Positions 1-64,000 of a stretch of DNA of 64,000 bases are shown here, in pieces. The first letter of the stretch is position 1, and the number at the start of each line of letters is the position of its first letter. The stretch covers positions 1,216,001-1,280,000 of the forward strand of contig CBDCDC010000002.1 in the NCBI GenBank assembly GCA_965215195.1, in the 5' to 3' direction. The DNA comes from Candidatus Latescibacterota bacterium (GTDB lineage: Bacteria > Latescibacterota > UBA2968 > UBA8231). Under the pieces are notes generated by a model. That model was not told where the DNA came from. It did no database searches and saw only the letters and a program-made list of their open reading frames with translations. The position numbers and the translations under genes are program-made.

Positions 1-72
<72 letters not shown>

Positions 73-81
73 TCTTTGCCG

Positions 82-114
82 AGGGGTTGCGGACGCTGTT
101 TCCGCAACCCCTTT
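82..114 (+). terminator. Probable intrinsic terminator after tRNA
   Basis: Stem AGGGGTTGCGGA / TCCGCAACCCCT followed by a short T run. Confidence 0.6.
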
Positions 115-152
115 GGCTGCGATTCGCGCCTTCCCATCGCCTAGTCCCATCC

Positions 153-181
153 TTGACATTTCGCGGTTCAGAGCATAAAAT
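153..181 (+). promoter_or_regulatory. sigma70-type promoter
   Basis: TTGACA-17bp-TAAAAT, 44 bp upstream of ATG 226. Confidence 0.7.
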
Positions 182-225
182 AGCCTCTCGTTTCAGCCGC
201 CTTAGCACCTCCCATTCCTATCGCC

Positions 226-1110
226 ATGGCCGACTCCATAGCCAAACTGGAAAAAGCATTCCGACGCGATCCGGATTCCCCGCGCTTTGCGCGCCTCGCC
301 GATCTCTATCTCAAGCGCGGGCGCATTGAGCGCGCCCTCGAGCTGTGCCAACAGGGCTGTGCGAGTTTTCCCGATTACGCCACCGGCTTTATCGTCCTCA
401 GCAAGTGCCATGAAAAACAAGGGGCCTTAGAAGAAGCGCACGAGGCCATGGGGCAAGCCCTGCGGCTCGATCCGGAAAACCCCGGCGGGTACAAGCACCT
501 CGCTCACCTCGCTGCGCAGCTCGGGGTCGCGCCGCTGGCCTTGCAAAGCCTGCGCCAAGCCGCGTACCTCGACCCTTTCGACGCCTCCCTAGCAGAGCAG
601 ATCGACCACTTCAGCAGCCAAATCCACCAAGCCGCGCCCGAACCCGAAGAGTTCGCCGCCAGCGCGGCCCCACAGGCCCCCGATGCCGAAGCCGCTCAGC
701 CCCAAGTGCTGCCATCGCCCCGGCCGCCAGAAGAGAGCGACGACCTAGGCCGACGTGATGCGGATCCTCTTCTGCCAGTGGAACGGTCGCCCCGGCCGCC
801 AGAAGAGAGCGACGACCTAGGCAGCGACGCGAGCAACAGCGAATTGCTCCGCCTCTTGCAGGAGATCGAAGAGGAGAAACCGGCCGAACCGGCACCCGCA
901 CCTGAAGAGCCACCCACCCCGGCCGCCAGCGAGCCGAATGCACCGAAAAGCAAGCGCATCGCCACCATGACGCTGGCCGAGATCTACACCACTCAGGGCT
1001 TGACCCAGAAGGCGATCGAAACGTATCGCGAGCTCCTCGAACAGGAGCCAACCAACACCATCATCCGCAGCAAGTTATCTTCGCTAGAACAAAGCAGCAG
1101 CGCACACTAA
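226..1110 (+). CDS. Tetratricopeptide-repeat protein with Pro/Glu-rich linker
   Basis: N-terminal TPR helices (FARLADLYLKRG..ALELCQQG; ALRLDPEN) and C-terminal TMTLAEIYTTQGLTQKAIETYRELLEQEP. Confidence 0.8.
   Translation: MADSIAKLEKAFRRDPDSPRFARLADLYLKRGRIERALELCQQGCASFPDYATGFIVLSKCHEKQGALEEAHEAMGQALRLDPENPGGYKHLAHLAAQLGVAPLALQSLRQAAYLDPFDASLAEQIDHFSSQIHQAAPEPEEFAASAAPQAPDAEAAQPQVLPSPRPPEESDDLGRRDADPLLPVERSPRPPEESDDLGSDASNSELLRLLQEIEEEKPAEPAPAPEEPPTPAASEPNAPKSKRIATMTLAEIYTTQGLTQKAIETYRELLEQEPTNTIIRSKLSSLEQSSSAH
715..822 (+). repeat. 36-bp perfect direct repeat (SPRPPEESDDLG x2) in TPR linker
   Basis: 715-750 identical to 787-822. Confidence 0.85.
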
Positions 1111-1120
1111 CAGGAGCGAT

Positions 1121-1678
1121 ATGGCAGACACCACGGATTTTAGAAACGGTTTTACCATGTCCCTCGACGGCGAGCTCTTCTCCATCGTCGAGTTTCAGCA
1201 CGTCAAACCGGGCAAGGGCAGCGCCTTCGTGCGCACCAAGCTCAAAAACACCAAGACAGGTGCCGTGCTCGACCGCACTTTCCGCTCGGGCGACAAAGTC
1301 GAGGCCGTCCGGCTCGAAAAGCGCCAGATGCAATACCTGTATTCCGACCAAGGGCTGTACTACTTCATGGACTTGGACACCTACGATCAGCTCCCGGTGT
1401 CCGCACAGACCGTTGGCGCGGCAAGCAACCTCCTCAAAGAAAGCGAGAACGCCTTCCTCCTCATAGCAGGCGAGGAGGTCATCGCCGTTGATCTCCCCAA
1501 TTTCGTCTCCCTTGCCGTCGCCCACACCGAACCGGGCATCAAGGGCGACACCGCCACCGGCGCGGTCAAGCCAGCTACCCTAGAGACCGGCTATGTGGTG
1601 CAAGTGCCGCTCTTTGTCAATAAGGGCGATCGGCTCAAGGTCGATACCCGCACGGGCGAATACGTAGAGCGCGTTTGA
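1121..1678 (+). CDS. efp: Elongation factor P
   Basis: HVKPGKGSAFVRTKLKN and KGDTATG..KPATLETG..VPLFV motifs; AGGAG RBS. Confidence 0.97.
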   Translation: MADTTDFRNGFTMSLDGELFSIVEFQHVKPGKGSAFVRTKLKNTKTGAVLDRTFRSGDKVEAVRLEKRQMQYLYSDQGLYYFMDLDTYDQLPVSAQTVGAASNLLKESENAFLLIAGEEVIAVDLPNFVSLAVAHTEPGIKGDTATGAVKPATLETGYVVQVPLFVNKGDRLKVDTRTGEYVERV

Positions 1679-1696
1679 GAAAGGACGACCCCTCCT

Positions 1697-2158
1697 GTGA
1701 ACGAAGGCAAGCTCCGCAAACTGCTAGAGCTTTTCCACGATAGCGACATAGAAGAGTTAGAGATCCACAATAGCTTCTGGCACGGTACGCGCATTCGCCT
1801 GACCCGCAGCCGTGCGCCTTCACCCGTGGCGCCCGCCGCGCCCATGCCCATCGCGCCCGCGCCCGCCGCGCCCGCCGCACCCACTGAGCCAGCGCCTACC
1901 GAAAAGACCGACGACGGCCTGCACGAGGTCCTCTCGCCCATGGTCGGCACGTTCTACCGGGGCCCCTCGCCCGAGGCCGATCCCTTTGTGCGCGAGGGGC
2001 AGCGCGTCGAAAGCGGCCAGACCCTCTGCATCATTGAAGCCATGAAGATCATGAACGAGATTCCAGCGGATATCCAAGGCGAAGTAGTCGAGATCCTCGT
2101 CGGCGACGCCCAGCCTGTTGAGTACAATCAAACCCTGTTCAAAATTCGCCCCAGCTAA
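1697..2158 (+). CDS. accB: Acetyl-CoA carboxylase biotin carboxyl carrier protein
   Basis: SPMVGTFY and EAMKIMNEI biotinylation motif; Pro/Ala linker. Confidence 0.96.
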
Positions 2159-2165
2159 GATAGCT

Positions 2166-3512
2166 GTGTTCGAGAAGGTCCTCATCGCCGACCGCGGCGA
2201 AATCGCGTTGCGCATCATCCGCGCCTGCCAAGAGATGGGCATCGCGACCGTGGCCGTCCACTCCCAAGCCGACACCCGCTCCCTGCACGTGTCTTTTGCC
2301 GACGAGGACGTCTGCATCGGACCGGCCGCCGGCAAGGACAGCTACCGCAACGTCGTCAATATCATCAGCGCCGCCGAACTGACCAACGCCGACGCGATCC
2401 ACCCCGGCTACGGCCCCTTGGCCGAAAACGCCGATTTCTCCGAAATCTGCGCTGATTGCGGCATCCAGTTCATCGGCCCGCCAACTGGGGCCATCCGCAA
2501 AATGGGCGACAAGGCCGTCGCCCGGCACACCATGCAGGAGGCCGGCGTACCCGTAGTGCCCGGCAGCGAGGGCGCGCTCCAGTCGCTAGACGAGGCCCGT
2601 CAATGGGCAAAAAAAATCGGCTTCCCCCTGCGCCTCAAGGCCTCCGCGGGCGGCGGCGGGCGCGGTATGCGGGTCGTCCGCGCCATGGATGAACTAGAGG
2701 AAGCCTATCAGATGGCGCGCCGCGAAGCGCGCACCGCCTTTACCAGCGACGCCGTGTACATGGAGCGCTCCATCGAAGCGGCGCGCCACATCGAAATCCA
2801 AGTCCTCGGCGACCAGCACGGGCACCTCGTCCACCTTGGCGAGCGCGAGTGCTCCATCCAGCGTCGGCACCAGAAGCTCTTGGAAGAAAGCCCCTCGCCA
2901 GTAGTTGACGCCGACCTGCGCCAGCGGCTCGGGGAGTCCGCCCTCGCCGGAGCAGCGGCCGTCGGCTACTACAGCACCGGCACCATCGAATTCCTCGTCG
3001 ATTCAGACTACAACTTCTACTTCATGGAGATGAACACCCGCATCCAAGTCGAACACCCGGTCACCGAGATGGTCACCGGCATCGACTTAGTCGAGGAACA
3101 GCTCCGCATTGCGGCCGGCGAATCCCTGCGTTTTGGCCCAGAGGACATCCAGCTCAAAGGGCACGCCATTGAATGCCGGATCAACGCCGAGGACCCCGCG
3201 CGCAACTTCATCCCCTCTTCGGGCATTATCGCGGCCCTCCACCTGCCGGGCGGCCCCGGCGTCCGCATCGACAGCCACATCTACCAAGGCTACGAGATTC
3301 CTCCGTACTACGACTCCCTGCTGGCCAAAGTCATCGCCTACGGCCCCAACCGCCAAGGTGCCATGGCGCGGATGCGTCGCGTCTTAGGCGAATGCACCAT
3401 AGAAGGCGTGGCCACCACCCTGCCCTTTCACCAAACCCTGCTCAACGAACCCGACTTTATCGCCGGGCAGTTCGACACCAGCTACGTGGCCAACGCGGAG
3501 CGGTCGTCTTAA
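2166..3512 (+). CDS. accC: Acetyl-CoA carboxylase biotin carboxylase subunit
   Basis: GTG start chosen; [45 protein letters not shown]. Confidence 0.96.
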
Positions 3513-3531
3513 GCAAGCACGAGAGGCGATT

Positions 3532-3918
3532 ATGAGCCAGATCCCCGCGCACTTGCTCTATTCGGAAAGCCACGAATGGCTTCAGCTAGAAAGCGACATC
3601 GCCACCATCGGCATTACAGATTTCGCGCAAACCGAATTGGGAGATATAGTATTCGCCGAGTTGCCCGAGGTCGGCGAACACCTCGAAAAGGGCCAAACCT
3701 TTGGCACACTCGAGGCAGTTAAGACCGTCGCCGACCTCATCGCCCCGGCTTCCGGCGAGGTGCTAGAAGCCAACGACAGCCTCGCGGAAGGGGCCGAACA
3801 GCTCAACGAAGACCCCTACGGCGGCGGTTGGCTGCTCAAGATCCGCATCGACGACGCTGCGGACTTGGAGTACTTGCTTAGCGCCCAAGACTACGCCGAC
3901 CTGCTCGGAGACCGCTGA
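3532..3918 (+). CDS. gcvH: Glycine cleavage system H protein
   Basis: HEW, GITDFAQTELGDIVF, EAVKTVAD lipoyl-Lys motif, DPYGGGWL. Confidence 0.96.
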   Translation: MSQIPAHLLYSESHEWLQLESDIATIGITDFAQTELGDIVFAELPEVGEHLEKGQTFGTLEAVKTVADLIAPASGEVLEANDSLAEGAEQLNEDPYGGGWLLKIRIDDAADLEYLLSAQDYADLLGDR

Positions 3919-3953
3919 CCTTGCGCTTGTTCGCTGTAAGTACGCTTTTTATA

Positions 3954-4010
3954 AAATTGGGAATTGAGCGCGACGAGCACACCTTGTTCGCAGTTCCCAA
4001 TTCCCAATTT
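3954..4010. other. Intergenic inverted repeat/hairpin
   Basis: AATTGGGAATTG ... CAGTTCCCAATT(CCCAATTT) between gcvH and the HNH gene. Confidence 0.45.
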
Positions 4011-4060
4011 CTAAGGTTGGAATATGCCAAAAGTAGCTTAAATTTAATTGGCTCTACACC

Positions 4061-4576
4061 GTGGATAGACCCTTGCTAAAAAGAACCGTACTCGTTCTCA
4101 ACCAAAACTACGAGCCCCTGAGCGTATGCAGTGTGCGCCGGGCCTTGTTGCTGATTTTGCGCGGCAAGGCCGAAGCCGTCGAAAAGATGAGCGAGGTAAT
4201 CCATTCGGTCTCCCAAGCTTATCCGGTGCCCAGCGTCGTCCGCCTCGGGCGCTACATCCGCGCGCCGCGCCGGCGGGTCGTGCTTTCCAAGCGCAATATC
4301 CTCAAGCGCGACAACCACCAGTGCCAGTACTGCGGCAGCAAAGACGGCAAGCTGACGGTCGATCACATCGTGCCGCGCACCAAAGGGGGCCAAGGGACTT
4401 GGGAAAACCTCGTCTGCGCCTGCACCCTGTGCAACAACAAGAAGGGCGAACACCGGCCCGAGCAGGTCGGCCTCGCGCTGCGCAGCAAACCCAAGCGTCC
4501 CAACAACGTCAGCTTCATCCGCAACTTCGTCGGCATCGACGATCAGTGCTGGAAACCGTATCTTTTTATGGACTGA
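4061..4576 (+). CDS. HNH endonuclease (McrA-like family)
   Basis: VLVLNQNYEPL, RDNHQCQYCG, TVDHIVPR..GG..TWENLVCAC..CNNKKG. Confidence 0.92.
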   Translation: MDRPLLKRTVLVLNQNYEPLSVCSVRRALLLILRGKAEAVEKMSEVIHSVSQAYPVPSVVRLGRYIRAPRRRVVLSKRNILKRDNHQCQYCGSKDGKLTVDHIVPRTKGGQGTWENLVCACTLCNNKKGEHRPEQVGLALRSKPKRPNNVSFIRNFVGIDDQCWKPYLFMD

Positions 4577-4589
4577 AGCAGGCGCTCTC

Positions 4590-5351
4590 ATGCAACGCGA
4601 CGCCATGGAACCAGAAGAGGCTGCTCTCTACGAAGTCAAGCTCGACGTCTTTGAAGGTCCGATGGACCTGTTGCTCTATCTAATACGCAAAGACGAGTTG
4701 GACATCTACGACATTCCCATCGCCCACATCACCACCCAGTACTTGGGCTTCTTGCAACACATCCACCAACTCGACATCGAACAGGCCAGCGACTTCATCC
4801 TCATGGCGGCCACTCTGCTGCGGATCAAGTCGCAGATGATGCTGCCCCGCGAGGAACTCGATCTCGACGGCGACGCCGAGGAAGACCCAAAGGCCGAGTT
4901 GGTCCGTCGCCTGCTGGAATACCAGCAATTTAAGGACATTGCCGACTGGCTGGGCGTGCGCAAAAACGAGCGGCGCGACGTGTACCTGCGCCGTCAAGGG
5001 CCTAACGACAGCGTCGAGGAGTCGGCCCAGCTGCGGCCCGTATCGCTCTTCGACCTACTAGTCGTGTACAAGCACGTGCTCGACACTGTGCCCGAAAACC
5101 TAGTACACCAAATCGTCGAAGAAGAAGTCTCGGTCGCCGAGTGCATCGACTATCTGTTGGCGGTGCTCGCGCGGTGCTCGCGCATCAGCTTCATGGACCT
5201 GCTCCAAGGCCGCGACCGCCAAGCCTTAATCGCCACCTTCGTCGGGGTCCTAGAACTGCTCAAATCGCAGCGCGTCCGCGTACAGCAGGCGCGGCCCTTC
5301 GACGAGATCTGGATCGAACAATCACCACGCCAACCGACCGCAGTGCCGTGA
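4590..5351 (+). CDS. scpA: Segregation and condensation protein A
   Basis: FEGPMDLLLYLI, ASDFILMAATLLRIKSQMMLP, TFVGVLEL. Confidence 0.95.
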   Translation: MQRDAMEPEEAALYEVKLDVFEGPMDLLLYLIRKDELDIYDIPIAHITTQYLGFLQHIHQLDIEQASDFILMAATLLRIKSQMMLPREELDLDGDAEEDPKAELVRRLLEYQQFKDIADWLGVRKNERRDVYLRRQGPNDSVEESAQLRPVSLFDLLVVYKHVLDTVPENLVHQIVEEEVSVAECIDYLLAVLARCSRISFMDLLQGRDRQALIATFVGVLELLKSQRVRVQQARPFDEIWIEQSPRQPTAVP

Positions 5352-6004
5352 TCCGCGAACCCACAGCGGGCTCGCGCGACGTCAATCCTGCGCGGGCGCG
5401 GGCGATCATTGAGGCCATCCTGCTGACGGCGACCGAGCCGGTGACCCCCGGCCGCCTCGTCCATCTGCTCGCCGGGTACAACGGCCGCGACATCCGCGAG
5501 GCCATTGACGCGCTCAACGCCCAGTACGAAGCGGCCGGGCACGGAATCAAAGTCGTCGAACTAGCGGGCGGCTATCAGCTCGCTTCGCGCCAAGAATGCG
5601 GCCCTTGGCTGCGCAAGTATCACAAGACCGCGCGCCAAGTGCGCCTCTCGCCAGCCGGCCTCGAAGTCCTCGCCATCGTCGCCTTCAAGCAGCCAGTAAC
5701 CCGCGTCGAGATCGACAACATCCGCGGCGTTAGCTCGGCCAGCGTATTGCAAACCCTGATGGAGCTCAACATGGTCCGCCTCGCCGGCCGCTCCGACGGC
5801 ATTGGCAAGCCCATGCTCTTTGGCACGACCCGAGAGTTTTTGGTCCACTTTGGCCTGCGGGGGCTGGGCGAGTTGCCCAAACCCAAGGAATTAGAAGAAC
5901 TACTCGCCGAAGGCCAGCAGCCGACCGCAGCCCGCCAGCTTGCCTCCGAGCTGGACGAGTTGCAAAAGCAGGCCGGGGAAGGGGGGGAAGGTGAACGCTC
6001 CTGA
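5348..6004 (+). CDS. scpB: Segregation and condensation protein B
   Basis: GTG overlapping scpA stop; IEAILL, LSPAGLEVLAIVAFKQPVTRVEIDNIRGV, LFGTTREFLVHFGL. Confidence 0.94.
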   Translation: MIREPTAGSRDVNPARARAIIEAILLTATEPVTPGRLVHLLAGYNGRDIREAIDALNAQYEAAGHGIKVVELAGGYQLASRQECGPWLRKYHKTARQVRLSPAGLEVLAIVAFKQPVTRVEIDNIRGVSSASVLQTLMELNMVRLAGRSDGIGKPMLFGTTREFLVHFGLRGLGELPKPKELEELLAEGQQPTAARQLASELDELQKQAGEGGEGERS

Positions 6005-6740
6005 GCCGCAAATGCGCCTCAACCGCTTCTTGGCTCGCTGCGGCGTGGCCTCGCGCCGCCACAGCGATGCGCTGATCCAAAGCGGCGCGGTGCGCGTCAA
6101 CGGCGCGGTCGTCGCCGAGCCGGGGCGAGTGGTCGCAGTGCGTGCCGACCGGGTCGAATGCCGCGGCCGCGTCGTCGCCCTGCCCGGCCAGTACGAATAC
6201 GTGCTTTTGCACAAACCGGCCGGGTATCTAGTCACCCGCAGCGACCCGCATGACCGGCCCACGGTCTTCGACCTCTTGCCCGGCCTCCACCCGGGCACTG
6301 TGCCCGTGGGCCGTCTCGACCTCGACACTAGCGGGCTTTTGCTGCTGACCGACGATGGTGCCCTCGGCCATCGGCTGCTGCACCCGCGCTTTGTCGTCGC
6401 CAAGCGCTACGAGGCCGTCGTCAGCGGCGACCCGCACGAGGACCAACTCGACCGGCTGCGCGAGGGCATCGCGCTCGGCGACGGACCCACAGCACCGGCT
6501 CAGGTCCAGGTCGAGGAGCGCTGGAGCAGCGATTGGGATAAGCAGACGCGACTGACCCTTTGCATTCACGAGGGGCGCAAGCGCCAAGTCCGCCGCATGC
6601 TGCGCGCCATTGGCTACCCGGTGCGGCAATTGACGCGGGTCGAATTTGCCGGGCTGACCCTCGGTCCGCTCACCGCTGGCCAGCACCGCCGCCTCAGCCC
6701 CGGGGAGGTCCGCGGCCTCAAAGCCGAGGTGGGCTTGTGA
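5991..6740 (+). CDS. rluB: 23S rRNA pseudouridine synthase (RluB/RsuA family)
   Basis: S4 domain RLNRFLARCGVASRR; catalytic VGRLDLDTSGLLLLTDDG; EGRKRQVRRM. Confidence 0.88.
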   Translation: MNAPEPQMRLNRFLARCGVASRRHSDALIQSGAVRVNGAVVAEPGRVVAVRADRVECRGRVVALPGQYEYVLLHKPAGYLVTRSDPHDRPTVFDLLPGLHPGTVPVGRLDLDTSGLLLLTDDGALGHRLLHPRFVVAKRYEAVVSGDPHEDQLDRLREGIALGDGPTAPAQVQVEERWSSDWDKQTRLTLCIHEGRKRQVRRMLRAIGYPVRQLTRVEFAGLTLGPLTAGQHRRLSPGEVRGLKAEVGL

Positions 6741-7408
6741 AGCGGCGCGGCCTAGTCATCGCCATCGACGGCACCGTCGGGGCCGGCAAGACGACCACGG
6801 CGCGGCGGGTGGCCCAGCGGCTGGGCTATCGCCACCTCGACACCGGGGCCATGTACCGGGCCGCGACCTTAGCGGCGATCCGGCGCGGGGTGGCACCCGA
6901 GGACGAAGACGCGCTAAAGGCCCTATTGGCGACCTCGACCATAGATTTGGACTCTGGCCGGGGGCGCGTCCTGCTCAACGGACAGGACATAAGCGACGCG
7001 ATTCGCCGACCCGAGATCACCCGCCGGGCGGGCGCGTACGCAGATGTGCCGTTGGTGCGCCGCTCCCTAGTCGCCCAGCAGCAGCGCTTGGGTCAGGGGG
7101 GCGGCATAGTTGCCGAAGGGCGCGACATGGCCGCGGTGGTCTTTCCCAACGCCGAGCTAAAAATCGCCTTGGTGGCCGACCTCGATGAGCGCGCCGGCCG
7201 CCGGCATCGGGAATTGACTGCCAAAGGAATGTGCATCACATTGGAGCAAGTCCGCTCCGACATTCAAACTCGAGATCGGGAAGACGCCGCGCGCGACTAC
7301 GGAGGCGCGTACGCGGCGGCCGAGATCGTCGAGATCGACACGACCCGCATGACTTTGCAAGACCAAGTCGACTGCGTCGTCGCATTGGCCCGCCAACGCG
7401 GCGCCTAA
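6737..7408 (+). CDS. cmk: Cytidylate kinase
   Basis: IAIDGTVGAGKTT, LDTGAMYRA, EGRDM; immediately upstream of rpsA. Confidence 0.93.
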   Translation: MKRRGLVIAIDGTVGAGKTTTARRVAQRLGYRHLDTGAMYRAATLAAIRRGVAPEDEDALKALLATSTIDLDSGRGRVLLNGQDISDAIRRPEITRRAGAYADVPLVRRSLVAQQQRLGQGGGIVAEGRDMAAVVFPNAELKIALVADLDERAGRRHRELTAKGMCITLEQVRSDIQTRDREDAARDYGGAYAAAEIVEIDTTRMTLQDQVDCVVALARQRGA

Positions 7409-7489
7409 CGCTGGCGCGGAGAGGCCGCGCCCGTATCACACCAAGCGAAGTGCGCGCTTCGCCTTAACCTTTTTGAGGATTTGCGCAAC

Positions 7490-9277
7490 ATGACCGAGGA
7501 AATCACGGCAACACAAGAGCAGCAGGCAGCTCCGGTGTACGGCAACGTCAGCGTCGAAGAGCTGGAAAAACCCGAGTACACTCCGGCCGAATTCGACGAA
7601 CTCTTAGCCCTCTACGAGGAGAGCATCTCCGGCATCAAAGAGGGCCAGATCGTCAAGGGCACGGTCGTCTCAATCGGCCCCAGCGAAGTGATGGTCGATA
7701 TCGGCTTCAAGTCCGAAGGCGCGGTGCCGATCAAGGAATTTTCCGACCCGCAGTCCATTGAGCAAGGCCGAGAAATTGAGGTCTTCTTGGAGAACGTCGA
7801 AGACCAAGAGGGCCAAGTCGTGCTCTCCAAGCAGAAGGCCGACTTCATGCGGGTGTGGGATTCGATCAAGGAGGCCCACGACACCGGCAACACCGTTGAG
7901 GGCCGGCTGATGCGGCGCATCAAGGGCGGCATCGTCGTCAATCTCTTTGGCGTTGATGCCTTTCTGCCCGGCTCGCAGATCGACATCCGCCAAGTCAAGA
8001 ACTTCGACCAGTTCATCGGCCACCAGTTTCCCTTCAAGATCATCAAGCTCAACAAGGCGCGGCGCAACATCGTCGTCTCGCGCCGCGCCGTGCTAGAGGA
8101 AGAGCGTGCGCGGATGCGCGAGGAGATCGTCAAGGTGTTGGAGGAAGGCCAGACCCGCGAGGGCGTCGTCAAGAACATCACCGACTTCGGGGCCTTCATC
8201 GACTTGGGCGGCGTCGATGGCCTTCTCCACATCACCGACATGTCGTGGGGGCGCGTCAACCACCCCTCGGAGTTGGTCTCCATCGGCGACCGCATCAAGG
8301 TCAAGGTGCTCAGCTACGACCGCAAGCGCGAGCGCATCTCCTTGGGGCTGAAGCAGCTAACCCCCCATCCGTGGGAGAACGTCGAGAAGAAGTACCCGAT
8401 TGAGAGCCAAGTTCGCGGCAAGGTGGTCTCCATCACCGACTACGGGGCCTTCGTCGAGTTGGAGGAGGGCATTGAGGGCCTAGTCCACATCTCCGAGATG
8501 TCCTGGACCCAGCACGTGCGCCATCCCTCCAAGCTGGTCGACATCGGCGACATCGTCGAGGTGAAGGTGCTCAAGATCGACAGCGATAACCAGAAGATCT
8601 CGCTCGGTATGAAGCAAACCGAGGACGATCCGTGGGATACCCTCGACGCCAAGTATCCCCCGGGCACCAAAATCGAGGGCACGGTATGCAGCCTGACCAA
8701 CTTCGGGGCCTTCGTCGAGATTGAGGACAACATCGACGGGCTAGTCCACATTTCGGATATGTCTTGGACCAAGCGCATCCGCCAAGCCAGCGAAATGTTC
8801 AAAAAGGGCGACGTGATCCCGGTGGTCGTCTCGGAAATCGACATCAAGCGCCGCCGCATCTCGCTCAGCCACAAGGAGGCTTTTGAAAACCCCTGGCCGC
8901 GCTTTGCCGAGCAGTACGCGGTGGGCGTCGAGGTGCGGGGTGCGATCTCGCGGATCCTCGAGCGCGGCGTCGTCGTCTCGCTCGTCGCCGAAGTCGATGG
9001 GTTCGTGCCGCTGTCGCATTTGGCCATCGACGGGTTGCAAAATCCGCGCCAGAGCTTTGCCGAAGGGCAAAAGCTCCCGCTAGAGGTCATTGAGTTCGAC
9101 AAGAACCAGAAGAAGATCGTGCTCAGCGTACGCGAGTACTTCAAGGACAAGGACCAAGCCGAGTACGAAGCCTACTTAGCCGAGCACCCCGTCCAAGAGA
9201 TCGCCGAGGTCGCGGCCGACAAGGACGACGAAATGGAGAGCTGGGGAGACGCCCACGACGAGCAAGGCGCGTCGTAA
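7490..9277 (+). CDS. rpsA: 30S ribosomal protein S1
   Basis: Six S1 repeats, e.g. DIGFKSEG, AFLPGSQID, FGAFIDLGGVDGLLHITDMSW. Confidence 0.97.
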   Translation: MTEEITATQEQQAAPVYGNVSVEELEKPEYTPAEFDELLALYEESISGIKEGQIVKGTVVSIGPSEVMVDIGFKSEGAVPIKEFSDPQSIEQGREIEVFLENVEDQEGQVVLSKQKADFMRVWDSIKEAHDTGNTVEGRLMRRIKGGIVVNLFGVDAFLPGSQIDIRQVKNFDQFIGHQFPFKIIKLNKARRNIVVSRRAVLEEERARMREEIVKVLEEGQTREGVVKNITDFGAFIDLGGVDGLLHITDMSWGRVNHPSELVSIGDRIKVKVLSYDRKRERISLGLKQLTPHPWENVEKKYPIESQVRGKVVSITDYGAFVELEEGIEGLVHISEMSWTQHVRHPSKLVDIGDIVEVKVLKIDSDNQKISLGMKQTEDDPWDTLDAKYPPGTKIEGTVCSLTNFGAFVEIEDNIDGLVHISDMSWTKRIRQASEMFKKGDVIPVVVSEIDIKRRRISLSHKEAFENPWPRFAEQYAVGVEVRGAISRILERGVVVSLVAEVDGFVPLSHLAIDGLQNPRQSFAEGQKLPLEVIEFDKNQKKIVLSVREYFKDKDQAEYEAYLAEHPVQEIAEVAADKDDEMESWGDAHDEQGAS

Positions 9278-9294
9278 GCCCCGCAGCAACAACC

Positions 9295-9340
9295 AAGCGC
9301 GGTGGGACGAATGCTCGTTCCACCGCGCTTTTTATTTTTT
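9295..9340 (+). terminator. Rho-independent terminator after rpsA
   Basis: AAGCGCGGTGGGACGA / TCGTTCCACCGCGCTT stem followed by TTTATTTTTT. Confidence 0.85.
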
Positions 9341-9369
9341 CAACCCCAACCCGCGAACCCATCCGAATC

Positions 9370-12009
9370 ATGTCACCGAGAGCCAAACTCGCGCCGGGAA
9401 GCAAACTCACCCCGGCGATGGAGCAGTACAAGCATTTTAAGCGTCAGCACCCCGACGCGATTCTCTTTTTCCGCATGGGCGACTTCTACGAGATGTTCTT
9501 CGACGACGCCAAAGAAGCCGCCCGGCTTTTGGGTCTCACCTTGACGGCGCGCAACCACGGCAAGGCTTCCGGCGATGTGCCCTTAGCTGGCGTGCCGCAT
9601 CACGCCATGGAAGGCTACCTAGCCAAACTCATCCAACTCGGCCGCAAAGTCGCCATCTGCGAGCAGATCGAAGACCCCAAACAGGCCAAGGGCATCGTCA
9701 AGCGCGACGTGGTGCAGGTCGTCTCCCCGGGCACGGCCCTTTCCGACGCCCTGCTCGACCAGCAGCGCAACAACTTCCTCGTCGGCCTCTGCCCCCGCGC
9801 CGCCAGCGTCGGCCTAGCCAGCGTCGATTTGTCAACCGGCGACTTCGCCCTCGACGAGGTCGCGGCCAACGACCTAGCCGACGAGCTGGAGAGCCTCGCC
9901 CCGGCCGAGCTACTCATCGCCGAAGGCGCGGACGCCAAGTGGGTGCAGACGCTCCAGACCGCCTTGCCGCGGGTGGCCATCAGCCGCGTCGAAGACTGGC
10001 ACTTTGCCGCCGACACCGCGTACGAAACCCTCACCAGCCAGCTCCAAGTCCAGACGCTGAAAGGCTTTGGCTGCGAGGACATGGAGGCCGCCATCCGCGC
10101 CGGCGGGGCCGCGGTCGCCTATTTGCGCGACAATCAGCGCGGCGCAGTTGAGCACATCAACCGCCTCCAGCGCAAGCGCCGCGAGGACTTCGCGCTCATC
10201 GACGCAGCCGCCCAGCGCAACCTAGAGCTTTTGGCCAACCTCCAAGACGGGGGCCGCACCAACACCCTAATCGAAATCCTCGACCGCACCCGCACCCCCA
10301 TGGGCGCCCGCCTGATGCGCCAGTGGATTACTCAACCTCTCAAGAAACCGGCCTCCATTGAGGCCCGCCTAGCGGCGGTTGACGAGTTGCTGCACCAGCC
10401 CGACCACGGCCGCGCCCTAGGCCCGTCCCTAGAGCAGGTCGGCGACCTCGAGCGGCTGATGGCGCGCATCTGCTGCCAGCGGGCCAACGCCCGCGACCTC
10501 GTGGCGCTAGCCCGCTCGCTAGCCGTCGCCCCGGCCATCGGCCAGACCCTCGCCTCGGCCCAGAGCCCGCTCTTGCAGGAGTTGCGCGTCAAGGGGCTGC
10601 CGGACGTCAGCGCATTAGTCGCCGAAATCAGCGGCGCGTTAATCGCCGAGCCGCCGGTCTCCCTGACCGACGGCGGGCTCATCCGCGACGGCCATCACCC
10701 GGACGTCGATCAACTGCGGCGAATCGCCCGCGGCGGCAAGGACTACATCGCCCGCTTGCAGGCCACCGAGCGCGAGCGCACCGGCATTGCCTCGCTCAAA
10801 ATTGGCTACACCCAAGTCTTTGGCTACTACATCGAAATCAGCAAGGCCAACCTCGACAAAACCCCCGCCGAGTACCATCGCAAACAAACCTTGACCAACG
10901 CCGAGCGCTTCATCACGCCCGAGCTAAAGGAATACGAGGAAAAGGTCCTAGGGGCCGAGGAGCGCCTCAAAGAACTGGAGAACGAGCTGTTCTTGGCCCT
11001 GCGCGACCACACCGCCCGCTGGACGCCCCAGGTCCAGCAGATTGCCCGCGCCATCGCGCGCATTGACGCGCTGTATTCCCTCTCCCAAGTCGCCGCGAGC
11101 GAGTCCTACGCCCGGCCCCAAGTTGACGACGGTCAGCTAATCGAAATCCGCGATGGCCGCCACCCGGTCGTCGAGCGCCAGCTCCGCACGGGCCGCTTCG
11201 TGCCCAACGATGTGCGCCTCGACGCCAACGGGGCGCAAATCATGCTCATCACCGGCCCGAACATGGCCGGCAAGAGCACCATCATCCGCCAAGTGGGTCT
11301 CATCGCGCTGATGGCGCAGATGGGCAGCTTCGTCCCCGCGCGCCAAGCCACCATCGGCGTCGTCGATCGCATCTTCACTCGCGTGGGCGCGTCCGACAAC
11401 CTCGCCCGCGGCGAGAGCACCTTTATGGTGGAGATGCACGAGGCGGCCAATATCCTCAACAACGCCACCAGCCGCAGCTTGCTCCTCATAGACGAGCTCG
11501 GCCGCGGCACTAGCACCTTCGATGGCCTGAGCATTGCCTATGCCATCATCGAATACTTGCACCAGCACCGCCAAGCCCACCCGCGCACCCTCTTTGCCAC
11601 GCACTACCACGAGATGACCGAACTCGAAAGCCACCTAGAGCGCGTCGTCAACTTCAACGTGCAGGTGCGCGAAGAAGGCGACCGCGTGGTGTTCCTCCAC
11701 CGCCTAGCCCCGGGGGCTGCCGACCAAAGCTACGGCATCAACGTCGCGCAGATGGCCGGGATGCCGGCCCAAGTAGTAGCCCGCGCCCAAGAAATTCTCG
11801 CCCGCCTCGAAAAGGACCAAATCAACGCCAAGGACATCCACCGCAAGCGCGAGACGCCTCCCCCGCAACAGCTCCCGCTCTTCTCCACCGCACCTGCGGA
11901 GGCACCGTGGGTGGCGGAGTTGCGGGACATGGACCTCAGCCAGATTACGCCGCTGCAAGCGTTGCTCAAGCTGAATGAATGGAAAGAGGAAATGGCGAAT
12001 GGGGAATGA
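9370..12009 (+). CDS. mutS: DNA mismatch repair protein MutS
   Basis: TPAMEQY, FRMGDFYEMF, ITGPNMAGKST, DELGRGTST, FATHYHE, SYGI. Confidence 0.97.
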   Translation: MSPRAKLAPGSKLTPAMEQYKHFKRQHPDAILFFRMGDFYEMFFDDAKEAARLLGLTLTARNHGKASGDVPLAGVPHHAMEGYLAKLIQLGRKVAICEQIEDPKQAKGIVKRDVVQVVSPGTALSDALLDQQRNNFLVGLCPRAASVGLASVDLSTGDFALDEVAANDLADELESLAPAELLIAEGADAKWVQTLQTALPRVAISRVEDWHFAADTAYETLTSQLQVQTLKGFGCEDMEAAIRAGGAAVAYLRDNQRGAVEHINRLQRKRREDFALIDAAAQRNLELLANLQDGGRTNTLIEILDRTRTPMGARLMRQWITQPLKKPASIEARLAAVDELLHQPDHGRALGPSLEQVGDLERLMARICCQRANARDLVALARSLAVAPAIGQTLASAQSPLLQELRVKGLPDVSALVAEISGALIAEPPVSLTDGGLIRDGHHPDVDQLRRIARGGKDYIARLQATERERTGIASLKIGYTQVFGYYIEISKANLDKTPAEYHRKQTLTNAERFITPELKEYEEKVLGAEERLKELENELFLALRDHTARWTPQVQQIARAIARIDALYSLSQVAASESYARPQVDDGQLIEIRDGRHPVVERQLRTGRFVPNDVRLDANGAQIMLITGPNMAGKSTIIRQVGLIALMAQMGSFVPARQATIGVVDRIFTRVGASDNLARGESTFMVEMHEAANILNNATSRSLLLIDELGRGTSTFDGLSIAYAIIEYLHQHRQAHPRTLFATHYHEMTELESHLERVVNFNVQVREEGDRVVFLHRLAPGAADQSYGINVAQMAGMPAQVVARAQEILARLEKDQINAKDIHRKRETPPPQQLPLFSTAPAEAPWVAELRDMDLSQITPLQALLKLNEWKEEMANGE

Positions 12010-12077
12010 GGCTGAATTTGTTGCCGGCCAATCGCTTCTGGCTGAGAGGATCATGGCCAAGGTCAATTGTTCGTGAG

Positions 12078-12229
12078 CTTAGTACACGACACCAGCCCTC
12101 AGCCGGCCAAGGATCGAGGGCATCTTGCCCTCGGCGAGGGCGGGACGCCCTCGATCCCGCACCCAGCGGAAACAGCAGAAAAGGCGTACTCAAAGTAAGG
12201 GTCGCCTACTTTAGGTGGCGTGTACTAAG
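12078..12229. mobile_element. 152-bp MITE copy 1
   Basis: Terminal inverted repeats CTTAGTACACG / CGTGTACTAAG; perfect 9-bp flanking duplication GTTCGTGAG (12069-12077, 12230-12238); inverted near-identical copy at 30903-31054. Confidence 0.85.
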
Positions 12230-12339
12230 GTTCGTGAGTCTCATTAAAGCTCGCCGATGAGACTATCAGAATTAGCCGAATCCCAAACTTACAATCAGCC
12301 GATTTTACCAACGCAGATTGACCTGTGCCCAGTCCCTTC

Positions 12340-13083
12340 ATGCCCGATAAACAGACACCCGACGACCTGATTTGGGGCCGCCACCCGGTGCTCGAAGCCC
12401 TGCGCGCCGAGCACCCCCTGCGCCGCCTGCTCGTCGCCAAGGGCGCACACGGCCCGGTCATCGACGAAATTTTCGCCCGCGCACGGCAGGCCCACATCCC
12501 CTATGACCTGCGCGACAAGGCCCAGCTCGACCGCCTCGCCGGCCCTCGCCACCAAAGCGTCGTCGCCTATGCGGCGGCCGCGTCGTACGCGGACTTCGAC
12601 CACATGCTCGCCCACCTGCCGACCCCGGCCCTGCTTCTCTTTCTCGACCAAGTGCAAGATCCCCACAACCTCGGCGCCATCATCCGCAGCGCCCATGCCC
12701 TCGGTGCCCAAGGCGTAGTCGTGCCGGCCCGCAGCGCGGCCGGCCTCTCCTCGGCCGCGCTCAAAGCCGCGGCCGGCGCGGCCCAGCACCTGCCCGTCTG
12801 CCGGGTTGACAATTTGCAAAAGGCCCTGCAAAAGGCCGCGGCCTGTGGGCTTTTCATCGCCGGACTCGACGCCTGCGGCGAGCAGCCCTTGACGGCCGCG
12901 GACTTGGCCCAGCCCTGCGCCCTAGTCATCGGCAGCGAGGGCAAAGGGCTGCGGCGCATGGTGCAAAAGCGCTGCGACGCGCTCTTGCACATCCCCATGC
13001 CGGGCGAGGCCAGCGGCTCGCTCAACGCCTCGGTGGCCGCCGGCATTGCCCTGTACGAAGTGCTGCGCCAGCGCCAGCCATGA
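12340..13083 (+). CDS. rlmB: 23S rRNA Gm2251 2'-O-methyltransferase (TrmH/SpoU family)
   Basis: IWGRHPVLEAL, LDQVQDPHNLGAIIRSA, GSEGKGL, SLNASVAAGIALYE. Confidence 0.9.
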   Translation: MPDKQTPDDLIWGRHPVLEALRAEHPLRRLLVAKGAHGPVIDEIFARARQAHIPYDLRDKAQLDRLAGPRHQSVVAYAAAASYADFDHMLAHLPTPALLLFLDQVQDPHNLGAIIRSAHALGAQGVVVPARSAAGLSSAALKAAAGAAQHLPVCRVDNLQKALQKAAACGLFIAGLDACGEQPLTAADLAQPCALVIGSEGKGLRRMVQKRCDALLHIPMPGEASGSLNASVAAGIALYEVLRQRQP

Positions 13084-15482
13084 TCGGCCTGCTGGTCCTC
13101 TGCCTCGCCCTCGCCCATCCGCGCAGCAGCGAGGCGTCTGAGACCCAACTACAACAGGCCCGCTCCCTGCTGACCCAAGCCAAGAGCGAGGACAAAGACC
13201 AAGGCTTTGCATACCAAGCCACTTACATGCGCTACTACGAGGTCGGCGACTCGCTCCTGTTGCAAGGGCAGGCCCGCGTCTCGCACAAGGGCGCTCAGTT
13301 AGAGGCCGCCGAGATCGTCTTCCGCCGCGCCCTCGACCAAGTCGAAGCGCGAGCGGCCCTCGATTCGAGCGGGCGGGTCATCGGCCGCCCGGTGTTGCGC
13401 CAAGGCGACCAAACCCTGCGCGGCGAGCGCATCCTCTACGACCTCTCCACCGAGCAAGGAACCATCCTCAAAGGCAAGATCCACCGCGACAAAGGATTTT
13501 ACGCCGGGCGCTTGATCCAGACCCGCAGCAGCACTGAGTTCCACGTCCACCAAGGCTCGTACACCACGTGCGAAGCCGACCACCCGCACTTTGACTTCTA
13601 CAGCCCGCGAATCAAGGTCATAGCCGGCGACATGGCCGTGGCGCGCCCGGTGTATTTCCGCATCAAGGAGCGGCGGCTGTTGTGGATTCCCTTTTACGTA
13701 TTCTCGCTGCGCGCAGACCGCCAGTCCGGAATTTTGACGCCGAGTTTTGGGCAGCGCGGGGCGCGTCAAAGCGAGTGGGAACTGCGCAACTTGGGCTACT
13801 ACCTCGCGCCCAACGACTATTGGGACCTATCCCTTGCGGCCGACCTGCGGCAGCGCTCGGGCTGGCTGGGACGCGCCCGCCTCAACTACGCGGCGCGCTA
13901 CCGATTCAGAGGGCACGTCAGCACCCAGCTCGAAAATCGCCAACAGGGCCGCACGGCCTCGCGCAACTGGCGACTGGAATTCAGGCACAGCCAAGAGCTA
14001 GGGCGCGACGCGAGCCTGCGGACCAACGGCACCTTCCAGAGCAACAACAGCTTTGCCCAAGACAACAGCACCAGCCTGCAAGACCGCCTCAACCGCACCT
14101 TGCGCTCCAACCTCAGCTACACCCGGCGCTGGCGCGGCTCGGGCAACAGCTTGAGCCTAAAAGCGAGCCAGACCAAAAACCTCGACACCGAGACGTTCGC
14201 CACCATCCTGCCCGAGCTCAGCCTGCGCAAGAGCCGCAAGCCGATTTGGGGACGAGCGGGCCAAAGCCGCCAAAATCGCCAAAGCCTTCCCTGGTACAGT
14301 CGCATGTACTACGACGGCAACGCCAGCCTGCGCAACGCTCGGCGCGGCAGCCGCACGGACACCACCAGCCAAACCAGCGCTCAAGTGGGCTGGCGCGTCA
14401 GCGCGCAGTACCGCCCCTTCTCTTGGTTCAATCTCAGCCCGTCGTTCAATCAAGACTGGCGCGACCAAGATCTGCGCGCGCGCACAACCCGCGGCCGGCG
14501 CAGCGACCGCTTCTCGACCCGCGCGGCCCTGAGCCAAACCTTGTACGGCCTCTTCAACCCGTCCATAGGCCCGCTGCAAGCCCTGCGCCACGTGCTCAAA
14601 CCCAGCATCTCACTCAGCTATCAAGCCTCTCGCGCCGACACCGGCGGCGTCTTGGGCTTTGGCGGCGATGGCAGCCCGCTCCAACACCGGCGGACATTGA
14701 ACTTGCGCCTCGACAACACGTTCTGGGCCAAAATTCTGCGCGACGAGGAAGAGCACAAAGTGCGCCTAGTCCAGCTCAATTTCTCGACAGCCTATGACTT
14801 TGAGAGAAAGGAAAACCAGCTAAACGACCTGCAAACGACCCTAAGCGTTGAGGCAGGTCGCTACCTAAATTCGCGGCTGACCTTGCGCCACGAATTCTAC
14901 GACGAGCAAAACCGACTGCACCTGTTGGCACCGCGCCGCCAGCAGCTTGAAGTGCGGACCTCGGCTAGCTGGTCGCGGCAGTCGAGGAAGGTCGCCGACC
15001 GGACCGCCAGTCGCTACGGGCAGAGCAGCTTTGACTCCTCCAGTGGCTACGGACAGAGCAGCTTTGGCACCGCCAGTGGCCGGGAATCCTTCGGCTTTGA
15101 AAGCGGCCTCATGCGCGACATCGACAACCGCCGGCGCGGCAGCCGCTTCCAGCTCAGCCACTACATCTCGCACCGCCGCGCTGCGACTACGACCTCTAGC
15201 TTCATCCGCTCTTGGGTACGAGCCGCAGCCGGCTTTAGCTTGGGGCCGAGCTGGCATTGCAATTATTCGCTCAACTACAATCTGCGTGCCCCGGGGACGC
15301 GGCTTTTGTCCACCGAGCGCATCACTTACGAGCTGTTGTCCCTGCAAAAGGAATTCCACGACTGGACCGCAACCTTCAATGTGCAACCGAGCACCTTCCA
15401 CAAAGACCGGGCGTTCTTTTTGAAAGTGCAGTTGAAGGACATTCCACAGCTCAAACTCGAGCGCGGCCAGCGAAGATTCTAA
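13080..15482 (+). CDS. lptD: LptD-like LPS-assembly outer membrane protein
   Basis: Signal peptide, OstA-like N-terminus (GSYTTCEADHPHFDF; RQSGILTPSFG; NLGYYLAPNDYWD), amphipathic beta-strand C-terminus. Confidence 0.75.
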   Translation: MIGLLVLCLALAHPRSSEASETQLQQARSLLTQAKSEDKDQGFAYQATYMRYYEVGDSLLLQGQARVSHKGAQLEAAEIVFRRALDQVEARAALDSSGRVIGRPVLRQGDQTLRGERILYDLSTEQGTILKGKIHRDKGFYAGRLIQTRSSTEFHVHQGSYTTCEADHPHFDFYSPRIKVIAGDMAVARPVYFRIKERRLLWIPFYVFSLRADRQSGILTPSFGQRGARQSEWELRNLGYYLAPNDYWDLSLAADLRQRSGWLGRARLNYAARYRFRGHVSTQLENRQQGRTASRNWRLEFRHSQELGRDASLRTNGTFQSNNSFAQDNSTSLQDRLNRTLRSNLSYTRRWRGSGNSLSLKASQTKNLDTETFATILPELSLRKSRKPIWGRAGQSRQNRQSLPWYSRMYYDGNASLRNARRGSRTDTTSQTSAQVGWRVSAQYRPFSWFNLSPSFNQDWRDQDLRARTTRGRRSDRFSTRAALSQTLYGLFNPSIGPLQALRHVLKPSISLSYQASRADTGGVLGFGGDGSPLQHRRTLNLRLDNTFWAKILRDEEEHKVRLVQLNFSTAYDFERKENQLNDLQTTLSVEAGRYLNSRLTLRHEFYDEQNRLHLLAPRRQQLEVRTSASWSRQSRKVADRTASRYGQSSFDSSSGYGQSSFGTASGRESFGFESGLMRDIDNRRRGSRFQLSHYISHRRAATTTSSFIRSWVRAAAGFSLGPSWHCNYSLNYNLRAPGTRLLSTERITYELLSLQKEFHDWTATFNVQPSTFHKDRAFFLKVQLKDIPQLKLERGQRRF

Positions 15483-15513
15483 GCTGTTGCAGGGAGTAAG
15501 CCTGCGGGCTGGT

Positions 15514-16986
15514 TCAGCCACCATAACGGTATAACAGTTCGACGGTCTCAGTAGCATTGTGCTTCGTCGCAATGTACAGCGGTGTTAGACCCTCGTCGCT
15601 CTCAGCCTTGACCTCGGCCCCCTGCGTCAGCAACAGTTCGGCCATTGCAGCGGCATCTATCTCGGCCGCATAGTGCAGCGGCGTCAACCCCTTGGCGGTC
15701 TTGGCGTTGATCGCGGCTCCTTGCGTCAGCAACAGTTCGGCCATCGCAGCAGCATCTATCTCGGCCGCATAGTGCAGCGGCGTCGCGCCCTTGTCGGTCT
15801 TGGCGTTGACCTCGGCTCCTTGCGTCAGCAACAGTTCGGCCATCTTGTAAGCATTTTCCCACGCCGCATAGTGCAGCGGCGTCAACCCCTTGTCGGTCTT
15901 GGCGTTGATCGCGGCTCCTTGCGTCAGCAACAACTCGGCTGTTTCGTTGGCCTTGTTCCACGCCGCCCAGTGCAGCGGCATATTGCCGTATTTATCCTTT
16001 TCGTTGACGTTGGCTCCCTGTGTCAACAACAATTGGGCCGTTTCAACCGCATTGCCCCCCGCTGCCCCGTGCAGCGGCGTCGCGCCCTTGTCGGTCTTGG
16101 CGTTGATCGCGGCTCCTTGCGTTAGCAACAATTCGGCTGTCTTGTAAGCATTTTCCCACGCCGCATAGTGCAGCGGCGTCTGGCCTCTGTCAGCCTTGGC
16201 ATTGACCTCGGCTCCCTGTGTTAGTAATAGCTGGGCTGTCTTGTAAACATTTTTCCATGCCGCATAGTGCAGCGGCGTCCGGCCTTTGTCAGTCTTGGCG
16301 TTGGTCTCAGCTCCTTGCGTTAGCAACAATTCGGCTGTTTCGTTGGCCTTGTTCCATGCCGCAGTGTGTAGCGGCATATTGCCGTATTTATCCTTTTCGT
16401 TGACCTGGGCTCCCTGTGTCAACAACAATTGGGCCGTTTCAGCCGCGTTGTTCCCCGCCGCCCGGTGCAGTGGTGTCTCGCCATATTCGTTCTTTTTGTG
16501 AACGTTGGCTCCCTGCGTCAGTAAGACCTTAGCCGTTTCAGCCGCATTGTTCCACGCCGCCCAGTGCAGCGGCGTCTGATCCGATGTGTCCTTGGCGCAG
16601 AGCTCGGCTCCTTGCGTCAGCAGCAGTTGGGCTGTTTCAGCCGCATTATTTCCCGCCGCATAGTGCAGTGGTGTCGCATCCTCGCTGTTTTTGGCGGTGA
16701 CTTCGGCTCCTTGCGTCAGCAGCAGTTGGGCTGCTTCAGCCGCATTATTCCCCGCCGCCCATTGCAGTGGTGTCGCGCCCTTGTTGTTTTTTTCGTTGAC
16801 GTCGGCCCCCCATGTCAGCAAGACCTCGGCCGTTTCAGCCATATTTTTTGCTGCGGCCCAGTGCAGTGGTGTATTGCCGGCCTTGATATTGGCGAACAAA
16901 AAGAGGCCAATGACCAAGAGCACCACTACGCTCAAGATCTTGGCAAATCGCCGGACTTTGATCTTTTTTGGCGGTCCGTTGTTCAT
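15514..16986 (-). CDS. Ankyrin-repeat protein (14 repeats) with N-terminal membrane anchor/signal
   Basis: 14 tandem ~33-aa GxTPLHxAA...LLLTQGAxVNAK units after hydrophobic ILSVVVLLVIGLFLF. Confidence 0.95.
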   Translation of the reverse strand: MNNGPPKKIKVRRFAKILSVVVLLVIGLFLFANIKAGNTPLHWAAAKNMAETAEVLLTWGADVNEKNNKGATPLQWAAGNNAAEAAQLLLTQGAEVTAKNSEDATPLHYAAGNNAAETAQLLLTQGAELCAKDTSDQTPLHWAAWNNAAETAKVLLTQGANVHKKNEYGETPLHRAAGNNAAETAQLLLTQGAQVNEKDKYGNMPLHTAAWNKANETAELLLTQGAETNAKTDKGRTPLHYAAWKNVYKTAQLLLTQGAEVNAKADRGQTPLHYAAWENAYKTAELLLTQGAAINAKTDKGATPLHGAAGGNAVETAQLLLTQGANVNEKDKYGNMPLHWAAWNKANETAELLLTQGAAINAKTDKGLTPLHYAAWENAYKMAELLLTQGAEVNAKTDKGATPLHYAAEIDAAAMAELLLTQGAAINAKTAKGLTPLHYAAEIDAAAMAELLLTQGAEVKAESDEGLTPLYIATKHNATETVELLYRYGG

Positions 16987-17229
16987 TTAGTTTCTCGCAA
17001 TTGGGTGGAGTTGGTTGTCAAGAGAAATTTGGCAGTGGGTTCCTCTGCATTTTTACGCTAAGTCTTGCGACGCCGCGGCCGAGGGCATCAGCGTCAATGT
17101 GGGCTGCGAGCCAGTCGAGAGCGCAGTGCCGATGCCTCTCGGGTACTCCACTACCCGCTTCTAGGAGCAGTTGACAGTAGTGTGGCGGGGGATACATTAA
17201 AAAACTTCTATGACCGATTTCCCAAGCCC

Positions 17230-17673
17230 GTGAAAGTCCTCGTCCAGCGCGTCAGCCGCGCTAGCGTCCACGTCGATGGCCAGGTCCGCGGCCAAATCGG
17301 CCAGGGCCTGCTCCTACTCGTCGGCTTCGGCCCTAACGACGACGACCAAGCTCTGCGCTTCTGCGCGGAAAAGTGCGCTCACCTGCGCATCTTCGCCGAC
17401 GACGACGGCAAGATGAATCGCTCGGTGCTCGACATCGGCGGCGGCGTACTCGCCATTTCCCAGTTCACCTTGTACGGCGACTGCCGCAAGGGCCGCCGCC
17501 CCAGCTTCGTCCAAGCCGCCCCTCCCCCGGTCGCCGAGCGCCTGTACGAGCGCTTTCTCGACCTGCTCGCCGCACAAGGCTTGCCGCCCCAGCGCGGCGT
17601 CTTCGGAGCGTACATGCAGGTCGAAATCCACAACGACGGCCCGGTCACCTTGATGGTGGAGTCTCCAGCGTGA
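17230..17673 (+). CDS. dtd: D-aminoacyl-tRNA deacylase
   Basis: VQRVSRASV, LRIFADDDGKMN, SQFTL, NDGPVT. Confidence 0.95.
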   Translation: MKVLVQRVSRASVHVDGQVRGQIGQGLLLLVGFGPNDDDQALRFCAEKCAHLRIFADDDGKMNRSVLDIGGGVLAISQFTLYGDCRKGRRPSFVQAAPPPVAERLYERFLDLLAAQGLPPQRGVFGAYMQVEIHNDGPVTLMVESPA

Positions 17674-18257
17674 AGCCGCTCATCCTCGGCTCGGCCTCGC
17701 CCCGGCGCGCCGCCCTGTTGCGCCAACTCGCCCTGCCCTTTACAGTCGTCCCCAGTCCGCTGGCCGAGCCGGTGCCCGCAACGTCCATCCCAGCCGATTA
17801 CGCCCTCGAATCGGCCGTGGCCAAAGCCCATGCTGTGGCCAGCTCAGTCGCGGCCGACGCCATCATCATCGCGGCCGACACCATCGTCTGTAGCGACGGC
17901 GCGATACTGGGCAAGCCCGCCGACGCGGCCGACGCGGCCTCCATGCTCGGCCGCCTCTCGGGCAAAGTCCATCAGGTCTATACCGGGCTAGCCATCCAAA
18001 GCGGCGCACAGCTCCTGCGGGAAGCTGTTTGCACCCAAGTAGAGATGCGGCCCTTAACCGCGGCCGACATCGCCGCTTACGTCGCCAGCGGCGAACCCCT
18101 CGACAAAGCCGGTGGCTATGGCATCCAAGGGCTAGGGGCGCGCTTTATTGAACGCATCGAAGGTTGTTATTATAATGTAGTTGGTCTGCCCCTAGCTCGT
18201 CTTTGCGTCCTTTTGAGCACCGTGGGGTGCAACCTAAACGATCGGGCCACAAAATGA
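17670..18257 (+). CDS. maf: Maf-family nucleotide pyrophosphatase
   Basis: ILGSASPRR, AADTIV, ILGKP, EPLDKAGGYGIQG, NVVGLP. Confidence 0.94.
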   Translation: MKPLILGSASPRRAALLRQLALPFTVVPSPLAEPVPATSIPADYALESAVAKAHAVASSVAADAIIIAADTIVCSDGAILGKPADAADAASMLGRLSGKVHQVYTGLAIQSGAQLLREAVCTQVEMRPLTAADIAAYVASGEPLDKAGGYGIQGLGARFIERIEGCYYNVVGLPLARLCVLLSTVGCNLNDRATK

Positions 18258-19117
18258 GCGAAGAAAAACAACAAACCATCGCAGAAGAATTGTCAGCCGC
18301 CCGCCAAGCGCGCAGCCTCAGCCTCGAAGAAGTCCAGCGCCAGACCGGCATTAGTTTGGCCGTCTTAGAGGGCATAGAAGCCGGCCAGTTCGATGTGGTT
18401 GAGCAGGTATTCACCCGCTTAGCCCTGAAAGCGTATGTCGAACACCTCGGTCTCGATTCCGAGCCGGTGCTGACCCGCTTCGACCAACAGCACGGCCAAG
18501 CCCTCGAAACCCGCCACCGCCCTACAGTCTTAATATCGCAGCCCGTTCCGCGTCGCTCGTATAAGCCGCTGATCGTCGGCTTGGTAATAGGGGCCTGCTG
18601 CGTCCTCGCTATGGCGTACTATTTCTTCGGCAATACAGCACCACAGCCCTCGGCCCAATCCACCGCTCCGCCGCAAGCGATGCCCGCCCCGGCCCAATCC
18701 CAGCCGACGACCGCTCCAAGCGACCCGCTCGTCGCCCAGTCATCCACCGAGCCGGGTGCTTCTGGCACCCCCACGTCCGCGACTGCGGTGGCCGCACCAA
18801 CCACCACCCCCGTCGTCCTCGAACTAGAAGCCCGCGACTCTACTTGGGTGCAGATCCGCTGGGATGACGCAGCAGAAAACTTTGAGGGCATCGTTCCACC
18901 CGGCCAGCGCCACCGCTTTGAGGCCCGCGACCACTTCGTCGTGCTCTCGACCCGCCCCCACGGCCTGCGCTATTGGTTGGACGGCCAGCTACTCGGCGAT
19001 GGCCAGCTCGGCGATCCCAGCCAAGTGCTGCACTTCCGCGCCGCGGCTGACGGCATTGAGTTTCTAAAACTGAACTCACAGCCTTCCGCAGAAGAGGCTT
19101 CCGACGCCCAACCATGA
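18254..19117 (+). CDS. RodZ-like HTH/TM/DUF4115 protein
   Basis: N-terminal XRE HTH (ARQARSLSLEEVQRQTGI..LEGIEAG), single TM, Pro/Thr linker, C-terminal ARDSTWVQI domain. Confidence 0.8.
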   Translation: MSEEKQQTIAEELSAARQARSLSLEEVQRQTGISLAVLEGIEAGQFDVVEQVFTRLALKAYVEHLGLDSEPVLTRFDQQHGQALETRHRPTVLISQPVPRRSYKPLIVGLVIGACCVLAMAYYFFGNTAPQPSAQSTAPPQAMPAPAQSQPTTAPSDPLVAQSSTEPGASGTPTSATAVAAPTTTPVVLELEARDSTWVQIRWDDAAENFEGIVPPGQRHRFEARDHFVVLSTRPHGLRYWLDGQLLGDGQLGDPSQVLHFRAAADGIEFLKLNSQPSAEEASDAQP

Positions 19118-21564
19118 TCCAAGGCTACGTAGAGGTGGCCCTACCGCCACCCGTAGCGCGCGAGTTGACCTATGGAGTACCTGCTGAACTCGCCGCTGAA
19201 GCGCGGCCGGGGGCCTTGGTGTTGGTGCCGGTGGTTCAGCGGCGGCTCACTGGCATCGTCTTGGGACCAGCTGCAATCGGCACCCTCCCCCCAAGCAAGA
19301 TTCGCCCCATCGAACAAATTCTCGACACCTCGCTCCTCACGCCCGAGGTCGTTGCGCTCTGCCGCTGGATGGCTTCCTACTACATAGCCCCCCTCGGCAG
19401 TGCGCTGATGGCCGCCCTGCCCCCAGGCGTCAAACTCAGCTCCAGCCGCCTCGTGCAATTGCGCGACGCGCCCGCTGGCCACCACACGGGCATGGAGGCG
19501 CGGATTCTCGGCGAGTTGCAGCGCAGCGGCCCCCTCAAGGTCAGCACCCTCAAGCGCCGCCTCGGCAGCGAGGGCTTGGAAAGGGGCGTGCGCGCTCTGC
19601 GCCGCAGCGGGCGCATTGAAATCGCGCCCGTGCTCGAAGACCGGCGGCCCCGCGCCCTGAGCCAACGCCGCTTTCTCCTGAGCGACGAAACGGCCGCGCA
19701 GGCCGCCATCGCCGCCATTGAAAAGCGCGCCCCGCGCCAAGCGGCCTGTCTGCGCTACTTGCTCGACCACCCCACGGCCGCGCACAGCGAACTGCGCGCG
19801 GCCGGTTTCTCCTCGGCCGTACTCAAGGCCCTCGCCGGCCGCGGCTTGATTGAGTCAACGGCCGAGGAAGTCGTCCGCGATCCCCTCGCCCACATCGCCA
19901 GCAATGCCCCCCCGGATTTCGTTCCTACCACCGACCAGCAGCAGGCTCTCGACGCCCTATCGACCGCGCTCGACGCCCGGACCTTCTATCCGGCCCTGCT
20001 GCACGGCGTCACCGGCGCGGGCAAGACCCTCGTGTACATCCAACTTGTGGCGCAGGCCTTGGCCGCGGGGCGCGGGGCAATCATCTTGGTTCCAGAAATC
20101 GCCCTCGCCTGGCAGATGGTGCGGCGCTTTAAGGAGCACTTCGGCGAGGCAGTCGCCGTCCTCCACAGCCAGCTCTCGGCCGGAGAGCGCTACGACACGT
20201 GGCGTCGCTTGCGCCGGCGCGAGCAGCGCGTGCTCATCGGCGCTCGCTCGGCCATCCTCGCACCAGTAGATGACTTGGGGCTGATTGTCGTGGACGAAGA
20301 GCACGACACCTCGTACAAGCAAGAAGACCTAGACAGCAGCCACCCCCTCACGTACAACGCCCGCGACCTCGCCTTAGTCCGCGGGCAGCACTGCAACGCC
20401 GCCGTCGTCCTTGGCTCGGCCACGCCCAGCCTAGAGTCGCACTGGAATGCCGTCACGGGCAAGTACCATCGCCACACCTTGCCCCGCCGCATCGACGACC
20501 GCCCCTTGCCGCAAGTGACGGTCGTCGATATGAAACAGGAGCCTTTCCAGCGGCAGCAGCGCGCCATCTTCTCGCACGCCTTGCGGCGCAAGATGCAGGA
20601 CCGCCTCGAGCGCGGCGAGAAAATCATCCTGTTGCAAAATCGCCGCGGCTTTGCGCCCTTCATTAGCTGCGCCGCCTGTGGCGAGCCGATCCAGTGCCCC
20701 AGTTGCCGCGTCTCCCTGACCTATCACCGGCACCCCACGGCCGCCGAGACCCGCTGTCACTACTGCGACTTCGCGGCCCCACCGCCGCGGGCCTGTCCGT
20801 CTTGCGACAGCCCGGAATTGCGCTTCGACGGGGTGGGCACCCAACGAGTCGAAAGCGCCCTCTTGGCCCAATTCCCCGGCATCCGCGTCATCCGCATGGA
20901 TGTAGATACCACCGCTTGGAAAGGTGCGCACGACGCGCTGGTGGAGCGCTTCCGCAGCGGCGAGGCCGACGTGCTGCTCGGCACCCAAATGATCGCCAAG
21001 GGCCTCGACCTGCCCGAGGTCACGCTAGTCGGCGTGATTTCCGCCGACACCGGCATGCACCTGCCCGACTTCCGCGCGGCCGAGCGGAGCTTCCAGCTTT
21101 TGACCCAAGTCGCCGGCCGCTCGGGTCGCGGCCACACGGCTGGCGAGGTCGTCATCCAGACGCTCCTGCCCAACGATCCAGCCCTGTGCGCGGCCGCCCG
21201 CCAAAACTACGCGGCCTTTGCCCGCAATGAGCTGGCCCAGCGGCGGCAGGCCGGGTTCCCCCCTTTTGGCCGCCTCGTGGTCTTTCGCTGGCGCGGCCCC
21301 TGCGAACAAGCCGTTGAAGCCGGGGCGCAACAGGGTGTCGCAGCCCTGCGGCAGGGCCTCAGCCCAGACGAACTCGTGCTCGGGCCGGCCCCAGCCCCGC
21401 TGGCGCGGCTGCGCGGTCACTACCGCTGGCAAGCTCTCTTGCGCGGCCCGTCGGCGCACCACTTGCGCGCAACGGCCCTCAGCGTACTGCCGGCCATGCG
21501 CGAGGCCGCCAAAAATCACGCCCTCCACTTTTCCATCAACATCGACCCTCTAACGATGATGTAG
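19114..21564 (+). CDS. priA: Primosomal protein N'
   Basis: LHGVTGAGKT, VDEEHD, GSATPS, QNRRGF, four CxxC zinc motifs, GTQMIAKG. Confidence 0.96.
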   Translation: MIQGYVEVALPPPVARELTYGVPAELAAEARPGALVLVPVVQRRLTGIVLGPAAIGTLPPSKIRPIEQILDTSLLTPEVVALCRWMASYYIAPLGSALMAALPPGVKLSSSRLVQLRDAPAGHHTGMEARILGELQRSGPLKVSTLKRRLGSEGLERGVRALRRSGRIEIAPVLEDRRPRALSQRRFLLSDETAAQAAIAAIEKRAPRQAACLRYLLDHPTAAHSELRAAGFSSAVLKALAGRGLIESTAEEVVRDPLAHIASNAPPDFVPTTDQQQALDALSTALDARTFYPALLHGVTGAGKTLVYIQLVAQALAAGRGAIILVPEIALAWQMVRRFKEHFGEAVAVLHSQLSAGERYDTWRRLRRREQRVLIGARSAILAPVDDLGLIVVDEEHDTSYKQEDLDSSHPLTYNARDLALVRGQHCNAAVVLGSATPSLESHWNAVTGKYHRHTLPRRIDDRPLPQVTVVDMKQEPFQRQQRAIFSHALRRKMQDRLERGEKIILLQNRRGFAPFISCAACGEPIQCPSCRVSLTYHRHPTAAETRCHYCDFAAPPPRACPSCDSPELRFDGVGTQRVESALLAQFPGIRVIRMDVDTTAWKGAHDALVERFRSGEADVLLGTQMIAKGLDLPEVTLVGVISADTGMHLPDFRAAERSFQLLTQVAGRSGRGHTAGEVVIQTLLPNDPALCAAARQNYAAFARNELAQRRQAGFPPFGRLVVFRWRGPCEQAVEAGAQQGVAALRQGLSPDELVLGPAPAPLARLRGHYRWQALLRGPSAHHLRATALSVLPAMREAAKNHALHFSINIDPLTMM

Positions 21565-21572
21565 GCTGTCCC

Positions 21573-23765
21573 ATGCTCTTGCTCCGCCTCGCTCCACTGC
21601 TGCTCTTGGCCCTGCCCACCCGCGCCGAATGGGAAGCCTATACCAGTATGCGCCAAATCAACCGGGTCCTCGTCCACCAAGACGCGGTCTGGGCCGGCAC
21701 CAGCGGTGGCGTCCTGCGCTACGACCAGCGGACTCAATCCTATGCGCGCTTCACCCGCCGCGACGGCCTGCCGGGCAACCTCATCTTGAGCCTATCCGTA
21801 GATGCCAACGGCCACCTGTGGTTTGGTACGCACTCTCGGGGCTTGAGCCGCTATCGGCCCGCGCAAAACCGCTTTGACCCGCCCTTTCTCGATTTCCTCG
21901 ACCTGCGCATCAACGCCCTTGAGCCGCGTGGGGACATCCTCTACGTTGGCAGCGAGCGCGGCGTCAGCGCGTTTGTCATCAGCAAGGAAGAGGTCAAGGA
22001 AACCTATCGCCGCTTGGGGGCTCTGCCCAAAGACACCGAGGTGACCAGCATTGAGGTGTTTGCTGGACGCCTGTGGGCCGGGACTGTCAATGGCCTAGTG
22101 TGGGCGGATTTGCACCAACCCAATCTCCAAGACCCCAGCAGTTGGGAAGCCGAGCCAATAGGGGGCGCGGTGCGCGACATGCTCGTCTATCAAGACACCC
22201 TCTTCGTCTCGGCCACGGACGGCCTCTGGCGAGTACATCCCGCGCTGGACCGCCCCGCACTCGATTACTCCACGACCAGCAGCGTTGCCCTCGGCCTCTT
22301 TGAGGGGCGCATCGTCAGCGCGACGGCCGACGGCAGCTTGTTCCAGCGCGAGGGCACCGACCGTTGGCAGCCGCTCAGCGCAAGAGGCATCAGCAACGCC
22401 GCGGACCTGTCCGATACCGACGGCCCCCTGTGGGTGGCCAGCTCGAGCGGCCTGCGCGTCCTCGGCACCGACCCACCGCCGCCGCCCCGCGAGCCTGTAG
22501 GCAACTTCTTCTTCGACATGACCCAGACCGCCGATGGCCACCTGTGGGTCGCCTCGGTGGCCAAGGACAATCTGCCCGCCTTTGGCCTGTACGAGTTCGA
22601 TGGCGCGGGCTGGACCACCCACACCACGAGGACCGATCTGTCGTCCGATATCGTCTCGGCCCTGGCAACCGACGCCGAGGGCCTGCTGTGGGTTGGCACT
22701 TGGGGCCGGGGCATTGACGTGCGCGACGCCAACGGCCAGTGGCAAAATCTCAACGCCAACAACTCGGCCCTCGAAGGCATTGACGGCAATACTTTTGTCG
22801 CCATCAGCGACATCGACCGCGATGCCAACGGCTTGCTGTGGATCGCCAACATCCGCAATGGGTTAGTCGTCATGGATGGGTGGCGGCCCCAACAGGCCGC
22901 GCTCAACAGCCAGTTGGACTTCGGCCTGTCCCCGGGCCGAGACATGAGCAAAATCGCCATTGGTCCCGACGGCCTGAAGTGGATCGGGACCGCGCTCGAC
23001 GGCTTCTTTCTCTTAGACGATGGCGGCACCCCTTTTGAGACCGGCGATGAGATCGGCTTGGTCTTCGACACGGCCGCGTATCCAGACCTGACCAGCAACG
23101 CCGTCATCGACATCCACGTCGATCGCTCGGGGCAGGTGTGGGTCGCCACGAACAACGGCCTCAATGCAGTGCGCGGCGAGTATGCGCGCACCAGCGCGCA
23201 TTTTGCCGTTGCAAGCTGGAAGGTGTACAACGCCGACAGCGGCCTGCCGGCCACCGCGACCACGGCGCTGGCCGAAGACGACTGGGGGCGCATTTGGGTC
23301 GGCACTGAAGGTGGCTTGGCCCGCATCGACACCGAGGGCCAAGTTGAGTTCGCACTCGACACCAGCGACGGCCTCGTCAACAACCGCGTCAACTCCCTGC
23401 ACTTCGACCAAGAAAACGGCGCGCTGTGGGTTGGCACACTCGCCGGGATGAGCCGCCTGCAACTCGGCGGCTCGGGAATAGCCGCTGGGCCGCAGGCGTA
23501 CGCGTATCCCAACCCCTTCCACACCGGCGTACGCGGTGCCGCCCTGACCTTTGCCGACCTGCCGCTGGGGGCCGGTGTGCGCATTTTCACCGCGGCCGGC
23601 GAACTCGTCCGCCAGCTCGATGGCGCGGCCGGCCAAGGTGCAGTCACTTGGAACGGCCAGAGCGCGGCCGGCTTTCTCGTGGGGTCGGGTATTTACTACT
23701 TTGTCGCGCAGGCAGAAACTGGCGATGCAGTGCGCGGCAAATTCGCCGTGATCAACGGCCGCTGA
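21573..23765 (+). CDS. Secreted beta-propeller protein (two-component regulator propeller/PorZ-like) with C-terminal FlgD-Ig/sorting-type domain
   Basis: Signal peptide, repeated DxxGxLWxGT blades, C-terminal AYPNPF..IFTAAGELVR..WNG..SGIYYF..KFAVI. Confidence 0.75.
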   Translation: MLLLRLAPLLLLALPTRAEWEAYTSMRQINRVLVHQDAVWAGTSGGVLRYDQRTQSYARFTRRDGLPGNLILSLSVDANGHLWFGTHSRGLSRYRPAQNRFDPPFLDFLDLRINALEPRGDILYVGSERGVSAFVISKEEVKETYRRLGALPKDTEVTSIEVFAGRLWAGTVNGLVWADLHQPNLQDPSSWEAEPIGGAVRDMLVYQDTLFVSATDGLWRVHPALDRPALDYSTTSSVALGLFEGRIVSATADGSLFQREGTDRWQPLSARGISNAADLSDTDGPLWVASSSGLRVLGTDPPPPPREPVGNFFFDMTQTADGHLWVASVAKDNLPAFGLYEFDGAGWTTHTTRTDLSSDIVSALATDAEGLLWVGTWGRGIDVRDANGQWQNLNANNSALEGIDGNTFVAISDIDRDANGLLWIANIRNGLVVMDGWRPQQAALNSQLDFGLSPGRDMSKIAIGPDGLKWIGTALDGFFLLDDGGTPFETGDEIGLVFDTAAYPDLTSNAVIDIHVDRSGQVWVATNNGLNAVRGEYARTSAHFAVASWKVYNADSGLPATATTALAEDDWGRIWVGTEGGLARIDTEGQVEFALDTSDGLVNNRVNSLHFDQENGALWVGTLAGMSRLQLGGSGIAAGPQAYAYPNPFHTGVRGAALTFADLPLGAGVRIFTAAGELVRQLDGAAGQGAVTWNGQSAAGFLVGSGIYYFVAQAETGDAVRGKFAVINGR

Positions 23766-24418
23766 TGCGCGGCCTCGCCCTCTTCGCCGCGCTCGCGCTC
23801 CTCCCTGTACATAGCCCGGCCCAGCCCCTATTTACCATTGCGCGGCTACAATACGGCGGCGGCGGCGACTGGTACAGCGACCCCTCTTCCCTGCCCAACC
23901 TGCTCCGCTTCTTGAGGGAACACACCCAAATCGACGCAGCCGCAGCCGAGGTGCGGGTGCAAATCATGGACGAGGAGTTGTTTTCCCATCCGTACATCTA
24001 CATGACCGGGCACGGCAATGTGGCTTTTTCCGCAGCCGAGGCGGCGCGGCTGAGGCACTACTTGGAAAGCGGCGGCTTTCTCCACGCCGACGACAACTAC
24101 GGCATGGACGAGAGCTTCCGCCGCGCCATGCGCCAAGTATTCCCCCATGCCGAGTGGGTGGAGCTGCCACCCGAGCATCCCCTGTTCCACTGCCACTTCG
24201 AGTTGCCAGCGGGCCTGCCCAAGGTCCACGAACACGACGGCAAAAGGCCGCAAGCCCTCGCGCTTTTCACCGGCGAGCGCCTAGCCGTGCTGTACACGTA
24301 TGAGGCGGACCTAGGCGATGGCTGGGAAGACCCCGACGTCCACAGCGACCCAGAGGGCAAGCGACTCGACGCCCTCAAAATGGGTGCCAATATCGCGGTC
24401 TGGGCACTGAGCCGCTAG
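23765..24418 (+). CDS. DUF4159-like protein
   Basis: IARLQYGGGGDWY, YMTGHG, YLESGGFLHADDNYG, DLGDGWED. Confidence 0.8.
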   Translation: MRGLALFAALALLPVHSPAQPLFTIARLQYGGGGDWYSDPSSLPNLLRFLREHTQIDAAAAEVRVQIMDEELFSHPYIYMTGHGNVAFSAAEAARLRHYLESGGFLHADDNYGMDESFRRAMRQVFPHAEWVELPPEHPLFHCHFELPAGLPKVHEHDGKRPQALALFTGERLAVLYTYEADLGDGWEDPDVHSDPEGKRLDALKMGANIAVWALSR

Positions 24419-24455
24419 TGCCTCGGTCTGAGCCTGCACCAAATCCGCTGCGCAC

Positions 24456-24649
24456 TGCGACATTTCTGACGCACTTTCCCTAACCTATTGTAAAAACGTG
24501 AAATAGAAGTTTAATCGGGGTATAGGTGCGTCGAAAGGGGGCACTCCAAGCGCGATCCAGCGTTTTGTGCGAAGTGGGCCAATTTCTTTTAACTCTTTGT
24601 TTAACAATCAGTTATGGCTTTATAGCTCCGCCTTGGCACGGAATCTGCT
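24456..24649 (+). promoter_or_regulatory. sigma54 promoter module 1 (two enhancer palindromes, IHF-like site, -24/-12)
   Basis: TGCGAC-N6-GACGCA at 24456, TGCGTCGAAAGGGGGCA at 24527, TGGCACGGAATCTGCT at 24634-24649 (GG-N10-GC). Confidence 0.85.
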
Positions 24650-24696
24650 ATAAGTAAAGTAAGCCGCTGTTGGCCGACCAAGGAGGTACTACCGCC

Positions 24697-25863
24697 ATGA
24701 AAGACAAAGTGCTCTATTCGATCATAGCTCTGCTGACGATTGCGCTCGCCAGTCAGAGCGAGACCGTAATCGGCTTTTTTAAGGCCGACTACGTAGAGGC
24801 TAAGGACCGCTCCCAGACCGAAGCGGCAGCGGATACCCGCAAACCCGTAGCCGTCATGCAGGTGAATGAGGGGCCGCTGGTTCGCCAAGTCGTCTCGTAC
24901 GGGTACGTCAGCACCGCGAGGACGGCTGAAATTACGGCCCAAGTCTCCGCTAGGATCCATCGGCTGCTCATACAGGAAGGCGACTGGATAGAACAAGGCG
25001 CTACCGCAGTAGAGTTAGAGGACGACTTGCTCAGAATAGCCCAGCGACAGGCGCAAGAGGAACTGGACAAAGCACTCGCCCAATACGCCAACATCGCCTT
25101 CTTCACCAGCGACCGCGGCAACAGAGATCAAGTGCTCAACCGGCTGGGCGTTGATTCGACCAATGCCAACGACGTCGAAGCATTCAGACTCATTTTTAAG
25201 AAGTCGAGAAAGGAACTGGCCGCGGACCAGATCGGGCTTGACGAGGCGAGGCTAAAACTCAAAAGGGCGCAGCTCGAACTCGCGCACGCGGTCCTAGAGG
25301 CCCCGTTCGCCGGATACGTGTCGGAAGTAGTGGTGGACCGAAGCGACTTCGTCGACAAGGGCGATGTTGTCGCGCGGATCGTGTCGCTGGATCGGCTCCG
25401 CCTCGAAATGGATGTATTGGAGACCGAGATCCGGCATATACGGCTAGGCGCGAGGGCCGAGATAGAGTTGGCCGCGCTGCCCGGGAAAGCAGTGAGCGGG
25501 CGCGTCGCATCGGTGAATCCAACTATAGATGCGGAACGCAGAACGTGCAGAGTCCTAATCGAGATTGAGAACCCGGACCGGGCCGTGCGGCCCGGCATGT
25601 TCGCCGCTGTGCGCGTCGAGGCCGCCCGCTACAAAGATAGGCTGCTGGTGCCGCGCGAAGCCCTGCTCACCCGCGACGACCGGAAGGTGGTATTCGTGTA
25701 CGAGGGCGGGCGAGCGAAATGGCGCTACGTCGAAACCGGCGAGGAGACCGACGAGATGGTAGAAGTGCGGGAGGGCCTAGCCGCTAGGGATACCCTGATT
25801 ACGGCCGGGCACTTCAACTTGACCCACAACGCCCAAGTCATCGTCGTCAACGAGGAACTCTAA
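24697..25863 (+). CDS. RND efflux periplasmic adaptor (MFP)
   Basis: AAGGAGG RBS; N-terminal TM, lipoyl half motifs (EGDWIEQG; LEAPFAG), RPGMFA, VPREAL. Confidence 0.92.
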   Translation: MKDKVLYSIIALLTIALASQSETVIGFFKADYVEAKDRSQTEAAADTRKPVAVMQVNEGPLVRQVVSYGYVSTARTAEITAQVSARIHRLLIQEGDWIEQGATAVELEDDLLRIAQRQAQEELDKALAQYANIAFFTSDRGNRDQVLNRLGVDSTNANDVEAFRLIFKKSRKELAADQIGLDEARLKLKRAQLELAHAVLEAPFAGYVSEVVVDRSDFVDKGDVVARIVSLDRLRLEMDVLETEIRHIRLGARAEIELAALPGKAVSGRVASVNPTIDAERRTCRVLIEIENPDRAVRPGMFAAVRVEAARYKDRLLVPREALLTRDDRKVVFVYEGGRAKWRYVETGEETDEMVEVREGLAARDTLITAGHFNLTHNAQVIVVNEEL

Positions 25864-28800
25864 TGGCTGCCAATCTCACCGCCTCGTGTGTGCGGCGTCC
25901 GGTGACGACGGTTGTTGTCTATGCCGCCGCCGTCCTTTTGGGACTCTACTCCTTTTATCAGATGGGGGTGGATTTCCTGCCGGACGTCGAAGTCCAGAAA
26001 CTGGCGGTAAAGACCGAGTGTCCGGGCGTGGCTGCCATCGACATTGAGGAGGAGGTCGCGCAAACCATAGAGGCCGCGCTGAGCGGCCTGTACAACATTA
26101 GGAATATGCGCTCGATATCGCGGGACGATCTGTCGATGATCTACTTGGAGTTCAGTTGGGACGCCAATATGGACCTGACCTTCATCAAGGTCCGCAACAA
26201 GCTCGACAGAATCCAACAACTGCTGCCCGATTTCGCCGCAAGGCCGACGATCCTGCGCTTTGATCCGTCGTCGTCGCCGTTTATGATGCTCGCCGTCTCC
26301 GGGGACCGCATAGAGCGCCCGGTTTCGGATGAGGATTACCGGGCGGCCTTGGTCGAACTCAAGAACGTGGCCGAAGCCGTAGTAAAACCTCGGCTGGAAC
26401 AAATACGAGGGGTGGCACAAGCCCTCGTCGCCGGCGGGTTGGAAAGGGAAGTTGAGGTCGAGATAGACCGCCGCAAATGCCTCGCCTATGGCGTGGGGTT
26501 CGCCGATGTCGAGGCGGCCTTGACGCGGTTTAGCGCCAATTCTGCGGGCGGGACCATCCGCGAAGGCCACTTGGTTTACCCGCTGAGGATAGACGGCCGC
26601 TACCGGGAGCTTGAGGACATAAGAAAAGTGCCGGTCAAGCGCGTTGATAACGCGACGGTTTTCCTCGAGGACATTGCCACTGCCCAGTACGGATTCAAGG
26701 AGCCGACCGGCTACAACCGGCTCAACGGCAAGGATACGATCACCCTGTATCTGTACAAGAAGTCCGGGGATAATACGGTAGAGACCGCGCAAAAAGTAGA
26801 AGCGGCGCTGGCGGCGCTGGCACTTGAATTTCCCGATTTCAGGGTGATTCCGGTTTTCGACCAAGCCAAATTCATCCAAGAAGCCGTGGACAACGTCCTC
26901 TCTTCCCTGTACTGGGGCGGTTTTTTCGCGGTGCTGGTCCTATTTCTGTTCATCCGCGACTGGAAAAGCCCGCTGGTCGTGGGGCTGGCGGTGCCCGTGT
27001 CCATTGTCATCACCTTTGCGGTGATGTACAGCATTGGCATCCATTTCAACGTGGTTTCCCTCGGCGGGCTGGCCTTGGGCATTGGCATCTTGGTCGACAA
27101 TTCCATAATCGTCCTCGACAATGTGAAGCGGCTCCGGGACCAGGGGTGTTCGCTGGTGGAAGCGGCCATTGAGGGCACGCGGGAGGTCAGTCTGCCGATT
27201 GCCGCCTCGACGTTCACTACGGTGTCCGTCTTCTTTCCTCTGGTGTACATCGAAGGGCTGGCTGGTGCCCTGTACTTCGACCAAGCCATCACGGTCGTCG
27301 CGTCCCTGACCCTATCCCTGTTGGTGTCGATCACCTTGGTCTCCATGCTGCTGTCGCGCGGCCGGGCAACGGGCCAGCGGTCGCGCCGGCGGGTGCTCAC
27401 TAGATTCGGCGACTGGGCCGATGCGCTGGGCGCGGGCGCGATTCGGCGCTATGAAAGGCTGCTGGCGGTCTGCCTGCAAAACAAGGCGGTGACGCTAGTC
27501 GCAATTGCGGCCGCGGCTGGGCTGGGTTTGTCCCTGCTGTCGGCGGTCGAGCGGGAGTTAATGCCCGCGGTGGACCGCAAGCAGCTAGTGCTCGAAGTGG
27601 AATTCCCAGAGTCGTCCCTGCTGCGGCGGACCTTGGCCGAGGTCGCCGAGATTGAACAGCTCTTAGGGGCGGACCCAGCGATCCAAACGGTCTATTCGTC
27701 CGTGGGGACAACGGATAGCGCTTTTGATCCGTCGCACCGCCCGGGGGCCAACAAGGCCGTGATAGAAGTGAAAATTGCCCAAGGGGCCCACACCGACGCT
27801 GTCGCGGCGAGACTAAAAGCCTTGGGCCGCACGGCCGCTGGGTACGAGCTGAGCGTGCGGCCGCCGCCGTCCTTTCTCGAGCATTTCTTCCCGCAAAAGA
27901 CCAGCGATTTCGACGTGCGCCTCAACGGCGAGGACTGGGGGGAACTAGCCGCGGTGAGCAAGGCCATTGCGGCGCTGATGGAGGATATGCCGCGTTTTGC
28001 CCACGTCCATTCGAGCCTCGTTGAGGGGGCCGGTGGATACGAAGTAGCGATTGACCACGGCCAAGCCGCCCTGTACGGCATTGACGCGACAAAACTTGCC
28101 GCCTTTCTCCGCAGCGAGGTGCAGGGCAGCAAGCCGACCCAGTTGGCCGACTATTCCCGCGAGGTAGATGTCAGATTGGTTGTGGGCCGGGACGGGGCCC
28201 CCGGGACGGAAGCACTAAAGCGGTTGAGCTATCCCATCCGCCGGCAGGAACAGACCGTGTACGTGCCGGTGGATCAGCTGGTTTCCATTGCGCCCTATAC
28301 GGGCTATGCCGCGCTACAGCGGAAAAACCAGAGCCGCACCGTGGAAGTTGGTGCCGAACTCGTGCAAGGGGATGCGTCCGAGGCCCAGCGGCAATTGGAG
28401 GCCGCCGCGAGCGGCATAGAAAAGCCCCAAAGCGTTTGGCTGGAGATTGGGGCCGTTGACGAGGAAATGCAGGAGATGCTGGCCGACTTGTCGCTGACTT
28501 TGGTGATTTCCTTTTGCTTGGTATTTGCCATACTCGCCGCCAAGTTTGAATCGCTCAAAATTCCGTTCGTGGTCATTGCGGTCGTGCCGCTGGCACTCGT
28601 CTGCGTGGTCGCGACTCTCTATGCGACGGGTCAGACGCTCAATTTTATGTCGGCGATGGGGGCCGTGGTGCTCGTCGGCATTGTGGTCAACGATTCTATC
28701 GTCAAGGTGGATTTTATCCGCAACCGCCACCTAGCCGGGGCCGACCTGCATACCGCCATAGCCGAAGCGGGCCGCAAGCGGCTGCGCCCCATAGCCATGA

Positions 28801-29009
28801 CCACGGTGACGACCGTGCTAGGCCTGCTGCCGATGGCACTTTCTACAGGTCAGGGCGCGGAATTGCACCAGCCAATGGCTTGGGTCATCATCGGCGGGCT
28901 GACGCTGTCGACCGGGCTGACGCTGATCGTGGTCCCGGTCGTGTACTCATTGGTGTGCGGTCGTCAATCCGCAGATGGACAGCAGGGCGCAGAGGCAAAA
29001 CTAGGCTAG
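25863..29009 (+). CDS. RND efflux permease (AcrB family) 1
   Basis: 1048 aa; RRPVT, GILVDNSIIV, GIVVNDSIV, RLRPIAMTT. Confidence 0.95.
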   Translation: MAANLTASCVRRPVTTVVVYAAAVLLGLYSFYQMGVDFLPDVEVQKLAVKTECPGVAAIDIEEEVAQTIEAALSGLYNIRNMRSISRDDLSMIYLEFSWDANMDLTFIKVRNKLDRIQQLLPDFAARPTILRFDPSSSPFMMLAVSGDRIERPVSDEDYRAALVELKNVAEAVVKPRLEQIRGVAQALVAGGLEREVEVEIDRRKCLAYGVGFADVEAALTRFSANSAGGTIREGHLVYPLRIDGRYRELEDIRKVPVKRVDNATVFLEDIATAQYGFKEPTGYNRLNGKDTITLYLYKKSGDNTVETAQKVEAALAALALEFPDFRVIPVFDQAKFIQEAVDNVLSSLYWGGFFAVLVLFLFIRDWKSPLVVGLAVPVSIVITFAVMYSIGIHFNVVSLGGLALGIGILVDNSIIVLDNVKRLRDQGCSLVEAAIEGTREVSLPIAASTFTTVSVFFPLVYIEGLAGALYFDQAITVVASLTLSLLVSITLVSMLLSRGRATGQRSRRRVLTRFGDWADALGAGAIRRYERLLAVCLQNKAVTLVAIAAAAGLGLSLLSAVERELMPAVDRKQLVLEVEFPESSLLRRTLAEVAEIEQLLGADPAIQTVYSSVGTTDSAFDPSHRPGANKAVIEVKIAQGAHTDAVAARLKALGRTAAGYELSVRPPPSFLEHFFPQKTSDFDVRLNGEDWGELAAVSKAIAALMEDMPRFAHVHSSLVEGAGGYEVAIDHGQAALYGIDATKLAAFLRSEVQGSKPTQLADYSREVDVRLVVGRDGAPGTEALKRLSYPIRRQEQTVYVPVDQLVSIAPYTGYAALQRKNQSRTVEVGAELVQGDASEAQRQLEAAASGIEKPQSVWLEIGAVDEEMQEMLADLSLTLVISFCLVFAILAAKFESLKIPFVVIAVVPLALVCVVATLYATGQTLNFMSAMGAVVLVGIVVNDSIVKVDFIRNRHLAGADLHTAIAEAGRKRLRPIAMTTVTTVLGLLPMALSTGQGAELHQPMAWVIIGGLTLSTGLTLIVVPVVYSLVCGRQSADGQQGAEAKLG

Positions 29010-29017
29010 GGCAACCC

Positions 29018-30781
29018 CTACTGGTTTTCCGCGTCGTCCACGGCTTGATACGCAACCATCTCCCAGCCGTGAAACACCACCGCCAAGCCAATGTGCCGCA
29101 CCGACGGGGAGCGGCGGCGCAGGGACGGGTCCGCCAAATAGCCGCGCACCTGAAGCACGGCCTCCTGCACCTTGTCCGCTAGTAGGGATTCGTCAAGCGA
29201 CTCGCTTCGTTTCACATACTTGAGTTCCAACACATAGCCGAAACCCACGTCGGGATACTGGGCGAGGAACGGCTCCAAATACAAATCCGCGTACCCCTTG
29301 TTCAGTTCGTACTCCGAGTGCAGTAGAAACTGATCCACCCTGCTCAAGTGGGCGGCGACAAAACCGTGGATGACCTTCTCGCCGTCCATGTAATCGCGGA
29401 TGCCGGTTTGCTCGGCGAGGGCATCGCGCAAAAAATCGAGGGCCGGCCGCCAAGCGCCATCGTAGGCCATCTGGCGCATCAGACGGGAGAAGGTGTACCC
29501 ATCGACGGAGAACACCTCCACATCGCCGTAGGCATCGCGCAGGTAGCCGTACATTAGCCGCTTGACCGTTTGATTGGGAATGCCCAACCGGGGCACTCCG
29601 TGCGCCACAGCGCGAATGCTGAGCAGGCCGAAGTAATACAGCAGGGACAGGAAGTTTTCGCGTTGGTCTAACTGTTCTAGCGGAAAACTGATTTGAATGT
29701 CACTCTCGGCGGTCTGCTCGCCGATGATGTGGCGCAGCAGGTCGAAGTTGCCGTTGAGTTGGCGATTGACCGTCAGCAGGTGGCGCAACTTGCCGTAGTC
29801 AATGCGCACGTTGGTATCGATCAATTCCCGCGGCCCCCGTTTGTTTGGCATGGATTCATCGAGGAAATAGAGCACCATGTCGGTGTTGTACAGGTCGCCT
29901 TGGGCATCCTCGGCGAACCGATAGCCATTGTACCACTCCCGCATCACCGCCAGCGCGGCTTCGACCTCTTGATTGAACACACCGCAGTCGTGGTACATTT
30001 CCAGCAGGCCCCGCACCTCCTCTTCGGTGAAGCCGAGCATGTTGTTGAACTCCGGGCGCAAGCTGATGTTGCGGCCAATGTTGAAGCCGCTGGTCACGTC
30101 GTCCATGGTAATCGGTGACACCCCGGTGATGAAAAGCCGCTCCAAGCCGCCGCCGCTCTGCTCGGCACCGACCTTGAGCGTGGCGAAGAAATTGCGGTAG
30201 AAGCCGCCGCCGTGAGTGAAGGACTGGTACGCCGCCTCGCCGTGATAGGCCAGCACCGTGTTGGCGAAGTTGTCGTATTCGTCGATGAGCACATACAGCG
30301 GAATGCCGTGGTCGTTGGCGTACAGGAACAACTCGTTGAGCTGCCCAGTGACCGAGTGCGGCGAGCGGATGTGCTGCCGCGCCGCCTCGGGAAACAAATC
30401 CGCATTGCGCTCCAGCGCATACCGGACCACCAGTTGACAATACTCTTCAAAGCGTTCTCGCAAGGTTTCCAAGGTATCGTCAAACGCCGAAAAGTTGAAG
30501 CGCAGGACGACGTAGCGATGGCGGTTTTCCGTCGGCTGCTGCCCCAAGTGAGTGCCGCCGAAGACGGCCTCAAATTCGTCGGCGCGGTTGCGGTCGTAGT
30601 AATTCTCTAGCAAGGACACCCAGCAGGTCTTGCCAAAGCGGCGCGGACGAATCAGAAAGACGTAGCGTTCCCCTTCGAGCGCGTGGACGAAGCGGGTCTT
30701 ATCGACGTAGAGGCGCTTTTCCAAGCGGATGGCGCGGAAATTGGCCCAGCCGTAGGGGATGCGCGGGTAGGATGCAGTCAT
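29018..30781 (-). CDS. AAA-ATPase-like / PD-(D/E)XK nuclease protein, copy 1
   Basis: IPYG..F..IR...LYVDKT, RPRRFGKT, LIDEYD, FITGV, C-terminal GYADL..ELKY. Confidence 0.9.
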   Translation of the reverse strand: MTASYPRIPYGWANFRAIRLEKRLYVDKTRFVHALEGERYVFLIRPRRFGKTCWVSLLENYYDRNRADEFEAVFGGTHLGQQPTENRHRYVVLRFNFSAFDDTLETLRERFEEYCQLVVRYALERNADLFPEAARQHIRSPHSVTGQLNELFLYANDHGIPLYVLIDEYDNFANTVLAYHGEAAYQSFTHGGGFYRNFFATLKVGAEQSGGGLERLFITGVSPITMDDVTSGFNIGRNISLRPEFNNMLGFTEEEVRGLLEMYHDCGVFNQEVEAALAVMREWYNGYRFAEDAQGDLYNTDMVLYFLDESMPNKRGPRELIDTNVRIDYGKLRHLLTVNRQLNGNFDLLRHIIGEQTAESDIQISFPLEQLDQRENFLSLLYYFGLLSIRAVAHGVPRLGIPNQTVKRLMYGYLRDAYGDVEVFSVDGYTFSRLMRQMAYDGAWRPALDFLRDALAEQTGIRDYMDGEKVIHGFVAAHLSRVDQFLLHSEYELNKGYADLYLEPFLAQYPDVGFGYVLELKYVKRSESLDESLLADKVQEAVLQVRGYLADPSLRRRSPSVRHIGLAVVFHGWEMVAYQAVDDAENQ

Positions 30782-30902
30782 GGCGACTCCTAAAACGAGT
30801 TGACGTACCTGAGCGTAAGGTTTGAGTGTACCGAGCGCAACGTGCGGGGGCCATTGAGCCGTCAATGCTTGCGAGTCGTCCAAGCAATGTTGTCTTTACT
30901 AG

Positions 30903-31054
30903 CTTAGTACACGACCCCTAAAGTAGGCGCCCCTTACTTTGAGTACGCCTTTTCTGCTGTTTCCGCTGGGTCCGGGATCGCGGGCGTCCCGCCCTCGACG
31001 AGGGCAAGATGCCCTCGATCCTTGGCAGGCTGAGGGCTGGTGTCGTGTAGTAAG
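30903..31054. mobile_element. 152-bp MITE copy 2 (inverted relative to copy 1)
   Basis: TIR CTTAGTACACGAC / GTCGTGTAGTAAG; degenerate 9-bp flanks CTTTACTAG / CTCAACTAG. Confidence 0.8.
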
Positions 31055-31116
31055 CTCAACTAGTAAAGAATGTAAGAACCTTTGCTCTTTTTACCTCTAC
31101 CAAGGCCAATCCACGT

Positions 31117-31338
31117 ATGGACCCGATCCGAATTAGCACGATCTCATCCAAGGGCCAGACCACGGTGCCCGTGGCCATTCGCCGCTCGCTGGACCTGCAT
31201 CCGGGGGATGCCATCGCCTATCGAATAGAGGGCGATAAGGTAAGCATCTGCAAAGCCGCGAAAATCGACCTAGCGTGGGCTAGGGCCCTCGAACAGACCT
31301 TGACGGAGTGGCAGGACGAGGAAGACGATGATCTGTAG
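31117..31338 (+). CDS. AbrB/MazE/SpoVT-family antitoxin
   Basis: STISSKGQTTVPVAIRRSLDLHPGDAIAY; acidic tail EWQDEEDDDL overlapping the toxin start. Confidence 0.88.
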   Translation: MDPIRISTISSKGQTTVPVAIRRSLDLHPGDAIAYRIEGDKVSICKAAKIDLAWARALEQTLTEWQDEEDDDL

Positions 31339-31622
31339 CCCTTTTGACATCGTCGAGGTGCCTTTCCCGTTCAGCGATGTGCCCCGCTCCAAACGCCGCA
31401 AGGCATTCGCTGTTTTCAACCAGAAAAACGCCTCCAGCCTGCTCATGATGATCACCAGTGCCACCCGCAGTGCTTGGCATCTCGATGTGTCCATTGAGCA
31501 GTGGCACCAAGCGGGCTTGCCCGGATGAAACTGTTCACGTTGGACAACGGACGATGGGGCGCTTGACCGCGGAAGACCAGCGGCGGGTAACGCAGGCATT
31601 GCGAGCGGCCCTGCCCTGCTGA
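31328..31622 (+). pseudogene. PemK/MazF toxin, frameshifted
   Basis: FDIVEVPFPFSD..KRR..MITS..W..AGL, then KLFTLD and GRLTAEDQRRVTQAL in other frames. Confidence 0.8.
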
Positions 31623-31826
31623 CTTAAAACTCCCAACCACCTGACAATCGCATCACCTTTTGCGGATTCGCTTCGACTGAGCTCGCCGAAGGGTTTCCGC
31701 CAAGTACGCGGGCAGCCTGCCCGCCAGCGGATTTGTTAATTTTTGTGGGACTGGCAAGCGGACCAGGGTTTCCACTACGCCGGTCTTCAACACCAATTCC
31801 CACCTCCCCATGCGTTCCTAGCGCAC

Positions 31827-32019
31827 TGCGACAATTGGGACGCACTTGCTCTAACCTATTGTAAACACGCGAAATAGAAGTTAAACGGATGTACAGGTGC
31901 GTCGAAAGGGTGCAATTGCAGCGCGATTCGGCGTTTTGTCTGGAATGTCCTCATTTCTTGTAACTATCTGTATAACAATCAGTTGTGGTCTTATAGGTCA
32001 GATTGGCACGGAATTTGCA
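31827..32019 (+). promoter_or_regulatory. sigma54 promoter module 2
   Basis: TGCGACAATTGGGACGCA, TGCGTCGAAAGGGTGCA, TGGCACGGAATTTGCA at 32004-32019. Confidence 0.88.
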
Positions 32020-32200
32020 AAGTGTGAAAGTAGGCCCCAGCCGCTAAGGAGCGGAATTGACGGGCAGCTTTTTCGCCCACTCACAAGAGGAGATCAACCA
32101 TGACCCTGCACCCCTTAGCCGAGATCAGATACCGTCGGCCCGAGGAATGGTCCCCGTGGGCATAGCCTCGTTCGACGCCGCGAAGAAATGCACCATCCAC

Positions 32201-32326
32201 GGCCTGTGTGAAAACCCCCGGCGGACCGCGTTTAGCGAGGGCGAGACGCCCGCGGAGGGAGCAGTTGTCGAGGGCGAGACGCCCGCGATCCTAAAGGGAC
32301 GATACCCGGAATTTTCAGACCGCTTC
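32201..32326. mobile_element. Short MITE/REP-like insertion
   Basis: Imperfect ends CTGTGTGAAAA / TTTTCAGACCG; internal 19-bp direct repeat CGAGGGCGAGACGCCCGCG (32236, 32269); absent from the homologous leader at 51500-51700. Confidence 0.55.
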
Positions 32327-32376
32327 TTAGTCGGCTACATCAAGCACCTCAATTCTTAGGACAAGGCAAGCCTGAT

Positions 32377-35300
32377 ATGCGTGCGATACGCTGGATCCTC
32401 GACCATCCCGTTGCGGTATTCACCACGGTAGCTACCCTCGGCATACTAGCGGCTGCGAGTTTCGCGGTCATCTCGGTCGAGCTGTCGCCGCCGAGTAATC
32501 TGCCCGAGTTGCGCGTCACTGTGCAATGGCCCGGGGCCTCGGCCTTCACCGTAGAATCCGAGGTAACGCAGCCGCTGGAGTCGTTGGTTCAGCAGTTGGA
32601 CCACGTCACCAGCATGCGCTCGCAGACCCGGGAAGGCTCCACCGAACTCGTGGTGCAATTCGACGCCAAGGCGAATATCGGCTTGCTCGAAGTAGAACTG
32701 AACGAACGAGTTTACCAGCTCTACCAGACCATGTCCGAAGGCGTCTTATGGCCTGTGATCCAGCGCTCGGTGCCCGAGGAATTGGCCGACTTAGCTGGCT
32801 TCCTCAGCTACCGCTTGTACGGCGACCGGCGACCGGGCGAGTTGCGCGAGTACGCGGAAACCCGCATCCAAAAGGCCCTGCTCGCAGTGGCTGGCATCAA
32901 AGACGTGCAGTTGGAGGGAGGTAAGCCGCTCGAACTGGTGATCGAGATAGACGGGAAAGCCGCGACCAGTGCGGGCCTTTCCAGCGAAGATATAGAGGCG
33001 TTGCAGCAGCAGTTGAGCGGCGGCAAATCGAGCTTGGGAACGCTGTGGGACGCCGGCACCGCGAAAAAGGTGCGCTTTGACGCGAGCTATGACGATATAG
33101 AAGCACTCAAGCGGATGCTCGTCGGCTCGGCCGCGGTGCGCTTGGGACATATTGCGCGGGTCTATTGGGGCGCCCCCGACGACTTTAGCCGCATCCGCAT
33201 CAACGGGAAAAACTCCGTATTGATCACCATAGAGAAGTACCCGGGGATAGACCTGCTCGAAACGTCCGCCGCGGTCAAGGCTGCCATGGCGCGTGCCATG
33301 CGGGACGCGCCGCTGGGCATCGGTTTGGTAAAAGAGCTGGACAAGGGCGAGGACTTGGAGAAGGAATTGGCCAAGATCGGCAAACGCTCCTTTTTCGCGG
33401 TGCTGTTCATTGCCGCCATCGTCGTCTCGACCTACAAGAGGGTGTCGGCGACCTTGCTTATCTGGGGCACCATCCTGCTGGTGCTGGCCTACACCGTCGG
33501 TCTGCTCCACCTCGCGGGTATGACCCTGAACGTGTTGACCTTGGCCGGCTTGACTGTCGGCTACGGCCTGAGTGTGGATAACTCGGTCGTGGTGTACGAC
33601 AGCGTCCAACGCCACCTAACAACGGGCGAGAGCGGCTCGGCCCAGCAGCGCATCCTCGCCGGGGTCGCCGCGGTGCTGAAACCCCTGCTGGCCTCCAACC
33701 TGACGACCATCGGAGCCTTGCTGCCGGTCTTTTTCCTGTCGCAAACCCTGCAACTCTACTTCAAGCCCGTGGCCTTGGCGCTCGGTGCCACGGTGCTCTT
33801 TTCCTTCCTCGTCTCCTGCCTGCTGCTGCCGCCCCTAATGCTGGTGCTAAACAGGCGGGGAGAAAGTGCGGCTTAGATGTCCCGAACATACATTGCCTTG
33901 CTCGGCTTCTGCTGCAAGCACCGCCGGATTATGCTGGCGGTCTTGGTGTTGCTGTGGGGCCTGCCCGTCTGGCTGCTGCCCGACTCCATCGGCGAGGACG
34001 GCGCAGTGGCCCGCGCGTACGAGGACTGGTGGATGGACCCACAGTTCGACGAGGAAACCAAACCCCTGCTGCTCAAGGTGCTGGGCGGTGCCTCGTATCT
34101 GTTTTTTCAAAAGGTCTATAAGGGCGAAGTCTTTGGCCGAGAAGCCGAGCAGAGCCTACGGATTTCTTTTACCATGCCGAGCAACGTGCCGATCCAAAAG
34201 ATGGAGGAAATATGTTTCGGATTTGAAGCGGCCTTGGCCCCGTACATGGAGCAAATAGAGAAAGTGGCGGTCAACTACTCGCCCAAATCGGCGCTGATGG
34301 AGATCGTCTTGGCCGAGGGTGCCGACCCTCTCGTATTTCCCAAAAAGGTGTACGCGGCCCTAGCCGGACACGCGGCTAATGTCGGCGGGGTGGGGGTTTC
34401 AGTAAGCGGGTTTGGCTTCCAGCATCACCAGTCTCTCTTGAGCGACTTTGCCCAGTTTTCGCTCGCGGCCAAGGGCAGCGACTATCTCAAGCTGCGGGAG
34501 GTAGCCGAACAATTCGCCGACAAACTCGCCCACAACAAGCGCATCCGCGATGTGGATATAGACGCAGTGGCCCGTTACAGCGTTGATGAGCCTTATGAGA
34601 TGATAGGCCGCTTGGACGCCAGCGCGATCAGCGCGTACGGGCTGGACCACAGCCGCGTGGCCGAGGCGTTGAGGCAGCAGACGACCGCAGCGTCGCGGAG
34701 GAGCCTGTGGGTCGCTGGCGAGTTGCAGGACGTGGCCATCAAGTTTCGCGGGGCCGACGTTGCCGCTAGCGACGCGGTGAAGGGGGCGGGTCTCGGCGAC
34801 CACGTGCGGCTCGGCCACCTAATCCAACTCGAAAAAAGCAGGATCCAGCCTGAAATAGCGCGGGAAGACCAAACGTACGTGCGCCGGATAAACCTCAACT
34901 ACTTGGGGTCGCGTGAGCACGGGGAAAAACTCATCGACCTGTTCATCAAGCGCACCAAATTCCCCTATGGTTTCAGCATCGCCCGCCAAGCGTCCTATTG
35001 GTACTTGGAAGAGGACAACAGAAAGGAACTCATGGCCGTTCTGGGCGTGGCCGTGTTGGTCGTATGGATGATCGCCGCCTGCCTCTTTGAGTCTTGGACC
35101 AAGCCCTTTTTGGTGCTGTTAGCGGTTCCCATGGCGCTGATTGGCCTGTTCGATGCGTTCTATTTTTTAGGGGCCAGCTTTGACACTGGCGGCTATATCG
35201 CGGTGCTCTTTTTGGCTGGCATAGCGGTCAACAACGCCTTTCTCATGCTGTACCAGATGGATGAGAAGGCCAAAGCAGGGGCTGGCGACCTTGCGGCCGA

Positions 35301-35535
35301 GGTATTCGCGGCCGCGGCCCAGCGCCTCAAGCCGATTGCCATTACCACCCTGACTACGTTGGCCGGGCTCCTGCCCATCGTCTTGTTCGAGGATACCGAG
35401 AGTATATGGTATCCGCTGGCCGTGGGTGTGACCGGCGGCTTGGTCGCTTCGTCGGTTTTGTTGCCGATTTACTTACCTATGCTATACCTGAGCCTGCACC
35501 GGGCGACGGAACGACCCAAGTCATCAGCCGCTTGA
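32377..35535 (+). pseudogene. RND efflux permease 2, split by an in-frame TAG (32377-33876 and 33877-35535)
   Basis: 499 aa and 552 aa halves in one frame (GCT TAG ATG); GLSVDNSVVV in the first, GIAVNNAF and RLKPIAITT in the second. Confidence 0.8.
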
Positions 35536-36395
35536 CCGTTTGATTGGGAATGCCCAACCGAGGCACACCGTATGACACATCGCGAATGCTAAGTAGGCCG
35601 AAGTAGTACAGCAGCGACAGGAAGTTCTCGGGCCGGTTTAGCCGGTCCAAGGGAAAGCTGAGTTGGATGTTGCTTTCGGCGGTCTGCTCGCCGGTGAGGT
35701 GGCGCAGCAGGTCGTTGAGTTGGCGGTTGACCGGCAGCAGGTGCCGCAACTTGCCGTAGTCAATGCGTACGTTGGGGTTGAGCAACTCGTCCGGCATGGG
35801 TCGGTTCGGTATGGAAGCCTTTAGATAGTAGAGAACCATGTCGGTGTTGTAGAGAACGCTCTCGGCGTCCTCGGCGAACCGATAGCCGTTGTACCACTCC
35901 TGCATCACTTCTAGCGCGGCTTCTACTTCCTGATTGAACACGCCGTAGTCGCGGTACATCTCCAGCAGGCCCCGCACCTCAGCCTCGGTGAAGCCGAGCA
36001 TGTTGTTGAACTCTGGTTCCAAGCTGATGTTGCGGCCGATGTTGAAGCCGCTGGTGACGTCGTCCATGGTGATCGGCAACACCCCGGTGATGAACAGCCG
36101 CTCGATCCCGCCACCGCTTTGCCCGGCTCCCGCCTTGAGCGTGGCGAAAAAGTTGCGATAGAAGTCGCCGCCGTGGTCGAAGGACTGGTAGGCTTCGGCC
36201 CCGCGATGCGCCAGCACGGTGTTGGCAAAATGGTCGTACTCGTCGAGGGGCTAGCGCCGTTTCAGGTATTTGAGTTCAAGCACGTAGCCGTACCGGATAT
36301 TGGGATACTGGGCAAGGAATGGCTCTAGATACAGATCGGCATACCCCTTGTTCAGTTCGTACTCCGAGTGGAGCAGAAACTGCCCACCATGCTCA
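35522..36395 (-). pseudogene. AAA-ATPase/PD-(D/E)XK remnant (two fragments)
   Basis: Middle fragment DEYDHFANTVLA...QTVKRLM (about 35522-36247) and C-terminal fragment EYELNKGYADLYLEPF..ELKY (about 36255-36395). Confidence 0.85.
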
Positions 36396-36396
36396 C

Positions 36397-36669
36397 ATGG
36401 ATCCCGAGATGAAGCTCGAAACACAAGTTAAGCAGGTTATCGTCCAAGCCCTTGAACTGGAGATCGAACCGGAAGAGATCCCGGACGACGAGTTGCTGTT
36501 GGGGGCTGGCATGGGTGCTGATTCGATAGTCATGCTGCAGCTCGTCATGGCCTTGGAAACGCACTTTGCCATTGATGTAGAAGACGAGGAACTGCGGGCG
36601 GAACGGTTTGTGTCGGCGCGATCCATCACCGAATTCGTGCGCGGCAAAATACCGGCGGTAGGGGTTTGA
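36397..36669 (+). CDS. Acyl carrier protein-like
   Basis: Acidic 90 aa with GADSIVMLQLVMALETHFAIDVEDEE (phosphopantetheine Ser motif). Confidence 0.88.
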   Translation: MDPEMKLETQVKQVIVQALELEIEPEEIPDDELLLGAGMGADSIVMLQLVMALETHFAIDVEDEELRAERFVSARSITEFVRGKIPAVGV

Positions 36670-36695
36670 CTACCGGAGAAAGGGAGTTAGCTCTG

Positions 36696-37142
36696 ATGAA
36701 GCGAGTTGTCGGAAAGGCATTGCTGGTAGTGGCGGTCGGCGTCTCCAGCGGCGCGTTGCATAGCTTGGCAAGAGAAGATGGCCAGAGGCTCGAAAATGGT
36801 GTGCATGTGATTGATCTGGGAGCGGCCAAACGGCTCTTTGATCTAAAGGCGGCTGTTTTCGTGGACGCTCGGTCTTCTTGGCCCTACCAGTTGGGGCATG
36901 TGCCCGGGGCGCTCCATGTCCCGCCGTCGGAGATCTCCGCTGCTTTCGGCGCGGAACTAGCCGACCTGTCCAAAGATACCGTGCTGGTCGTGTACTGTTC
37001 GGGTACGACGTGTAACTTGGGCAGCAAACTGGCGCAAAAGCTCGCCGAGGACATGGATTTCACCCGGATCTACGTCTTCGCTGGCGGTTTTCCCCAATGG
37101 GAGGAAGCGGGTTATCCGGTGGAATCAGAAGGCCCTTTCTAA
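36696..37142 (+). CDS. Rhodanese-like domain protein with N-terminal hydrophobic segment
   Basis: FVDARS..Y..GHVPGALHVP, VVYCSGTTC, FAGGFPQWEEAGYP. Confidence 0.9.
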   Translation: MKRVVGKALLVVAVGVSSGALHSLAREDGQRLENGVHVIDLGAAKRLFDLKAAVFVDARSSWPYQLGHVPGALHVPPSEISAAFGAELADLSKDTVLVVYCSGTTCNLGSKLAQKLAEDMDFTRIYVFAGGFPQWEEAGYPVESEGPF

Positions 37143-37567
37143 TGGACAGACTCGCACTCAGGCCCTATCAGGCCCTAGCGATTCGCTTGGTGATGGGCGG
37201 TGTCTTTGTTTGGGCAGGGACCGCCAAGCTCGTGCAGATACCGTCTTTCGTCGAGACGGTCGCCGCCTTTGACATTCTTCCGGTAGATTGGGCTGCGCCG
37301 TTCGCGCTGTCGGTTATCTGGATTGAACTGATCGCCGGCGGCCTCCTGCTGTTGGACATTTGGCCACGCAGCAATGCGTTGGTCGTGTTGGGGCTATTGG
37401 TGGTTTTCAGTGCGGCGCTGGGCATCAATATGTACCGCGGCAACGATGTGACGTGCGGTTGTTTTGGTGGAGACGGGGGTTCCTCGCTGGTTTGGACTTT
37501 GTTGCGCGATTTGTTGTTGGCTGGGGGAGCTGCGGTGCTGCTGGTGCGGAAGGAGCAGAGAAATTAA
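37142..37567 (+). CDS. MauE/DoxX family membrane protein
   Basis: RLVMGGVFVWAGTAK, IELIAG, TCGCFG, LLRDLLL. Confidence 0.9.
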   Translation: MDRLALRPYQALAIRLVMGGVFVWAGTAKLVQIPSFVETVAAFDILPVDWAAPFALSVIWIELIAGGLLLLDIWPRSNALVVLGLLVVFSAALGINMYRGNDVTCGCFGGDGGSSLVWTLLRDLLLAGGAAVLLVRKEQRN

Positions 37568-37568
37568 A

Positions 37569-38624
37569 ATGAAAAGAAAAATACTTGCGGTTGAACTCAA
37601 TCCACCAATAAAGGGCTTTACCGTATTCTCTTTGTCGATATTGGCAACAAATGAGGTGTACTTACCTTGGTTTTACAGCCAACATATACAACTTTATTTT
37701 TCTATAGCACAGATTCAAAAAGGAATTCCCAAAATCGATTTTTATCGACCTCCCAATAGTAGGCTTTTGCCGTCGCCATTACTGGAGACGCGCTGGTTGG
37801 ATCGCGATTTAATTTCCATTGTAAATGAGGATATTGTGCAGTTCGTCGTTAAATATATAGATAGGGACTACTATGTCCAGCTATATTTGAATGAGTTTTA
37901 TATGCCTGATCGGTCGAATTATAATACCCAAAAAAACATACATGAAACATTGATACATGGCTACGATTTGTACGATGAAACGTTTGATATTATTGGATAT
38001 AATAAAATGGGCCAATATGTTTCCTCTAAATTGAAGTTTGCCGATTTTAAGAAGGCATACACAAAAATCGACTATTCGGATTTTAAGGAGGCATATATGC
38101 AAATTAAATACTCGCCTAATCACATGGCCAAAATAGGTCTATTAAAATATGAAAATAATAGACACTATGAGTTTGATCTAAATCTTGTCTCAGAGCAACT
38201 CCGAGATTATATAGAATCGAATAATACTTCCGAAAAATTTCGCATGTTAGATGCGCCAGAAGATGGTATATATGGCATAGAAACGTATTGCTATCTTATT
38301 CATTGTTTATTGGAGCAAAGGAATAACTTTGACATTCGGTTGCTCCACATACTATGGGAACATAAAAAATGTATGTTGAATAGGCTGATATACATGGAGA
38401 ACAAAGGTTATCTTGACCCATCTGAGAATTTGTCAGTTGCTTATAATAAAATAGAAAGAGAAGTTGCGAACTTGCGCTTGGTAATGCTCAGGTTTACCTT
38501 CGGTTCTAAAAAAGAAAATGAGATAGACATGTCTATAAAATATGTAAAAACGAAATTAGAGAAATTAGCTGGTGAAGAAAAGAGGATATTAGCAAGAGTC
38601 CTCTTGCAGTGTGAATCTCTATAG
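37569..38624 (+). CDS. AT-rich hypothetical protein, BtrH_N/papain-fold-like
   Basis: 351 aa; YYVQLYLNEFYMP..IHETLIHGYD resembles BtrH_N/C39-like His-GYD motif; visibly low GC. Confidence 0.55.
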   Translation: MKRKILAVELNPPIKGFTVFSLSILATNEVYLPWFYSQHIQLYFSIAQIQKGIPKIDFYRPPNSRLLPSPLLETRWLDRDLISIVNEDIVQFVVKYIDRDYYVQLYLNEFYMPDRSNYNTQKNIHETLIHGYDLYDETFDIIGYNKMGQYVSSKLKFADFKKAYTKIDYSDFKEAYMQIKYSPNHMAKIGLLKYENNRHYEFDLNLVSEQLRDYIESNNTSEKFRMLDAPEDGIYGIETYCYLIHCLLEQRNNFDIRLLHILWEHKKCMLNRLIYMENKGYLDPSENLSVAYNKIEREVANLRLVMLRFTFGSKKENEIDMSIKYVKTKLEKLAGEEKRILARVLLQCESL

Positions 38625-38882
38625 GCATCATAGAAGAAATCTCAACGCTCGATCAACAGCGATCAGCGTACTTCTCCACCAGTCGCCGCCTTACCCCTCC
38701 CGCTTAGACGCGCCCTTCCTGACGATCTCCGCCATCGGAAGCGAAAGGCCGCGAAAGCCGCGCCACAGGCCGCCGGCGTCCGCTGGGGCCGTTCTAATGC
38801 TCTGTCCTAGTCCGATGCCGTACCCGGTGGGTTGAACCGGATGCGCCCGTCATTAAAAAAAGGCCGGTCAATTATAGCGCAC

Positions 38883-39075
38883 TACGTCCCTTTTGACGCA
38901 CTTGCTCCAAGCTATTGTAAAAACGTGAGATAGAGGGCAAATAGGGAGTTAGGTGCGTCGAAAGGGTGCAATAGAAGCGCGATTCGGCATTTTGTATAAA
39001 ATACCCTAATTTCTTGTAACTCTTTGTCTATCAGTCAGTTACGTCTTTTTAAGTCGGTTTGGCACGGAATGTGCT
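38883..39075 (+). promoter_or_regulatory. sigma54 promoter module 3
   Basis: TACGTCCCTTTTGACGCA, TGCGTCGAAAGGGTGCA (38954), IHF-consensus TATCAGTCAGTTA (39029), TGGCACGGAATGTGCT at 39060-39075. Confidence 0.88.
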
Positions 39076-39487
39076 ATTATAGTAGGTGAGCACGAAAGTA
39101 AGCCGTTGTTGGCTTCAGACGCTAAGGCGCAGGGGCCGACGGGCAGGCTTTCCATCCACCCCATAAGAGGAGGGAAAGATGAACCGCTTTTATCAACATC
39201 CGCTCTCGCCCGCTTGGAGAACGGCTCGCTCTCGTGCCGCGTTGGTAGAGCCATCGTCAATGTCGAGAAGGCATGTAGCCATGACCCTGCACAAATCCGT
39301 GATATACGGCCCGGCCATCGAAGCCGCGCAGGCATTTGCCGCTGTCGGCTGCTTTTCCTTCTCGCGCCATGACACGCCTTTGCCAGCACCATTTAGGGCT
39401 ACCCGTCAGGAGGCCCTTTCGCGACGCTCTTGGCGTCACCATTTGGTTCAATAGAACCTGTCACTTACTACTCAAGGAATTATAGCT

Positions 39488-39628
39488 ATGACCGCTCTGC
39501 ACAAACCCGAACGCGCCACCTACGGCCAAGCCGTCGAGGCCCAAGCGGAATATCGCTTCACCATCTGCTCCAGCGATCCCAAGGCAGCTCTCTGCTGGGA
39601 TGATGGAGACCTCCTGTGCTGCCCGTAA
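39488..39628 (+). CDS. Cys-rich precursor peptide 1: MTALHKPERATYGQAVEAQ-AEYRFTICSSDPKAALCWDDGDLLCCP (46 aa)
   Basis: Hand translation; AAGGA RBS; leader shared with three paralogs. Confidence 0.88.
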   Translation: MTALHKPERATYGQAVEAQAEYRFTICSSDPKAALCWDDGDLLCCP

Positions 39629-39855
39629 GAAGGCCTTGGCGTCCTCACTTGGTTCGATAGAACCTCTCACTTGGGAGGTAGCTGAAAAATCGACCAAGCT
39701 ATGGACGGGCGGAGTGGACCAGAGGTCCTATTGACCCCGGTCCACTCCGCTTGGCTTCAGGCTCAATGATCGTGGGCCTGTAGTCTACTCCTGAGTGGGC
39801 GGCCGAGTCGGTCGCCTGCCCGCTAAATCCCAACCACATACCCAAGGAGGATGTT

Positions 39856-41030
39856 ATGAACAAGCTAAAGCATTTTATCGTGGTAGCCGGCCCTATGGTG
39901 CTGTTGGCTGGGTGCGGTGAGGACCAACTCGAAAACCGGGTGGAGATTACCCCCCGGCGGCTGACTTGGCATTCGACGAGGCAGTCATCAAGGACCGGGA
40001 CATCTACTTCCAAATGCCCGAAGACGTCGCTTTGGGGACGATCAGCTATACATTGGTAGATGCCAAGGGGGACCTCATCGTTGTGGACTCTGTTCAGTGG
40101 ACGATTTTCCAGATCAATGCGGAGGGCCAATACTTGCGGCAGATCGGCATGCGGGGAGGAGCCGAAGGCGAGTACTTTTATGTCCTCAAGATGCTACTGG
40201 CCCCCAATGACGATCTCTATATACACTGCATCGGAGAAAGCGCGAAGTATCTAGTCTTTGCCGGGGACTCATATAAGTTCAAGCGGGAGGTGCCCGACCC
40301 TAACTCCGCGCTCATTGATCATGTTGTGATTACCGAGGGAGGCAATATGTACGCCTCGCAAGTGGACGTCATTGATGGAGGCTCTGCCGGGGTGCAAGAG
40401 GATGGAGCACACGCTCTATTCCGCTTTGACGACCACTTCAATAAGGTCGCTAGCCTGTATCCGGTCGAAGACAAGCGAACAGGACGGACGTTGAACCGCT
40501 ACCACAACACAATTCTCACTCCTAGGACGGGGGGTGGCTTCTACTTCATGTATCCCACCGCCTACGATATCCATCAGTACAGCGAGCAGGGTGAGTTGGA
40601 ACAGACCCTATTTAGTACCTATTGGTCTAAGCACCGAAACGGGATCAATCCCTTGCCCGCCAGCTTGGATCCGCTCGCTTGGACTCCCAAGCACGCGGAG
40701 TGGCTTGCCGAGTACATCTTCCCTGTCCAACTTTTTGAATGTGATCCCGACTTGCTGGTACTCATGCAAGTAAGGAAGGAGGTCGACGGCGAAGTGAAAC
40801 GCTATATGAACCTCCTGTACAAGGACGGCCATTCGGTAGCCGACGGCATTAGAGTCCCCGCAAATCATAGGCTCCTGACGGTTGACGGCCGTGAGTTGTA
40901 TTTCGTGGTAGAGGGCGCGTTCGACGAGGAGACCGGCGAGGTGGGCGATCCGCATGTGGCCGTCTATCGGTTCAATGATCGCGCAGGGGCCGGCAAGTTA
41001 GCGTTCAGCCGCTCGCGGGGCGGCCAGTAG
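39856..41030 (+). pseudogene. 6-bladed beta-propeller lipoprotein 1, -1 frameshift in C6 tract (39950-39955)
   Basis: Lipobox LLAGC in 39856 frame; body continues in 39966 frame; a C7 tract restores ITPPAADLAFDE as in paralogs. Confidence 0.85.
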
Positions 41031-41046
41031 AGGAAGGGACATCACC

Positions 41047-41682
41047 ATGAATTCGCTAGCCAAAGCACTCCTGCTATTGTCCCTCGGACTCGGCTCGGTC
41101 GCCTTGGCTCTGCACCAAGACAACACCGACAGACGCGACGAGTTGGAGGCCCTTAATGAGCACCTAAAAGATTTAAAGACAGTCCAGTGGAAATACGAGG
41201 TCAACGCCGTCCTGAAGAGTAAACTACACCGCAAACTGATTGAATCGATGGAATTCGGCCGATTCACCAAATTCGACGAGTCGGCCGTTAGGGCCGACAA
41301 GCCGTTTGTCGTCGTCGTATCGACGAGCCGGACATGTGGAGCGTGCCTGTTTGCCCAACTCGACCAGTGGAAGGAGGCTATGACTCAAAGGAATGTCTCT
41401 TACGGCAAGTTGCTGCTGATCGTAGGCGACGCCAACGAGCGCATTAAGCAACAGATTGCCATAAAGCACAAGGTGGGCATCGTGCCCTTCGCCTTCACTT
41501 TCATGGCCGAGCGGGATCTTGAAGAGTTGATTTTCCAGTCGGACGACCGGTCAGCGGTGCCCGTCTCGTTTGTCGTGGACGAAGCCTTCCGTGTCCTCAA
41601 CTGGCACTATAGCGACAAAGGGGACGAAAAAGCTACGGCGCAGTGCATCCAAGACTGGCTGGACCGCTATTTCACCTCTTAA
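41047..41682 (+). CDS. Exported thioredoxin-fold (CGAC) protein, copy 1
   Basis: N-terminal hydrophobic segment, coiled coil, VVVVSTSRTCGAC, VPVSFVVD (cis-Pro loop-like). Confidence 0.75.
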   Translation: MNSLAKALLLLSLGLGSVALALHQDNTDRRDELEALNEHLKDLKTVQWKYEVNAVLKSKLHRKLIESMEFGRFTKFDESAVRADKPFVVVVSTSRTCGACLFAQLDQWKEAMTQRNVSYGKLLLIVGDANERIKQQIAIKHKVGIVPFAFTFMAERDLEELIFQSDDRSAVPVSFVVDEAFRVLNWHYSDKGDEKATAQCIQDWLDRYFTS

Positions 41683-41709
41683 ACCGCGAAGGCGACCGGG
41701 CATCTCAGT

Positions 41710-42400
41710 GGTCTTTCAATTAAATTTTTTGATTTAATCGCCTCGTTGGTCGTAAGGTGAGATTATCTCAGTCCAGTTACCAGTGCTGGCCTTGTGCCCT
41801 TTATTTATCTCTCCCAACCACCAAGTAAGGAGGGATAAAGATGAAAGAGCCAAGACCAGCGTTGGAGAATTTGTGTTGTCTCAATGCCCAATGCAAGGCT
41901 TACGGCCAACGCGGCCAAGCCAACCTGACGGTGCATAAGACCTATGGAGCCGACCGGATTCGTTATCTACGCTGTCAGCGCTGCGGGGATGAATTCAGCG
42001 AGCGAAAAGGCACGGCGTTGTTTAATTGCAAAATCCGGGAAGCGCAAGCCGTCTCGGTGATTGAGCGTCTAGATCGGGCCTGTGGCTTGAATGCCACGGC
42101 GGCCTTGGTCGGGGTATCCAAAGATGCGGTTCGCCACCTGCTTCGCGTGAGCGGACCGGTCAGCTGTCAACTGCATGACTGTCTGGTGCGTGCCTTGCAT
42201 CCGATGGCGCTCCAATTTGATGAGAAATGGGCCTATGTGGCGAAAAAACAACGACACTTGACCCCCATGGACGATCCGAGTGAACGGGGTGATTCTTAGG
42301 ATGCCAACAGTTTGGATCCGCAGAGCAAATTGCTGGTGTCGCTGGTGCCCGGTCGCCGTACGAGCACGACCCTTCATCAAGTGGTGGCGGATGCGGCGGA
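41710..42400 (+). mobile_element. IS1-family transposase remnant
   Basis: Zn-ribbon CLNAQC..RYLRCQRCG..FSE, HTH, LQFDEKWAYV; in-frame TAG at 42297; truncated at about 42400. Confidence 0.8.
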
Positions 42401-42473
42401 ACTCCGATTTCTTGTAACTCTTTGTTTATCAGTAAGTTATGATTTTGTAGATCAGTTTGGCACGGAATGTGCT
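42401..42473 (+). promoter_or_regulatory. sigma54 promoter module 4 (enhancer sites lost)
   Basis: TATCAGTAAGTTA IHF-like site and TGGCACGGAATGTGCT at 42458-42473; upstream part replaced by IS1 remnant. Confidence 0.8.
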
Positions 42474-42889
42474 ATTGCTATAGTGAGCACGAAAGTCAGC
42501 CGTTGTTGGCCCCACCCGCTACGGCGCAGAGGCCGACGGGCAGGCTTTCCATCCACCCAATAAGAGGAGGTGAAAATGAACCGCGTTATCAACATCCGCT
42601 CTCGCCTGCTTGGAGAACAGCTCGCTTTCGTGCCGCGCTGGTAGAGCCACCGTCCAGGTCGAGAAGACCTGTAGCCATGACCCTGCACTCACTCGTGTGC
42701 ATCAAGCCACGACCCGGCCCTCGAAGCCGCGCAGGCATTTGCCGCTGTCGGCTGCTGTTCCTTCTCGCGCCATGACACCGCCTTTACCGGCACCACTTAG
42801 GGCTATCCGTCAGGAGGCCCTGTCGCGACGCCTTTGGCGTCACCCTTTGGTTCGATTGAACCAGTCACTTACTACCAAGGAGCCTACGC

Positions 42890-43030
42890 ATGATCGCTCT
42901 GCACAAACCCGAACGCGCCACCTACGGCCAAGCCGTCGAGGCCCAGCACAACGAATACAACGTGGTCAGGTGCGACCATACGGGCGTCGTCTGCTTGGGG
43001 AACTCAGGCAGCTATCGCTGCTGCATTTAA
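42890..43030 (+). CDS. Cys-rich precursor peptide 2: MIALHKPERATYGQAVEAQ-HNEYNVVRCDHTGVVCLGNSGSYRCCI (46 aa)
   Basis: Hand translation; AAGGAG RBS. Confidence 0.88.
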   Translation: MIALHKPERATYGQAVEAQHNEYNVVRCDHTGVVCLGNSGSYRCCI

Positions 43031-43276
43031 GGACGCCCTTCTGCGGCAGCCTCGGCTGACATCGGTTCGACAGCACCCTACTTGAGGGGTTACTGAAAAA
43101 TCAGTCAGCCATTGATCGGCGAGTGGACCATGGGTTCCATTGACCCCGGTCCACTCCGCCGGTCTTCGGGTGCTGAACGGTTGAAGATAGTTCCAGTAGC
43201 TACTCCTTGATGCACGGCCACATCCAGTCCGTGAATCTGCCAAGATGCAACCCCAACTCTCCACAAGGAGGATGTT

Positions 43277-44386
43277 ATGAAAAATTTGCTGCTGTTCATC
43301 GTGGTTTTCGGCCCTGTGGTGCTGTTGGCCGGGTGCGGCGATGATCCACCTAAACGCCGAGTGGAGATCACCCCTCCGGTGGCCGAACTCACGTTCGACG
43401 AGGCGTTAGTCAAGGATAGGGAAATCCACTTCCAAATGCCCGAGGGTATCGTTTTGGGCACGATCGGGGACCTCGTGGTCGATTCCAAGGGCAACCTCAT
43501 CATCTTAGATTTTGCCCAAGGGACGGTTTTCCTAGCCGATGCCGAAGGCAACTATCTGCGGCAGATCGGAGCGCGGGGAGGGGCTGAGGGCGAGTACCTT
43601 TCTATTATCGAGGTACTGCTAGCCCCAAATGACGATCTCTATACTTGGAGTATGGGAGAAGGCCTCAAGTACATGGTCTTTTCCGGCGGCTCTTATGAGT
43701 TTAAGAGAGAGGTTCCAGATCCTAATTCCCAGTACATCGATCATCTCGTGGTCTCCGCCGGCGGCCACATTTATGCCTCGCAAGTGGATTTGCGAATGGA
43801 CGGTATCCACGCCCTGTTCCGCTTTGACGACCACTTCAAGGTGATCGGCAACCTGTATCCGGTCGAAGACCAAAGGACCGCGACGGCCCTGCACCGCTTC
43901 CACAACACCATCCTCACCCCCAAGACCGGCGGTGGCTTCTACTTCATGTATCCGACCACCTACGAGATTCACCAGTACAGCGAGCAGGGCGAGTTGGAAC
44001 AGACCCTGTTTAGCACCTACCAGTCCAAGCACCGGGACGGCATCAAGCCCTTTCCCGCCGACTTAGACCCGTATGGTTGGAACCCCAAAATCGAGGCGTG
44101 GTTCGCGGAGCACATTGTCCGTCACCGACTTTTCGAATGCGGTTCCGACTTGCTGGTACTTGTGCAATACAGGCGGGAGGTTGGCAACAAGTACGAGTAC
44201 TATCTAAACTTCTTGTACAAGGACGGCCATTCGGTGGCCGATGGGATTCGTGTGCCCGCCAAGCACATACCGCTGACGGTCAACGGCTCTGAGTTGTACT
44301 TTGTGGTTGAGAGTGAGTTCAATGAAGCGACGGGCGAGGCGGACGATCCGCACATAGCCGTCTATCGGCTCAAGTCGGCTAGGTAG
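43277..44386 (+). CDS. 6-bladed beta-propeller lipoprotein 2
   Basis: AAGGAGG RBS, lipobox LLAGC, NHL-like VDSKGNLIILD and YLRQIGARGGAEGEY. Confidence 0.88.
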   Translation: MKNLLLFIVVFGPVVLLAGCGDDPPKRRVEITPPVAELTFDEALVKDREIHFQMPEGIVLGTIGDLVVDSKGNLIILDFAQGTVFLADAEGNYLRQIGARGGAEGEYLSIIEVLLAPNDDLYTWSMGEGLKYMVFSGGSYEFKREVPDPNSQYIDHLVVSAGGHIYASQVDLRMDGIHALFRFDDHFKVIGNLYPVEDQRTATALHRFHNTILTPKTGGGFYFMYPTTYEIHQYSEQGELEQTLFSTYQSKHRDGIKPFPADLDPYGWNPKIEAWFAEHIVRHRLFECGSDLLVLVQYRREVGNKYEYYLNFLYKDGHSVADGIRVPAKHIPLTVNGSELYFVVESEFNEATGEADDPHIAVYRLKSAR

Positions 44387-44511
44387 CGTTTAGCCGTTCA
44401 CAGAGCGGCTAGTAGAAAAAGTTCGTAGGACGAAGCCTTCCATTAGGTTGGGAGACGAAATCACATGCTATATCTCAAGCTGCCGAAAGGCAGTTCACTA
44501 AGGAGGATACG

Positions 44512-45498
44512 ATGAACAAACGGATGCTTTTTATCGCAATGGCTGGCATAGGGCTGCTTGGGGTTGACCCGGCCAACGCCGAGGCCGCAGCGGAACGAGG
44601 GGCCGACGAGCGCTTCACCGGCAAGGAGCAGGTCGTTGCGCTGCCGGGCGGTACCCAGATGACGTTTGTGTGGATTGAGCCGGGGACGTTTCAGATGGGA
44701 GCGCAGCTTCCAGAAGACGAGTCGCTGAAAGAGTTAGAAAGAACCGTGCGTTACGTTGGTTCCCTGCCGGTGCATGAGGTGGAGATTAGTGCGGGGTTCT
44801 GGTTGAGTAAGTATGTGGTTACGCAGGAGCAGTGGGAAGCAATAATGGGAACCACGCCTTGGCGCGACGAAGACAACATCGACCGAGAGTTGGTGCAGTC
44901 GAATCCGGCGCATCCGGCCGTGTATATTTCTTGGCACGACGCCCAAGCGTTGATACACCAGCTCAATAGCGCCGCCGGGGAGGACGTGTATCGGTTGCCG
45001 ACCGAGGCCGAGTGGGAGTATGCCTGCCGGGCAGGCACTTCGACCCTGTGGTCGTTTGGCAACGAAGAGGGCGCGTTCTCTACCTTGTGGACGTATCACG
45101 CGGATAAGGGTTCGCTCGCCCACTATGCGTGGTATCGGAACAATACGTTGGGTAGGAATGAGGAGTATGCTCATGCGGTGGGACAGCATCGTCCGAATGC
45201 GTGGGGCTTACATGATATGCACGGCAATGTGTGGGAGTGGGTACAGGACTGGTATGACATCGACTATTACAAGCATTCGCCGCGGGTGGATCCTTTAGGC
45301 CCTCCATCCGGCTCTTTAGGCTCTGGTCCTAACTCTTTACGCTCTAAGATGAGGGACGACGCTACCGACTCTTTACGCGTCATGCGGGGGGGGGACTTTA
45401 TCACCCCTGTCATATACACACAATCGGCGTACCGCATATTCAAAGAGCCTTACGAAGGTTACGCTACTATTAGTGTACGCCTTTTGAAGATGCGTTGA
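44512..45498 (+). CDS. FGE-sulfatase (SUMF1) domain protein, secreted
   Basis: Signal peptide; PGTFQMG, YRLPTEAEWEYACRAG, PNAWGLHDMHGNVWEW, RVMRGG. Confidence 0.92.
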   Translation: MNKRMLFIAMAGIGLLGVDPANAEAAAERGADERFTGKEQVVALPGGTQMTFVWIEPGTFQMGAQLPEDESLKELERTVRYVGSLPVHEVEISAGFWLSKYVVTQEQWEAIMGTTPWRDEDNIDRELVQSNPAHPAVYISWHDAQALIHQLNSAAGEDVYRLPTEAEWEYACRAGTSTLWSFGNEEGAFSTLWTYHADKGSLAHYAWYRNNTLGRNEEYAHAVGQHRPNAWGLHDMHGNVWEWVQDWYDIDYYKHSPRVDPLGPPSGSLGSGPNSLRSKMRDDATDSLRVMRGGDFITPVIYTQSAYRIFKEPYEGYATISVRLLKMR

Positions 45499-45557
45499 CC
45501 TTTGTGCTTGTTACAAATTTCATCTCGGTCGTCGGCACTATGCGACCGAATCCACGT

Positions 45558-45634
45558 GCGACGAGGCGTTCGTTGAGGATTGGGACATCCACTTTCAAAT
45601 GCCCAAAGACGTCGGTCGGCAAGAGAGCGTTTAG
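45558..45634 (+). pseudogene. Internally deleted beta-propeller remnant
   Basis: DEAFVEDWDIHFQMPKDV (N-terminal part) joined directly to GKRAFSRL* (C-terminus). Confidence 0.7.
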
Positions 45635-45670
45635 CCGATTGTAGGGCTCGCAGAGAAGGAGATCATTGCC

Positions 45671-46306
45671 ATGAATTCGCTAGCAAAAGCGCTTCTGGTG
45701 CTGTCTTTCGGCCTCGGCTCGGTCGCCTTAGCCCTGCACCAAGACAACGTCGACAGACGCGACGAGTTGGAGACCCTCAACGAGCGGCTGGAACACTTGG
45801 AGACCGTCCAATGGAACTACGAGGTCAATGCCGCCCTCAAGGAGAAGCTACACCGCAAGCTGATCGAATCGGTGGACTTGGGCCGATTCGCCAAGTTCGA
45901 CGAGTCAGCCGCCGGGGATGGCCAGCCGTTTGTCGTCGTCGTATCGACGAGCCGGACATGTGGAGCATGCCTGTTTACCCAACTCGCTCAGTGGAGGCAG
46001 GCGATGGCGCACAGGGGCATCTCCCACGGCAAGCTACTGCTGGTCGTAGGCGACGCCAACGAGCACATCAAGCACCAAATCGCCATAAAGAGCAAAGTGG
46101 ACATCGTGCCGTTTGCCTTCACCTTCGTGGCCGAGCGAGAGCTCCAAGCACTGCTGTTTCAGTCCGAGGCCCGGTCGTCGGTGCCGGTCTCGTTTGTCGT
46201 GGACGACGCCTTTCATGTCCTCAACTGGCACTATAGCGACAAAGGAGACGAAGAAGCGACAGAGCAATGTATCCAAGATTGGCTGGAACAGTACTTCACT
46301 TCGTAA
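45671..46306 (+). CDS. Exported thioredoxin-fold (CGAC) protein, copy 2
   Basis: Close paralog of 41047-41682. Confidence 0.75.
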   Translation: MNSLAKALLVLSFGLGSVALALHQDNVDRRDELETLNERLEHLETVQWNYEVNAALKEKLHRKLIESVDLGRFAKFDESAAGDGQPFVVVVSTSRTCGACLFTQLAQWRQAMAHRGISHGKLLLVVGDANEHIKHQIAIKSKVDIVPFAFTFVAERELQALLFQSEARSSVPVSFVVDDAFHVLNWHYSDKGDEEATEQCIQDWLEQYFTS

Positions 46307-46326
46307 ACGGCGATTCCGCGACGCCA

Positions 46327-48093
46327 TTAGTTTCCCGCTGCGTCGTCTTCTACGGCTTGGTAGGCGACCAGCTCCCAGCCGTGAAACACAACGGCCAAGC
46401 CAATATGCCGCACCGACGGGGAGCGGTGCGGCAAGGACGAATCCGCCAAGTAGCCGCGCACCTGAAGCACGGCCTCCTGCACCTTGTCCGCCACAACGGA
46501 TTCGTCGAGGGTTTCGCTTCGTTTCAGGTACTTCAATTCCAACACATAGCCGAACCGCACGTCAGGGTACTGGGCGACAAACGGCTCCAAGTACAAATCC
46601 GCGTACCCCTTGTTCAGTTCATACTCCGAGTGCAGTAGAAAGTGGTTCACCATACTCAAGTGGGCGGCGACAAAGCCGTGGATCACCTTCTCGCCATCCA
46701 TGTAGTCGCGGATGCCGGTTTGCTCGGCGAGGGCATCGCGCAAAAAATCGAGAGGCGGCTGCCAAGCGCCACCGTAGGCCATCTGGCGCATCAGGCGGGA
46801 GAAGGTGTACACATCGACGGAGAACACCCCCACATCGTCGTAGGCATCGCGCAGGTAGCCGTACATCAGCCGCTTGACCGTTTGATTGGGAATGCCCAGC
46901 CGAGGCACCCCGTGCGCCACGGCGCGAATGCTGAGCAGGCCGAAGTAATACAGCAGGGACAGGAAGTTTTCGCGTTGGTCTAACTGTTCTAAGGGAAAGC
47001 TGACTTGGATAGTGCTTTCGGCGGTCTGCTCGCCGATGATGTGGCGCAGCAGGTCGAAGTTGCCGTTGAATTGCCGGTTGACCGTCAGCAGGTGGCGCAG
47101 CTTGCCGTAGTCGATGCGCACGTTGGTGTCGATCAACTCCCGCGGTCCCCGTTTGTTTGGCACGGATTTGTGTAAAAAGTAGAGGACCATGTCCGTGTTG
47201 TAGAGGTCACCCTCGATCTCCTCGGCGAAGCGATAGCCGTTGTACCACTCGCGCATCACCTCCAGCGCGGCTTCGACATCCTGATTGAACACGCCGTAAT
47301 CACGGTATAGCTCCAGCACCTCTCGCACCTCGGCCTCGGTGAAGCCGAGCATGTCGTTGAACTCTGGTTCCAAGCTGATGTTGCTGCCGATGTTAAAGCC
47401 GCTGGTGACGTCGTCCATGGTGATCGGCGACACCCCGGTGATGAACAACCGCTCCAAGCCGCCGCCGCTCTGCTCCGCGCCGACCTTGAGCGTGGCGAAG
47501 AAATTGCGATAAAAGCCGCCGCCGTGGGTGAAGGACTGGTACGCGGCCTCGCCGTGATAAGCCAGCACGGTGTTGGCGAAGTTGTCGTACTCGTCGATGA
47601 GCACGCATAGCCGAATGCCGTGGTCGCCAGCGTACAGGAACAGCTCGTTGAGCTGCCCAGTGACCGAGTCCGACGCACGGATGTATCGCCTCGCGGCCTC
47701 GGGAAACAAATCCGCATTGCGCTCCAGCGCATACCGGACCACCAGTTGACAATACTCTTCAAAGTGATGTTCGAGGGTTTCCAGCGCGTTTTTGAACGCC
47801 GAAAAGTTGAAACGCAGGACGACGTAGCGATGGCGGTTTTCGGTCGGCTGCTGCCCCAAGTCCGTACCGCCGAAGACGGTCTCGAATTCGTCGGCGCGGT
47901 TGCGGTCGTAGTAGTTCTCTAGCAAGGACACCCAGCAGGTCTTGCCAAAGCGTCGGGGACGAATGAGAAAGACGTAGCGTTCGTCTTCTAAGGCGTGGAC
48001 GAAGCGGGTCTTATCGACGTAGAGGCGGTTTTCCAAGCGGATGGCCCGAAAATCAGCCCAACCGTAGGGAATGCGGGGGTAGGATGCGGCCAT
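46327..48093 (-). CDS. AAA-ATPase-like / PD-(D/E)XK nuclease protein, copy 2
   Basis: Same motifs as copy 1; AGGAG RBS before MAASYPRIPYG. Confidence 0.9.
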   Translation of the reverse strand: MAASYPRIPYGWADFRAIRLENRLYVDKTRFVHALEDERYVFLIRPRRFGKTCWVSLLENYYDRNRADEFETVFGGTDLGQQPTENRHRYVVLRFNFSAFKNALETLEHHFEEYCQLVVRYALERNADLFPEAARRYIRASDSVTGQLNELFLYAGDHGIRLCVLIDEYDNFANTVLAYHGEAAYQSFTHGGGFYRNFFATLKVGAEQSGGGLERLFITGVSPITMDDVTSGFNIGSNISLEPEFNDMLGFTEAEVREVLELYRDYGVFNQDVEAALEVMREWYNGYRFAEEIEGDLYNTDMVLYFLHKSVPNKRGPRELIDTNVRIDYGKLRHLLTVNRQFNGNFDLLRHIIGEQTAESTIQVSFPLEQLDQRENFLSLLYYFGLLSIRAVAHGVPRLGIPNQTVKRLMYGYLRDAYDDVGVFSVDVYTFSRLMRQMAYGGAWQPPLDFLRDALAEQTGIRDYMDGEKVIHGFVAAHLSMVNHFLLHSEYELNKGYADLYLEPFVAQYPDVRFGYVLELKYLKRSETLDESVVADKVQEAVLQVRGYLADSSLPHRSPSVRHIGLAVVFHGWELVAYQAVEDDAAGN

Positions 48094-48195
48094 GGCGACT
48101 CCTAAGACGAATGAACGAGACTGAGCGTAACGATTGAGCAAAACAAGCGCAACGTACGCACGATTGGCCACATCGGCGATTCCCTTTTAACGCAC

Positions 48196-48388
48196 TACGT
48201 CCCTTTTGACGCACTTGCTCTAAACTATTGTAAAAATTTGAATTAGGCATCAAATAGCTCATCAGGTGCGTCGAAAGGGTGCAAAGAAAGCGCGATTCGG
48301 CGTCTTGTATGAAATACTCCAATTTCTTGTAACTCTTTGTATAACAATCAATTACGGATTTTCGGATCAGTTTGGCACGGAATGTGCT
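48196..48388 (+). promoter_or_regulatory. sigma54 promoter module 5
   Basis: Two enhancer palindromes (48196, 48267); TGGCACGGAATGTGCT at 48373-48388. Confidence 0.88.
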
Positions 48389-48797
48389 TATATAGTAGGT
48401 GAGCACGAAAGTAAGCCGTTGTTGGTCTCAGACGCTACGGCGCAGAGGCCGACGGGCAGGCTTTCCATTCACCCCATAAGAGGAGGGAATAATGAACCGC
48501 TTTATCAACATCCGCTCTCGCCTGCTTGGAGAAGGTCGGCTTTCGTGCCGCGCTGGTAGAGCCACCGTCAAGGTCGAGAAGACCTGTAGCCATGACCCTG
48601 CACAAACCCGTGATCTACGGCTTGGCCATTGAAGCCGCGCAGGCATTTGCCGTTGTCGGCTGCTTTCCTTCTCGCGCTATGACGACACCTTTATCGTCAC
48701 TGCGTAGGACTATCCGTCAGGAAGTCCTTTCGAGACGCTCTTGGCGTCACCATTTGGTTCAATAGAACCAGTCACTTATTACTCAAGGAGTATATCC

Positions 48798-48938
48798 ATG
48801 ACCGCTCTGCACAAACCCGAACGCGCCACCTACGACCAAGCCGTTGAGGCCCAGCGGGAATTCAACAAGATCGAGATCATTGAGGATCCTCCTGGGCTTC
48901 ATTGCACTGGAATCGGCTCCCTCATCTGCTGCTGCTAA
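48798..48938 (+). CDS. Cys-rich precursor peptide 3: MTALHKPERATYDQAVEAQ-REFNKIEIIEDPPGLHCTGIGSLICCC (46 aa)
   Basis: AAGGAG RBS; C-terminal part of track ORF 48741-48938. Confidence 0.88.
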   Translation: MTALHKPERATYDQAVEAQREFNKIEIIEDPPGLHCTGIGSLICCC

Positions 48939-49099
48939 GGGGGCTCTGCTCTTCCCACTTGGTTCGATAGATCCGGACTCCTCACTTGAGGGGGTCTGAA
49001 CAATCGACCCAGCCGTAGATGAGACGAGTGGACCGAGGCCCATGGGCTTCGGTCCACTCCGTCGGACTTCAACGCCAACTCTCATCAGGAGGAATAGTT

Positions 49100-50281
49100 A
49101 TGAACAAGCGGACCCCTTTCATCGGGCTCGTCGGTGCCATGGTGCTGTTGGCCGGTTGCAGCGACGACCCACCCGCTGGCCCGCGTCGAGTGGAGATCGC
49201 CCCCCCAGCCGCCGACCTAACCTTCGACGAAGCCTTTGTCAAGGACCGGGACATCCACTTACACCTGCCGGAGGATGTCGCTTTAGGCGGGATTGGCTAC
49301 ACCTTGGTGGATGCCAAGGGCGATCTGATTGTTGGGGACCATATCCAAAAGACGGTTTTTCTCACCGATGCTGAAGGCCGTTACCTGCGGCAAATTGGAG
49401 CGCGGGGGGGAGGCGAAGGCGAGTACTTTTATATCGGGAGGCCGCGGTTAGCCCCCAACGGCGATCTCTATTTTCACAGCTTTGGAGCAAGCGATAAGTA
49501 CCTTTTCTTTGCGAGCGACTCCTATGCCTTTAAGCAGGAGGTGCCGGACCCGAACCCGCAACTGATTGACCAGATGGTGCTCACCGAAGGCGGCCATTGG
49601 TACGGCTCGCAGGTAGATGTCATAGATATAGGTGCTGTTGAGGTGCGAGAGGATGGCCAGTACGCGCTGTTCCGCTTCGACGACCACTTCAATAAAGTCG
49701 TTGACCTGTATCCGGTCGAAGACAAACGAACCGGGCGGGCGTTGAATCGCTACCACAACACCGTGCTCACACCCAAGCGGGGGGGCGGCTTCTACTTCAT
49801 CTATCCGACCACCTACGAAATCCACCAATACAGCGAGCAGGGCACGTTAGAACAGACTTGGTTCAGCGAGTACAAGTCCAAGCATCGGGATGGGATCAAG
49901 CCTTTCCCCGCCGACTTGAATCCGGTCAATTGGACCCCTCGGCACGGCGAGTGGTTTGCTGAGCACATTGTCCGTTCCCGCCTCTATGAATTCGGTCCCG
50001 ACCTGCTGGTGCTTACCCAATACCGGTCGGTGTTCAAGGGCAAGGTCCGCGGCAAGCCGGAATACTATTTGAACCTCTTTTACAAGGACGGCTATTCGGC
50101 CGCCGACGGCATTAGATTACCCGCAGATCATAGGATGCTGACGGTCGCCGGCACGGAGTGGTATTTCGCCATCGAGGGTGCGTTTGACGAGGCGACCGGC
50201 GAGACGAGCGATCCGCACATAGCCGTCTATCGGCTCAATGACCGCGAAGGGGCCGGCAAGAGAGCGTTCAGCCGCTCGTAG
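49100..50281 (+). CDS. 6-bladed beta-propeller lipoprotein 3
   Basis: AGGAGG RBS, lipobox LLAGC, paralog of 43277-44386. Confidence 0.88.
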   Translation: MNKRTPFIGLVGAMVLLAGCSDDPPAGPRRVEIAPPAADLTFDEAFVKDRDIHLHLPEDVALGGIGYTLVDAKGDLIVGDHIQKTVFLTDAEGRYLRQIGARGGGEGEYFYIGRPRLAPNGDLYFHSFGASDKYLFFASDSYAFKQEVPDPNPQLIDQMVLTEGGHWYGSQVDVIDIGAVEVREDGQYALFRFDDHFNKVVDLYPVEDKRTGRALNRYHNTVLTPKRGGGFYFIYPTTYEIHQYSEQGTLEQTWFSEYKSKHRDGIKPFPADLNPVNWTPRHGEWFAEHIVRSRLYEFGPDLLVLTQYRSVFKGKVRGKPEYYLNLFYKDGYSAADGIRLPADHRMLTVAGTEWYFAIEGAFDEATGETSDPHIAVYRLNDREGAGKRAFSRS

Positions 50282-50316
50282 GGCAGCCCGTAAAGAAGGA
50301 GAAAGAGACCATTGTC

Positions 50317-50958
50317 ATGAATGCCACTAAGCTAGCAAAAGTGCTTCTGCTGTTGTCCCTCGGCCTCGGCTCGGTCGCCTTGGCCCTCCACCAAGACAAC
50401 ACCGACAGACGCGACGAGTTGGGCGCACTTAATCAAAGGCTGAAACACTTGGAAACCGTCCAATGGAACTACGAGATCAACGCCGCCCTCAAGGAGAAAC
50501 TACACCGCAAGCTGATCCAATCGGTGGACTTAGGCCGATTCGCCAAGTTCGATGAGTCGGCTGCCGGGGACGGTAAACCCTTTGTCGTCGTCGTATCGAC
50601 GAGTCGGACGTGTGGAGCATGCCTGTTTACCCAACTTGACCAGTGGAAACAGGCTATGACTCAAAGGGGCGTCTCCCACGGCAAGCTGCTGCTGGTCCTA
50701 GGCGACGCCAACGAGCCCCTCAAGCACCAAATCGCCCTCAAGCACAAGGTCGGCATCGTGCCCTTCGCCTTCACCTTCGTGGCTGAGCAGCAACTCGATG
50801 CGCTGCTGTTCCAGTCCGATGCCCGGTCGTCGGTGCCGGTCTCGTTTGTCGTGGACGACGCCTTTCATGTCCTCAACTGGCACTATAGCGACAAAGGAGA
50901 CGAAGAAGCGACAGAGCAATGTATCCAAGATTGGCTGGACCGGTACTTCACCTCGTAA
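50317..50958 (+). CDS. Exported thioredoxin-fold (CGAC) protein, copy 3
   Basis: Close paralog of 41047-41682. Confidence 0.75.
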   Translation: MNATKLAKVLLLLSLGLGSVALALHQDNTDRRDELGALNQRLKHLETVQWNYEINAALKEKLHRKLIQSVDLGRFAKFDESAAGDGKPFVVVVSTSRTCGACLFTQLDQWKQAMTQRGVSHGKLLLVLGDANEPLKHQIALKHKVGIVPFAFTFVAEQQLDALLFQSDARSSVPVSFVVDDAFHVLNWHYSDKGDEEATEQCIQDWLDRYFTS

Positions 50959-51285
50959 ACGGCGATTCCGCGACGCCATTAGTGTCAACCCTTAGTTCGA
51001 TAGAACCCCTCACTATCAATTGACCTAGCCATTGACCGGCGAGTGGACCGTGGATTTCGTTGAACACGGTCCGCTTTGCTAGTCATCAATTCCTTCCTCC
51101 CATCATCACCCGCCCCACTCAACATGACAGGGGCAGGTGCGTTCCTTCCTTGTCATGCTGAGCGAAGTACTATGCGTACCGTCAGTTGTGAATGACGTAG
51201 GATCGCAATAGCTGCTATGTCGATGCCTCGGCGATGAAATCGCAGTCGGCCAGCGGTCTGTAGCGGCGATCCCCTTTTAACGCAC

Positions 51286-51498
51286 TACGTCCCTTTTGAC
51301 GCACTACGTCCCTTTTGACGCACTTTCTCTAACCTGTTGTAAATAAAGCCAGATAGAAGCAATATAGAACATTAGGTGCGTCGAAAGGGTGCAGTTGAAG
51401 CGCGATTCGGCGTTTGGTTTGCGATGCCCCAATTTTTTGTAACTCTCTGTATAACAATTAGTTATGGTCTTGTAGATCAGCTTGGCACGGAATCTGCT
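51286..51498 (+). promoter_or_regulatory. sigma54 promoter module 6 (distal enhancer tandemly duplicated)
   Basis: GCACTACGTCCCTTTTGAC x2; TGCGTCGAAAGGGTGCA at 51377; TGGCACGGAATCTGCT at 51483-51498. Confidence 0.88.
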
Positions 51499-51707
51499 AA
51501 GTGTAAAAGTAGGCCCTAGCCGCTAAGGAGCGGAATTGACGGGCAGATTTTCCACACTCATAAGAGGAGGTCAACCATGACCCTGCACCCCTTAGTCCAG
51601 ATCAGGTATATCTTCGGCCGGAGGAATGGCTCCTACAGGCGTAGCCTCTCTCAACGCCGAGAAGAGACGTAGCCGTACCCCTGCACAAAACCAAAGAGAG
51701 GTGAACG

Positions 51708-52424
51708 ATGAAAAACATGGCGCGGAACATCTCCCTGCTCGTCAATGCGTTCCTCCTGCTACTCATTGCCACTGGCACCCTGTGGGCACTGAAAGAGCTG
51801 CACCGGCAAGACCCGACCGAGGCCGAGCGGCTGGTGAAGGAGAAGACCTACTTCAAGGACTACCTCAACAGCAGCGTCCAAGCTTCGACCAAGCTGGGCC
51901 TGAAATTCCCCGTCATTGAGATGACAGATATCAAAGGCCGGCCTTTGAGCACGGATTTCTCCAAGACCCAAAAGGGAGGAATCGTCGTCGTGCTCAGCCA
52001 ACTGGCGTGCCAGCCCTGCCTCAAGCCGCAGATGCAGATCCTGCAGCACATCTACGAGCGTCTCGCCGATCCGGAGGCGATGCCCATTTACTGCATCGCC
52101 AGAATGAGCGAGCGGAAGTTTTCGGACTATGTGCGGACGTTCCAGATCACTTTTCCGGTTGCGTCGGACACGACCGGGTACTTCAACGAGACGCCTTTTG
52201 GCGAACCGACCCCGGCCGTATTTGTAATTGACGAGAACAACACGGTCGTCAACGTCCATATCCCCGTGCAGGAGAAGCCGCACCTTTCGGTCATTTTCTA
52301 CAACGAGTTGAAGCCTTGGTTCGACTTGGCCAAGCCGCTCGCTTTCAAGTTCAAAGGCGTGAAGTACTACGACGTCATCACCAACAAGGCCGATTTGAGC
52401 TCGGTCAAGCACTTGCTCTACTGA
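51708..52424 (+). CDS. Membrane-anchored redoxin/TlpA-like protein (CQPC)
   Basis: N-terminal TM, FPVIEMTDIKG, ACQPC, ITFPVASD, TPAVFVIDENN. Confidence 0.78.
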   Translation: MKNMARNISLLVNAFLLLLIATGTLWALKELHRQDPTEAERLVKEKTYFKDYLNSSVQASTKLGLKFPVIEMTDIKGRPLSTDFSKTQKGGIVVVLSQLACQPCLKPQMQILQHIYERLADPEAMPIYCIARMSERKFSDYVRTFQITFPVASDTTGYFNETPFGEPTPAVFVIDENNTVVNVHIPVQEKPHLSVIFYNELKPWFDLAKPLAFKFKGVKYYDVITNKADLSSVKHLLY

Positions 52425-52455
52425 CCGGCCACCTATCGCAAGGGAGGACAACGAG

Positions 52456-54186
52456 ATGATAGTCAAGGAATTTGCCATGCGCTTCGCCCGGTACATCAAA
52501 CCGTACTGGTGGCAAAGTTCAATCGTATTCGCCTTCATGGTCTTGGCAACGGCCAGTTCGCTCGCCTTCCCCTATATCCTGATGGTCCTCATCGACGAGG
52601 CCCTGCCCGACGAGGACTACTATTTATTGGGCATCCTGCTGGCCACGCTATTCGGTATCATCGTCTTGAACATAATCAGCGTTTTTATTGCCGAGTATCT
52701 GTATCGCTGGGTCGGCAACCTCGTCGTGTTTGAGATGCGGAGCGAGTTGTTCAGCCACCTGCTGCGCCTGCCGCTAAGTTTCTTCAAACGCAACAAGACC
52801 GGGGATATCGCTCACCGGCTCAACAACGATGTGCAGATCGTCCAGAAAACGCTCACTTCCGGCGTACTGAAGCTCATCAACAGCGTGCTGACTTTGGTCA
52901 GTTTGGGGGCGGTGCTGATATGGCTAGACGCTCCCCTTTTCTTTGGCCTGAGCCTGCTCGTGCCCTGCTTCATCGTGAACCTCAAGTACTTCCAGCCCAA
53001 AGTAGGCAAGGTGGCCGAGGCAACCCAACACAAGACTTCGGATATACTGGGGTTTTTTATCGAGCGTTTCGACAACATCAAACTCGTCCAGTCGTACAAC
53101 ACATACCGACACGAGAGCGACAAGTTGGGCCGACGACAGAGTGAGTTGTTCGATCTGGAAATGCGTAGCACTGCGTTGAATCTTTCCGCTGGTTCCATCG
53201 CGTCCTTTATCATGTCCTTGGCTCCTGTTGTCATCCTCGGTTGGGGAGGGCATCAAGTCATGCAGGGCGCACTCGGCTTGGGGGCGCTAATCGCCTTTTT
53301 CCAATACTTCATGCGCATTTTCGGACCCTTGGAGAGCCTGAATCAACTGTACATAGATTGCGTCCGGGCGTCGGTTTCTCTGCGGCGAATTGTGGAATTC
53401 ATGGACGTACCGGCGGAGGTTGACGCAGAGCCGGAGCGGGCCAAACCCTTCTCGTTCAAGAATAAGATAGTGTTCAAAGGCGTGGATTTTGCCTACAACG
53501 GGCACCCTGTACTCAGCCGTTTTGATTTGGAGATTGAAAAGGGCAAGACCTACGCGCTCGTCGGGGCGAGCGGTTGCGGCAAAAGCACGGTTGTCGATCT
53601 GTTGTGCCGTTTTTACCAGCCGCAAAAAGGCGAGATCGCCATAGACGACGCGCCTTGCCGGGCCTTTGGTCTGGGCAAGTACCGGGACCGCATCGGCTTG
53701 GTGTCGCAAGAAGCGCAACTCTTCCGCGATTCGGTGCTCGAAAACATACGCTATGGCCGGTTGGAAAGTTCCAAAGAAGAGATCGAACGCGCGGCCGAGG
53801 AACTCGATATCAACGGTGCAGCCATCCACGCGTCCGAGGACTCCTTGGCGACGGTATGCGACTCCAAAGCCAACCTGTCGGGTGGACAGAAACAGCGGAT
53901 AGCCCTAGCGAGGGCCGTGCTGAAAAACCCCGAGATCATCGTACTGGACGAGGCGACTTCAGCTCTCGACTCGGAGAGCGAGGAGAAGCTGTTGCGCCGG
54001 CTCAAGGGCCAAGCCGACGACAAGACGGTCATCATCGTCAGCCACCGGCTCAGTGCCGTTAGGGAGGTCGATGAGATCGTCTGCATGGACGAGGGGAAAA
54101 TTGTCGAGAAAGGCACTCATGCCGAATTGATGGAGAAAAAAGGCCACTATTGGGAACTGTTCAAAACCCAGATTGCGAACAATTAA
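52456..54186 (+). CDS. ABC exporter, fused permease-ATPase (no C39 peptidase domain)
   Basis: TM domain, GASGCGKST, LSGGQKQRIALARA, LDEATSALD, SHRLS. Confidence 0.95.
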   Translation: MIVKEFAMRFARYIKPYWWQSSIVFAFMVLATASSLAFPYILMVLIDEALPDEDYYLLGILLATLFGIIVLNIISVFIAEYLYRWVGNLVVFEMRSELFSHLLRLPLSFFKRNKTGDIAHRLNNDVQIVQKTLTSGVLKLINSVLTLVSLGAVLIWLDAPLFFGLSLLVPCFIVNLKYFQPKVGKVAEATQHKTSDILGFFIERFDNIKLVQSYNTYRHESDKLGRRQSELFDLEMRSTALNLSAGSIASFIMSLAPVVILGWGGHQVMQGALGLGALIAFFQYFMRIFGPLESLNQLYIDCVRASVSLRRIVEFMDVPAEVDAEPERAKPFSFKNKIVFKGVDFAYNGHPVLSRFDLEIEKGKTYALVGASGCGKSTVVDLLCRFYQPQKGEIAIDDAPCRAFGLGKYRDRIGLVSQEAQLFRDSVLENIRYGRLESSKEEIERAAEELDINGAAIHASEDSLATVCDSKANLSGGQKQRIALARAVLKNPEIIVLDEATSALDSESEEKLLRRLKGQADDKTVIIVSHRLSAVREVDEIVCMDEGKIVEKGTHAELMEKKGHYWELFKTQIANN

Positions 54187-54202
54187 AAAAAGGGAGACCA
54201 GG

Positions 54203-56140
54203 ATGAATACCAATGAGAAGTTGCAGACGCTCGACTTTACCCGTTTGACCGGACGCGGGGTCAAGGTCGCGGTAGTTGACAGCGGTATTGAACCCAATCA
54301 TCCCAAGATCGGCCCTATTGCCGGCGGAGTTGGTTTATATGCGCTTGCCGAGGGCGGTATCCAACGCGAGGACGATTTCTCTGACCGGGCCGGTCACGGT
54401 ACGGCCTGCGCGGGCATTATCCGCAAACTGGCCCCGGAAGCCGAACTCTACGGGGTACGCGTTTTTGACGAGTCTCTGACCACGGATGGGCAGTCGCTGG
54501 TCGCAGCCGTTGCTTGGGCCATAGAAGAGGGCATGGACGTAGTCAATCTCAGTTTAGGGACGATTGACCCCGCGTACAAGAGGCCCTTGGCGGAGATATG
54601 CCGCAAGGCCGTGGAAGCCAATCTGATTCTGGTGGGTTCCCAGCACAACGAGGGCATGGAAAGCTATCCAGCGGAATTAGCCGACGTAATCGGCGTCACT
54701 TGGGGAAAAATCTACGACCGCTACGGGTACTACTACCGGCGCGGGCAGGCCATTGAGTGCGTGGCGCGGGGCGATCAGCAGCGTCTGTGCTGGCTGGACG
54801 GAGGAGAGACGATCACCGGCGGAACCAGTTTTGCCGCGCCCCACATAGCGGGGATTGTCGCCTTAATCCGCCAACGCTTTCCCGGAGCGGGGTTGACCCA
54901 AGTACGGGAGATTTTGGCGGCAAATGCCTTAGAGTCGGAGGGGCCTGTCGCGTCGGATATCGCTGTCGAACGGCCGGGTTTTCCCAGCTACGAGTGGATC
55001 GACCGGGCGGCCCTGTATCCGTACAACAAGGAAATGCACGCGCTGGTGCGCCACGCGAAGCATTTGCATTTCACCATCGCTGGCATCGCCGATCCGGTCG
55101 GCAAAGGTCTGGTCGGCAAGGACGCCGGCGAGGCTATTGGCGTTGAGCCGTTAGGTGTGCGCATTGTCCCCAAACTCGAGGACGCGCTACGGGGAGCCGA
55201 TACCCTCGTGTTGGGGTACGTCGATCAGCTATCTCAGTTGAGCAAAAAGGACTTGCTGCGCGAGGCCATACAGACGGCGTTGGAGCGGGGGCTCAATGTG
55301 TTCAGCTTCCTAGCGGTTGATCCAGAGACCTACGCCGACTTGTACGATTTGGCGCAGAGCAAGGGGTTGCGTTTGGAGTTCCCGGATTTCGATTTCGCCG
55401 ATGTCCAAAGGTGCCTTGCAGCCCAAGGCTCCGAGCGCACCGTGGATGTGCCGGTGGTCGGGGTTTTCGGCACGAGCTCCCAACAGGGCAAGTTCACCTT
55501 GCAACTCGCATTGCGGCAAAAGCTGATTGAGCAAGGATACACAGTTGGTCAACTGGGCACCGAGCACCATTCGGCCCTGTTCGGGATGGATTTTTCCTTC
55601 CCCATGGGCTACGCCGCGCCCAGAGACCTGCCGTTGCAATACTACGGTCCGTACTTAGACCACAAGATGCGCGAGATTAACGCGGCGAAAAAACCGGATA
55701 TCATCTTAGTCGGCTGTCAGTCGGGCACCATACCCTATGATGTCGCCAACCACAACTCCCATACCGAGCCGTCGATCCACTTCCTGTTGGGGACCAAACC
55801 AGACGCCTGCATTTTAGTGGTCAACAGCACGGATTCGGATGCGTATATCCAAGACACCATGGATGGCATACGCATATTGGGCAAAGCCCCGGTCGTATTG
55901 CTGGCGATGAGCGACAAGGAGAAACACGCCCGGTCGGTCTATGGCAAAACTTGGGTTTCCTCTCGTCAGATGAGCGAGGGTGAGATAAAGGGCCACTTGG
56001 AGCGCTTAGAGGCTTCGTTTGGCTTGCCAGTGGTGGCGATTGTTGCCGAGGAGGGGCAGCAGCGAATGGTCGATATTGTCGTCAACCATTTTGCCGCAGA
56101 GAGTCGGCCAGCGTCCGAAGAGATTAAAAAGGCCGGGTAG
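54203..56140 (+). CDS. S8 (subtilisin-like) peptidase fused to DUF1611-like P-loop domain
   Basis: Triad VAVVDSGI / GHGTACAG / GTSFAAPH; C-terminal PVVGVFGTSSQQGKFTLQL..GTE..PDIILVGCQS; no signal peptide. Confidence 0.85.
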   Translation: MNTNEKLQTLDFTRLTGRGVKVAVVDSGIEPNHPKIGPIAGGVGLYALAEGGIQREDDFSDRAGHGTACAGIIRKLAPEAELYGVRVFDESLTTDGQSLVAAVAWAIEEGMDVVNLSLGTIDPAYKRPLAEICRKAVEANLILVGSQHNEGMESYPAELADVIGVTWGKIYDRYGYYYRRGQAIECVARGDQQRLCWLDGGETITGGTSFAAPHIAGIVALIRQRFPGAGLTQVREILAANALESEGPVASDIAVERPGFPSYEWIDRAALYPYNKEMHALVRHAKHLHFTIAGIADPVGKGLVGKDAGEAIGVEPLGVRIVPKLEDALRGADTLVLGYVDQLSQLSKKDLLREAIQTALERGLNVFSFLAVDPETYADLYDLAQSKGLRLEFPDFDFADVQRCLAAQGSERTVDVPVVGVFGTSSQQGKFTLQLALRQKLIEQGYTVGQLGTEHHSALFGMDFSFPMGYAAPRDLPLQYYGPYLDHKMREINAAKKPDIILVGCQSGTIPYDVANHNSHTEPSIHFLLGTKPDACILVVNSTDSDAYIQDTMDGIRILGKAPVVLLAMSDKEKHARSVYGKTWVSSRQMSEGEIKGHLERLEASFGLPVVAIVAEEGQQRMVDIVVNHFAAESRPASEEIKKAG

Positions 56141-56174
56141 TGATGCTTCGGCTAGCTTTCGCTAGCACATGTCG

Positions 56175-56415
56175 ACTGGATTGAACTGATCGCTGGCGGT
56201 CTTCTGCTGTTAGACATTTGGCCGCGCAGCAATGCGTTGGTCGTGTTCGGGCTATTGGTGGTTTTCAGCACGGCACTGGGCATCAATATGTACCGCGGCA
56301 ACGATGTGACGTGCGGTTGTTTTGGGGGCGACGGAGGAGCTTCGCTGACTTGGACTTTGTTGCGCGACCTACTTTTGGCGGGGGAGCTATGGTGCTGCTG
56401 GTGCGGAAGGAGCAG
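56175..56415 (+). pseudogene. MauE/DoxX 3' remnant
   Basis: WIELIAGGLLLLDIWPRSNALVV...TCGCFGGDGG near-identical to 37142-37567; 5' half missing. Confidence 0.8.
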
Positions 56416-56482
56416 AAAAATACTACACGACGGAGCCACCATTCAAGATGGAATCCAACGGATGTGCCGGAGGTTATAGACC

Positions 56483-56562
56483 ATGGATAGAAGAAGGCTG
56501 GAACACCGCATTAAGGAGAGGGTCGTCAAGGCACTAGAACTCGACATTGCACCTAGCGATAT
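56483..56562 (+). pseudogene. ACP N-terminal remnant
   Basis: GGAGG RBS; MDRRRLEHRIKERVVKALELDIAPSDI parallels the ACP at 36397; interrupted by IS630-like fragment. Confidence 0.65.
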
Positions 56563-56770
56563 AGCAATCCTAAATCATTTAAGAGCTAATGTATATTGCA
56601 TCAATTTTGGAAAATGGAAGTATTTTTTTCGTCGAATGCCCTTTACGAACAGGTCTTTGATCGGTTCAAAACAGGTCGTCGACAGCGCATGGGTACGAAC
56701 AAAGGTCTTGCCTTGTAACCAGATGTCCTCGACCGGATTTTCTTGCGGGGTATACGGGGCCAATCGCGTA
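56563..56770 (-). mobile_element. IS630-family transposase C-terminal remnant
   Basis: APYTPQENPVEDIWLQGK matches the IS630 PxYSPELNPIE.W motif. Confidence 0.75.
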
Positions 56771-56780
56771 CCGTCTAGGC

Positions 56781-56903
56781 CGCGTCATACGGGGCGGCGA
56801 CTTTATGGCTCCTGTCATATACCTGCGGTCAGCGAGCCGCAGGGCTAGTGAACCCGACGAACGTGATTATAGCACTGGTGTGCGCCTTTTGAAGATGCGT
56901 TGA
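56781..56903 (+). pseudogene. FGE-sulfatase gene 3' remnant
   Basis: RVIRGGDFMAPVIY...TGVRLLKMR* parallels the end of 44512-45498, including the downstream UTR. Confidence 0.75.
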
Positions 56904-56969
56904 GCTTTGTGCTCGTTACAAGGATGAGGAGGAGGCATTCGGCCGCTAGTAGGGAAGGAGATCATTGCC

Positions 56970-57099
56970 ATGAATGCCGCTAAGGTGCCCGTTTCGTTTG
57001 TCGTGGACGACGCCTACTGGCACTATAGCGACAAAGGAGACGAAGAGGCGACGGAGCAGTGTATCCAAGACTGGCTGAACCGGTACTTCACTTCGTAAA
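56970..57099 (+). pseudogene. Internally deleted CGAC thioredoxin-like gene
   Basis: MNAAK joined to VPVSFVVDDA..WHYSDKGDEEATEQCIQDWLNRYFTS*. Confidence 0.8.
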
Positions 57100-57121
57100 C
57101 GGCGATTCCGCAACCCGCAGA

Positions 57122-58882
57122 TTAGTGTCCCGCCGCATCGTCCACCGCTTGATACGCAACCATCTCCCAGCCGTGAAACACCACCGCCAAGCCAATATGC
57201 CGCACCGACGGGTGGCGGCGGCGCAGGGACGGGTCTGCCAAATAGCCGCGCACCTGAAGCACGGCCTCCTGCACCTTGTCCGCCACAACGGATTCGTCGA
57301 GCGACTCGCTTCGTTTCACATACTTCAGTTCCAACACATAGCCGAAACCCACGTCAGGGTATTGGGCGAGGAACGGCTCCAAATACAAATCCGCGTACCC
57401 CTTGTTCAGTTCGTACTCCGAGTGCAGTAGAAACTGATCCACCAGGCTCAAGTGGGCGGCGACAAAACCGTGAATCACCTTCTCGCCATCCATGTAGTCG
57501 CGGATGCCGGTTTGCTCGGCGAGGGCATCGCGCAAAAAATCCAAGGCCGGCCGCCAAGCGCCGTCGTAGGCCATCTGGCGCATCAGACGGGAGAAGGTGT
57601 ACCCATCGACGGAGAACACGTCCACATCGTCGTAGGCATCGCGCAGGTAGCCGTACATTAGCCGCTTGACCGTTTGATTGGGAATGCCCAGCCGGGGCAC
57701 TCCGTGCGCCACGGCGCGAATGCTGAGCAGGCCGAAGTAATACAGCAGGGACAGGAAGTTTTCGCGTTGGTCTAACTGTTCTAGCGGAAAACTGATTTGA
57801 ATGTCACTCTCGGCGGTCTGCTCGCCGATGATGTGGCGCAGCAGGTCGAAGTTGCCGTTGAGTTGGCGGTTGACCGTCAGCAGGTGGCGCAACTTGCCGT
57901 AGTCGATGCGCACGTTGGTGTCGAGCAATTCCCGCGGTCCCCGTTTGTTCGGCATGGATTTGTGTAAAAAGTAGAGGACCATGTCGGTGTTGTAGAGGTC
58001 GCCCTCGGCCTCATCGGCGAAGCGATAGCCGTTGTACCACTCGCGCATCACCGCCAGCACGGCTTCGACATCCTGATTGAACACGCCGCAGTCGCGGTAT
58101 AGCTCCAGCACCTCCCGCACCTCGGCCTCGGTGAAGCCGAGCATGTTGTTGAACTCTGGTTCCAAGCTGATGTTGCTGCCGATATTGAAGCCGCTGGTGA
58201 CGTCGTCCATGGTAATCGGCGACACGCCGGTGATGAACAACCGCTCCAAGCCGCCGCTTCGCCCGGCTCCGGCCTTCAGCACGGCAAAAAAATTGCGATA
58301 GAAACCACCACCGTGGGTGAAGGACTGGTAGGCTTCGGCCCCGCGATGCGCCAGCACGGTGTTGGCAAAATTGTCGTACTCGTCGATGAGCACATACAGC
58401 GGAATGCCATGGTCACCCGCGTACAGAAACAGCGCGGCGAGCTTGGCGTCAATGGAGGGCGGCGAGAGAATGCGTTGTCTCGCCTCTTGGGGAAACAGAT
58501 CTCGATTGCGCCTGAGTGCGTGGTCGAGTTCCAAGTGACAGTACATCTCAAAGCGTTCCCGCAGGGTTTCTAAGGTGTCATCGAACGCCGAAAAGTCAAA
58601 GCGCAGGACGACGTAGCGATGGCGGTTTTCCGTCGGCTGCCGCCCCAAATACGTGCCGCCGAAGATAGCCTCAAATTCATCGGCGCGGGTGCGGTCGTAG
58701 TAGTTTTCCAGCAGGGACACCCAGCAGGACTTGCCAAAGCGACGCGGACGAATCAGAAAGACGTAGCGTTCCTCTTCTAAGGCGTGGACAAAGCGGGTCT
58801 TATCGACGTAGAGGCGGTTTTCCAAGCGGATGGCGCGGAAATCAGCCCAACCGTAGGGAATGCGCGGGTAGGATGCGGCCAT
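57122..58882 (-). CDS. AAA-ATPase-like / PD-(D/E)XK nuclease protein, copy 3
   Basis: RPRRFGKS, LIDEYD, GYADL..ELKY; 586 aa. Confidence 0.9.
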   Translation of the reverse strand: MAASYPRIPYGWADFRAIRLENRLYVDKTRFVHALEEERYVFLIRPRRFGKSCWVSLLENYYDRTRADEFEAIFGGTYLGRQPTENRHRYVVLRFDFSAFDDTLETLRERFEMYCHLELDHALRRNRDLFPQEARQRILSPPSIDAKLAALFLYAGDHGIPLYVLIDEYDNFANTVLAHRGAEAYQSFTHGGGFYRNFFAVLKAGAGRSGGLERLFITGVSPITMDDVTSGFNIGSNISLEPEFNNMLGFTEAEVREVLELYRDCGVFNQDVEAVLAVMREWYNGYRFADEAEGDLYNTDMVLYFLHKSMPNKRGPRELLDTNVRIDYGKLRHLLTVNRQLNGNFDLLRHIIGEQTAESDIQISFPLEQLDQRENFLSLLYYFGLLSIRAVAHGVPRLGIPNQTVKRLMYGYLRDAYDDVDVFSVDGYTFSRLMRQMAYDGAWRPALDFLRDALAEQTGIRDYMDGEKVIHGFVAAHLSLVDQFLLHSEYELNKGYADLYLEPFLAQYPDVGFGYVLELKYVKRSESLDESVVADKVQEAVLQVRGYLADPSLRRRHPSVRHIGLAVVFHGWEMVAYQAVDDAAGH

Positions 58883-58984
58883 GGCGGCTCCTCAAACGAG
58901 GGGATGGTCCTGAGCGTAACGATTGAGCGCAACCAGCGCAACGTGTGCATGGCTGCCGCAGCGGCGAGCGCACTTTTAACGCAC

Positions 58985-59177
58985 TACGTCCCTTTTGACG
59001 CACTTGATCTAACCTATTGTAAAGACGTGAGATAGGCGCAAAGTGGAGCATTAGGTGCGTCGAAAGGGTGCAATCACAGCGCGATTCATCATCTTGTATG
59101 AAATACTCCGATTTCTTGTAACTATTTGTCTATCAGTCAGTTATGTCTTTTTAAGTCGGTTTGGCACGGAATGTGCT
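58985..59177 (+). promoter_or_regulatory. sigma54 promoter module 7
   Basis: Enhancers at 58985 and 59056; TATCAGTCAGTTA; TGGCACGGAATGTGCT at 59162-59177. Confidence 0.88.
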
Positions 59178-59590
59178 TATATAGTAGGTGAGCACGAAAG
59201 TAAGCCGTTGTTGGTCTCAGACGCTACGGCGCAGAGACCGACGGGCAGGCTTTCCATCCACCCCATAAGAGGAGGGAACAATGAACCGCTTTTATCAACA
59301 TCCGCTCTCGCCTGCTTGGACAACGGCTCGCTCTCGTGCTGCGCTGGTAGAGCCATCGTCAAAGTCGAGAAGGTATGTAGCCATGAGCCTGCACAAGTCC
59401 GTGATCTACGGCCCGGCCATGCGAAGCCGCGCAGGCATTTGCCGCTGTCGGCTGCTGTTCCTTCTCGCGCCATGACAACGCCTTTACCGGCATCACTTAG
59501 GGCTACCCATCAGGAGGCCCTGTCGCGACGCCCTTGGCGTCACCACTTGGTTCGATAGAACCACCTACTTATTACTCAAGGAGCATAGCT

Positions 59591-59722
59591 ATGATCGCTC
59601 TGCACAAGCCCGAACGCGCCACCTACGGCCAAGCCGTCGAGGCCCAGTATGAATACCAGAACATGGTATGCGACGCATATGATGCTAGGTGCTGGGATCC
59701 GGGGCACAGAAGGTGCTGCTAG
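59591..59722 (+). CDS. Cys-rich precursor peptide 4: MIALHKPERATYGQAVEAQ-YEYQNMVCDAYDARCWDPGHRRCC (43 aa)
   Basis: AAGGAG RBS; C-terminal part of track ORF 59534-59722. Confidence 0.88.
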   Translation: MIALHKPERATYGQAVEAQYEYQNMVCDAYDARCWDPGHRRCC

Positions 59723-59933
59723 GGAGAACAAACTTCGCGACGGCCCGGCTGTCACCACTTGGTTCGATAGAACCTCTCATCCTTGACTAAGCGGGCCGTT
59801 GACTCTGGCGAGTAGGCCGTGGGTCTCAGCGAACACGGTCTACTCCGCCGGCCTTCGGACTCTGAAAGATCGTAGTTCCTTTAGTCCATTCATTGGTATG
59901 GGTCAGACACCAACCATTCACAGGGAGGATGCT

Positions 59934-61049
59934 ATGAACAAGCGGATACATTTTATCGCGGGCGTCGGCACTATGGCGCTATGCGCCGGGTGCAGCGACG
60001 TGCCAGAAGGCCGGATAGAGATTACCCCGCCAGCGGCCGATCTTGCCTTCGACGAGACGTTCGTCAAGGACCGGGACATTCATCTCAACATGCCCGAAGG
60101 CGTCGTTTTGGGCAGAATCGGCCACATGGTAGTCGATTCCAAAGGCAATCTCATCGTTAGGGACCCTATTCAGGATATAGTTTTCCAGACCGATGCTGAG
60201 GGCCATTACTTGCGGCAGATCGGGGCACGAGGGGGAGCAGAGGGCGAGTACTTCATGGTCCTCAAGATACTGCTGGCCCCAAACGACGATCTCTATATCC
60301 ACAGTGCAGGGGAAGGCATGAAGTATCTAGTCTTTTCCGGCGACTCATATACGTTCAAGCGGGAGGCTCCAGACCCTAACCCTGCGTACGTTGACCATGT
60401 CATATTCACCGCAGGAGGCAACATATACGCCTCGGAAGTGGACAGCGAATACGCCCTGTCCCGCCTCGACGACCACTTCAATAAGGTGGACCGCATGTAC
60501 CCTGTCCAAGACACGCGGACAGGACAGGCGCTGAACCGCTTCCACAACACCGTCCTTACTCCCAAGAGGGGAGGTGGCTTCTACTTTATGTATCCGACCT
60601 CCTACGAGATTTACCAATACAGCGAGCAGGGCGAGTTGGAACAGACCTTGTTTAGCGACTACCGCTCCAAGCATCGGGACGGGATCAAACCCTTTCCCCC
60701 CAACTTGAACCCGTACGATTGGAATCCCAAAATTGAAGCGTGGTTCGCCGAGCACATCGTCCGCAGCCAGCTTTTTGAATGCGATCCCGACTTGCTGATC
60801 CTCAAGCAATACAGGCGGGAGGTGGGCGGCGAGTGGAAATACTATCTAAACATCCTAGACAAGGACGGCCATTCGATCGCCGATGGGATCAGCGTACCCG
60901 CCAAGCACACACCGCTGACGGTTGACGGCCGTGAGTTGTATTTCGAGGTAGAGGGCGCGTTCGACGAGGAGACCGGCAAGGTAGGCGATCCGTATGTAGC
61001 TGTCTATCGGCTCGCCAATGATCGCAAAGTAGCCTTTAGCCGCTTGTAG
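59934..61049 (+). CDS. 6-bladed beta-propeller lipoprotein 4
   Basis: GGAGG RBS, lipobox LCAGC, paralog of the other three. Confidence 0.88.
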   Translation: MNKRIHFIAGVGTMALCAGCSDVPEGRIEITPPAADLAFDETFVKDRDIHLNMPEGVVLGRIGHMVVDSKGNLIVRDPIQDIVFQTDAEGHYLRQIGARGGAEGEYFMVLKILLAPNDDLYIHSAGEGMKYLVFSGDSYTFKREAPDPNPAYVDHVIFTAGGNIYASEVDSEYALSRLDDHFNKVDRMYPVQDTRTGQALNRFHNTVLTPKRGGGFYFMYPTSYEIYQYSEQGELEQTLFSDYRSKHRDGIKPFPPNLNPYDWNPKIEAWFAEHIVRSQLFECDPDLLILKQYRREVGGEWKYYLNILDKDGHSIADGISVPAKHTPLTVDGRELYFEVEGAFDEETGKVGDPYVAVYRLANDRKVAFSRL

Positions 61050-61227
61050 AGCGGCCAGAAGTTCTTAGGAGCGGCAGTCCGGTTGTGCATACTCGTTGCC
61101 CCTTGTCGCCGGCCATTGCCCCGATCCACTCCGTGCTTTTATCCCAAAGCACCGCGCCTTATAATTGCGGGAACGCGAGTGCGTCGATGTATGGCATGGT
61201 ACCCATTTACAGAAATGAGGCGCGATA

Positions 61228-62817
61228 GTGCGGCAAGTACATGCCCCAATCACAGGCATAACCGCGATCTGGGCGTTTTTTCTTGTTATTGGTTGCAGTG
61301 CGCCCCACCGCGACGGCCCTTCCTACGGCGGCCAAGTGCGGATCGGGACACCGGGGGGCATGGAGCCGCTCAATCCGCTCATTTCCTCCCGCACCGTGAG
61401 CACGGAGGTATTGGACCTGCTCTTTGAACGCCTGTTCGCGGAATCGCCTGACGGTCAACTTGCCCCGGCGTTGGCCATAGCTTGGCCATTCAGCCCCCGC
61501 CTGAAGTTTTGGGACATCTTACTGCGGTCGGATGCCCAGTTCCACGATGGTCGGCCCGTAACGGCTGAGGACGTGGTCTTTACGCTGCAATTGATGAGAA
61601 AGCAGCAAAACGGGGAGAATTTGCTCTTTGAGCGGGTTGAAGCACTCAGCGACGACATTGTGCGGCTGCACTATGCCGCCCCACTCCAGTGGTCGGCTCT
61701 AGTACACTTGCGGTTGCACATTTTGCCCAAGCATCTCGTCGAACCGCAGTTAGCGGCTGGCTATGGGCTGGACGAGTTGCCGTTCAATCGGCATCCCATT
61801 GGGGCGGGGCCGTTCCGCTTTGCCGATTGGGTGGGCGAGGCTCACTTGAGAATGGTGGCCTTTGAGGAGTATCACGGTGGGCGTCCATACATAGATACAG
61901 TGGAAGTGCGCGGCGATTACCCGGACTCGCGGTACGCGTGGGCCGCGTTTATGCGCGGCGAAAGCGATGTGGTTACGTCCGCGTCATCCGACGATTTGAA
62001 AAGTATCGCCGACAACGCGGCCTTCAACGTGCTCAAAGGGGTAGGGTCGTCCTATATGGCGCTGAACTTAAACTGTCGGCCCGAGTCGGTGCTGACCGAC
62101 CGGCGCGTGCGGGAGGCACTTCATCATGCGATTGATCGCCGAGCGATATGGCGTCTTCTCAGTGGGGAAGCAAAGGAAGATTCGATCTTTATTGCCGGGC
62201 CTTTTCCGCCCGGCTCGATCTATAGCGATCCGCAGGTGGCTGCGCCGATCAAAGACCAGCGGCGCACCCGGGCCATACTGCAAGCGGCCGGCTGGGTCGA
62301 TACAGACGGGGATGGGCTGCGCGAGCGGGACGGCGAGGCGTTGGAATTGACCTTGGTCATGGTCAAAGAAATGCCGCATCGGCACGACATAGCGGCCCAG
62401 TTGCGCAAGGATCTGGAAGAAGTGGGGATTCACCTGCTTATGCAGACCGAGCCTTTACAGACGCTTGCTTCAGTGGGGTCGCGGTTCGATATGGTATTGA
62501 GGGAAGGGTACAGTGACCTCGATCCCGATATAACCGTATCTGAATGGCATTCGCGGAATGCCCGCAATGGGTCGGGCTATGTCAATGCCGAAGTGGATCA
62601 ATTGATCGAAGCCGGTCGATCGGCCTACGACGAGCACGCGCACATCGCCATCTACCGGCGCATCCATCGCCATCTGCTAGCCGATCATCCCACAATTTTC
62701 ATCTGTCGAGAGCCGGTGATGTACGCAGTGCGGCAGCCGTTGCGGGGGGTGGAGTCGAGCCTGCGCTTAGGCGTCTTCCGCAGTTTGCCCGATTGGCATT
62801 GGGATCGGGGGCCGTAG
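61228..62817 (+). CDS. Family 5 (OppA/DppA-like) solute-binding lipoprotein; start approximate
   Basis: LVIGC lipobox, LNPL, PALA..W, FHDGRPVTAEDVVFT, PIGAGPF, VREALHHAIDR, AGWVDTDGDGLRERDG. Confidence 0.9.
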   Translation: MRQVHAPITGITAIWAFFLVIGCSAPHRDGPSYGGQVRIGTPGGMEPLNPLISSRTVSTEVLDLLFERLFAESPDGQLAPALAIAWPFSPRLKFWDILLRSDAQFHDGRPVTAEDVVFTLQLMRKQQNGENLLFERVEALSDDIVRLHYAAPLQWSALVHLRLHILPKHLVEPQLAAGYGLDELPFNRHPIGAGPFRFADWVGEAHLRMVAFEEYHGGRPYIDTVEVRGDYPDSRYAWAAFMRGESDVVTSASSDDLKSIADNAAFNVLKGVGSSYMALNLNCRPESVLTDRRVREALHHAIDRRAIWRLLSGEAKEDSIFIAGPFPPGSIYSDPQVAAPIKDQRRTRAILQAAGWVDTDGDGLRERDGEALELTLVMVKEMPHRHDIAAQLRKDLEEVGIHLLMQTEPLQTLASVGSRFDMVLREGYSDLDPDITVSEWHSRNARNGSGYVNAEVDQLIEAGRSAYDEHAHIAIYRRIHRHLLADHPTIFICREPVMYAVRQPLRGVESSLRLGVFRSLPDWHWDRGP

Positions 62818-62820
62818 GGC

Positions 62821-64000
62821 ATGATACGCCTCCGCAACATGCAGCGCCTCTGGGTGCGGCTGCTGGGCAATCACCTAATCGTCGGGCTGGTGCCCGTGCT
62901 GTTGGCGGCTGGTGTGCTCGTGTACACGGCGCGCAGTGCGCTAGAGCAGGCCGTGCTCGACAGCCACCAGCAGGTGGCCCGGCGGGCGGCCAAGGAGATT
63001 CACCATTTCCTCGCACAGCCCATCGCCAGCCTCAAGGTGCTGGCCCAAAGCATGAACGTGGTCCGCGACCCGTGGCGGCGGCAGAGCCTGTTGAGTCAGG
63101 TGGGGTTGGAACTGAGTGCGGTGGCCGAACTTTGCTTTGTGGATACGAGCGGCGCGATCCAAGCCACCAACATGCTCGATGTCCACGCTCCGCTCCAGCG
63201 CGGTGGACGGCTGCCGCCCGATTATCTGCCTCACGCCCGGGTACTGTGGGCGCAGGTGAAGCGGGAGGAATTCTACGCTTCCGAAGTGGTCCAGCACGAG
63301 GGGCAACCGAGCCTGTTTATCGGCTTGGCCGTGAAAGAGGCCGATAAAGTAGTCGGTGCTTTGATCGCCCGTTTTGCGCTGTACGAAATTTGGCAGCAGG
63401 TGGACCAGATTCGGCTGGGAGATACCGGGCGCGGGGTGCTTTTGGACGCGAGGGGCCGCTATATTGCCTTTCCCGCCCGCCAAGACATCTATCTCGACGC
63501 CCCACATCCCGAATTTGTACCGCACATAAGCGGGAATGGCACTCGGCAATGGCGCGACATCGAGGGACGCGAGTGGGTGGCGGGCTTTGCGTACATTGCG
63601 GACTGGGGCTGGACCGTGGTGGTGCAGCAGGAGGCGCAAGAGGCGTTTGGGCTGGTGGCCATGATGCAGTACCGCGCCAACTGGATCATCGTCGCCTCGG
63701 TGGCCGGTGCCATTTTGCTGGGCTTGGTGCTGTTGCGGTCCATCACTCGGCCCATCAATCGGCTGATGCACACCGTGCGGGCCGTGCAGGCCGGCGAGGC
63801 GTTTGCCCTAAAGTTGCCGGCTATAAAGGACGAATTGTGGGAGTTGGGGCAGGCGTTTACCGAAATGAACCAAGCCCTCGAAGCCCGCAAGGCGGAACTG
63901 GAGGCCGAACTCAACTTCAGTGACCGGCTGATCGAGGACAATCCCCTCGCCATCGCGGTGGTGGACCAACAGCAGCGAACCGTGCGGGTGAACAAGGCTT
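62821..64000 (+). CDS. Sensor histidine kinase-type protein (TM-dCache-TM-HAMP-PAS), partial, runs off window
   Basis: Open frame from ATG 62821, hand-translated: two TMs, Cache motifs (GDTGRGVLLDARG, WGWTVVVQQ), HAMP (ITRPINRL..DELWELGQAFTEM), PAS start (IEDNPLAIAVVD); kinase core not visible. Confidence 0.8.
   Translation, partial: MIRLRNMQRLWVRLLGNHLIVGLVPVLLAAGVLVYTARSALEQAVLDSHQQVARRAAKEIHHFLAQPIASLKVLAQSMNVVRDPWRRQSLLSQVGLELSAVAELCFVDTSGAIQATNMLDVHAPLQRGGRLPPDYLPHARVLWAQVKREEFYASEVVQHEGQPSLFIGLAVKEADKVVGALIARFALYEIWQQVDQIRLGDTGRGVLLDARGRYIAFPARQDIYLDAPHPEFVPHISGNGTRQWRDIEGREWVAGFAYIADWGWTVVVQQEAQEAFGLVAMMQYRANWIIVASVAGAILLGLVLLRSITRPINRLMHTVRAVQAGEAFALKLPAIKDELWELGQAFTEMNQALEARKAELEAELNFSDRLIEDNPLAIAVVDQQQRTVRVNKA

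Follow-up and report, generated by a model that had tools for sequence, protein, structure and literature searches.

Within the window, that is, the whole stretch of 64,000 nucleotides that was analysed, four repeated cassettes span positions 38869-61049 (Table 1). The cassette order is a sigma-54 promoter, a ~400-nt leader that is conserved in a 13-sequence alignment, a precursor peptide gene, a hairpin, a beta-propeller lipoprotein gene and usually a gene for a membrane-anchored CxxC protein, found in three of the four cassettes only. Cassette 2 carries an extra FGE-sulfatase-fold gene, and propeller-FGE pairs are also present in G025, G004, G008 and G018. The cassettes are segmental duplications of 2-2.8 kb with 70-87% DNA identity, so the repeat pattern is not due to chance. 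Searching the whole 6.13-Mb genome with tblastn located four peptide and four propeller places, all in these cassettes. The host is an uncultured bacterium of soil or sediment type, and its nearest named relatives are Candidatus Latescibacterota MAGs. The first CxxC protein can be aligned with the redoxin over the CxxC motif and the cis-Pro residue, and has an atlas score of 0.96 to clusters automatically named redoxin/AhpC; its AF2 model is of low confidence.

Table 1. Features of the cassette region and its neighbours (window coordinates)
Feature	Position	Strand	Basis or remark
AAA-ATPase-like gene, further copies	29018-30883, 57122-58882		copies 85-89% identical
AAA-ATPase-like gene, fragment	35477-36217
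Acyl-carrier-like small protein	36319-36669	+	Pfam PP-binding E 8e-7; NCBIfam ACP models E 1e-10
Rhodanese	36666-37142	+	Pfam Rhodanese E 1e-15
MauE/DoxX membrane protein	37097-37567	+	Pfam MauE E 3e-29
352-aa protein, BtrH_N / peptidase C39-like	37569-38624	+	language-model features alone
Cassette 1 upstream element	38869-39487	+	conserved TGACGCAC site 38894; sigma-54 -24/-12 motif 39060-39075; ~400-nt leader
Precursor peptide 1	39488-39628	+	46 aa; 19-aa leader, 4-Cys core
Conserved hairpin between peptide and propeller, cassette 1	39712-39747	+
Propeller lipoprotein 1, frameshifted	39856-41030	+	C6 run ~39950-39955; G002 orthologue in frame
CxxC (CGAC) thioredoxin-like protein 1, membrane-anchored	41047-41682	+	alignment with redoxin
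Cassette 2 upstream element	42401-42889	+	5' end truncated; sigma-54 motif 42458
Precursor peptide 2	42890-43030	+	46 aa
Hairpin, cassette 2	43121-43156
Propeller lipoprotein 2	43277-44386	+	369 aa; Pfam DUF5128 30.9 bits, cut-off 22.9
FGE-sulfatase-fold protein, secreted	44512-45498	+	Pfam FGE-sulfatase E 1e-42
CxxC thioredoxin-like protein 2	45671-46306	+
AAA-ATPase-like / PD-(D/E)XK gene	46327-48171	-	Pfam; interleaved with cassettes
Cassette 3 upstream element	48185-48797	+	sigma-54 motif 48373
Precursor peptide 3	48798-48938	+	46 aa
Hairpin, cassette 3	49026-49059
Propeller lipoprotein 3	49100-50281	+	393 aa; Pfam DUF5128 34.9 bits
CxxC thioredoxin-like protein 3	50317-50958	+
Promoter element of maturation/export operon	51290-51707	+	sigma-54 motif 51483; same type as cassette elements
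Redoxin (CxxC), membrane-anchored	51708-52424	+	Pfam Redoxin, AhpC-TSA; ResA-like E 2e-8
ABC exporter (permease + ATPase, peptidase domain absent)	52456-54186	+	Pfam ABC_membrane, ABC_tran
Cytoplasmic S8 protease fused to TIGR04066/DUF1611 peptide-maturation domain	54203-56140	+	Pfam
Cassette 4 upstream element	58971-59590	+	sigma-54 motif 59162
Precursor peptide 4	59591-59722	+	43 aa
Hairpin, cassette 4	59810-59845
Propeller lipoprotein 4	59934-61049	+	371 aa; paralogue alignment
Family-5 solute (peptide)-binding protein	61228-62817	+	Pfam SBP_bac_5
HAMP/PAS histidine kinase	62821 to window end (64000)	+	genome ORFs

The cassettes adjoin a redoxin-ABC exporter-S8/TIGR04066 operon and a sensor module consisting of a solute-binding protein, a histidine kinase and, directly past the window end after the kinase, a GAFTGA-containing NtrC-type activator. 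This module adjoins the locus in all relatives examined, with 76-92% identity between genomes for its binding protein and kinase. A sigma-54 motif scan of the window returned seven matches, all of them upstream of the four cassettes, of the export operon or of two RND operons. The S8/TIGR04066 protein scores below the cut-offs of both the QhpE model (142 bits versus 165; E 1e-41) and TIGR04066 (131 bits versus 200; E 4e-38); its S8 triad columns D, H and S are invariant across 23 sequences. The acyl-carrier-like protein reaches only 17 bits against TIGR04069 (cut-off 70), and relatives of it come after the S8/TIGR04066 gene in 61 of the 78 related loci surveyed. The 352-aa protein, which has no family in Pfam or NCBIfam, has an atlas score of 0.98 to clusters with BtrH_N in 17-26% of their members, and its relatives occur in 30 of the 78 loci. 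As for a radical SAM maturase, the best TIGR04068 match in the genome (91 bits, cut-off 500) lies far from the locus.

The precursors of the window combine a near-invariant 19-aa leader with a hypervariable 4-Cys core in 43-46 aa. Overall, the cores comprise 24-29 residues with 4 or 6 Cys on an invariant Cys/Gly scaffold, and the core of precursor 1 is identical to that of its G002 orthologue. The Cys number is even in all 14 intact peptides of the loci. Among public peptides, 4 or 6 Cys are found in 54 of the 60 parsed by script (55 of 61 including one counted by hand, with 4 Cys), and the six outside this rule all have aberrant C-termini. No Pfam match to the peptides, NVEALA included, was found at E <= 10. 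A Shine-Dalgarno site precedes the peptide ORFs, and the hairpin that follows them has 17 predicted pairs over 13 cassettes, with compensatory double changes in 8 pairs.

According to an earlier sequence-only reading, each precursor is followed within about 160-250 bp by its own lipoprotein propeller; the measured gaps of 227, 246, 161 and 211 nt agree with this. The four paralogous genes are indeed present, with pairwise identities of 63-69%, and an L-A-G-C type lipobox lies in frame in three of them. The fourth has its lipobox in the shifted frame: propeller 1 carries a disrupting 1-nt frameshift within a run of six C, which public contigs from all four runs examined (two studies) cross without gap or difference, and is a pseudogene. 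The AF2 model of propeller 2 (pLDDT 87, pTM 0.86) has six blades, and its best PDB match is 4raa (E 3.9e-14), a Bacteroides DUF5128 exported protein (BF0058). The propellers share with the Bacteroidales DUF5128 family (PF17170) a Pfam match above cut-off, the six-bladed fold, the exported or lipoprotein location and the occurrence in multi-copy arrays, whereas sequence identity to 4raa is only about 12%. In Bacteroidales, genes for DUF5128 propellers often neighbour those for small peptides of the NVEALA family, a family that the peptides here do not match at E <= 10. The dN/dS of the propellers is 0.21-0.28.

The near-invariant stretches and the five sets of variable segments listed in the sequence-only reading all appear as written in the propeller alignment, and its placement of the segments on one face is borne out by the topology of the confident model, in which all five are predicted to fall in D-A/B-C loops or at inner-strand starts of blades 1-3. 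Defining hypervariable columns by an entropy >= 2 (n=41), 32 lie in the top half and 9 in the bottom half (Fisher p=0.025), with 25 in blades 1-3 and 16 in blades 4-6. They are also enriched in the inner A strands (13/37 versus 10/112 positions, p=4e-4); top and bottom loops alone do not differ significantly (16/124 versus 2/49, p=0.10). In five independent paralogue pairs from other genomes, dN is 0.236 in the segments and 0.055 elsewhere, a nonsynonymous rate 4.3 times that of the remainder (odds ratio 2.8, p=1e-4), and the entropy-defined sites repeat this pattern. At about 1 (1.07 when whole-gene dS is used), the dN/dS of these segments does not demonstrate positive selection. In an orthologue pair with identical peptide cores, the segments carry no non-synonymous and three synonymous changes. 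Synonymous divergence rises from 0.08-0.17 in the leader to >1 in the core, with values of 0.64-1.05 for the propeller and 0.34-0.60 for the CxxC gene; core and propeller share a deep divergence within younger flanks, and the leader/core boundary is the exact point at which public contigs branch.

One-to-one pairing does not hold as a rule. In nine genomes, 10 of 24 propellers lack an upstream peptide gene and one has a degenerate one, one peptide in G002 has no propeller, and the peptide gene beside the propeller 1 pseudogene is intact. In line with the proposed co-diversification of peptide and propeller, peptide class corresponds to propeller clade in 12 of 13 pairs; the remaining pair places a class-II peptide beside a propeller of another clade. 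Distances between peptide cores correlate with those of the hypervariable columns even when the remainder of the protein is taken into account (partial Mantel r=0.28, p=0.005). This signal may reflect two fast-evolving characters saturating together, and much of the congruence is predictable from physical linkage alone. Overall, the earlier interpretation is partly supported. The largest propeller arrays belong to genomes without a cognate maturation operon, and orphan propellers reach their highest numbers where the cognate S8 gene is missing: G025 has eight propellers and no S8/TIGR04066 gene match, and the S8 matches of G004, G018 and G008 are only 30-58% identical paralogues and a fragment. 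The orphan propellers examined in G008 and G018 have kept the sigma-54 element and lost the peptide gene by deletion; in their non-variable part, orphan propellers show a dN/dS of 0.15-0.27. Of the 78 loci with an S8/TIGR04066 enzyme, only 3 include a propeller; production of related peptides thus does without it.

The region may tentatively be read as a multi-allelic locus under sigma-54 control that encodes small exported disulfide-rich peptides and is similar to RiPP or bacteriocin loci; the four cassettes resemble a bacteriocin-and-immunity, or signal-and-receptor, system of a new kind. Maturation of Cys-rich peptides in Firmicutes is described as involving (PMC10731318, PMC4573289) the radical SAM protein TIGR04068, TIGR04066, the acyl-carrier-related TIGR04069, a subtilase and an ABC transporter. 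That scheme shares with the locus the subtilase, a TIGR04066-like domain, an ACP-like protein, an ABC exporter and leader-bearing Cys-rich precursors. It differs in that a radical SAM maturase is absent from the locus, protease and TIGR04066 domain are fused, and the TIGR04066 and TIGR04069 scores are below the curated cut-offs; to that scheme the locus adds CxxC oxidoreductases, MauE, rhodanese, the BtrH_N-like protein, propeller lipoproteins and sigma-54 control.

The explanation that we favour, with less than even confidence, combines a polymorphic exported disulfide peptide with a peptide-binding, immunity-like lipoprotein and orphan immunity genes. The leader would be cut off by the cytoplasmic S8/TIGR04066 protease, the core exported by the ABC transporter and then oxidised in the periplasm by the membrane-anchored CxxC proteins and MauE/DoxX. 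The propeller behind each peptide would most likely be a peptide-binding protein, with a specificity probably set by hypervariable residues of the inner strands and top loops in blades 1-3, and may capture its cognate peptide class at the membrane, protecting the cell in a LanI-like manner. Peptide-less propellers with their own sigma-54 promoter would act as orphan immunity genes against the peptides of neighbours, and the binding-protein/kinase/NtrC module could activate the cassettes together with the export operon and two RND pumps via the common promoter element. The intact peptide beside the frameshifted propeller 1 is awkward here if the cognate immunity gene is to be essential.

In lantibiotic producers, LanI lipoproteins (NisI, SpaI) capture the peptide at the membrane surface and protect the cell. 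The propellers resemble them as lipoproteins encoded beside the structural peptide gene, in their putative two-component co-regulation with peptide and exporters and, by analogy, in the proposed capture at the membrane surface; they differ in their unrelated fold, diderm host, disulfide peptides instead of lanthipeptides, many alleles and orphan copies. Polymorphic toxin-immunity loci likewise have a product with conserved N-terminus and variable C-terminus, an adjacent variable partner, orphan partner genes and a deeply diverged module inside conserved flanks. There, the product is a large protein toxin delivered by a secretion apparatus, compared with a putative ABC-exported peptide of ~25 residues here. 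The immunity protein Tsi1, a partial beta-propeller (PMC3391265), offers a parallel to the lipoprotein propellers as putative periplasmic protectors.

A variable face directed at a non-peptide ligand (a glycan, a foreign protein or a phage component), on a propeller merely co-transcribed and co-duplicated with the peptide, seems unlikely without being far-fetched. Propellers persist and diversify under purifying selection without peptides or maturation operon, linkage can account for the peptide congruence, we know of no ligand for the DUF5128 family, and 8 of 8 distant full-length relatives scanned with Pfam among the matches listed carry DUF5128 alone. However, the variable sites show no amino-acid change in the pair with identical peptide cores, and the divergence that starts exactly at the leader/core boundary makes core and propeller one module. 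Moreover, the propeller family turned up in 8 of 30 further genomes from the genus and in 0 of 30 from outside it, and in this sample is confined to the genus carrying the peptide family.

It is rather improbable that the peptide is a secreted pherotype-like signal and the propeller its cognate co-receptor or presenter, feeding the binding-protein/kinase/NtrC module in strain-specific autoinduction. Pherotype loci have a conserved leader, a variable core and conserved flanks, an arrangement that the cassettes may recall, and both the sigma-54 promoter in every cassette and the fixed position of a peptide-type binding protein and sigma-54 activator beside the locus would suit such a circuit. 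Nevertheless, the propeller lacks a signalling domain, the binding protein and the kinase remain similar between genomes despite very different cores, propellers are kept or expanded in genomes without the cognate export operon, and several alleles per genome are unusual for a pherotype system.

We likewise give little credence to a propeller without immunity role that serves as peptide-specific folding or carrier partner, templating disulfides with the CxxC protein or escorting the peptide. The peptide-propeller-CxxC unit recurs in three of the four window cassettes and in G026, G019, G002 and G018, and the presence of MauE and a QhpE-like S8 protease suggests an analogy with quinoprotein amine dehydrogenases, whose cross-linked small subunits, matured with MauE or a QhpE-type protease, join propeller subunits. 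The quinohemoprotein system uses the QhpE protease, an ABC exporter, a small cross-linked subunit and a propeller subunit; in common with it, the locus has a QhpE-like cytoplasmic S8 protease, an ABC exporter, a Cys-rich leader peptide, a periplasmic propeller partner and also MauE. It differs in the sub-threshold QhpE score, the lack of a radical SAM gene, haem subunit and conserved Trp/Cys quinone site, and the hypervariable peptide cores. Against a folding role, the 10 peptide-less propellers have nothing to fold, the eight of G025 have no S8/TIGR04066 match, and 75 of the 78 related maturation loci need no propeller.

Finally, that the small ORFs, short as they are, are not genes and the pattern reflects recent tandem duplication and neutral decay is hardly credible and already contradicted by the conservation pattern, namely the near-invariant leader, the fixed Cys/Gly scaffold, the even Cys numbers of local and public peptides, the Shine-Dalgarno site, sigma-54 promoter and covarying hairpin flanking each ORF, and the dN/dS of the propellers.

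Comparing the window with itself, alongside a listing of its open reading frames (ORFs), revealed four segmental repeats of 2-2.8 kb with 70-87% DNA identity. Each contains one ORF of 43-46 codons encoding a precursor peptide, and in each the precursor is followed by a paralogous propeller gene whose product has 369-393 residues and a lipoprotein signal. The gaps between the two genes are 227, 246, 161, and 211 nt in cassettes 1 to 4, as the sequence-only reading had estimated, and the invariant and variable propeller stretches that it quoted were all found as written in the propeller alignment. A tblastn search of the entire 6.13-Mb genome found no propeller or peptide beyond these four of each. 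Repeats, quoted stretches, and tblastn counts thus agree in confirming the observation of a precursor with an adjacent propeller. The N-terminal 19 residues of the precursors are almost invariant (mean distance 0.13), while the remainder is hypervariable (mean distance 0.66). Three of the four cassettes also encode a CxxC protein of 211-213 residues, which begins with a membrane helix and carries a CGAC motif, and cassette 2 additionally has a secreted protein with the FGE-sulfatase fold.

Reading the sequences shows a lipobox (L-A-G-C or C-A-G-C) before the mature part of propellers 2, 3, and 4, and a lipobox in a shifted frame in propeller 1. The latter gene is broken by a 1-nt frameshift in a six-C run near 39950 (39946-39957); its orthologue in the related genome G002 has an intact reading frame. 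Public contigs span the frameshift site without gap or difference in all four runs compared, which come from two studies, three of these runs being possibly from the same sample as the window assembly. Since the same six-C run is present in public contigs of two studies, the frameshift is probably real and an assembly error unlikely.

Coordinates of the cassettes and neighboring features in the window
Feature	Coordinates	Strand	Remarks
Cassette repeats 1-4	38869-41689; 42401-44430 (continued 45614-46334); 48185-50986; 58971-61070		self-comparison
~400-nt 5' leaders	39086-39487; 42483-42889; 48398-48797; 59187-59590		sigma-54 motif to peptide start
Palindrome 5' of peptide start	39445-39458; 42849-42862; 48756-48769; 59549-59562		GGTTC-N4-GAACC
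Palindrome 3' of peptide stop	39651-39664; 59761-59774		cassettes 1 and 4
Peptide-propeller hairpins	39712-39747; 43121-43156; 49026-49059; 59810-59845		13-bp stem
RND operon 1	24670-29009		HlyD-family + AcrB; promoter element 24450-24674
RND operon 2	32377-35535		split AcrB; promoter element 31819-32186
AAA-ATPase-like / PD-(D/E)XK genes	29018-30883; 46327-48171; 57122-58882	-	fragment 35477-36217
S8/TIGR04066 gene	54203-56140	+	
Decayed-cassette remnants	56176-57105		between S8 gene and AAA gene
Remnant, MauE fragment	56176-56421		89% to 37318-37564
Remnant, FGE-fold	56781-56921		
Remnant, CxxC protein	56984-57105		
Tandem repeats	15533-16884		within ORF 15514-16986 (-)
Inverted repeat	12074-12229; 30903-31058		second arm at end of first AAA-ATPase gene region

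The propellers match DUF5128 (PF17170), a family of six-bladed beta-propellers, with 30.9 bits for propeller 2 and 34.9 bits for propeller 3 against a gathering cut-off of 22.9, and in a profile search of the genome all four propeller places score above this cut-off. The AlphaFold2 model of propeller 2, built with 70 family members (pLDDT 87, pTM 0.86), displays 24 strands arranged as six four-stranded blades. Its top Foldseek match is 4raa, the exported protein BF0058 of Bacteroides fragilis (E 3.9e-14, TM 0.65-0.67), followed by NHL domains. The faces of the propeller were assigned by topology, the D-A and B-C loops with the adjoining strand halves forming the top, and the A-B and C-D loops the bottom. 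Five short segments that differ in every copy had been proposed to lie on one face. This holds for the segments themselves, every one of which maps to blades 1-3, either in a D-A or B-C loop or where an inner (A) strand begins, but the other variable columns are not exclusively there. With hypervariability defined as a column entropy of at least 2 bits, the 70 sequences have 41 hypervariable columns, 32 in the top half and 9 in the bottom half, where the background counts are 200 and 122 (Fisher p=0.025). Their share is higher in the inner strands (13/37) than in the other strands (10/112; p=4e-4), and blades 1-3 hold 25 of the 41 (p=0.03); for the loops alone, the difference between top (16/124) and bottom (2/49) is not significant (p=0.10). 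Fold topology and column counts together indicate that the variable residues concentrate, though not exclusively, at the top entrance and in the central channel of one propeller half. Prediction of a complex between propeller 2 (residues 21-369, 70-row alignment) and a full-length 46-residue precursor (13-row alignment) gave a score of 0.02, which speaks neither for nor against binding.

The profile search of public data called 61 peptides with a nearly invariant leader and at least four core classes. Within the core, a Glu, one Cys, one Gly, and the terminal Cys-Cys do not vary. Among the 60 parsed public peptides, the core contains four cysteines in 42 and six in 12, and the six exceptions have aberrant, apparently frameshifted C-termini; in the one unparsed peptide, four cysteines were counted by hand. 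Each of the 14 intact peptides from the loci has four or six. The even number of cysteines, the two types of CxxC protein in the periplasm, and the MauE/DoxX protein lead us to infer that the mature peptide is disulfide-bonded. Searches of the peptides against Pfam and NCBIfam gave no meaningful match. Genes for NVEALA peptides often lie next to those of DUF5128 propellers in Bacteroidales, and the NVEALA family (PF14055) had no match to the four window peptides at E <= 10.

The cassette CxxC protein has no sequence match in Pfam, NCBIfam, or the PDB (nothing below E 0.7 in the PDB search), and its AlphaFold2 model from eight sequences has a pLDDT of 44.7, too low for a fold search. Its CxxC and cis-Pro align with those of the redoxin at 22% identity, and it has an Atlas score of 0.96 to clusters auto-named redoxin/AhpC, each of them lacking a common Pfam family. 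The FGE-fold protein was considered as a formylglycine maker for the peptides and rejected, being absent from some cassettes; by eye, its C-terminal motif also appears to lack the Cys pair of catalytic FGE.

To avoid circularity, the 27 codons of the five segments, defined on the window, were measured in five paralogue pairs of other genomes. The pooled dN is 0.236 in the segments versus 0.055 in the rest of the gene, the non-synonymous:synonymous ratio is also higher in the segments (odds ratio 2.8, p=1e-4), and their dN divided by the whole-gene dS is 1.07. The segments evolve fast, positive selection not being thereby proven. Between propeller 1 and its G002 orthologue, whose peptide cores are identical, these codons show 0 non-synonymous and 3 synonymous changes, compared to 28.5 non-synonymous changes in the rest of the gene. 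In the pair of propeller 3 with G007b, the peptide core has changed by 26% and the hypervariable columns by 24%. At the entropy-defined sites, omega is 0.5-2.3 for paralogues and 0.14-0.25 for orthologues, with 0.12-0.27 in the rest. The paralogue and orthologue rates indicate that the variable sites are constrained within a lineage and shift after duplication, like specificity determinants. Among the window cassettes, dS is 0.08-0.17 in the leader codons, saturated (above 1) in the peptide core, 0.64-1.05 in the propeller, and 0.34-0.60 in the CxxC gene. The non-coding 5' leaders of cassettes 1 and 3 are 84-93% identical, and contigs of public runs diverge at 39543, the exact leader/core boundary. 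The segment dS values and this branch point indicate that core and propeller form an old, diverged module within younger or homogenised flanks.

The propeller family turned up in 8 of the 30 other congeneric genomes searched and in none of 30 from outside the genus. From nine genomes, 24 propeller genes were collected, together with 15 for peptides, one of which is degenerate and the others intact. The strict one-to-one pairing of peptide and propeller that had been proposed does not hold in this set: an intact peptide gene lies upstream of 13 propellers and a degenerate one upstream of another, leaving 10 with none, and one of the 14 intact peptides, in G002, has no propeller. Two genomes, G026 and G019, have the gene order BtrH_N-like, peptide, propeller, CxxC, redoxin, ABC, S8, and sensor module. 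The genome G025 contains eight propellers and three intact peptides, with four FGE-fold genes between successive propellers and gaps that cannot fit a peptide gene. One peptide is followed by three propellers in G004, two propellers occur with zero peptides in G008, and of the two propellers in G018 only one is paired. The unpaired propellers of G008 and G018 retain the sigma-54 element and have lost the peptide-bearing part of the cassette by deletion. The cognate S8/TIGR04066 gene, encoding a cytoplasmic S8 protease fused to a TIGR04066/DUF1611 domain, is without a match in the 96% complete, single-contig genome G025, and the matches in G004, G018, and G008 are only 30-58% identical paralogues or a fragment. 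Loci whose S8 protein is 91-92% identical are titled as Candidatus Latescibacterota MAGs. The largest propeller arrays are thus located in genomes unable to mature peptides with the cognate enzyme. Propellers of genomes without this enzyme are under purifying selection.

The maximum-likelihood tree of the propellers has four clades. Peptide class corresponds to propeller clade in 12 of 13 pairs, as the proposed co-diversification would predict, but not in the G004 pair. There, the two propellers directly behind a class-II peptide belong to another clade, the clade-matching propeller being third in the array; the degenerate class-II peptide of G025 is also mismatched. Peptide-core and propeller distances are correlated (Mantel r=0.52-0.57, p=2e-4). 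With the rest of the protein removed, the core correlates with the hypervariable columns (partial Mantel r=0.28, p=0.005), while the reverse partial correlation is nil (r=0.06). Linkage and joint saturation of two fast-evolving characters could be the source of much of the Mantel signal.

Downstream of cassette 3 are a membrane-anchored redoxin, an ABC exporter without peptidase domain, and the S8/TIGR04066/DUF1611 fusion, a signal-less protein of 645 residues. Its TIGR04066 part (residues 278-641) scores 131.2 bits (E 4e-38) against a cut-off of 200, and by this profile score the TIGR04066-like domain is a relative, not an equivalog. The S8 part scores 142.4 bits on the QhpE model NF049966, under the cut-off of 165, and no radical SAM partner for a QhpE-like S8 was found. 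For the TIGR04068 radical SAM maturase, the best genome match reaches 91 bits where the cut-off is 500, and its position, C2:434359, is distant from the locus. Upstream of cassette 1 are an ACP-like protein, a rhodanese, a MauE/DoxX protein, and a 352-residue protein. The ACP-like protein scores 17.2 bits on TIGR04069 (cut-off 70), lower than on general ACP models. All three scores on the models of the Cys-rich peptide radical SAM maturation system (TIGR04066/04068/04069) are below the curated cut-offs. The 352-residue protein has no Pfam match and is placed near BtrH_N / peptidase-C39-like clusters by a language-model search. Directly downstream of propeller 4 are a family-5 (peptide-type) solute-binding protein and a HAMP/PAS histidine kinase, with an NtrC-type response regulator containing GAFTGA just past the window end. 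In all relatives examined, this trio adjoins the locus.

More than 600 relatives of the S8/TIGR04066 fusion are known from sequence. We compared 78 loci, mostly from Latescibacterota and Gemmatimonadota, with single loci titled KSB1, Melioribacteraceae, Rosettibacter, and Bacteroidetes. An ACP-like gene is located near the fusion in 61 of these loci, an ABC exporter in 37, a BtrH_N-like gene in 30, a redoxin in 19, a rhodanese in 16, and MauE in 9. Propellers are found in only three of the 78, all in the same genus, which points to the propeller as a genus-specific addition to an older peptide-maturation module. The module of S8/TIGR04066, ACP-like, and BtrH_N-like proteins without a radical SAM enzyme appears to be undescribed, with at least 78 loci in Latescibacterota, Gemmatimonadota, and a few other phyla. 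None of the literature retrieved on DUF1611, TIGR04066, Clo7bot, and DUF5128 describes such a system, and for Firmicute TIGR04066 / radical SAM clusters it consists of genome-mining papers only. Among the matches listed, papers on Latescibacter RiPPs are, by title and abstract, general surveys, and searches for DUF5128, NVEALA, 6-bladed beta-propeller, and such cassettes returned nothing relevant. Seven loci from Latescibacterota and Gemmatimonadota (L058, L062, L068, L069, L085, L088, and L106) contain peptides of 67-83 residues with a related leader motif, at least four cysteines, and no propeller. Judged from their sequences, these look like a broader undescribed peptide class.

A common upstream element precedes seven operons, namely the four cassettes, the redoxin-ABC-S8 operon, and two RND efflux operons. 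The predicted sigma-54 -24/-12 motif TGGCACGGAATnTGC, canonical in its GG and GC elements and their spacing, has seven matches in the window, all on the + strand and all at these elements, five of which have a conserved 8-base site 166-167 bp 5' of the motif. The common element suggests that the RND efflux operons and the peptide locus may form one regulon, a regulatory unit joining peptides, propellers, exporter, and efflux pumps. Conservation of the ~400-nt leader extends to 13 cassettes from 8 genomes. In this leader, an invariant Shine-Dalgarno site and ATG open a short upstream ORF without a conserved frame, and there is a degenerate second precursor-like ORF with a weak peptide-profile score (E 0.11-2.3). 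RNAalifold gave a covariation term of only -0.76, which is uninformative on leader structure because the sequences are too similar. All 13 cassettes compared have the hairpin between peptide and propeller, which shows compensatory changes in 8 of its 17 pairs and may be a transcript-end or attenuator structure uncoupling peptide from propeller expression. A GGTTC-N4-GAACC palindrome lies just 5' of each peptide start and is repeated just 3' of the stop in two cassettes. Scans of 38800-44500 for sigma-70 promoters and terminators gave no excess over shuffled controls, and Rfam at gathering thresholds gave a single match in the window, a tRNA at 1-69.

The anatomy fits a regulated exported-peptide system. 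Among known logics, the best fit for the propeller is a lipoprotein that binds peptides and protects the cell, accompanied by orphan immunity genes, a reading that we consider possible, if somewhat short of an even chance. It builds on a propeller that is dispensable for maturation generally, has a specificity-type variable patch, and moves with the core as one module, and that persists with its promoter in orphan form and becomes more numerous where producer genes are lost. Three observations weigh against strict cognate immunity: propeller 1 is frameshifted next to a peptide gene that is intact, G002 has a peptide lacking a propeller, and omega is no higher than about 1. Alternatively, the ligand of the propeller could be unrelated to the peptides, which seems unlikely to us. 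That the propeller is a co-receptor, or a folding or carrier partner, we regard as improbable, and equally so for both.

Extending the protective-lipoprotein reading to the whole locus leads to a joint and distinctly tentative scheme of balanced-polymorphism recognition. Dozens of disulfide-knotted exported peptide alleles would each have a matched propeller with inner-strand and top-loop residues as the specificity code, and orphan propellers would provide acquired protection against the peptides of neighbours. All of these, the two RND pumps included, would be induced by a peptide-sensing circuit of binding protein, kinase, NtrC, and sigma-54. If true, specific peptide capture would be the first function for the large uncharacterised DUF5128 family, making its members programmable peptide binders, and the 61 peptides and 79 propellers in public data would represent a natural series of matched alleles. 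A disulfide-peptide system would also be described in Latescibacterota, a phylum not known to have cultured representatives.

The AAA-ATPase-like genes are interleaved with the cassettes in the window and in relatives and may have mediated the cassette duplications. Their copies share 85-89% protein identity, and further copies elsewhere in the genome are 64-68% identical. Remnants of a decayed cassette are present between the S8 gene and the AAA gene. A 490-codon ORF contains tandem repeats with a period of ~99 nt that are 68-76% identical, and the two arms of a 156-nt inverted repeat are 95% identical.

What the first reader, a model, noticed from the sequence alone, without database searches (positions are those of the whole stretch)
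39488..59722. Family of four leader-conserved, core-hypervariable four-Cys peptides: candidate new RiPP/peptide-signal class
Seen: four small ORFs with good RBSs at 39488-39628, 42890-43030, 48798-48938 and 59591-59722. They share a 19-aa leader, M[TI]ALHKPERATY[GD]QAVEAQ (two variable positions), then diverge almost completely: AEYRFTICSSDPKAALCWDDGDLLCCP, HNEYNVVRCDHTGVVCLGNSGSYRCCI, REFNKIEIIEDPPGLHCTGIGSLICCC, YEYQNMVCDAYDARCWDPGHRRCC. Every core has exactly four Cys; three follow C..C..CC and the third follows C..CCC. Established: a conserved leader with a variable core is the hallmark of RiPP precursors, and there is no Sec signal or double-Gly motif here. Inference: cleavage at or near VEAQ gives 24-27 aa two-disulfide (conotoxin-like) or otherwise Cys-modified peptides under diversifying selection.
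Basis: partly seen in the sequence, partly recalled or inferred. Interest (0 to 1): 0.95.

Follow-up and report, generated by a model that had tools for sequence, protein, structure and literature searches.

The report
Hypervariable cysteine peptides with propeller partners
Four real small genes in an uncultured Latescibacterota bacterium encode peptides with a nearly invariant leader and a highly variable four-cysteine core; each sits next to its own lipoprotein and carries the same promoter type as a leader protease and export pumps, so this looks like an undescribed secreted-peptide system whose role (weapon or signal) is still unknown.

Summary
The four ORFs are real genes. Twelve of 19 leader codons carry synonymous variants across 12 genes (leader pN 0.04, pS 0.29), and all 12 have an AAGGAG/AAGGAA ribosome-binding site. 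The cores are not random. Seven scaffold positions (E, Y/F, C, C, G, C, C) are conserved (pN 0.05), while the loops are saturated (pN 0.64, pS 0.61).

The family is tiny and found only in one genus of Candidatus Latescibacterota: 11 clusters of 5.8 billion proteins.

Each peptide heads a cassette: sigma-54-type promoter, conserved 5' region, peptide, NHL/DUF5128 lipoprotein, then often an FGE-like enzyme and/or a CxxC thioredoxin-like protein. The same promoter and activator sites precede a redoxin, ABC exporter and QhpE-like subtilase/TIGR04066 operon, and two RND pump operons. A solute-binding protein, a sensor kinase and an NtrC-type activator flank the island.

Most likely these are leader-cleaved, exported, disulfide-framework peptides with cognate propeller partners. 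Cleavage, export, modification and role are all inferred. Three peptide-bearing genomes lack the protease/exporter at this locus.

Verdict: a new variant of a known kind. Interest 0.68.

The parts
24526..29009 (+). Activator-site motif (24526) and sigma-54-type promoter (24633), then membrane-fusion protein (24670-25863) and RND pump (25863-29009)
   Evidence: Motif and promoter. HlyD_D23 4.5e-31 and ACR_tran 2.2e-214.
31897..35535 (+). Activator-site motif (31897) and sigma-54-type promoter (32003), then an RND pump in two ORFs (32377-33876, 33877-35535) split by an in-frame TAG
36319..38624 (+). Acyl carrier protein (36319-36669), rhodanese (36666-37142), MauE/DoxX membrane protein (37097-37567), BtrH_N-like protein (37566-38624)
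   Evidence: PP-binding 8.4e-07, Rhodanese 1.2e-15, MauE 3e-29. The ACP hits AsbD-type and weakly TIGR04069. Five of 10 members of the 352-aa family hit PF14399 BtrH_N (best E 5.2e-06); the window's own copy does not.
38888..39487 (+). Cassette 1 control region: activator sites (38888, 38953), promoter (39059-39075), ~410-nt conserved 5' region with an upstream ORF start and a leader-like relic
39488..39628 (+). Precursor peptide 1 (46 aa)
39856..41030 (+). Propeller lipoprotein 1; its signal-peptide part is out of frame with the body at a C-run near 39950
   Evidence: DUF5128 8.1e-06. Frames.
41047..41682 (+). Membrane-anchored CGAC thioredoxin-like protein 1
   Evidence: 77-79% identity among the three copies; invariant C97, G98, A99, C100
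42457..42889 (+). Cassette 2 promoter and 5' region. No activator-site motif was found here; an IS1 remnant (41841-42299) lies upstream
42890..43030 (+). Precursor peptide 2 (46 aa)
43277..46306 (+). Propeller lipoprotein 2 (43277-44386), exported FGE-sulfatase-like protein (44512-45498), thioredoxin-like protein 2 (45671-46306)
48182..48797 (+). Cassette 3 activator sites, promoter (48372) and 5' region
48798..48938 (+). Precursor peptide 3 (46 aa); a population variant of its core exists
49100..50958 (+). Propeller lipoprotein 3 (49100-50281, start inferred at the MNKR methionine) and thioredoxin-like protein 3 (50317-50958)
51272..56140 (+). Same activator sites (51272-51389) and promoter (51482), then membrane-anchored CQPC redoxin (51708-52424), ABC exporter without a peptidase domain (52456-54186), and a subtilase fused to a TIGR04066/DUF1611 domain (54173-56140)
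58971..59590 (+). Cassette 4 activator sites, promoter (59161) and 5' region
59591..59722 (+). Precursor peptide 4 (43 aa)
59934..61049 (+). Propeller lipoprotein 4 (start inferred at the MNKR methionine)
61228..64000 (+). Family-5 solute-binding protein (61228-62817) and a dCache-HAMP-PAS sensor histidine kinase (62821 onward; it runs off the window). An NtrC-type sigma-54 activator follows just beyond the window.
46327..48171 (-). AAA-ATPase_like/PDDEXK_9 gene between cassettes (paralogues at 29018-30883 and 57122-58882); role unknown

Best explanation
The four ORFs are real, translated precursor genes of a small family found only in one genus of uncultured Latescibacterota. Each encodes a nearly invariant 19-residue leader. 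Each also encodes a 24-27-residue core built on a fixed scaffold (x-E-Y/F ... C ... C ... G ... C-C), with loops that vary freely. Each peptide is the first gene of a cassette made of: a sigma-54-type promoter with upstream activator sites, a ~410-nt conserved 5' region, the peptide, a strong hairpin, an NHL/DUF5128 lipoprotein propeller, and often an exported FGE-like enzyme and/or a membrane-anchored CxxC thioredoxin-like protein. The cassettes are nested in a maturation and export module and share its promoter type. That module holds a cytoplasmic QhpE-like subtilase fused to a TIGR04066 (DUF1611-like P-loop) domain, an ABC exporter without a peptidase domain, a ResA-like redoxin, an ACP, a BtrH_N-like protein, MauE/DoxX, a rhodanese and two RND pumps. 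A solute-binding protein, a Cache sensor kinase and an NtrC-type activator flank the island. The most likely path is inferred, not shown. The leader presents the peptide to the subtilase, which cuts at or just after VEAQ, possibly after an ACP-dependent modification. The ABC pump moves the core to the periplasm. The CxxC proteins and MauE form two disulfides. An RND pump may carry the peptide further out. The peptide then acts outside the cytoplasm as a polymorphic effector of the bacteriocin type. Its propeller (with or without FGE and Trx) is its specific partner, for self-protection, reception or tailoring. Shown here: the genes, the selection pattern, synteny, co-restriction and shared promoters. 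Inferred: cleavage, export, disulfides, any modification, and the biological role.
For: Genes are real. Twelve of 19 leader codons show synonymous variants and only 5 positions change residue among 12 genes. All 12 have an AAGGAG or AAGGAA site. Leader pN is 0.04 against pS 0.29. Core scaffold pN is 0.05 against loop pN 0.64. The orthologue in a sister species has an identical core with one synonymous change.

Partner link. A propeller gene follows 12 of 12 intact peptide genes examined. The propeller family occurs in 9 of 168 Latescibacterota genomes: the 8 peptide-bearing genomes plus G008, where the peptide is deleted but the promoter is kept. The Trx-like family occurs in 8 of 168 genomes, 7 of them peptide-bearing plus G008; peptide-bearing G025 lacks it.

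Module link. In four genomes the cassettes lie between the BtrH_N-like gene and the redoxin-ABC-subtilase operon. Seven of the 8 genome-wide copies of TTGGCACGGAATNTGC lie in this island: before the four peptides, the redoxin-ABC-subtilase operon and two RND operons. Six of those 7 have the 14-nt activator motif 106-107 nt upstream; the motif has 14 matches in the window against 0.17 expected (alignment). rpoN is present. An NtrC-type activator and its kinase sit next to the island. The kinase orthologue (82% identity or more) occurs only in 10 of 31 genus genomes, all island holders.

Localisation. The subtilase has the DSG, HGT and GTSFAAP motifs and no signal peptide, and it hits QhpE at E 1.3e-41. 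The ABC protein starts directly with its membrane domain. The propellers carry an LLAGC lipobox. The Trx-like protein and the redoxin have an N-terminal hydrophobic anchor plus CGAC or CQPC.

Precedents. QhpE removes a leader in the cytoplasm before export by the ABC transporter QhpF (PMC7876137, passages). In the CLI_3235 system a 19-aa leader and a Cys-rich core go with a subtilase, TIGR04066, an ACP-related protein and an ABC transporter (PMC10731318, passages).

Local diversification. One contig of run X2 carries 18 listed substitutions, 17 of them in the core-coding part (12 non-synonymous and 2 synonymous core codons; Cys codons kept) and one synonymous in leader codon 16. No listed change falls in the next ~300 nt.
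Against: G025, G018 and G004 carry intact peptide and propeller genes, but the redoxin-ABC-subtilase module is absent or reduced to fragments at the locus. G025, a single 4.5-Mb contig, has no intact subtilase/TIGR04066 gene anywhere; both of its matches are fragments. One G025 peptide copy has, however, decayed.

Propellers outnumber peptides (8 matches against 2 intact peptides in G025) and occur without peptides in G008, G018 and G025. Strict one-to-one pairing therefore does not hold.

The propellers are under purifying selection throughout (omega 0.07-0.39). They show no hypervariable patch except one indel loop.

Loop dN/dS is about 1 with both rates saturated, so positive selection is not demonstrated.

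No recognised RiPP-modifying enzyme is present, and the nearest radical SAM hit is about 0.8 Mb away.

Nothing here shows expression, cleavage, export, disulfides or peptide-propeller binding.
Confidence: 0.5

Rival explanations
1. The peptides are secreted signals (pherotype-like autoinducers). After export they, or a conserved part of them, are sensed by the flanking solute-binding protein and Cache kinase. The kinase activates the NtrC-type regulator and so all seven island promoters. The propellers act as receptors, sinks or modifiers.
For: A family-5 (peptide-type) solute-binding protein, a Cache/HAMP/PAS kinase and a sigma-54 activator flank the island. They occur only in island-holding genomes. 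Every operon of the island, including the peptide genes, carries the same activator sites and promoter, which is the wiring of an auto-induction loop. Conserved processing with variable mature peptides is typical of pherotype systems (recalled, not tested).
Against: The binding protein and kinase are conserved (76-92% identity across species), while the peptide loops share no sequence. One conserved sensor would have to read many unrelated peptides. Four different peptides in one genome is unusual for a signal. Ligand specificity of the binding protein was not tested.
Confidence: 0.2
2. The peptide is a small periplasmic subunit or tightly bound ligand of its propeller, as the Cys-rich small subunits of quinohemoprotein amine dehydrogenase and methylamine dehydrogenase sit on beta-propeller subunits. 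The subtilase, ABC pump, MauE and Trx-like proteins are assembly factors.
For: The set of helpers mirrors those systems: a QhpE-like subtilase, an ABC exporter, MauE (3e-29), CxxC thioredoxin-like proteins, and a propeller encoded directly after each peptide. QhpE/QhpF roles and the disulfide-rich MADH small subunit are described in PMC7876137 (passages). A propeller-FGE fusion (P0052) points to an enzymatic complex.
Against: Catalytic small subunits are conserved, whereas these loops are saturated with change. Trp is present in only 2 of the 4 window cores. There is no QhpD-type radical SAM, heme subunit or QhpG. The propeller is a six-bladed NHL type. Propellers exist without peptides.
Confidence: 0.12
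3. The ORFs are non-functional by-products of a repeated regulatory region. What is conserved would be the DNA or RNA of the 5' region, not a peptide.
For: The whole ~410-nt 5' region is conserved at the DNA level (0.83-0.92 among the four copies) and more so than the propeller coding sequence. Leader pS among the four window copies is only 0.11, against about 0.5 in the propellers. The 5' region contains a leader-like relic with frameshifts.
Against: Across species, 12 leader codons vary only synonymously. The Cys, E, Y/F and G scaffold is kept in cores that share no other residues (pN 0.05 against 0.64). The ORF and its ribosome-binding site are intact in 12 of 12 loci examined. The upstream relic ORF is not kept in frame, which shows what non-coding drift looks like in the same region.
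Confidence: 0.03

Closest known systems
CLI_3235 / TIGR04065-TIGR04069 peptide-maturation system of Firmicutes (example: SacP23 of Paenibacillus polymyxa; PMC10731318, passages read)
   Same: A short precursor with a 19-aa leader and a Cys-rich core. A subtilisin-like protease, a TIGR04066-family protein (here fused to the protease, E 4.4e-38), an acyl-carrier-related protein and an ABC transporter in one locus.
   Different: No TIGR04068 radical SAM maturase near the locus. The peptides do not match TIGR04065. The TIGR04066 and TIGR04069 scores are below NCBI's cut-offs (133 against 200 bits; 17 against 70). It occurs in a different phylum and adds propeller, Trx-like, FGE, MauE and RND components plus sigma-54 control.
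Quinohemoprotein amine dehydrogenase maturation (QhpC, QhpE, QhpF, QhpB; PMC7876137, passages read)
   Same: A cytoplasmic subtilisin-like protease removes the leader of a small Cys-rich polypeptide. An ABC pump then moves it to the periplasm, where it meets a beta-propeller protein.
   Different: No QhpD radical SAM, QhpG or heme subunit. The QhpE score is below cut-off (142 against 165 bits). The propeller is a six-bladed NHL type. The peptide is hypervariable and multi-copy.
Families with a conserved leader and a hypervariable core processed by one shared machinery (prochlorosins, cyanobactins, cone-snail toxins). Recalled, not tested here.
   Same: One conserved leader and many unrelated cores. 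The core keeps a cysteine framework while the loops vary.
   Different: No lanthipeptide synthetase or cyanobactin PatA/G-type protease (TIGR03895 only 22 bits against a cut-off of 421). Each core comes with its own downstream lipoprotein gene.
Bacteriocin-immunity cassette loci under two-component control (blp/pln type). Recalled, not tested here.
   Same: Several peptide cassettes with a common leader and a common inducible promoter. One shared exporter. An adjacent kinase and regulator.
   Different: The leader ends in EAQ, not Gly-Gly. The ABC exporter has no C39 peptidase domain. Control is by a sigma-54 activator. The putative partners are 370-aa propeller lipoproteins, not small membrane proteins.
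Bacteroidota DUF5128 six-bladed propeller lipoproteins, and the NVEALA small proteins that I recall as their neighbours (the neighbourhood is recalled, not tested)
   Same: The propellers pass Pfam's DUF5128 cut-off (25.7-35.6 bits against 22.9).
   Different: The peptides give no match to PF14055 NVEALA or any other Pfam model at meaningful E-values. The propeller family has no relative below 54% identity in the word-based search. No paper holds 'DUF5128' or 'NVEALA'.

Membership tests
RiPP precursor (general definition) | Short ribosomal precursor with a conserved leader and a separate core | tested here: met
RiPP precursor (general definition) | Leader protease and exporter encoded with the precursor | tested here: met
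   The subtilase and ABC exporter are in the same island and share the promoter type. They are missing at the locus in 3 of 8 peptide-bearing genomes.
RiPP precursor (general definition) | A core-modifying enzyme and a demonstrated post-translational modification | not testable with these tools
   Candidates only: ACP, BtrH_N-like protein, TIGR04066 domain, FGE-like protein. No chemistry is available.
CLI_3235 system (TIGR04065-04069) | Precursor matches TIGR04065 | tested here: not met
   No NCBIfam hit for the four peptides at E up to 1. The genome-wide best TIGR04065 hit is E 0.76, elsewhere.
CLI_3235 system (TIGR04065-04069) | Radical SAM/SPASM maturase TIGR04068 in the cassette | tested here: not met
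   The only genome hits are 91 and 21 bits (cut-off 500), at C2:434359 and C2:1462268, outside the window.
CLI_3235 system (TIGR04065-04069) | TIGR04066-family protein and ACP-related protein TIGR04069 | tested here: inconclusive
   TIGR04066: 131-133 bits over positions 2-360 of 361, but the cut-off is 200. The ACP hits TIGR04069 at 17 bits against a cut-off of 70.
qhp (quinohemoprotein amine dehydrogenase) operon | QhpE equivalog together with QhpD radical SAM, QhpC gamma subunit and QhpA heme subunit | tested here: not met
   QhpE model: 142 bits against a cut-off of 165. No radical SAM. No heme or QhpC-type hits among the scanned ORFs.
Double-glycine (class II) bacteriocins and microcins | Gly-Gly leader end and an ABC exporter with an N-terminal C39 peptidase domain | tested here: not met
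   The leader ends in VEAQ. ABC_membrane starts at residue 23 of 576, and no peptidase domain is present.
NVEALA small proteins (PF14055) | Match to the Pfam model | tested here: not met
   Not listed for any of the four peptides at E up to 10.
Diversity-generating retroelement target | Nearby reverse transcriptase and adenine-specific substitutions | tested here: not met
   The two RVT_1 hits lie at C2:200788 and C2:298818, about 0.9-1.0 Mb from the window. The 18 variant substitutions start from A, C, G and T alike.
NHL / DUF5128 six-bladed propeller | Match over the Pfam gathering score; NHL relatives in the PDB | tested here: met
   PF17170 at 25.7-35.6 bits against 22.9 for all four. The profile hits the NHL domains of TRIM2, TRIM3, TRIM71 and Brat at E 7e-13 to 7e-08.

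The most novel reading that the evidence does not exclude
A new class of ribosomal peptide system confined so far to Latescibacterota. A leader-dependent subtilase/TIGR04066 enzyme, working with an acyl carrier protein and a BtrH-like transacylase, would modify the peptides by carrier-protein-dependent acylation or extension. The resulting two-disulfide peptides would each be recognised by a dedicated NHL-propeller lipoprotein. That would give a combinatorial peptide-propeller recognition code (self/non-self or toxin/immunity). The code would be refreshed by swapping core alleles between identical flanks, and the whole system would be switched on by its own sigma-54 two-component circuit.
Probability: 0.2. 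Interest if true: 0.85.

Novelty: new variant of a known kind. Interest (0 to 1): 0.68.

Why it matters
Latescibacterota have no cultured members, and their secreted chemistry is essentially unknown. This island gives a complete and testable parts list: four precursors, their candidate protease, exporter, oxidoreductases and pumps, a regulator, and a defined promoter.

The subtilase/TIGR04066 + ACP + BtrH_N-like + MauE + ABC module occurs in 89 of 168 genomes of the phylum, often in several copies. Working out what it does to these peptides would therefore explain a phylum-wide system. It would also shed light on the uncharacterised TIGR04066 systems of Firmicutes.

The one-peptide-one-propeller layout, and the core allele that differs between otherwise near-identical flanks, offer a natural case for studying how bacteria diversify a small disulfide scaffold. 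Such scaffolds are useful for peptide engineering.

If the propellers prove to be specific binders, they would be a new type of bacteriocin-immunity or peptide-receptor protein.

Tried and rejected
Known peptide families. Pfam and NCBIfam gave no meaningful hit for the four peptides.

Known RNA families. Rfam found only a tRNA at 1-69 and nothing in 38800-39700.

RNA structure of the 5' region. RNAalifold on 12 copies gave 91 pairs, only 10 of them with a two-sided change, and a covariation term of -0.93 kcal/mol. I make no claim of a structured RNA.

Upstream ORF. Its start (MNR...) and GGAGG site are kept in 12 of 12 copies, but the reading frame and length differ (22-140 aa). I reject it as a conserved protein.

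DGR-type mutagenesis. Rejected.

Precursors of the paralogous modules. I fetched 22 further loci and screened them for small Cys-containing ORFs with a ribosome-binding site. No convincing precursor was found. The screen was crude and the regions limited.

The eighth promoter copy (C2:2461239). It has no activator motif and unrelated genes downstream.

Expression. No RNA holder was listed among 23 runs.

'No support' items. The contigs laid leave parts of the stretch without long pieces. I draw nothing from the gaps.

Literature. No paper holds 'DUF5128', 'NVEALA', the two leader stretches, or 'NHL repeat' + 'precursor peptide' + 'RiPP' together. 'TIGR04066/CLI_3235/TIGR04068/TIGR04065' gave 5 papers. 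'DUF4872/DUF1611/BtrH' gave 72 papers, 25 listed, of which one was relevant. 'Latescibacter' + 'RiPP' gave 30 papers, 15 listed, and the one I opened (PMC12993501, passages) only lists antiSMASH classes.

As a result no fold, no complex and no earlier findings enter this report.

Full report
OBSERVATION. They share the leader M[TI]ALHKPERATY[GD]QAVEAQ, and each core holds four Cys. An AAGGAG site (AAGGAA in copy 1) lies 7-8 nt before each ATG. The 6.13-Mb genome holds only these four copies. One point needs correcting. When 19 family members are aligned, the cores keep an E-[YF] pair two residues after the leader, the Cys positions and one Gly. Only the loops between these positions differ.

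ARE THEY GENES? I compared 12 genes: four from the window and eight from five related genomes. Twelve of the 19 leader codons carry synonymous variants, and only five positions ever change residue. By Nei-Gojobori counting the leader has pN 0.04 and pS 0.29. The core has pN 0.46 and pS 0.57. Within the core, the seven scaffold columns have pN 0.05. The loops have pN 0.64 and pS 0.61, so both rates are saturated. The orthologue of peptide 1 in a sister species differs at four bases. Two of them change leader residues and two are silent, so the core protein is identical. This is the signature of a translated peptide with a constrained leader, a constrained cysteine framework and unconstrained loops. 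Positive selection as such is not shown, because synonymous sites are saturated too.

HOW LOCAL IS THE VARIABILITY? Among the four window copies, DNA identity is 0.83-0.92 through the ~410-nt 5' region and the leader. It falls to 0.35-0.55 in the core and the spacer behind it, and returns to 0.66-0.84 in the propeller gene. The drop begins at the first core codon. Contigs of four public runs were laid on copy 3. One contig of run X2 covers 48809-49229 and has 21 differences. Eighteen of these are listed, all between 48845 and 48921. They fall in 15 codons: 12 changed residues and 3 silent changes (one of the silent ones in leader codon 16). The Cys codons are untouched. No change is listed in the ~300 nt that follow, so at most the three unlisted differences can lie there. 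Runs X5 and X6 carry the window's allele. Synonymous and non-synonymous sites both differ while the flank carries at most three changes. This looks like exchange of a diverged core allele between near-identical flanks, not point-by-point selection. The substitutions start from all four bases, and the nearest reverse transcriptases lie 0.9-1.0 Mb away. A diversity-generating retroelement is therefore unlikely.

WHO HAS IT? The word-based search of 5.8 billion proteins found 10 other clusters. A profile search of 1.84 billion cluster representatives found 12 proteins at E up to 0.001. Eleven are family members, four of them truncated or frame-shifted. The twelfth is an unrelated repeat protein at E 4.3e-04. 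Among 61 related genomes, matches below E 1e-5 occur in 8 of the 31 genomes of the window's own genus and in none of the other 30. Record titles name the organisms as Candidatus Latescibacterota MAGs.

THE CASSETTE. Each peptide gene is followed, after a variable spacer, by a DUF5128/NHL six-bladed propeller. All four propellers pass the Pfam cut-off, and the family profile hits TRIM and Brat NHL domains at E 7e-13 to 7e-08. The propellers carry an LLAGC lipobox and are 66-69% identical to one another. Three cassettes end with a 211-213-aa protein that has an N-terminal hydrophobic anchor and an invariant CGAC motif (77-79% identity; no Pfam, NCBIfam or PDB match). Cassette 2 adds an exported FGE-sulfatase-like protein (PF03781 9.9e-43, PvdO-like 4.5e-26). 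One metagenomic protein fuses a propeller to this enzyme. Propeller 1 has its signal peptide out of frame with its body at a run of C. This may be an assembly error or a real defect. The propellers evolve under purifying selection (omega 0.07-0.39 in 15-codon windows, pS about 0.5), so the cassettes are old duplicates.

CO-RESTRICTION. The propeller family is found in 9 of 168 Latescibacterota genomes. These are the eight peptide-bearing genomes plus G008. In G008 two propeller-FGE pairs keep the promoter, but the peptide gene is gone. The Trx-like family is found in 8 of 168 genomes: seven of the eight peptide-bearing genomes (not G025) plus G008, in part as fragments. The word-based search found 79 propeller clusters, all at 54% identity or more, and no more distant relatives. 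The genomes are close kin, so these counts are not independent events.

THE MODULE AROUND THE CASSETTES. Upstream lie four genes: an acyl carrier protein (with a GADS motif), a rhodanese, a MauE/DoxX membrane protein and a 352-aa protein. Five of 10 members of that protein's family hit BtrH_N, although the window's own copy does not. BtrH-type papain-fold enzymes take acyl donors from carrier proteins (PMC12865890, passages). After cassette 3 come three more genes. The first is a membrane-anchored CQPC redoxin that is ResA-like. The second is an ABC exporter that starts directly with its membrane domain. The third is a 655-aa protein whose N-terminal half is a subtilase. That half has the DSG, HGT and GTSFAAP motifs and no signal peptide. 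It hits QhpE at E 1.3e-41, which is 142 bits against a cut-off of 165. Its C-terminal half is a TIGR04066/DUF1611-like P-loop domain (E 4.4e-38, 131 bits against a cut-off of 200). In four genomes the cassettes lie between the BtrH_N-like gene and this operon. The fusion protein is widespread: 89 of 168 genomes of the phylum, with up to seven matches per genome. In 16 other loci it sits with an ABC exporter, usually the carrier protein, often the BtrH_N-like gene, sometimes MauE or a redoxin, and in the two loci I scanned with Pfam also with CAAX-type proteases or a glycosyltransferase. None of these 16 loci has a propeller or a peptide of this family. The cassettes therefore look like lineage-specific cargo placed inside a phylum-wide module.

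SHARED CONTROL. This is the strongest link found. The sequence TTGGCACGGAATNTGC fits the -24/-12 form of sigma-54 promoters (the consensus is recalled). It occurs eight times in the genome, and seven of these lie in this island. They stand before the four peptides, before the redoxin-ABC-subtilase operon (window 51482), and before two RND pump operons (24633 and 32003). A 14-nt motif, CCCTTTYRACGCAC, occurs 14 times in the window against 0.17 expected. It appears as one to three direct copies, plus one inverted copy placed 106-107 nt upstream of six of the seven promoters. Cassette 2 lacks it; there an IS1 remnant lies upstream. The alignment of the region before the redoxin gene with the regions before cassettes 1, 3 and 4 shows the common architecture. 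The eighth promoter copy, elsewhere in the genome, has no such motif. The genome has rpoN. Directly after the island come a family-5 solute-binding protein, a dCache-HAMP-PAS histidine kinase and an NtrC-type sigma-54 activator. Orthologues of the kinase (82% identity or more) occur only in 10 of 31 genomes of the genus. All ten hold island parts, and the other genomes have only a 43-46% paralogue. That the activator binds the motif is inferred.

MECHANISM. By analogy with QhpE and QhpF, leader removal would happen in the cytoplasm, followed by ABC export to the periplasm (PMC7876137, passages). The CLI_3235 system of Firmicutes offers a second analogy: a 19-aa leader, a Cys-rich core, a subtilase, TIGR04066, an ACP-related protein and an ABC transporter (PMC10731318, passages). 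On this basis I propose the following path. The leader guides handling by the subtilase/TIGR04066 enzyme, perhaps together with the carrier protein and the BtrH_N-like protein. The cut falls at or just after VEAQ. The ABC pump exports the core. The CxxC proteins and MauE form two disulfides. One of the co-regulated RND pumps may then move the peptide outward. I think the peptide most likely acts as a polymorphic antagonistic effector, with its propeller as a specific partner. A signalling role and a small-subunit role remain open. None of these steps is shown.

EVIDENCE AGAINST. G025, G018 and G004 keep intact peptide and propeller genes, although the module is missing or reduced to fragments at the locus. 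G025 has no intact subtilase/TIGR04066 gene at all. One of its peptide copies has lost its leader residues and its cysteines, which could mean decay after loss of the module. Propellers outnumber peptides and exist without them. There is no radical SAM or other recognised RiPP enzyme. No RNA run was listed (see Tried and rejected).

COMPARISON AND NOVELTY. The peptides belong to no catalogued family. The literature searches found no description of them, or of a peptide-propeller pairing of this type. The system works like known leader-dependent peptide systems and shares parts with the TIGR04066/CLI_3235 and qhp systems. However, it fails the defining tests of both: there is no radical SAM, and the scores are below cut-off. 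I file it as a new variant of a known kind.

Noticed in passing
window 39179-39454, 42467-42775, 48492-48765, 59281-59475: Each 5' region holds an upstream ORF start (MNR...) behind a GGAGG site. The start is kept in 12 of 12 copies, but the frame and length differ (22-140 aa). Inside it lies a relic that resembles the peptide leader (MTLHK..IYGPAIEAAQ). In two database proteins (P0020, P0024) this ORF runs in frame into the peptide.
   Followed up: partly
window 39443/39649, 42847, 48754/48959, 59547/59759, 50992: A 16-nt hairpin motif (TTGGTTCRATAGAWCC) stands about 45 nt before the ATG and 21-37 nt after the stop of peptides 1, 3 and 4; for peptide 2 only the upstream copy matches. That is 9 matches against 0.04 expected, one of them the reverse-strand reading of the copy-2 site. 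Direct repeats bracketing the peptide gene could favour its loss (as in G008) or its exchange.
   Followed up: partly
window 39712-39747, 43121-43156, 49026-49059 and about 59805-59850: A very stable, conserved stem-loop lies 80-100 nt after each peptide stop codon (z-scores -3.7 to -5.2). It has no U-tract. It may be a transcript-stabilising or attenuating element between the precursor and the propeller.
   Followed up: partly
window 39856-39966: In propeller 1 the signal-peptide part is out of frame with the body at a run of C near 39950. The orthologue in G002 is intact. This is either a homopolymer assembly error or a real frameshift.
   Followed up: partly
window 33874-33876: An in-frame TAG followed directly by ATG splits the second RND pump into ORFs of 499 and 552 aa.
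   Followed up: no
window 41841-42299 and 56976-57095: There is an IS1-family transposase remnant (E 4.6e-08) between cassettes 1 and 2. A 44-residue remnant of a Trx-like gene lies after the subtilase gene. Both are traces of cassette turnover.
   Followed up: no
window 29018-30883, 46327-48171, 57122-58882 (all on the - strand): Three paralogous AAA-ATPase_like + PDDEXK_9 genes lie between operons of the island. They recur at the same places in related genomes at 77-92% identity. Their role is unknown; they may act as recombination substrates.
   Followed up: no
window 48303-51414 (runs X2, X5, X9): Contigs join about 51393-51414 back to about 48303-48305 ('goes back' about 3.1 kb). This is as expected if another cassette follows cassette 3 in other populations, because the region before the redoxin gene repeats the cassette's upstream region.
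   Followed up: no
L026:8099-9139 and L027:8189-9217, compared with window 37566-38624: The BtrH_N-like gene is only 33% identical between genomes whose neighbouring genes are 76-94% identical. In the family alignment Ser24, His126 and Asp134 are invariant; they could form a catalytic triad.
   Followed up: no
L076:6733-7593 (-), about 8 kb beyond the window end: A further, unrelated NHL-repeat/DUF5128-like protein of 286 aa lies downstream of the regulator genes.
   Followed up: no
window 1-24400: The left part of the window is housekeeping: a tRNA (1-69), biotin carboxylase, ribosomal protein S1, MutS, an LptD-like protein, a 490-aa ankyrin-repeat protein (15514-16986, -), Maf, RodZ-like and PriA. 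G+C is 0.60-0.67 there, against 0.49-0.59 in the island from about 36 kb on.
   Followed up: no

Follow-up and report, generated by a model that had tools for sequence, protein, structure and literature searches.

A candidate operon for trimming, modifying, and exporting small cysteine-rich peptides in an uncultured Latescibacterota bacterium

A 64,000-nt stretch of an uncultured Latescibacterota genome (the window) contains, at 51708-56140, three tightly packed co-directional ORFs coding for a redoxin with a CQPC motif, a peptidase-less ABC exporter, and a fusion of an S8 protease with a DUF1611 module. The intergenic gaps are 32 and 17 nt, and ORF and Pfam analyses bear out this gene content, which had been proposed in an earlier sequence-only reading. 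With about an even chance of being right (roughly 0.5), we interpret these genes as a common operon for processing and export within a sigma54-controlled, multi-cassette locus making small four-cysteine peptides, with leader removal, carrier-protein-dependent acyl transfer, ABC export, and periplasmic thiol handling.

Results

The sigma54-type promoter expected upstream of the operon was found by pattern search as a -24/-12 element, TGGCACGGAATCTGCT, at 51483-51498 (+). The pattern TGGCACGNNNNNTGCW has seven matches in the window against 0.08 expected, and a 17-nt version has eight matches genome-wide, seven of them inside the window. The element sits within a 73-nt repeat present in five copies (family D17). 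The first reading frame 3' of it is a 31-codon ORF starting MTLH (51577-51672, +); a 33-codon counterpart occupies the same place in an orthologous locus (L004, 7252-7353), with an in-frame length difference.

The first gene (51708-52424, +) codes for a 238-aa, membrane-anchored, thioredoxin-fold redoxin of the TlpA/ResA-like type, with a hydrophobic N-terminal anchor and CQPC at residues 101-104. It matches Pfam Redoxin (31.3 bits, cut-off 26.6) and AhpC-TSA (27.3 bits, cut-off 26), and the NCBIfam ResA model below its cut-off (34.3 bits). Counterparts of the 238-aa CQPC redoxin were found in L004 and L015. The second gene (52456-54186, +) codes for a 576-aa ABC exporter with a transmembrane domain and an ATPase (ABC_membrane 149.6 bits, ABC_tran 113.8 bits). 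The alignment to TIGR01193, a bacteriocin exporter model of 708 positions, runs from residue 23 to residue 570 and covers model positions 161-707, and matches to peptidase-containing exporter models begin at about position 160, so the protein lacks the C39 peptidase region at its N-terminus. An ABC gene, a redoxin or rhodanese gene, and MauE recur at four other fusion loci (L009, L014, L015, and L018).

The fusion ORF begins at 54173 or 54203 and ends at 56140; the ATG at 54203 corresponds to the start of the homologs. Its S8 subtilase domain (54203-54985, +) matches Pfam Peptidase_S8 with 98.2 bits over residues 27-253 of the 655-aa ORF, and a model of the domain matches subtilisins in Foldseek with a target-normalised TM-score of ~0.7. 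The catalytic triad (Asp26, His65, and Ser209, numbered from 54203) is invariant in all 29 aligned homologs, which are 30-91% identical. Because the catalytic Asp lies 26 residues from the start, with neither signal peptide nor pro-domain, the protein reads as cytoplasmic, in agreement with the intact cytoplasmic subtilase described earlier. Among NCBIfam models, QhpE scores highest for this half (142.4 bits, cut-off 165), and a paralog (L009) exceeds that cut-off with 167 bits. At one locus, L061, the same S8 domain is joined to an ABC exporter instead of DUF1611. Given the QhpE match, the biology of QhpE and QhpF, and this S8-ABC fusion, the S8 clade is best explained as a putative leader protease tied to export.

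The DUF1611 module (54986-56140, +) is complete, with a Rossmann-like half and a P-loop half (Pfam DUF1611_N 39.1 bits, DUF1611 60.3 bits). About 45 residues are invariant across it at 30-93% identity, including the P-loop and a YPYNKEMH motif. The P-loop motif, GTSSQQGKFT at residues 423-432 from 54203, has eight of 10 positions invariant and two nearly so in 29 homologs. The link to TIGR04066 suggested earlier proved real but sub-threshold (131.2 bits, cut-off 200); the QhpE, TIGR04066, and DgcN models (the last NF041892, 29 bits, cut-off 480) all fall under their curated cut-offs for this protein, a point against the reading that we favor. The AlphaFold2 model of the module (pLDDT 85.4) aligns by VIA-align to the DUF1611 structures 2g0t (Z 30.2, rmsd 2.9, 313 aligned residues) and 2obn (Z 29.2), and to DgcN (7xrj; Z 24.6, rmsd 4.1, 305 aligned residues, 21% identity). 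The next-best fold is dethiobiotin synthetase (Z 15.5), and a CTP synthetase domain reaches Z 14.1. Since the module folds like the N-acetyltransferase DgcN, the earlier suggestion that the P-loop domain modifies the N-terminus freed by the protease is plausible.

Four precursor peptide genes with an LHKPER-type leader were identified at 39488-39628, 42890-43030, 48798-48938 (the nearest to the operon), and 59591-59722 (downstream of it), all on the forward strand. The first codes for a peptide with four Cys that ends in CC plus one residue. The conserved leader has ~19 residues (LHKPER...QAVEAQ). The 6.1-Mb genome contains no precursors of this type beyond these four, which all lie within the window, and it holds a single fusion; this one-to-one link between fusion and leader family strengthens the proposed tie between the operon and these peptides. 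At all three loci where the upstream flank extends a full 10 kb (L004, L006, and L007), an LHKPER leader likewise occurs within that distance upstream of the orthologous fusion. Complex prediction for the fusion and precursor gave a score of 0.50 (runs 0.46, 0.52, and 0.50) against 0.01 for the best control, which hints that the fusion may bind the precursor. Of 80 solved complexes, 58 reach the mark used, as do two of 110 mismatched pairs; scores of 0.60 or less that still reach it come from only seven of the 80 solved complexes and from both of these mismatched pairs. At least 22% of contacts are common to the runs, with a partner pLDDT of at least 44 and no interface given.

The precursors occur in cassettes whose copies fall in repeat families D1-D8. 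Next to the operon, a six-bladed DUF5128 propeller lipoprotein (49019-50281, +) precedes an anchored 213-aa CxxC protein (50317-50958, +), the lipobox and anchor being read from the translations. Other propeller copies lie at 39966-41030, 43277-44386, and 59799-61049, and other CxxC copies at 41047-41682 and 45671-46306. Genes for RND or MacB efflux recur near fusion loci.

A set of partner genes lies upstream, two of which, the carrier-protein and BtrH_N-family genes, had been overlooked or left unconnected to the operon. It comprises an acyl carrier protein (ACP) with the DS serine (36397-36669, +; PF00550 30.1 bits in a genome search, other ACP models 31-42 bits), a rhodanese-domain protein (36666-37142, +; 58.2 bits), a MauE/DoxX membrane protein (37097-37567, +; MauE 102.3 bits), and a divergent BtrH_N-family protein (37569-38624, +). 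The ACP is 44-47% identical to ACPs adjoining paralogous fusions, and the carrier Ser is invariant in six of six ACPs and in a remnant. All 18 fusion copies checked have an ACP gene within 20 kb. A PP-binding gene lies at most 300 bp downstream of 14 of the 18 full-length fusions and 2.2 kb upstream of one; for the remaining three, including the fusion in the window, it is on the same strand at a distance of 8.6-18 kb upstream. The ACP in the window and its closest orthologs is thus not adjacent to the fusion, and this distance counts against acyl transfer. Directly downstream of the fusion, a possible 5' ACP remnant (56483-56570, +) was detected by alignment: the first ~24 residues of the ORF at 56483-56848 match the N-terminal helix of fusion-linked ACPs, beyond which the similarity is lost. 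No ACP lies directly downstream of the fusion in the ortholog L004.

The BtrH_N-like protein has no direct Pfam match; PF14399 is present in its distant homologs (28-37% identity, E 1e-28 to 1e-52), and it is 40% identical to the product of L009 13407-14426. In four genomes, all 12 of 12 fusions have a gene of this family no more than 3.3 kb away. The protein may not be a catalytic acyltransferase, because an alignment of 16 sequences has no invariant Cys and the His is not invariant. MauE is also near the fusion in L009, and a rhodanese gene lies directly upstream of the fusion in L015.

The fusion might have been taken for a local oddity and instead belongs to a large existing family, with at least 120 full-length homologs among the matches listed and 61 loci, mostly in Latescibacterota, at up to six per genome. 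Gene contexts were read at 10 of the 61 loci. No radical SAM gene was found within 19 kb of 14 fusion copies in five genomes, and the nearest one in the source genome is 118 kb from the fusion. The idea of a variant free of radical SAM enzymes thus holds for the Latescibacterota locus; it does not extend to relatives in Bacteroidetes (L054) and Firmicutes (Erysipelotrichaceae, L060), where the same fusion adjoins a radical SAM maturase and an ACP.

Discussion

A cassette of TIGR04066, TIGR04069, subtilase, and ABC genes lies beside a CcpM-type radical SAM maturase (TIGR04068) in Roseburia intestinalis L1-82 (PMC4573289) and beside a maturase of the same type in the SacP23 cluster of Paenibacillus polymyxa #23 (PMC10731318). 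Neither paper tests the role of TIGR04066, for which one guesses "immunity". The window resembles the cassettes described there in placing an S8 protease, a DUF1611/TIGR04066-type protein, an ACP-type protein, and an ABC exporter by small Cys-rich peptides. It differs in that protease and TIGR04066-like protein form one polypeptide with a sub-cut-off TIGR04066 match, no radical SAM gene is near, the genes for the ACP and the BtrH-like protein are 18 kb away on the upstream side, and the locus has redoxin, MauE, rhodanese, and propeller genes in addition. In the Qhp system, QhpE removes a leader of 28 residues in the cytoplasm, and export through the ABC pump QhpF follows (PMC7876137). A small subtilisin-like cytoplasmic protease without a pro-domain, a Cys-rich substrate with a leader, and a peptidase-less ABC pump are common to both systems as described, whereas the window protease scores below the QhpE cut-off and is joined to a DUF1611 module, and neither qhpABCDG genes nor the radical SAM QhpD are near the fusion.

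For the chemistry, DgcN is the DUF1611-family N-acetyltransferase with the same two-domain architecture and fold, and it uses acetyl-CoA. It is a stand-alone enzyme of D-glutamate catabolism (PMC10845958). Unlike in the chemistry proposed for the fusion, its substrate is a free amino acid and not a peptide or carrier protein. N-terminal fatty acylation after leader removal is described for lipolanthines, goadvionins, and lipoavitides, which are RiPPs, peptides made ribosomally and modified post-translationally (PMC13647313). The order proposed here, with proteolysis before acylation of the freed N-terminus, is the same; their transferases are of the GNAT superfamily in that account, whereas Pfam identifies no GNAT domain in the operon and the candidate is the DUF1611 module.

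In butirosin synthesis, BtrJ loads the carrier BtrI. A description of the pathway makes BtrH the ACP:aminoglycoside acyltransferase that works with BtrI (PMC10318531). Our locus likewise pairs an ACP gene with a BtrH_N-family gene; it departs from that description in its likely acceptor, a ribosomal peptide, in a BtrH-like subfamily without an invariant Cys, and in that no BtrJ, BtrK, BtrO, or BtrV equivalents were seen. One alternative gives the BtrJ role to the DUF1611 module, as an ATP-using ligase that loads the ACP, with the BtrH_N-like protein transferring the group to the peptide. The conserved Walker-A-like motif, the resemblance of the P-loop half to SIMIBI-class (MinD/BioD-type) enzymes that form acyl phosphates (Z 15.5 and 14.1), and the constant presence of a BtrH_N-family neighbor fit this; we consider it unlikely, given that, over the full length of the module, the closest enzyme of named activity is an acetyltransferase (Z 24.6 versus ~15 for ligases) and that the BtrH-like protein lacks an invariant Cys.

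That same lack would suit a locus with no acyl chemistry, in which the DUF1611 module and ACP-like protein recognize, gate, or chaperone the precursor and the product is unmodified and disulfide-bonded. In its favor, neither a radical SAM enzyme nor any other evident modifier of the core is encoded in the operon, the cores contain four Cys, and the locus is rich in redoxins. The invariant DUF1611 residues and the invariant carrier Ser argue for catalysis and a phosphopantetheine arm, and make this quite unlikely.

MauD and MauE are needed for disulfide formation in methylamine dehydrogenase. At our locus, too, a small Cys-rich polypeptide that is exported has a MauE-family membrane protein and a redoxin with a thioredoxin fold as neighbors; the locus differs in that the MauD model reaches only 25 bits, and only in the paralog L009, and in having no mauA or mauB genes. 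In both quinohemoprotein amine dehydrogenase and methylamine dehydrogenase, a propeller subunit is joined by a small, cross-linked one, and the peptides could be small subunits or cofactor-bearing partners of the neighboring periplasmic propellers, matured and exported in the same manner, rather than secreted products. In three of the four cassettes, a precursor is accompanied by both a propeller lipoprotein and a CxxC protein, the one at 59.1-61.0 kb having no CxxC gene, and a QhpE-like protease, QhpF-like exporter, MauE, and MauD-like redoxin are all present. We judge this improbable, since Trp is not conserved in the cores, heme subunit and QhpD or QhpG equivalents are absent nearby, the cores differ sharply between cassettes in a diversification that resembles bacteriocin/immunity sets, and the recurring RND or MacB efflux genes suit secretion. 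An operon unrelated to the neighboring peptides, such as general thiol/redox export with a housekeeping protease, is suggested by sub-cut-off matches of the ABC protein to CydC/CydD and MsbA models and is highly improbable given the locus-specific promoter common to operon and precursor cassettes, the genome-level exclusivity of fusion and leader family to each other, and the leader-operon synteny kept in orthologs.

In the pathway that we favor, with leader removal, acyl transfer, export, and thiol handling, the fusion would bind precursors in the cytoplasm and its QhpE-like S8 domain would remove the ~19-residue leader. The DgcN-fold module, together with the ACP and the BtrH_N-like protein, would then transfer an acyl or aminoacyl group from the phosphopantetheine arm of the carrier to an amine of the core, the newly freed N-terminus being the simplest acceptor. 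The product would cross the inner membrane through the peptidase-less ABC exporter, and the four Cys would be handled in the periplasm by the anchored CQPC redoxin, MauE, and rhodanese, probably with disulfide formation. Judged from its genes, the operon most likely serves to trim, chemically modify, and export small cysteine-rich peptides in this uncultured Latescibacterota bacterium.

Operon and fusion protein

Three open reading frames run in one direction at 51708-56140, with spacings of 32 and 17 nt, and encode a redoxin (51708-52424), an ABC exporter (52456-54186) and an S8 protease joined to a C-terminal DUF1611 module in a single protein (54203-56140, hereafter the fusion). The sequence-only reading had proposed an operon of this composition with a sigma54-type promoter, and the ORFs, the Pfam domains, an intact protease triad and the promoter element bear it out. 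The redoxin has 238 aa, passes the Pfam models Redoxin and AhpC-TSA and, read from its translation, carries CQPC at residues 101-104 and a hydrophobic anchor at the N-terminus. The 576-aa exporter comprises ABC_membrane and ABC_tran (Pfam), with the membrane domain opening the protein. The TIGR01193 type of peptide cleavage/export transporter has an N-terminal C39 peptidase domain, whereas the exporter aligns to that model from position 161 only; since its alignment to peptidase-bearing bacteriocin exporters starts at about position 160, it is without the C39 domain. No GNAT family was found in the three operon proteins (Pfam, E up to 0.01), in contrast to GNAT-type RiPP N-acyltransferases, which carry a GNAT-superfamily domain.

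Homologs of the fusion start at the position of ATG 54203, which gives a protein of 645 aa. It scores above the Pfam cut-offs for Peptidase_S8 (PF00082, 98.2 bits against 21.8), DUF1611 (PF07755, 60.3 against 25) and DUF1611_N (PF17396, 39.1 against 22.6). The catalytic Asp lies only 26 residues from the start, which leaves no signal peptide or pro-domain. In an alignment with 29 homologs (30-91% identity), Asp26, His65 and Ser209 are invariant in all 29, and so are Thr453-Glu454, Gln506-Ser-Gly and six of the eight residues of YPYNKEMH (272-279). In GTSSQQGKFT (423-432), all but two of the ten residues are invariant and those two nearly so.

For more specific family models the scores fall below the curated cut-offs. 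Residues 278-641 align to positions 2-360 of the 361 in TIGR04066, at about 131-133 bits against a curated cut-off of 200. The score for the QhpE model NF049966 is 142.4 bits against 165, while a paralog at locus L009 reaches 167.1; the match to the DgcN model NF041892 is partial, at 29 bits against 480. A genome search found one TIGR04066-like gene in the organism, the fusion itself. Of the genes that accompany TIGR04066 systems, the subtilase is here part of the fusion, the ABC exporter gene adjoins it, and a gene for an ACP-related protein lies in the same locus. The kinship with TIGR04066/TIGR04068 systems suggested in the sequence-only reading is partial: a TIGR04066-like domain is there, below the cut-off, and TIGR04068 is absent near the locus.

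Promoters, precursors and cassettes

A -24/-12 element, TGGCACGGAATCTGCT, lies upstream of the redoxin gene at 51483-51498. It fits a candidate sigma54 promoter with GG/GC elements at -24/-12 spacing (TGGCACG-N5-TGCT). The promoter pattern has seven matches in the window against 0.08 expected, near-identical copies at 24634, 32004, 39060, 42458, 48373, 51483 and 59162. A 17-nt version has eight matches in the 6.13-Mb genome, seven of them inside the window. The eighth copy, outside the window (contig 2, 2461238; L065 9239-9255, minus strand), is followed by genes for two secreted proteins with Asp-rich repeats, at L065 8255-9064 and 7102-8229 on the minus strand, that are unrelated to the locus. 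Two RND efflux units upstream of the locus (24670-29009 and 32377-35535) each stand behind the same promoter type. In the second, a 21-codon ORF starting MTLHP (32100-32165) lies between promoter 32004 and an AcrB-type pump. This pump (32377-35535) is read as two ORFs, one of 499 aa for the N-terminal half of the Pfam model and one of 552 aa for the C-terminal half; it is either split or frameshifted.

The region from about 36 to 61 kb is a mosaic of repeated cassettes. At its head are an acyl carrier protein (ACP, 36397-36669), a rhodanese, a MauE/DoxX protein and a 351-aa protein (37569-38624). Four of five copies of a 73-nt promoter repeat lead to small ORFs and then to a DUF5128 six-bladed propeller lipoprotein, which in three cassettes is followed by a CxxC protein, anchored and about 212 aa long. 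The operon has the fifth copy at its head. Four of the small ORFs, at 39488, 42890, 48798 and 59591, form a precursor family with a shared invariant N-terminal stretch (LHKPER...QAVEAQ) and variable cores with four cysteines, in which the terminal CC is followed by no more than one residue. Leader matches in the whole genome are limited to these four, all in the window, which makes the link between fusion and leader exclusive at the genome level. The sequence-only reading had pointed to clostridial clusters with a TIGR04065 precursor; no NCBIfam family matched the precursors here or the other small ORFs at E up to 10, so membership is not supported.

In each cassette, a member of a second small-ORF family, which starts MTLHK and contains IEAAQAFA, separates the promoter from the main precursor. 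It is intact in two cases (39281-39454 and 48592-48765) and broken in the other two, which pass into another frame after about 15 codons (42677-42775 and 59383-59475). This family may be translated, or it may belong to a leader RNA that is conserved. Small ORFs and one cassette are followed by a 46-nt repeat that contains a short, GC-rich inverted repeat (39420, 39626, 42824, 48731, 50969, 59524 and 59736); it has no match in Rfam and could serve as an attenuator or in RNA processing. Rfam at gathering thresholds gave no match anywhere in 30000-64000, and predictions of sigma70-like promoters and of intrinsic terminators over 50900-57200 did not exceed those in shuffled sequences.

Genes encoding AAA-ATPase_like and PDDEXK_9 domains lie between cassettes on the minus strand (29018-30883, 35477-36217 (partial), 46327-48171 and 57122-58882). 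These four copies, together with an IS1-like fragment at 41841-42299, suggest that the cassettes were multiplied by recombination or mobile DNA. In one cassette the usual neighbour is replaced by an FGE-sulfatase/PvdO-like protein (44512-45498, Pfam 147 bits), which could act on cysteines of one precursor.

Relatives and gene partners

The fusion is not unique to the window and belongs to a large family, with at least 625 proteins at E up to 1e-5 among 8000 candidates scored. The best 120 of these combine S8 and DUF1611 at 55-97% identity, mostly at 94-98% query coverage, with four shorter (54-82%). A scan of one genome per species yielded 61 loci, nearly all in Latescibacterota assemblies, with six on one chromosome. 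Other hosts are Gemmatimonadota, Bacteroidetes (36% identity), Erysipelotrichaceae (31%), Clostridia and Kryptoniota. On this distribution, the organism of the window almost certainly belongs to Latescibacterota.

Gene contexts were read for ten of the 61 loci (L004, L009, L014, L015, L018, L031, L054 and L060, and partly L061 and L064). The ortholog at L004 (91% identity) keeps the order redoxin, ABC exporter, fusion and, upstream of these, the short ORF starting MTLH; two precursors with the LHKPER leader are encoded there as well. An LHKPER-type leader also occurs within 10 kb upstream of the fusion in L006 and L007; homologs of the fusion and the leader family therefore co-occur in three other loci, in line with the sequence-only reading. 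Paralogs in L015 and L018 (56-57%) lie in one run of a four-Cys small ORF, a propeller, a 238-241-aa protein (with CQPC where read, in L015), an ABC exporter, a rhodanese and the fusion, followed by an ACP, an unknown protein, a BtrH_N/DUF4872 protein and then HlyD and RND genes. In L009, L014 and L031 the ABC exporter and fusion are followed by an ACP and a BtrH-like gene; between ABC exporter and fusion stand a redoxin and Yip1 in L009 and L014, and an Rce1-like protein in L031. One Kryptoniota assembly (L061, 10007-12295) has the same S8 domain (40% identity, residues 8-356) fused to ABC_membrane and ABC_tran. This S8-ABC fusion has no DUF1611 module and is the S8 counterpart of C39-ABC bacteriocin exporters.

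The fusion is almost always accompanied by a carrier protein and a BtrH-like protein. For 18 full-length copies from ten genomes, PP-binding matches were located relative to the fusion. An ACP gene lies within 300 bp downstream of the fusion in 14 of the 18 and 2.2 kb upstream in one; on the same strand, it lies upstream by 18 kb in the window, 10.6 kb in L004 and 8.6 kb in L006. The window ACP is 44-47% identical to fusion-adjacent ACPs, and TIGR04069 is not among its matches. Right after the fusion, an ORF starting at 56483 resembles the first helix of fusion-linked ACPs and may be a remnant of one. The carrier serine is invariant in six of six ACPs and this putative remnant. Nothing was found at the corresponding position in L004, and a DNA comparison of the region downstream of the fusion, made against both L004 and the ACP gene, showed nothing informative.

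In four genomes, all 12 of the 12 fusions have a BtrH_N-family gene no more than 3.3 kb away, as detected by the Pfam model or a profile of the window subfamily. The window's 351-aa protein matches no Pfam family at E up to 0.001. Its placement in the family rests on intermediates: distant homologs (28-37% identity) carry PF14399, and some sources name them BtrH_N. Compared directly by BLASTP, it matches Pfam-positive BtrH_N proteins only weakly and locally (E 0.025). In a 16-sequence alignment of the subfamily, inspected for a papain-like Cys/His catalytic pair, no cysteine is invariant, and the histidine before GYD is replaced in two sequences. L060 has a likely BtrH-like member (hhalign probability 72%, E 3.4e-5). 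Selenocysteine at in-frame TGA codons of BtrH-like matches was considered and rejected; of six such matches, the two checked, in L009 and L031, end on or past the terminal stop. Another genome (G002, contig 1, 720595-721915) has ACP and BtrH-like genes side by side outside any fetched fusion locus, which may be a further or partial system.

Radical SAM genes

The proposal of a variant free of radical SAM enzymes is supported by a search of the rest of the genome. TIGR04066 systems have a neighbouring TIGR04068 (CcpM-type) radical SAM maturase, whereas none is near the window's fusion: the genome has 16 Radical_SAM domains, the nearest 118 kb from the window, and its best TIGR04068 match (91 bits) is about 800 kb away. 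Likewise, no Radical_SAM domain occurs within 19 kb of the fusion for 14 full-length copies in five other Latescibacterota chromosomes. The state is typical of the Latescibacterota loci, and of one Gemmatimonadota locus, among those examined. In a Bacteroidetes locus (L054), by contrast, the fusion has a PapB/CcpM-like radical SAM/SPASM gene two positions before it and an ACP gene immediately after, and an Erysipelotrichaceae locus (L060) has, in a row, a radical SAM/SPASM gene, an ACP, a Cys peptide of 39 residues, the fusion and a pair of ABC genes. The fused form is thus common to several phyla.

Structure and binding prediction

The AlphaFold2 model of the full fusion (pLDDT 82.7) matches subtilisins at a target-normalised TM-score of about 0.7 and 30% identity, and also matches the DUF1611 protein 2g0t. 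Modelled alone, the C-terminal module (pLDDT 85.4, pTM 0.84) aligns over its full length with three structures: 2g0t at Z 30.2, 2obn at Z 29.2 and, at Z 24.6 (rmsd 4.1 over 305 residues), 7xrj, whose title names the N-acetyltransferase DgcN. Below E 0.1, a sequence search of solved structures gave 2g0t alone (E 2.7e-7), with three weaker matches at E 0.12-0.6, and a language-model look-up grouped the module with TIGR04066 and DUF1611 clusters of Bacillota. The P-loop half alone resembles dethiobiotin synthetase, MinD/ParA-type ATPases and CTP synthetase (Z 14-15.5), and the module might instead load the ACP using ATP; the match over the full length includes DgcN. The Rossmann half alone resembles amine dehydrogenases and dihydrodipicolinate reductase (Z 13-14). 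A non-catalytic module is a further alternative, to be weighed against its invariant motifs and the invariant carrier serine. On likeness to the DgcN fold and the gene partners, we propose a role for the fusion in peptide maturation.

Co-folding weakly suggests that the fusion binds the precursor family, with a score of 0.50 (runs 0.46, 0.52 and 0.50) and a best control of 0.01. Of 80 solved complexes, 58 attained the mark, as did two of 110 mismatched pairs; scores up to 0.60 account for only seven of the 80 but for both mismatches. At least 22% of contacts were common to the runs, the partner pLDDT was at least 44, and no interface was returned.

Discussion

The locus contains a real, well-conserved peptide maturation and export operon, the fused variant, free of radical SAM enzymes, of a cassette previously described by annotation only. 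Genome-mining studies describe clusters with TIGR04068, TIGR04066, TIGR04069, a subtilase and an ABC transporter (PMC4573289, PMC10731318); neither study tested TIGR04066, and one guesses immunity. This cassette has appeared in genome-mining papers for more than 10 years, with the DUF1611-type protein left without an assigned role. Supplementary tables aside, our literature search found no functional study for DUF1611, PF07755, COG3367, PF17396 or the TIGR accessions, and no paper assigning a role to the fusion.

The protease half has a precedent in QhpE, described as a cytoplasmic subtilisin-like protease that cuts a 28-residue leader off a cross-linked small subunit, acting in a single turnover ahead of export by the ABC pump QhpF (PMC7876137). 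The QhpE system belongs to a qhp operon with the radical SAM QhpD and dehydrogenase subunits, whereas no such genes are among the window's Pfam assignments. That absence also counts against a less favoured explanation, in which the peptides are small subunits of the propeller proteins that follow them, as in amine dehydrogenases. For the other half, several RiPP lipopeptides are reported to be acylated at the N-terminus by GNAT enzymes once the leader is removed (PMC13647313), and BtrH_N is described as a domain of the ACP:aminoglycoside acyltransferase BtrH (PMC10318531).

The most far-reaching reading, to which we give a probability of only about 0.3, is that Latescibacterota have a radical SAM-independent peptide class, often with several paralogous loci per genome, in which one polypeptide couples leader proteolysis to ACP-dependent N-terminal acylation by a DgcN-like DUF1611 module rather than a GNAT enzyme. 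In the pathway that we regard as most likely, and whose chemical steps we infer, the cassette promoters would drive expression of precursors that are bound by the fusion in the cytoplasm, and the QhpE-like domain would cut off the leader. The DgcN-like module with the ACP, and perhaps the BtrH-like protein, would then add an acyl or aminoacyl group to one of the amines in the core, and the ABC pump would export the product. In the periplasm, the anchored CQPC redoxin, MauE and the rhodanese would handle the four cysteines. The RND pumps behind the same promoter may move the peptide outward or protect the producer, and the propeller and CxxC proteins found alongside each precursor might be its cognate partners in immunity or binding.

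New here are the union of protease and DUF1611 module in one protein of a large family, its near-constant company of a carrier protein and a BtrH-like protein, the occurrence of the full set where the radical SAM enzyme once taken as its defining component is absent, and a DUF1611 module predicted to fold as a known N-acetyltransferase. A vague "maturation protein" becomes a testable claim, that leader removal is coupled to acyl transfer from a carrier protein. If true, this would be the first peptide natural-product function for TIGR04066/DUF1611 proteins and a new enzyme class for peptide acylation, offering a new route to ribosomal lipopeptides or aminoacyl-capped peptides and revealing a large and untouched peptide reservoir in an uncultured phylum.
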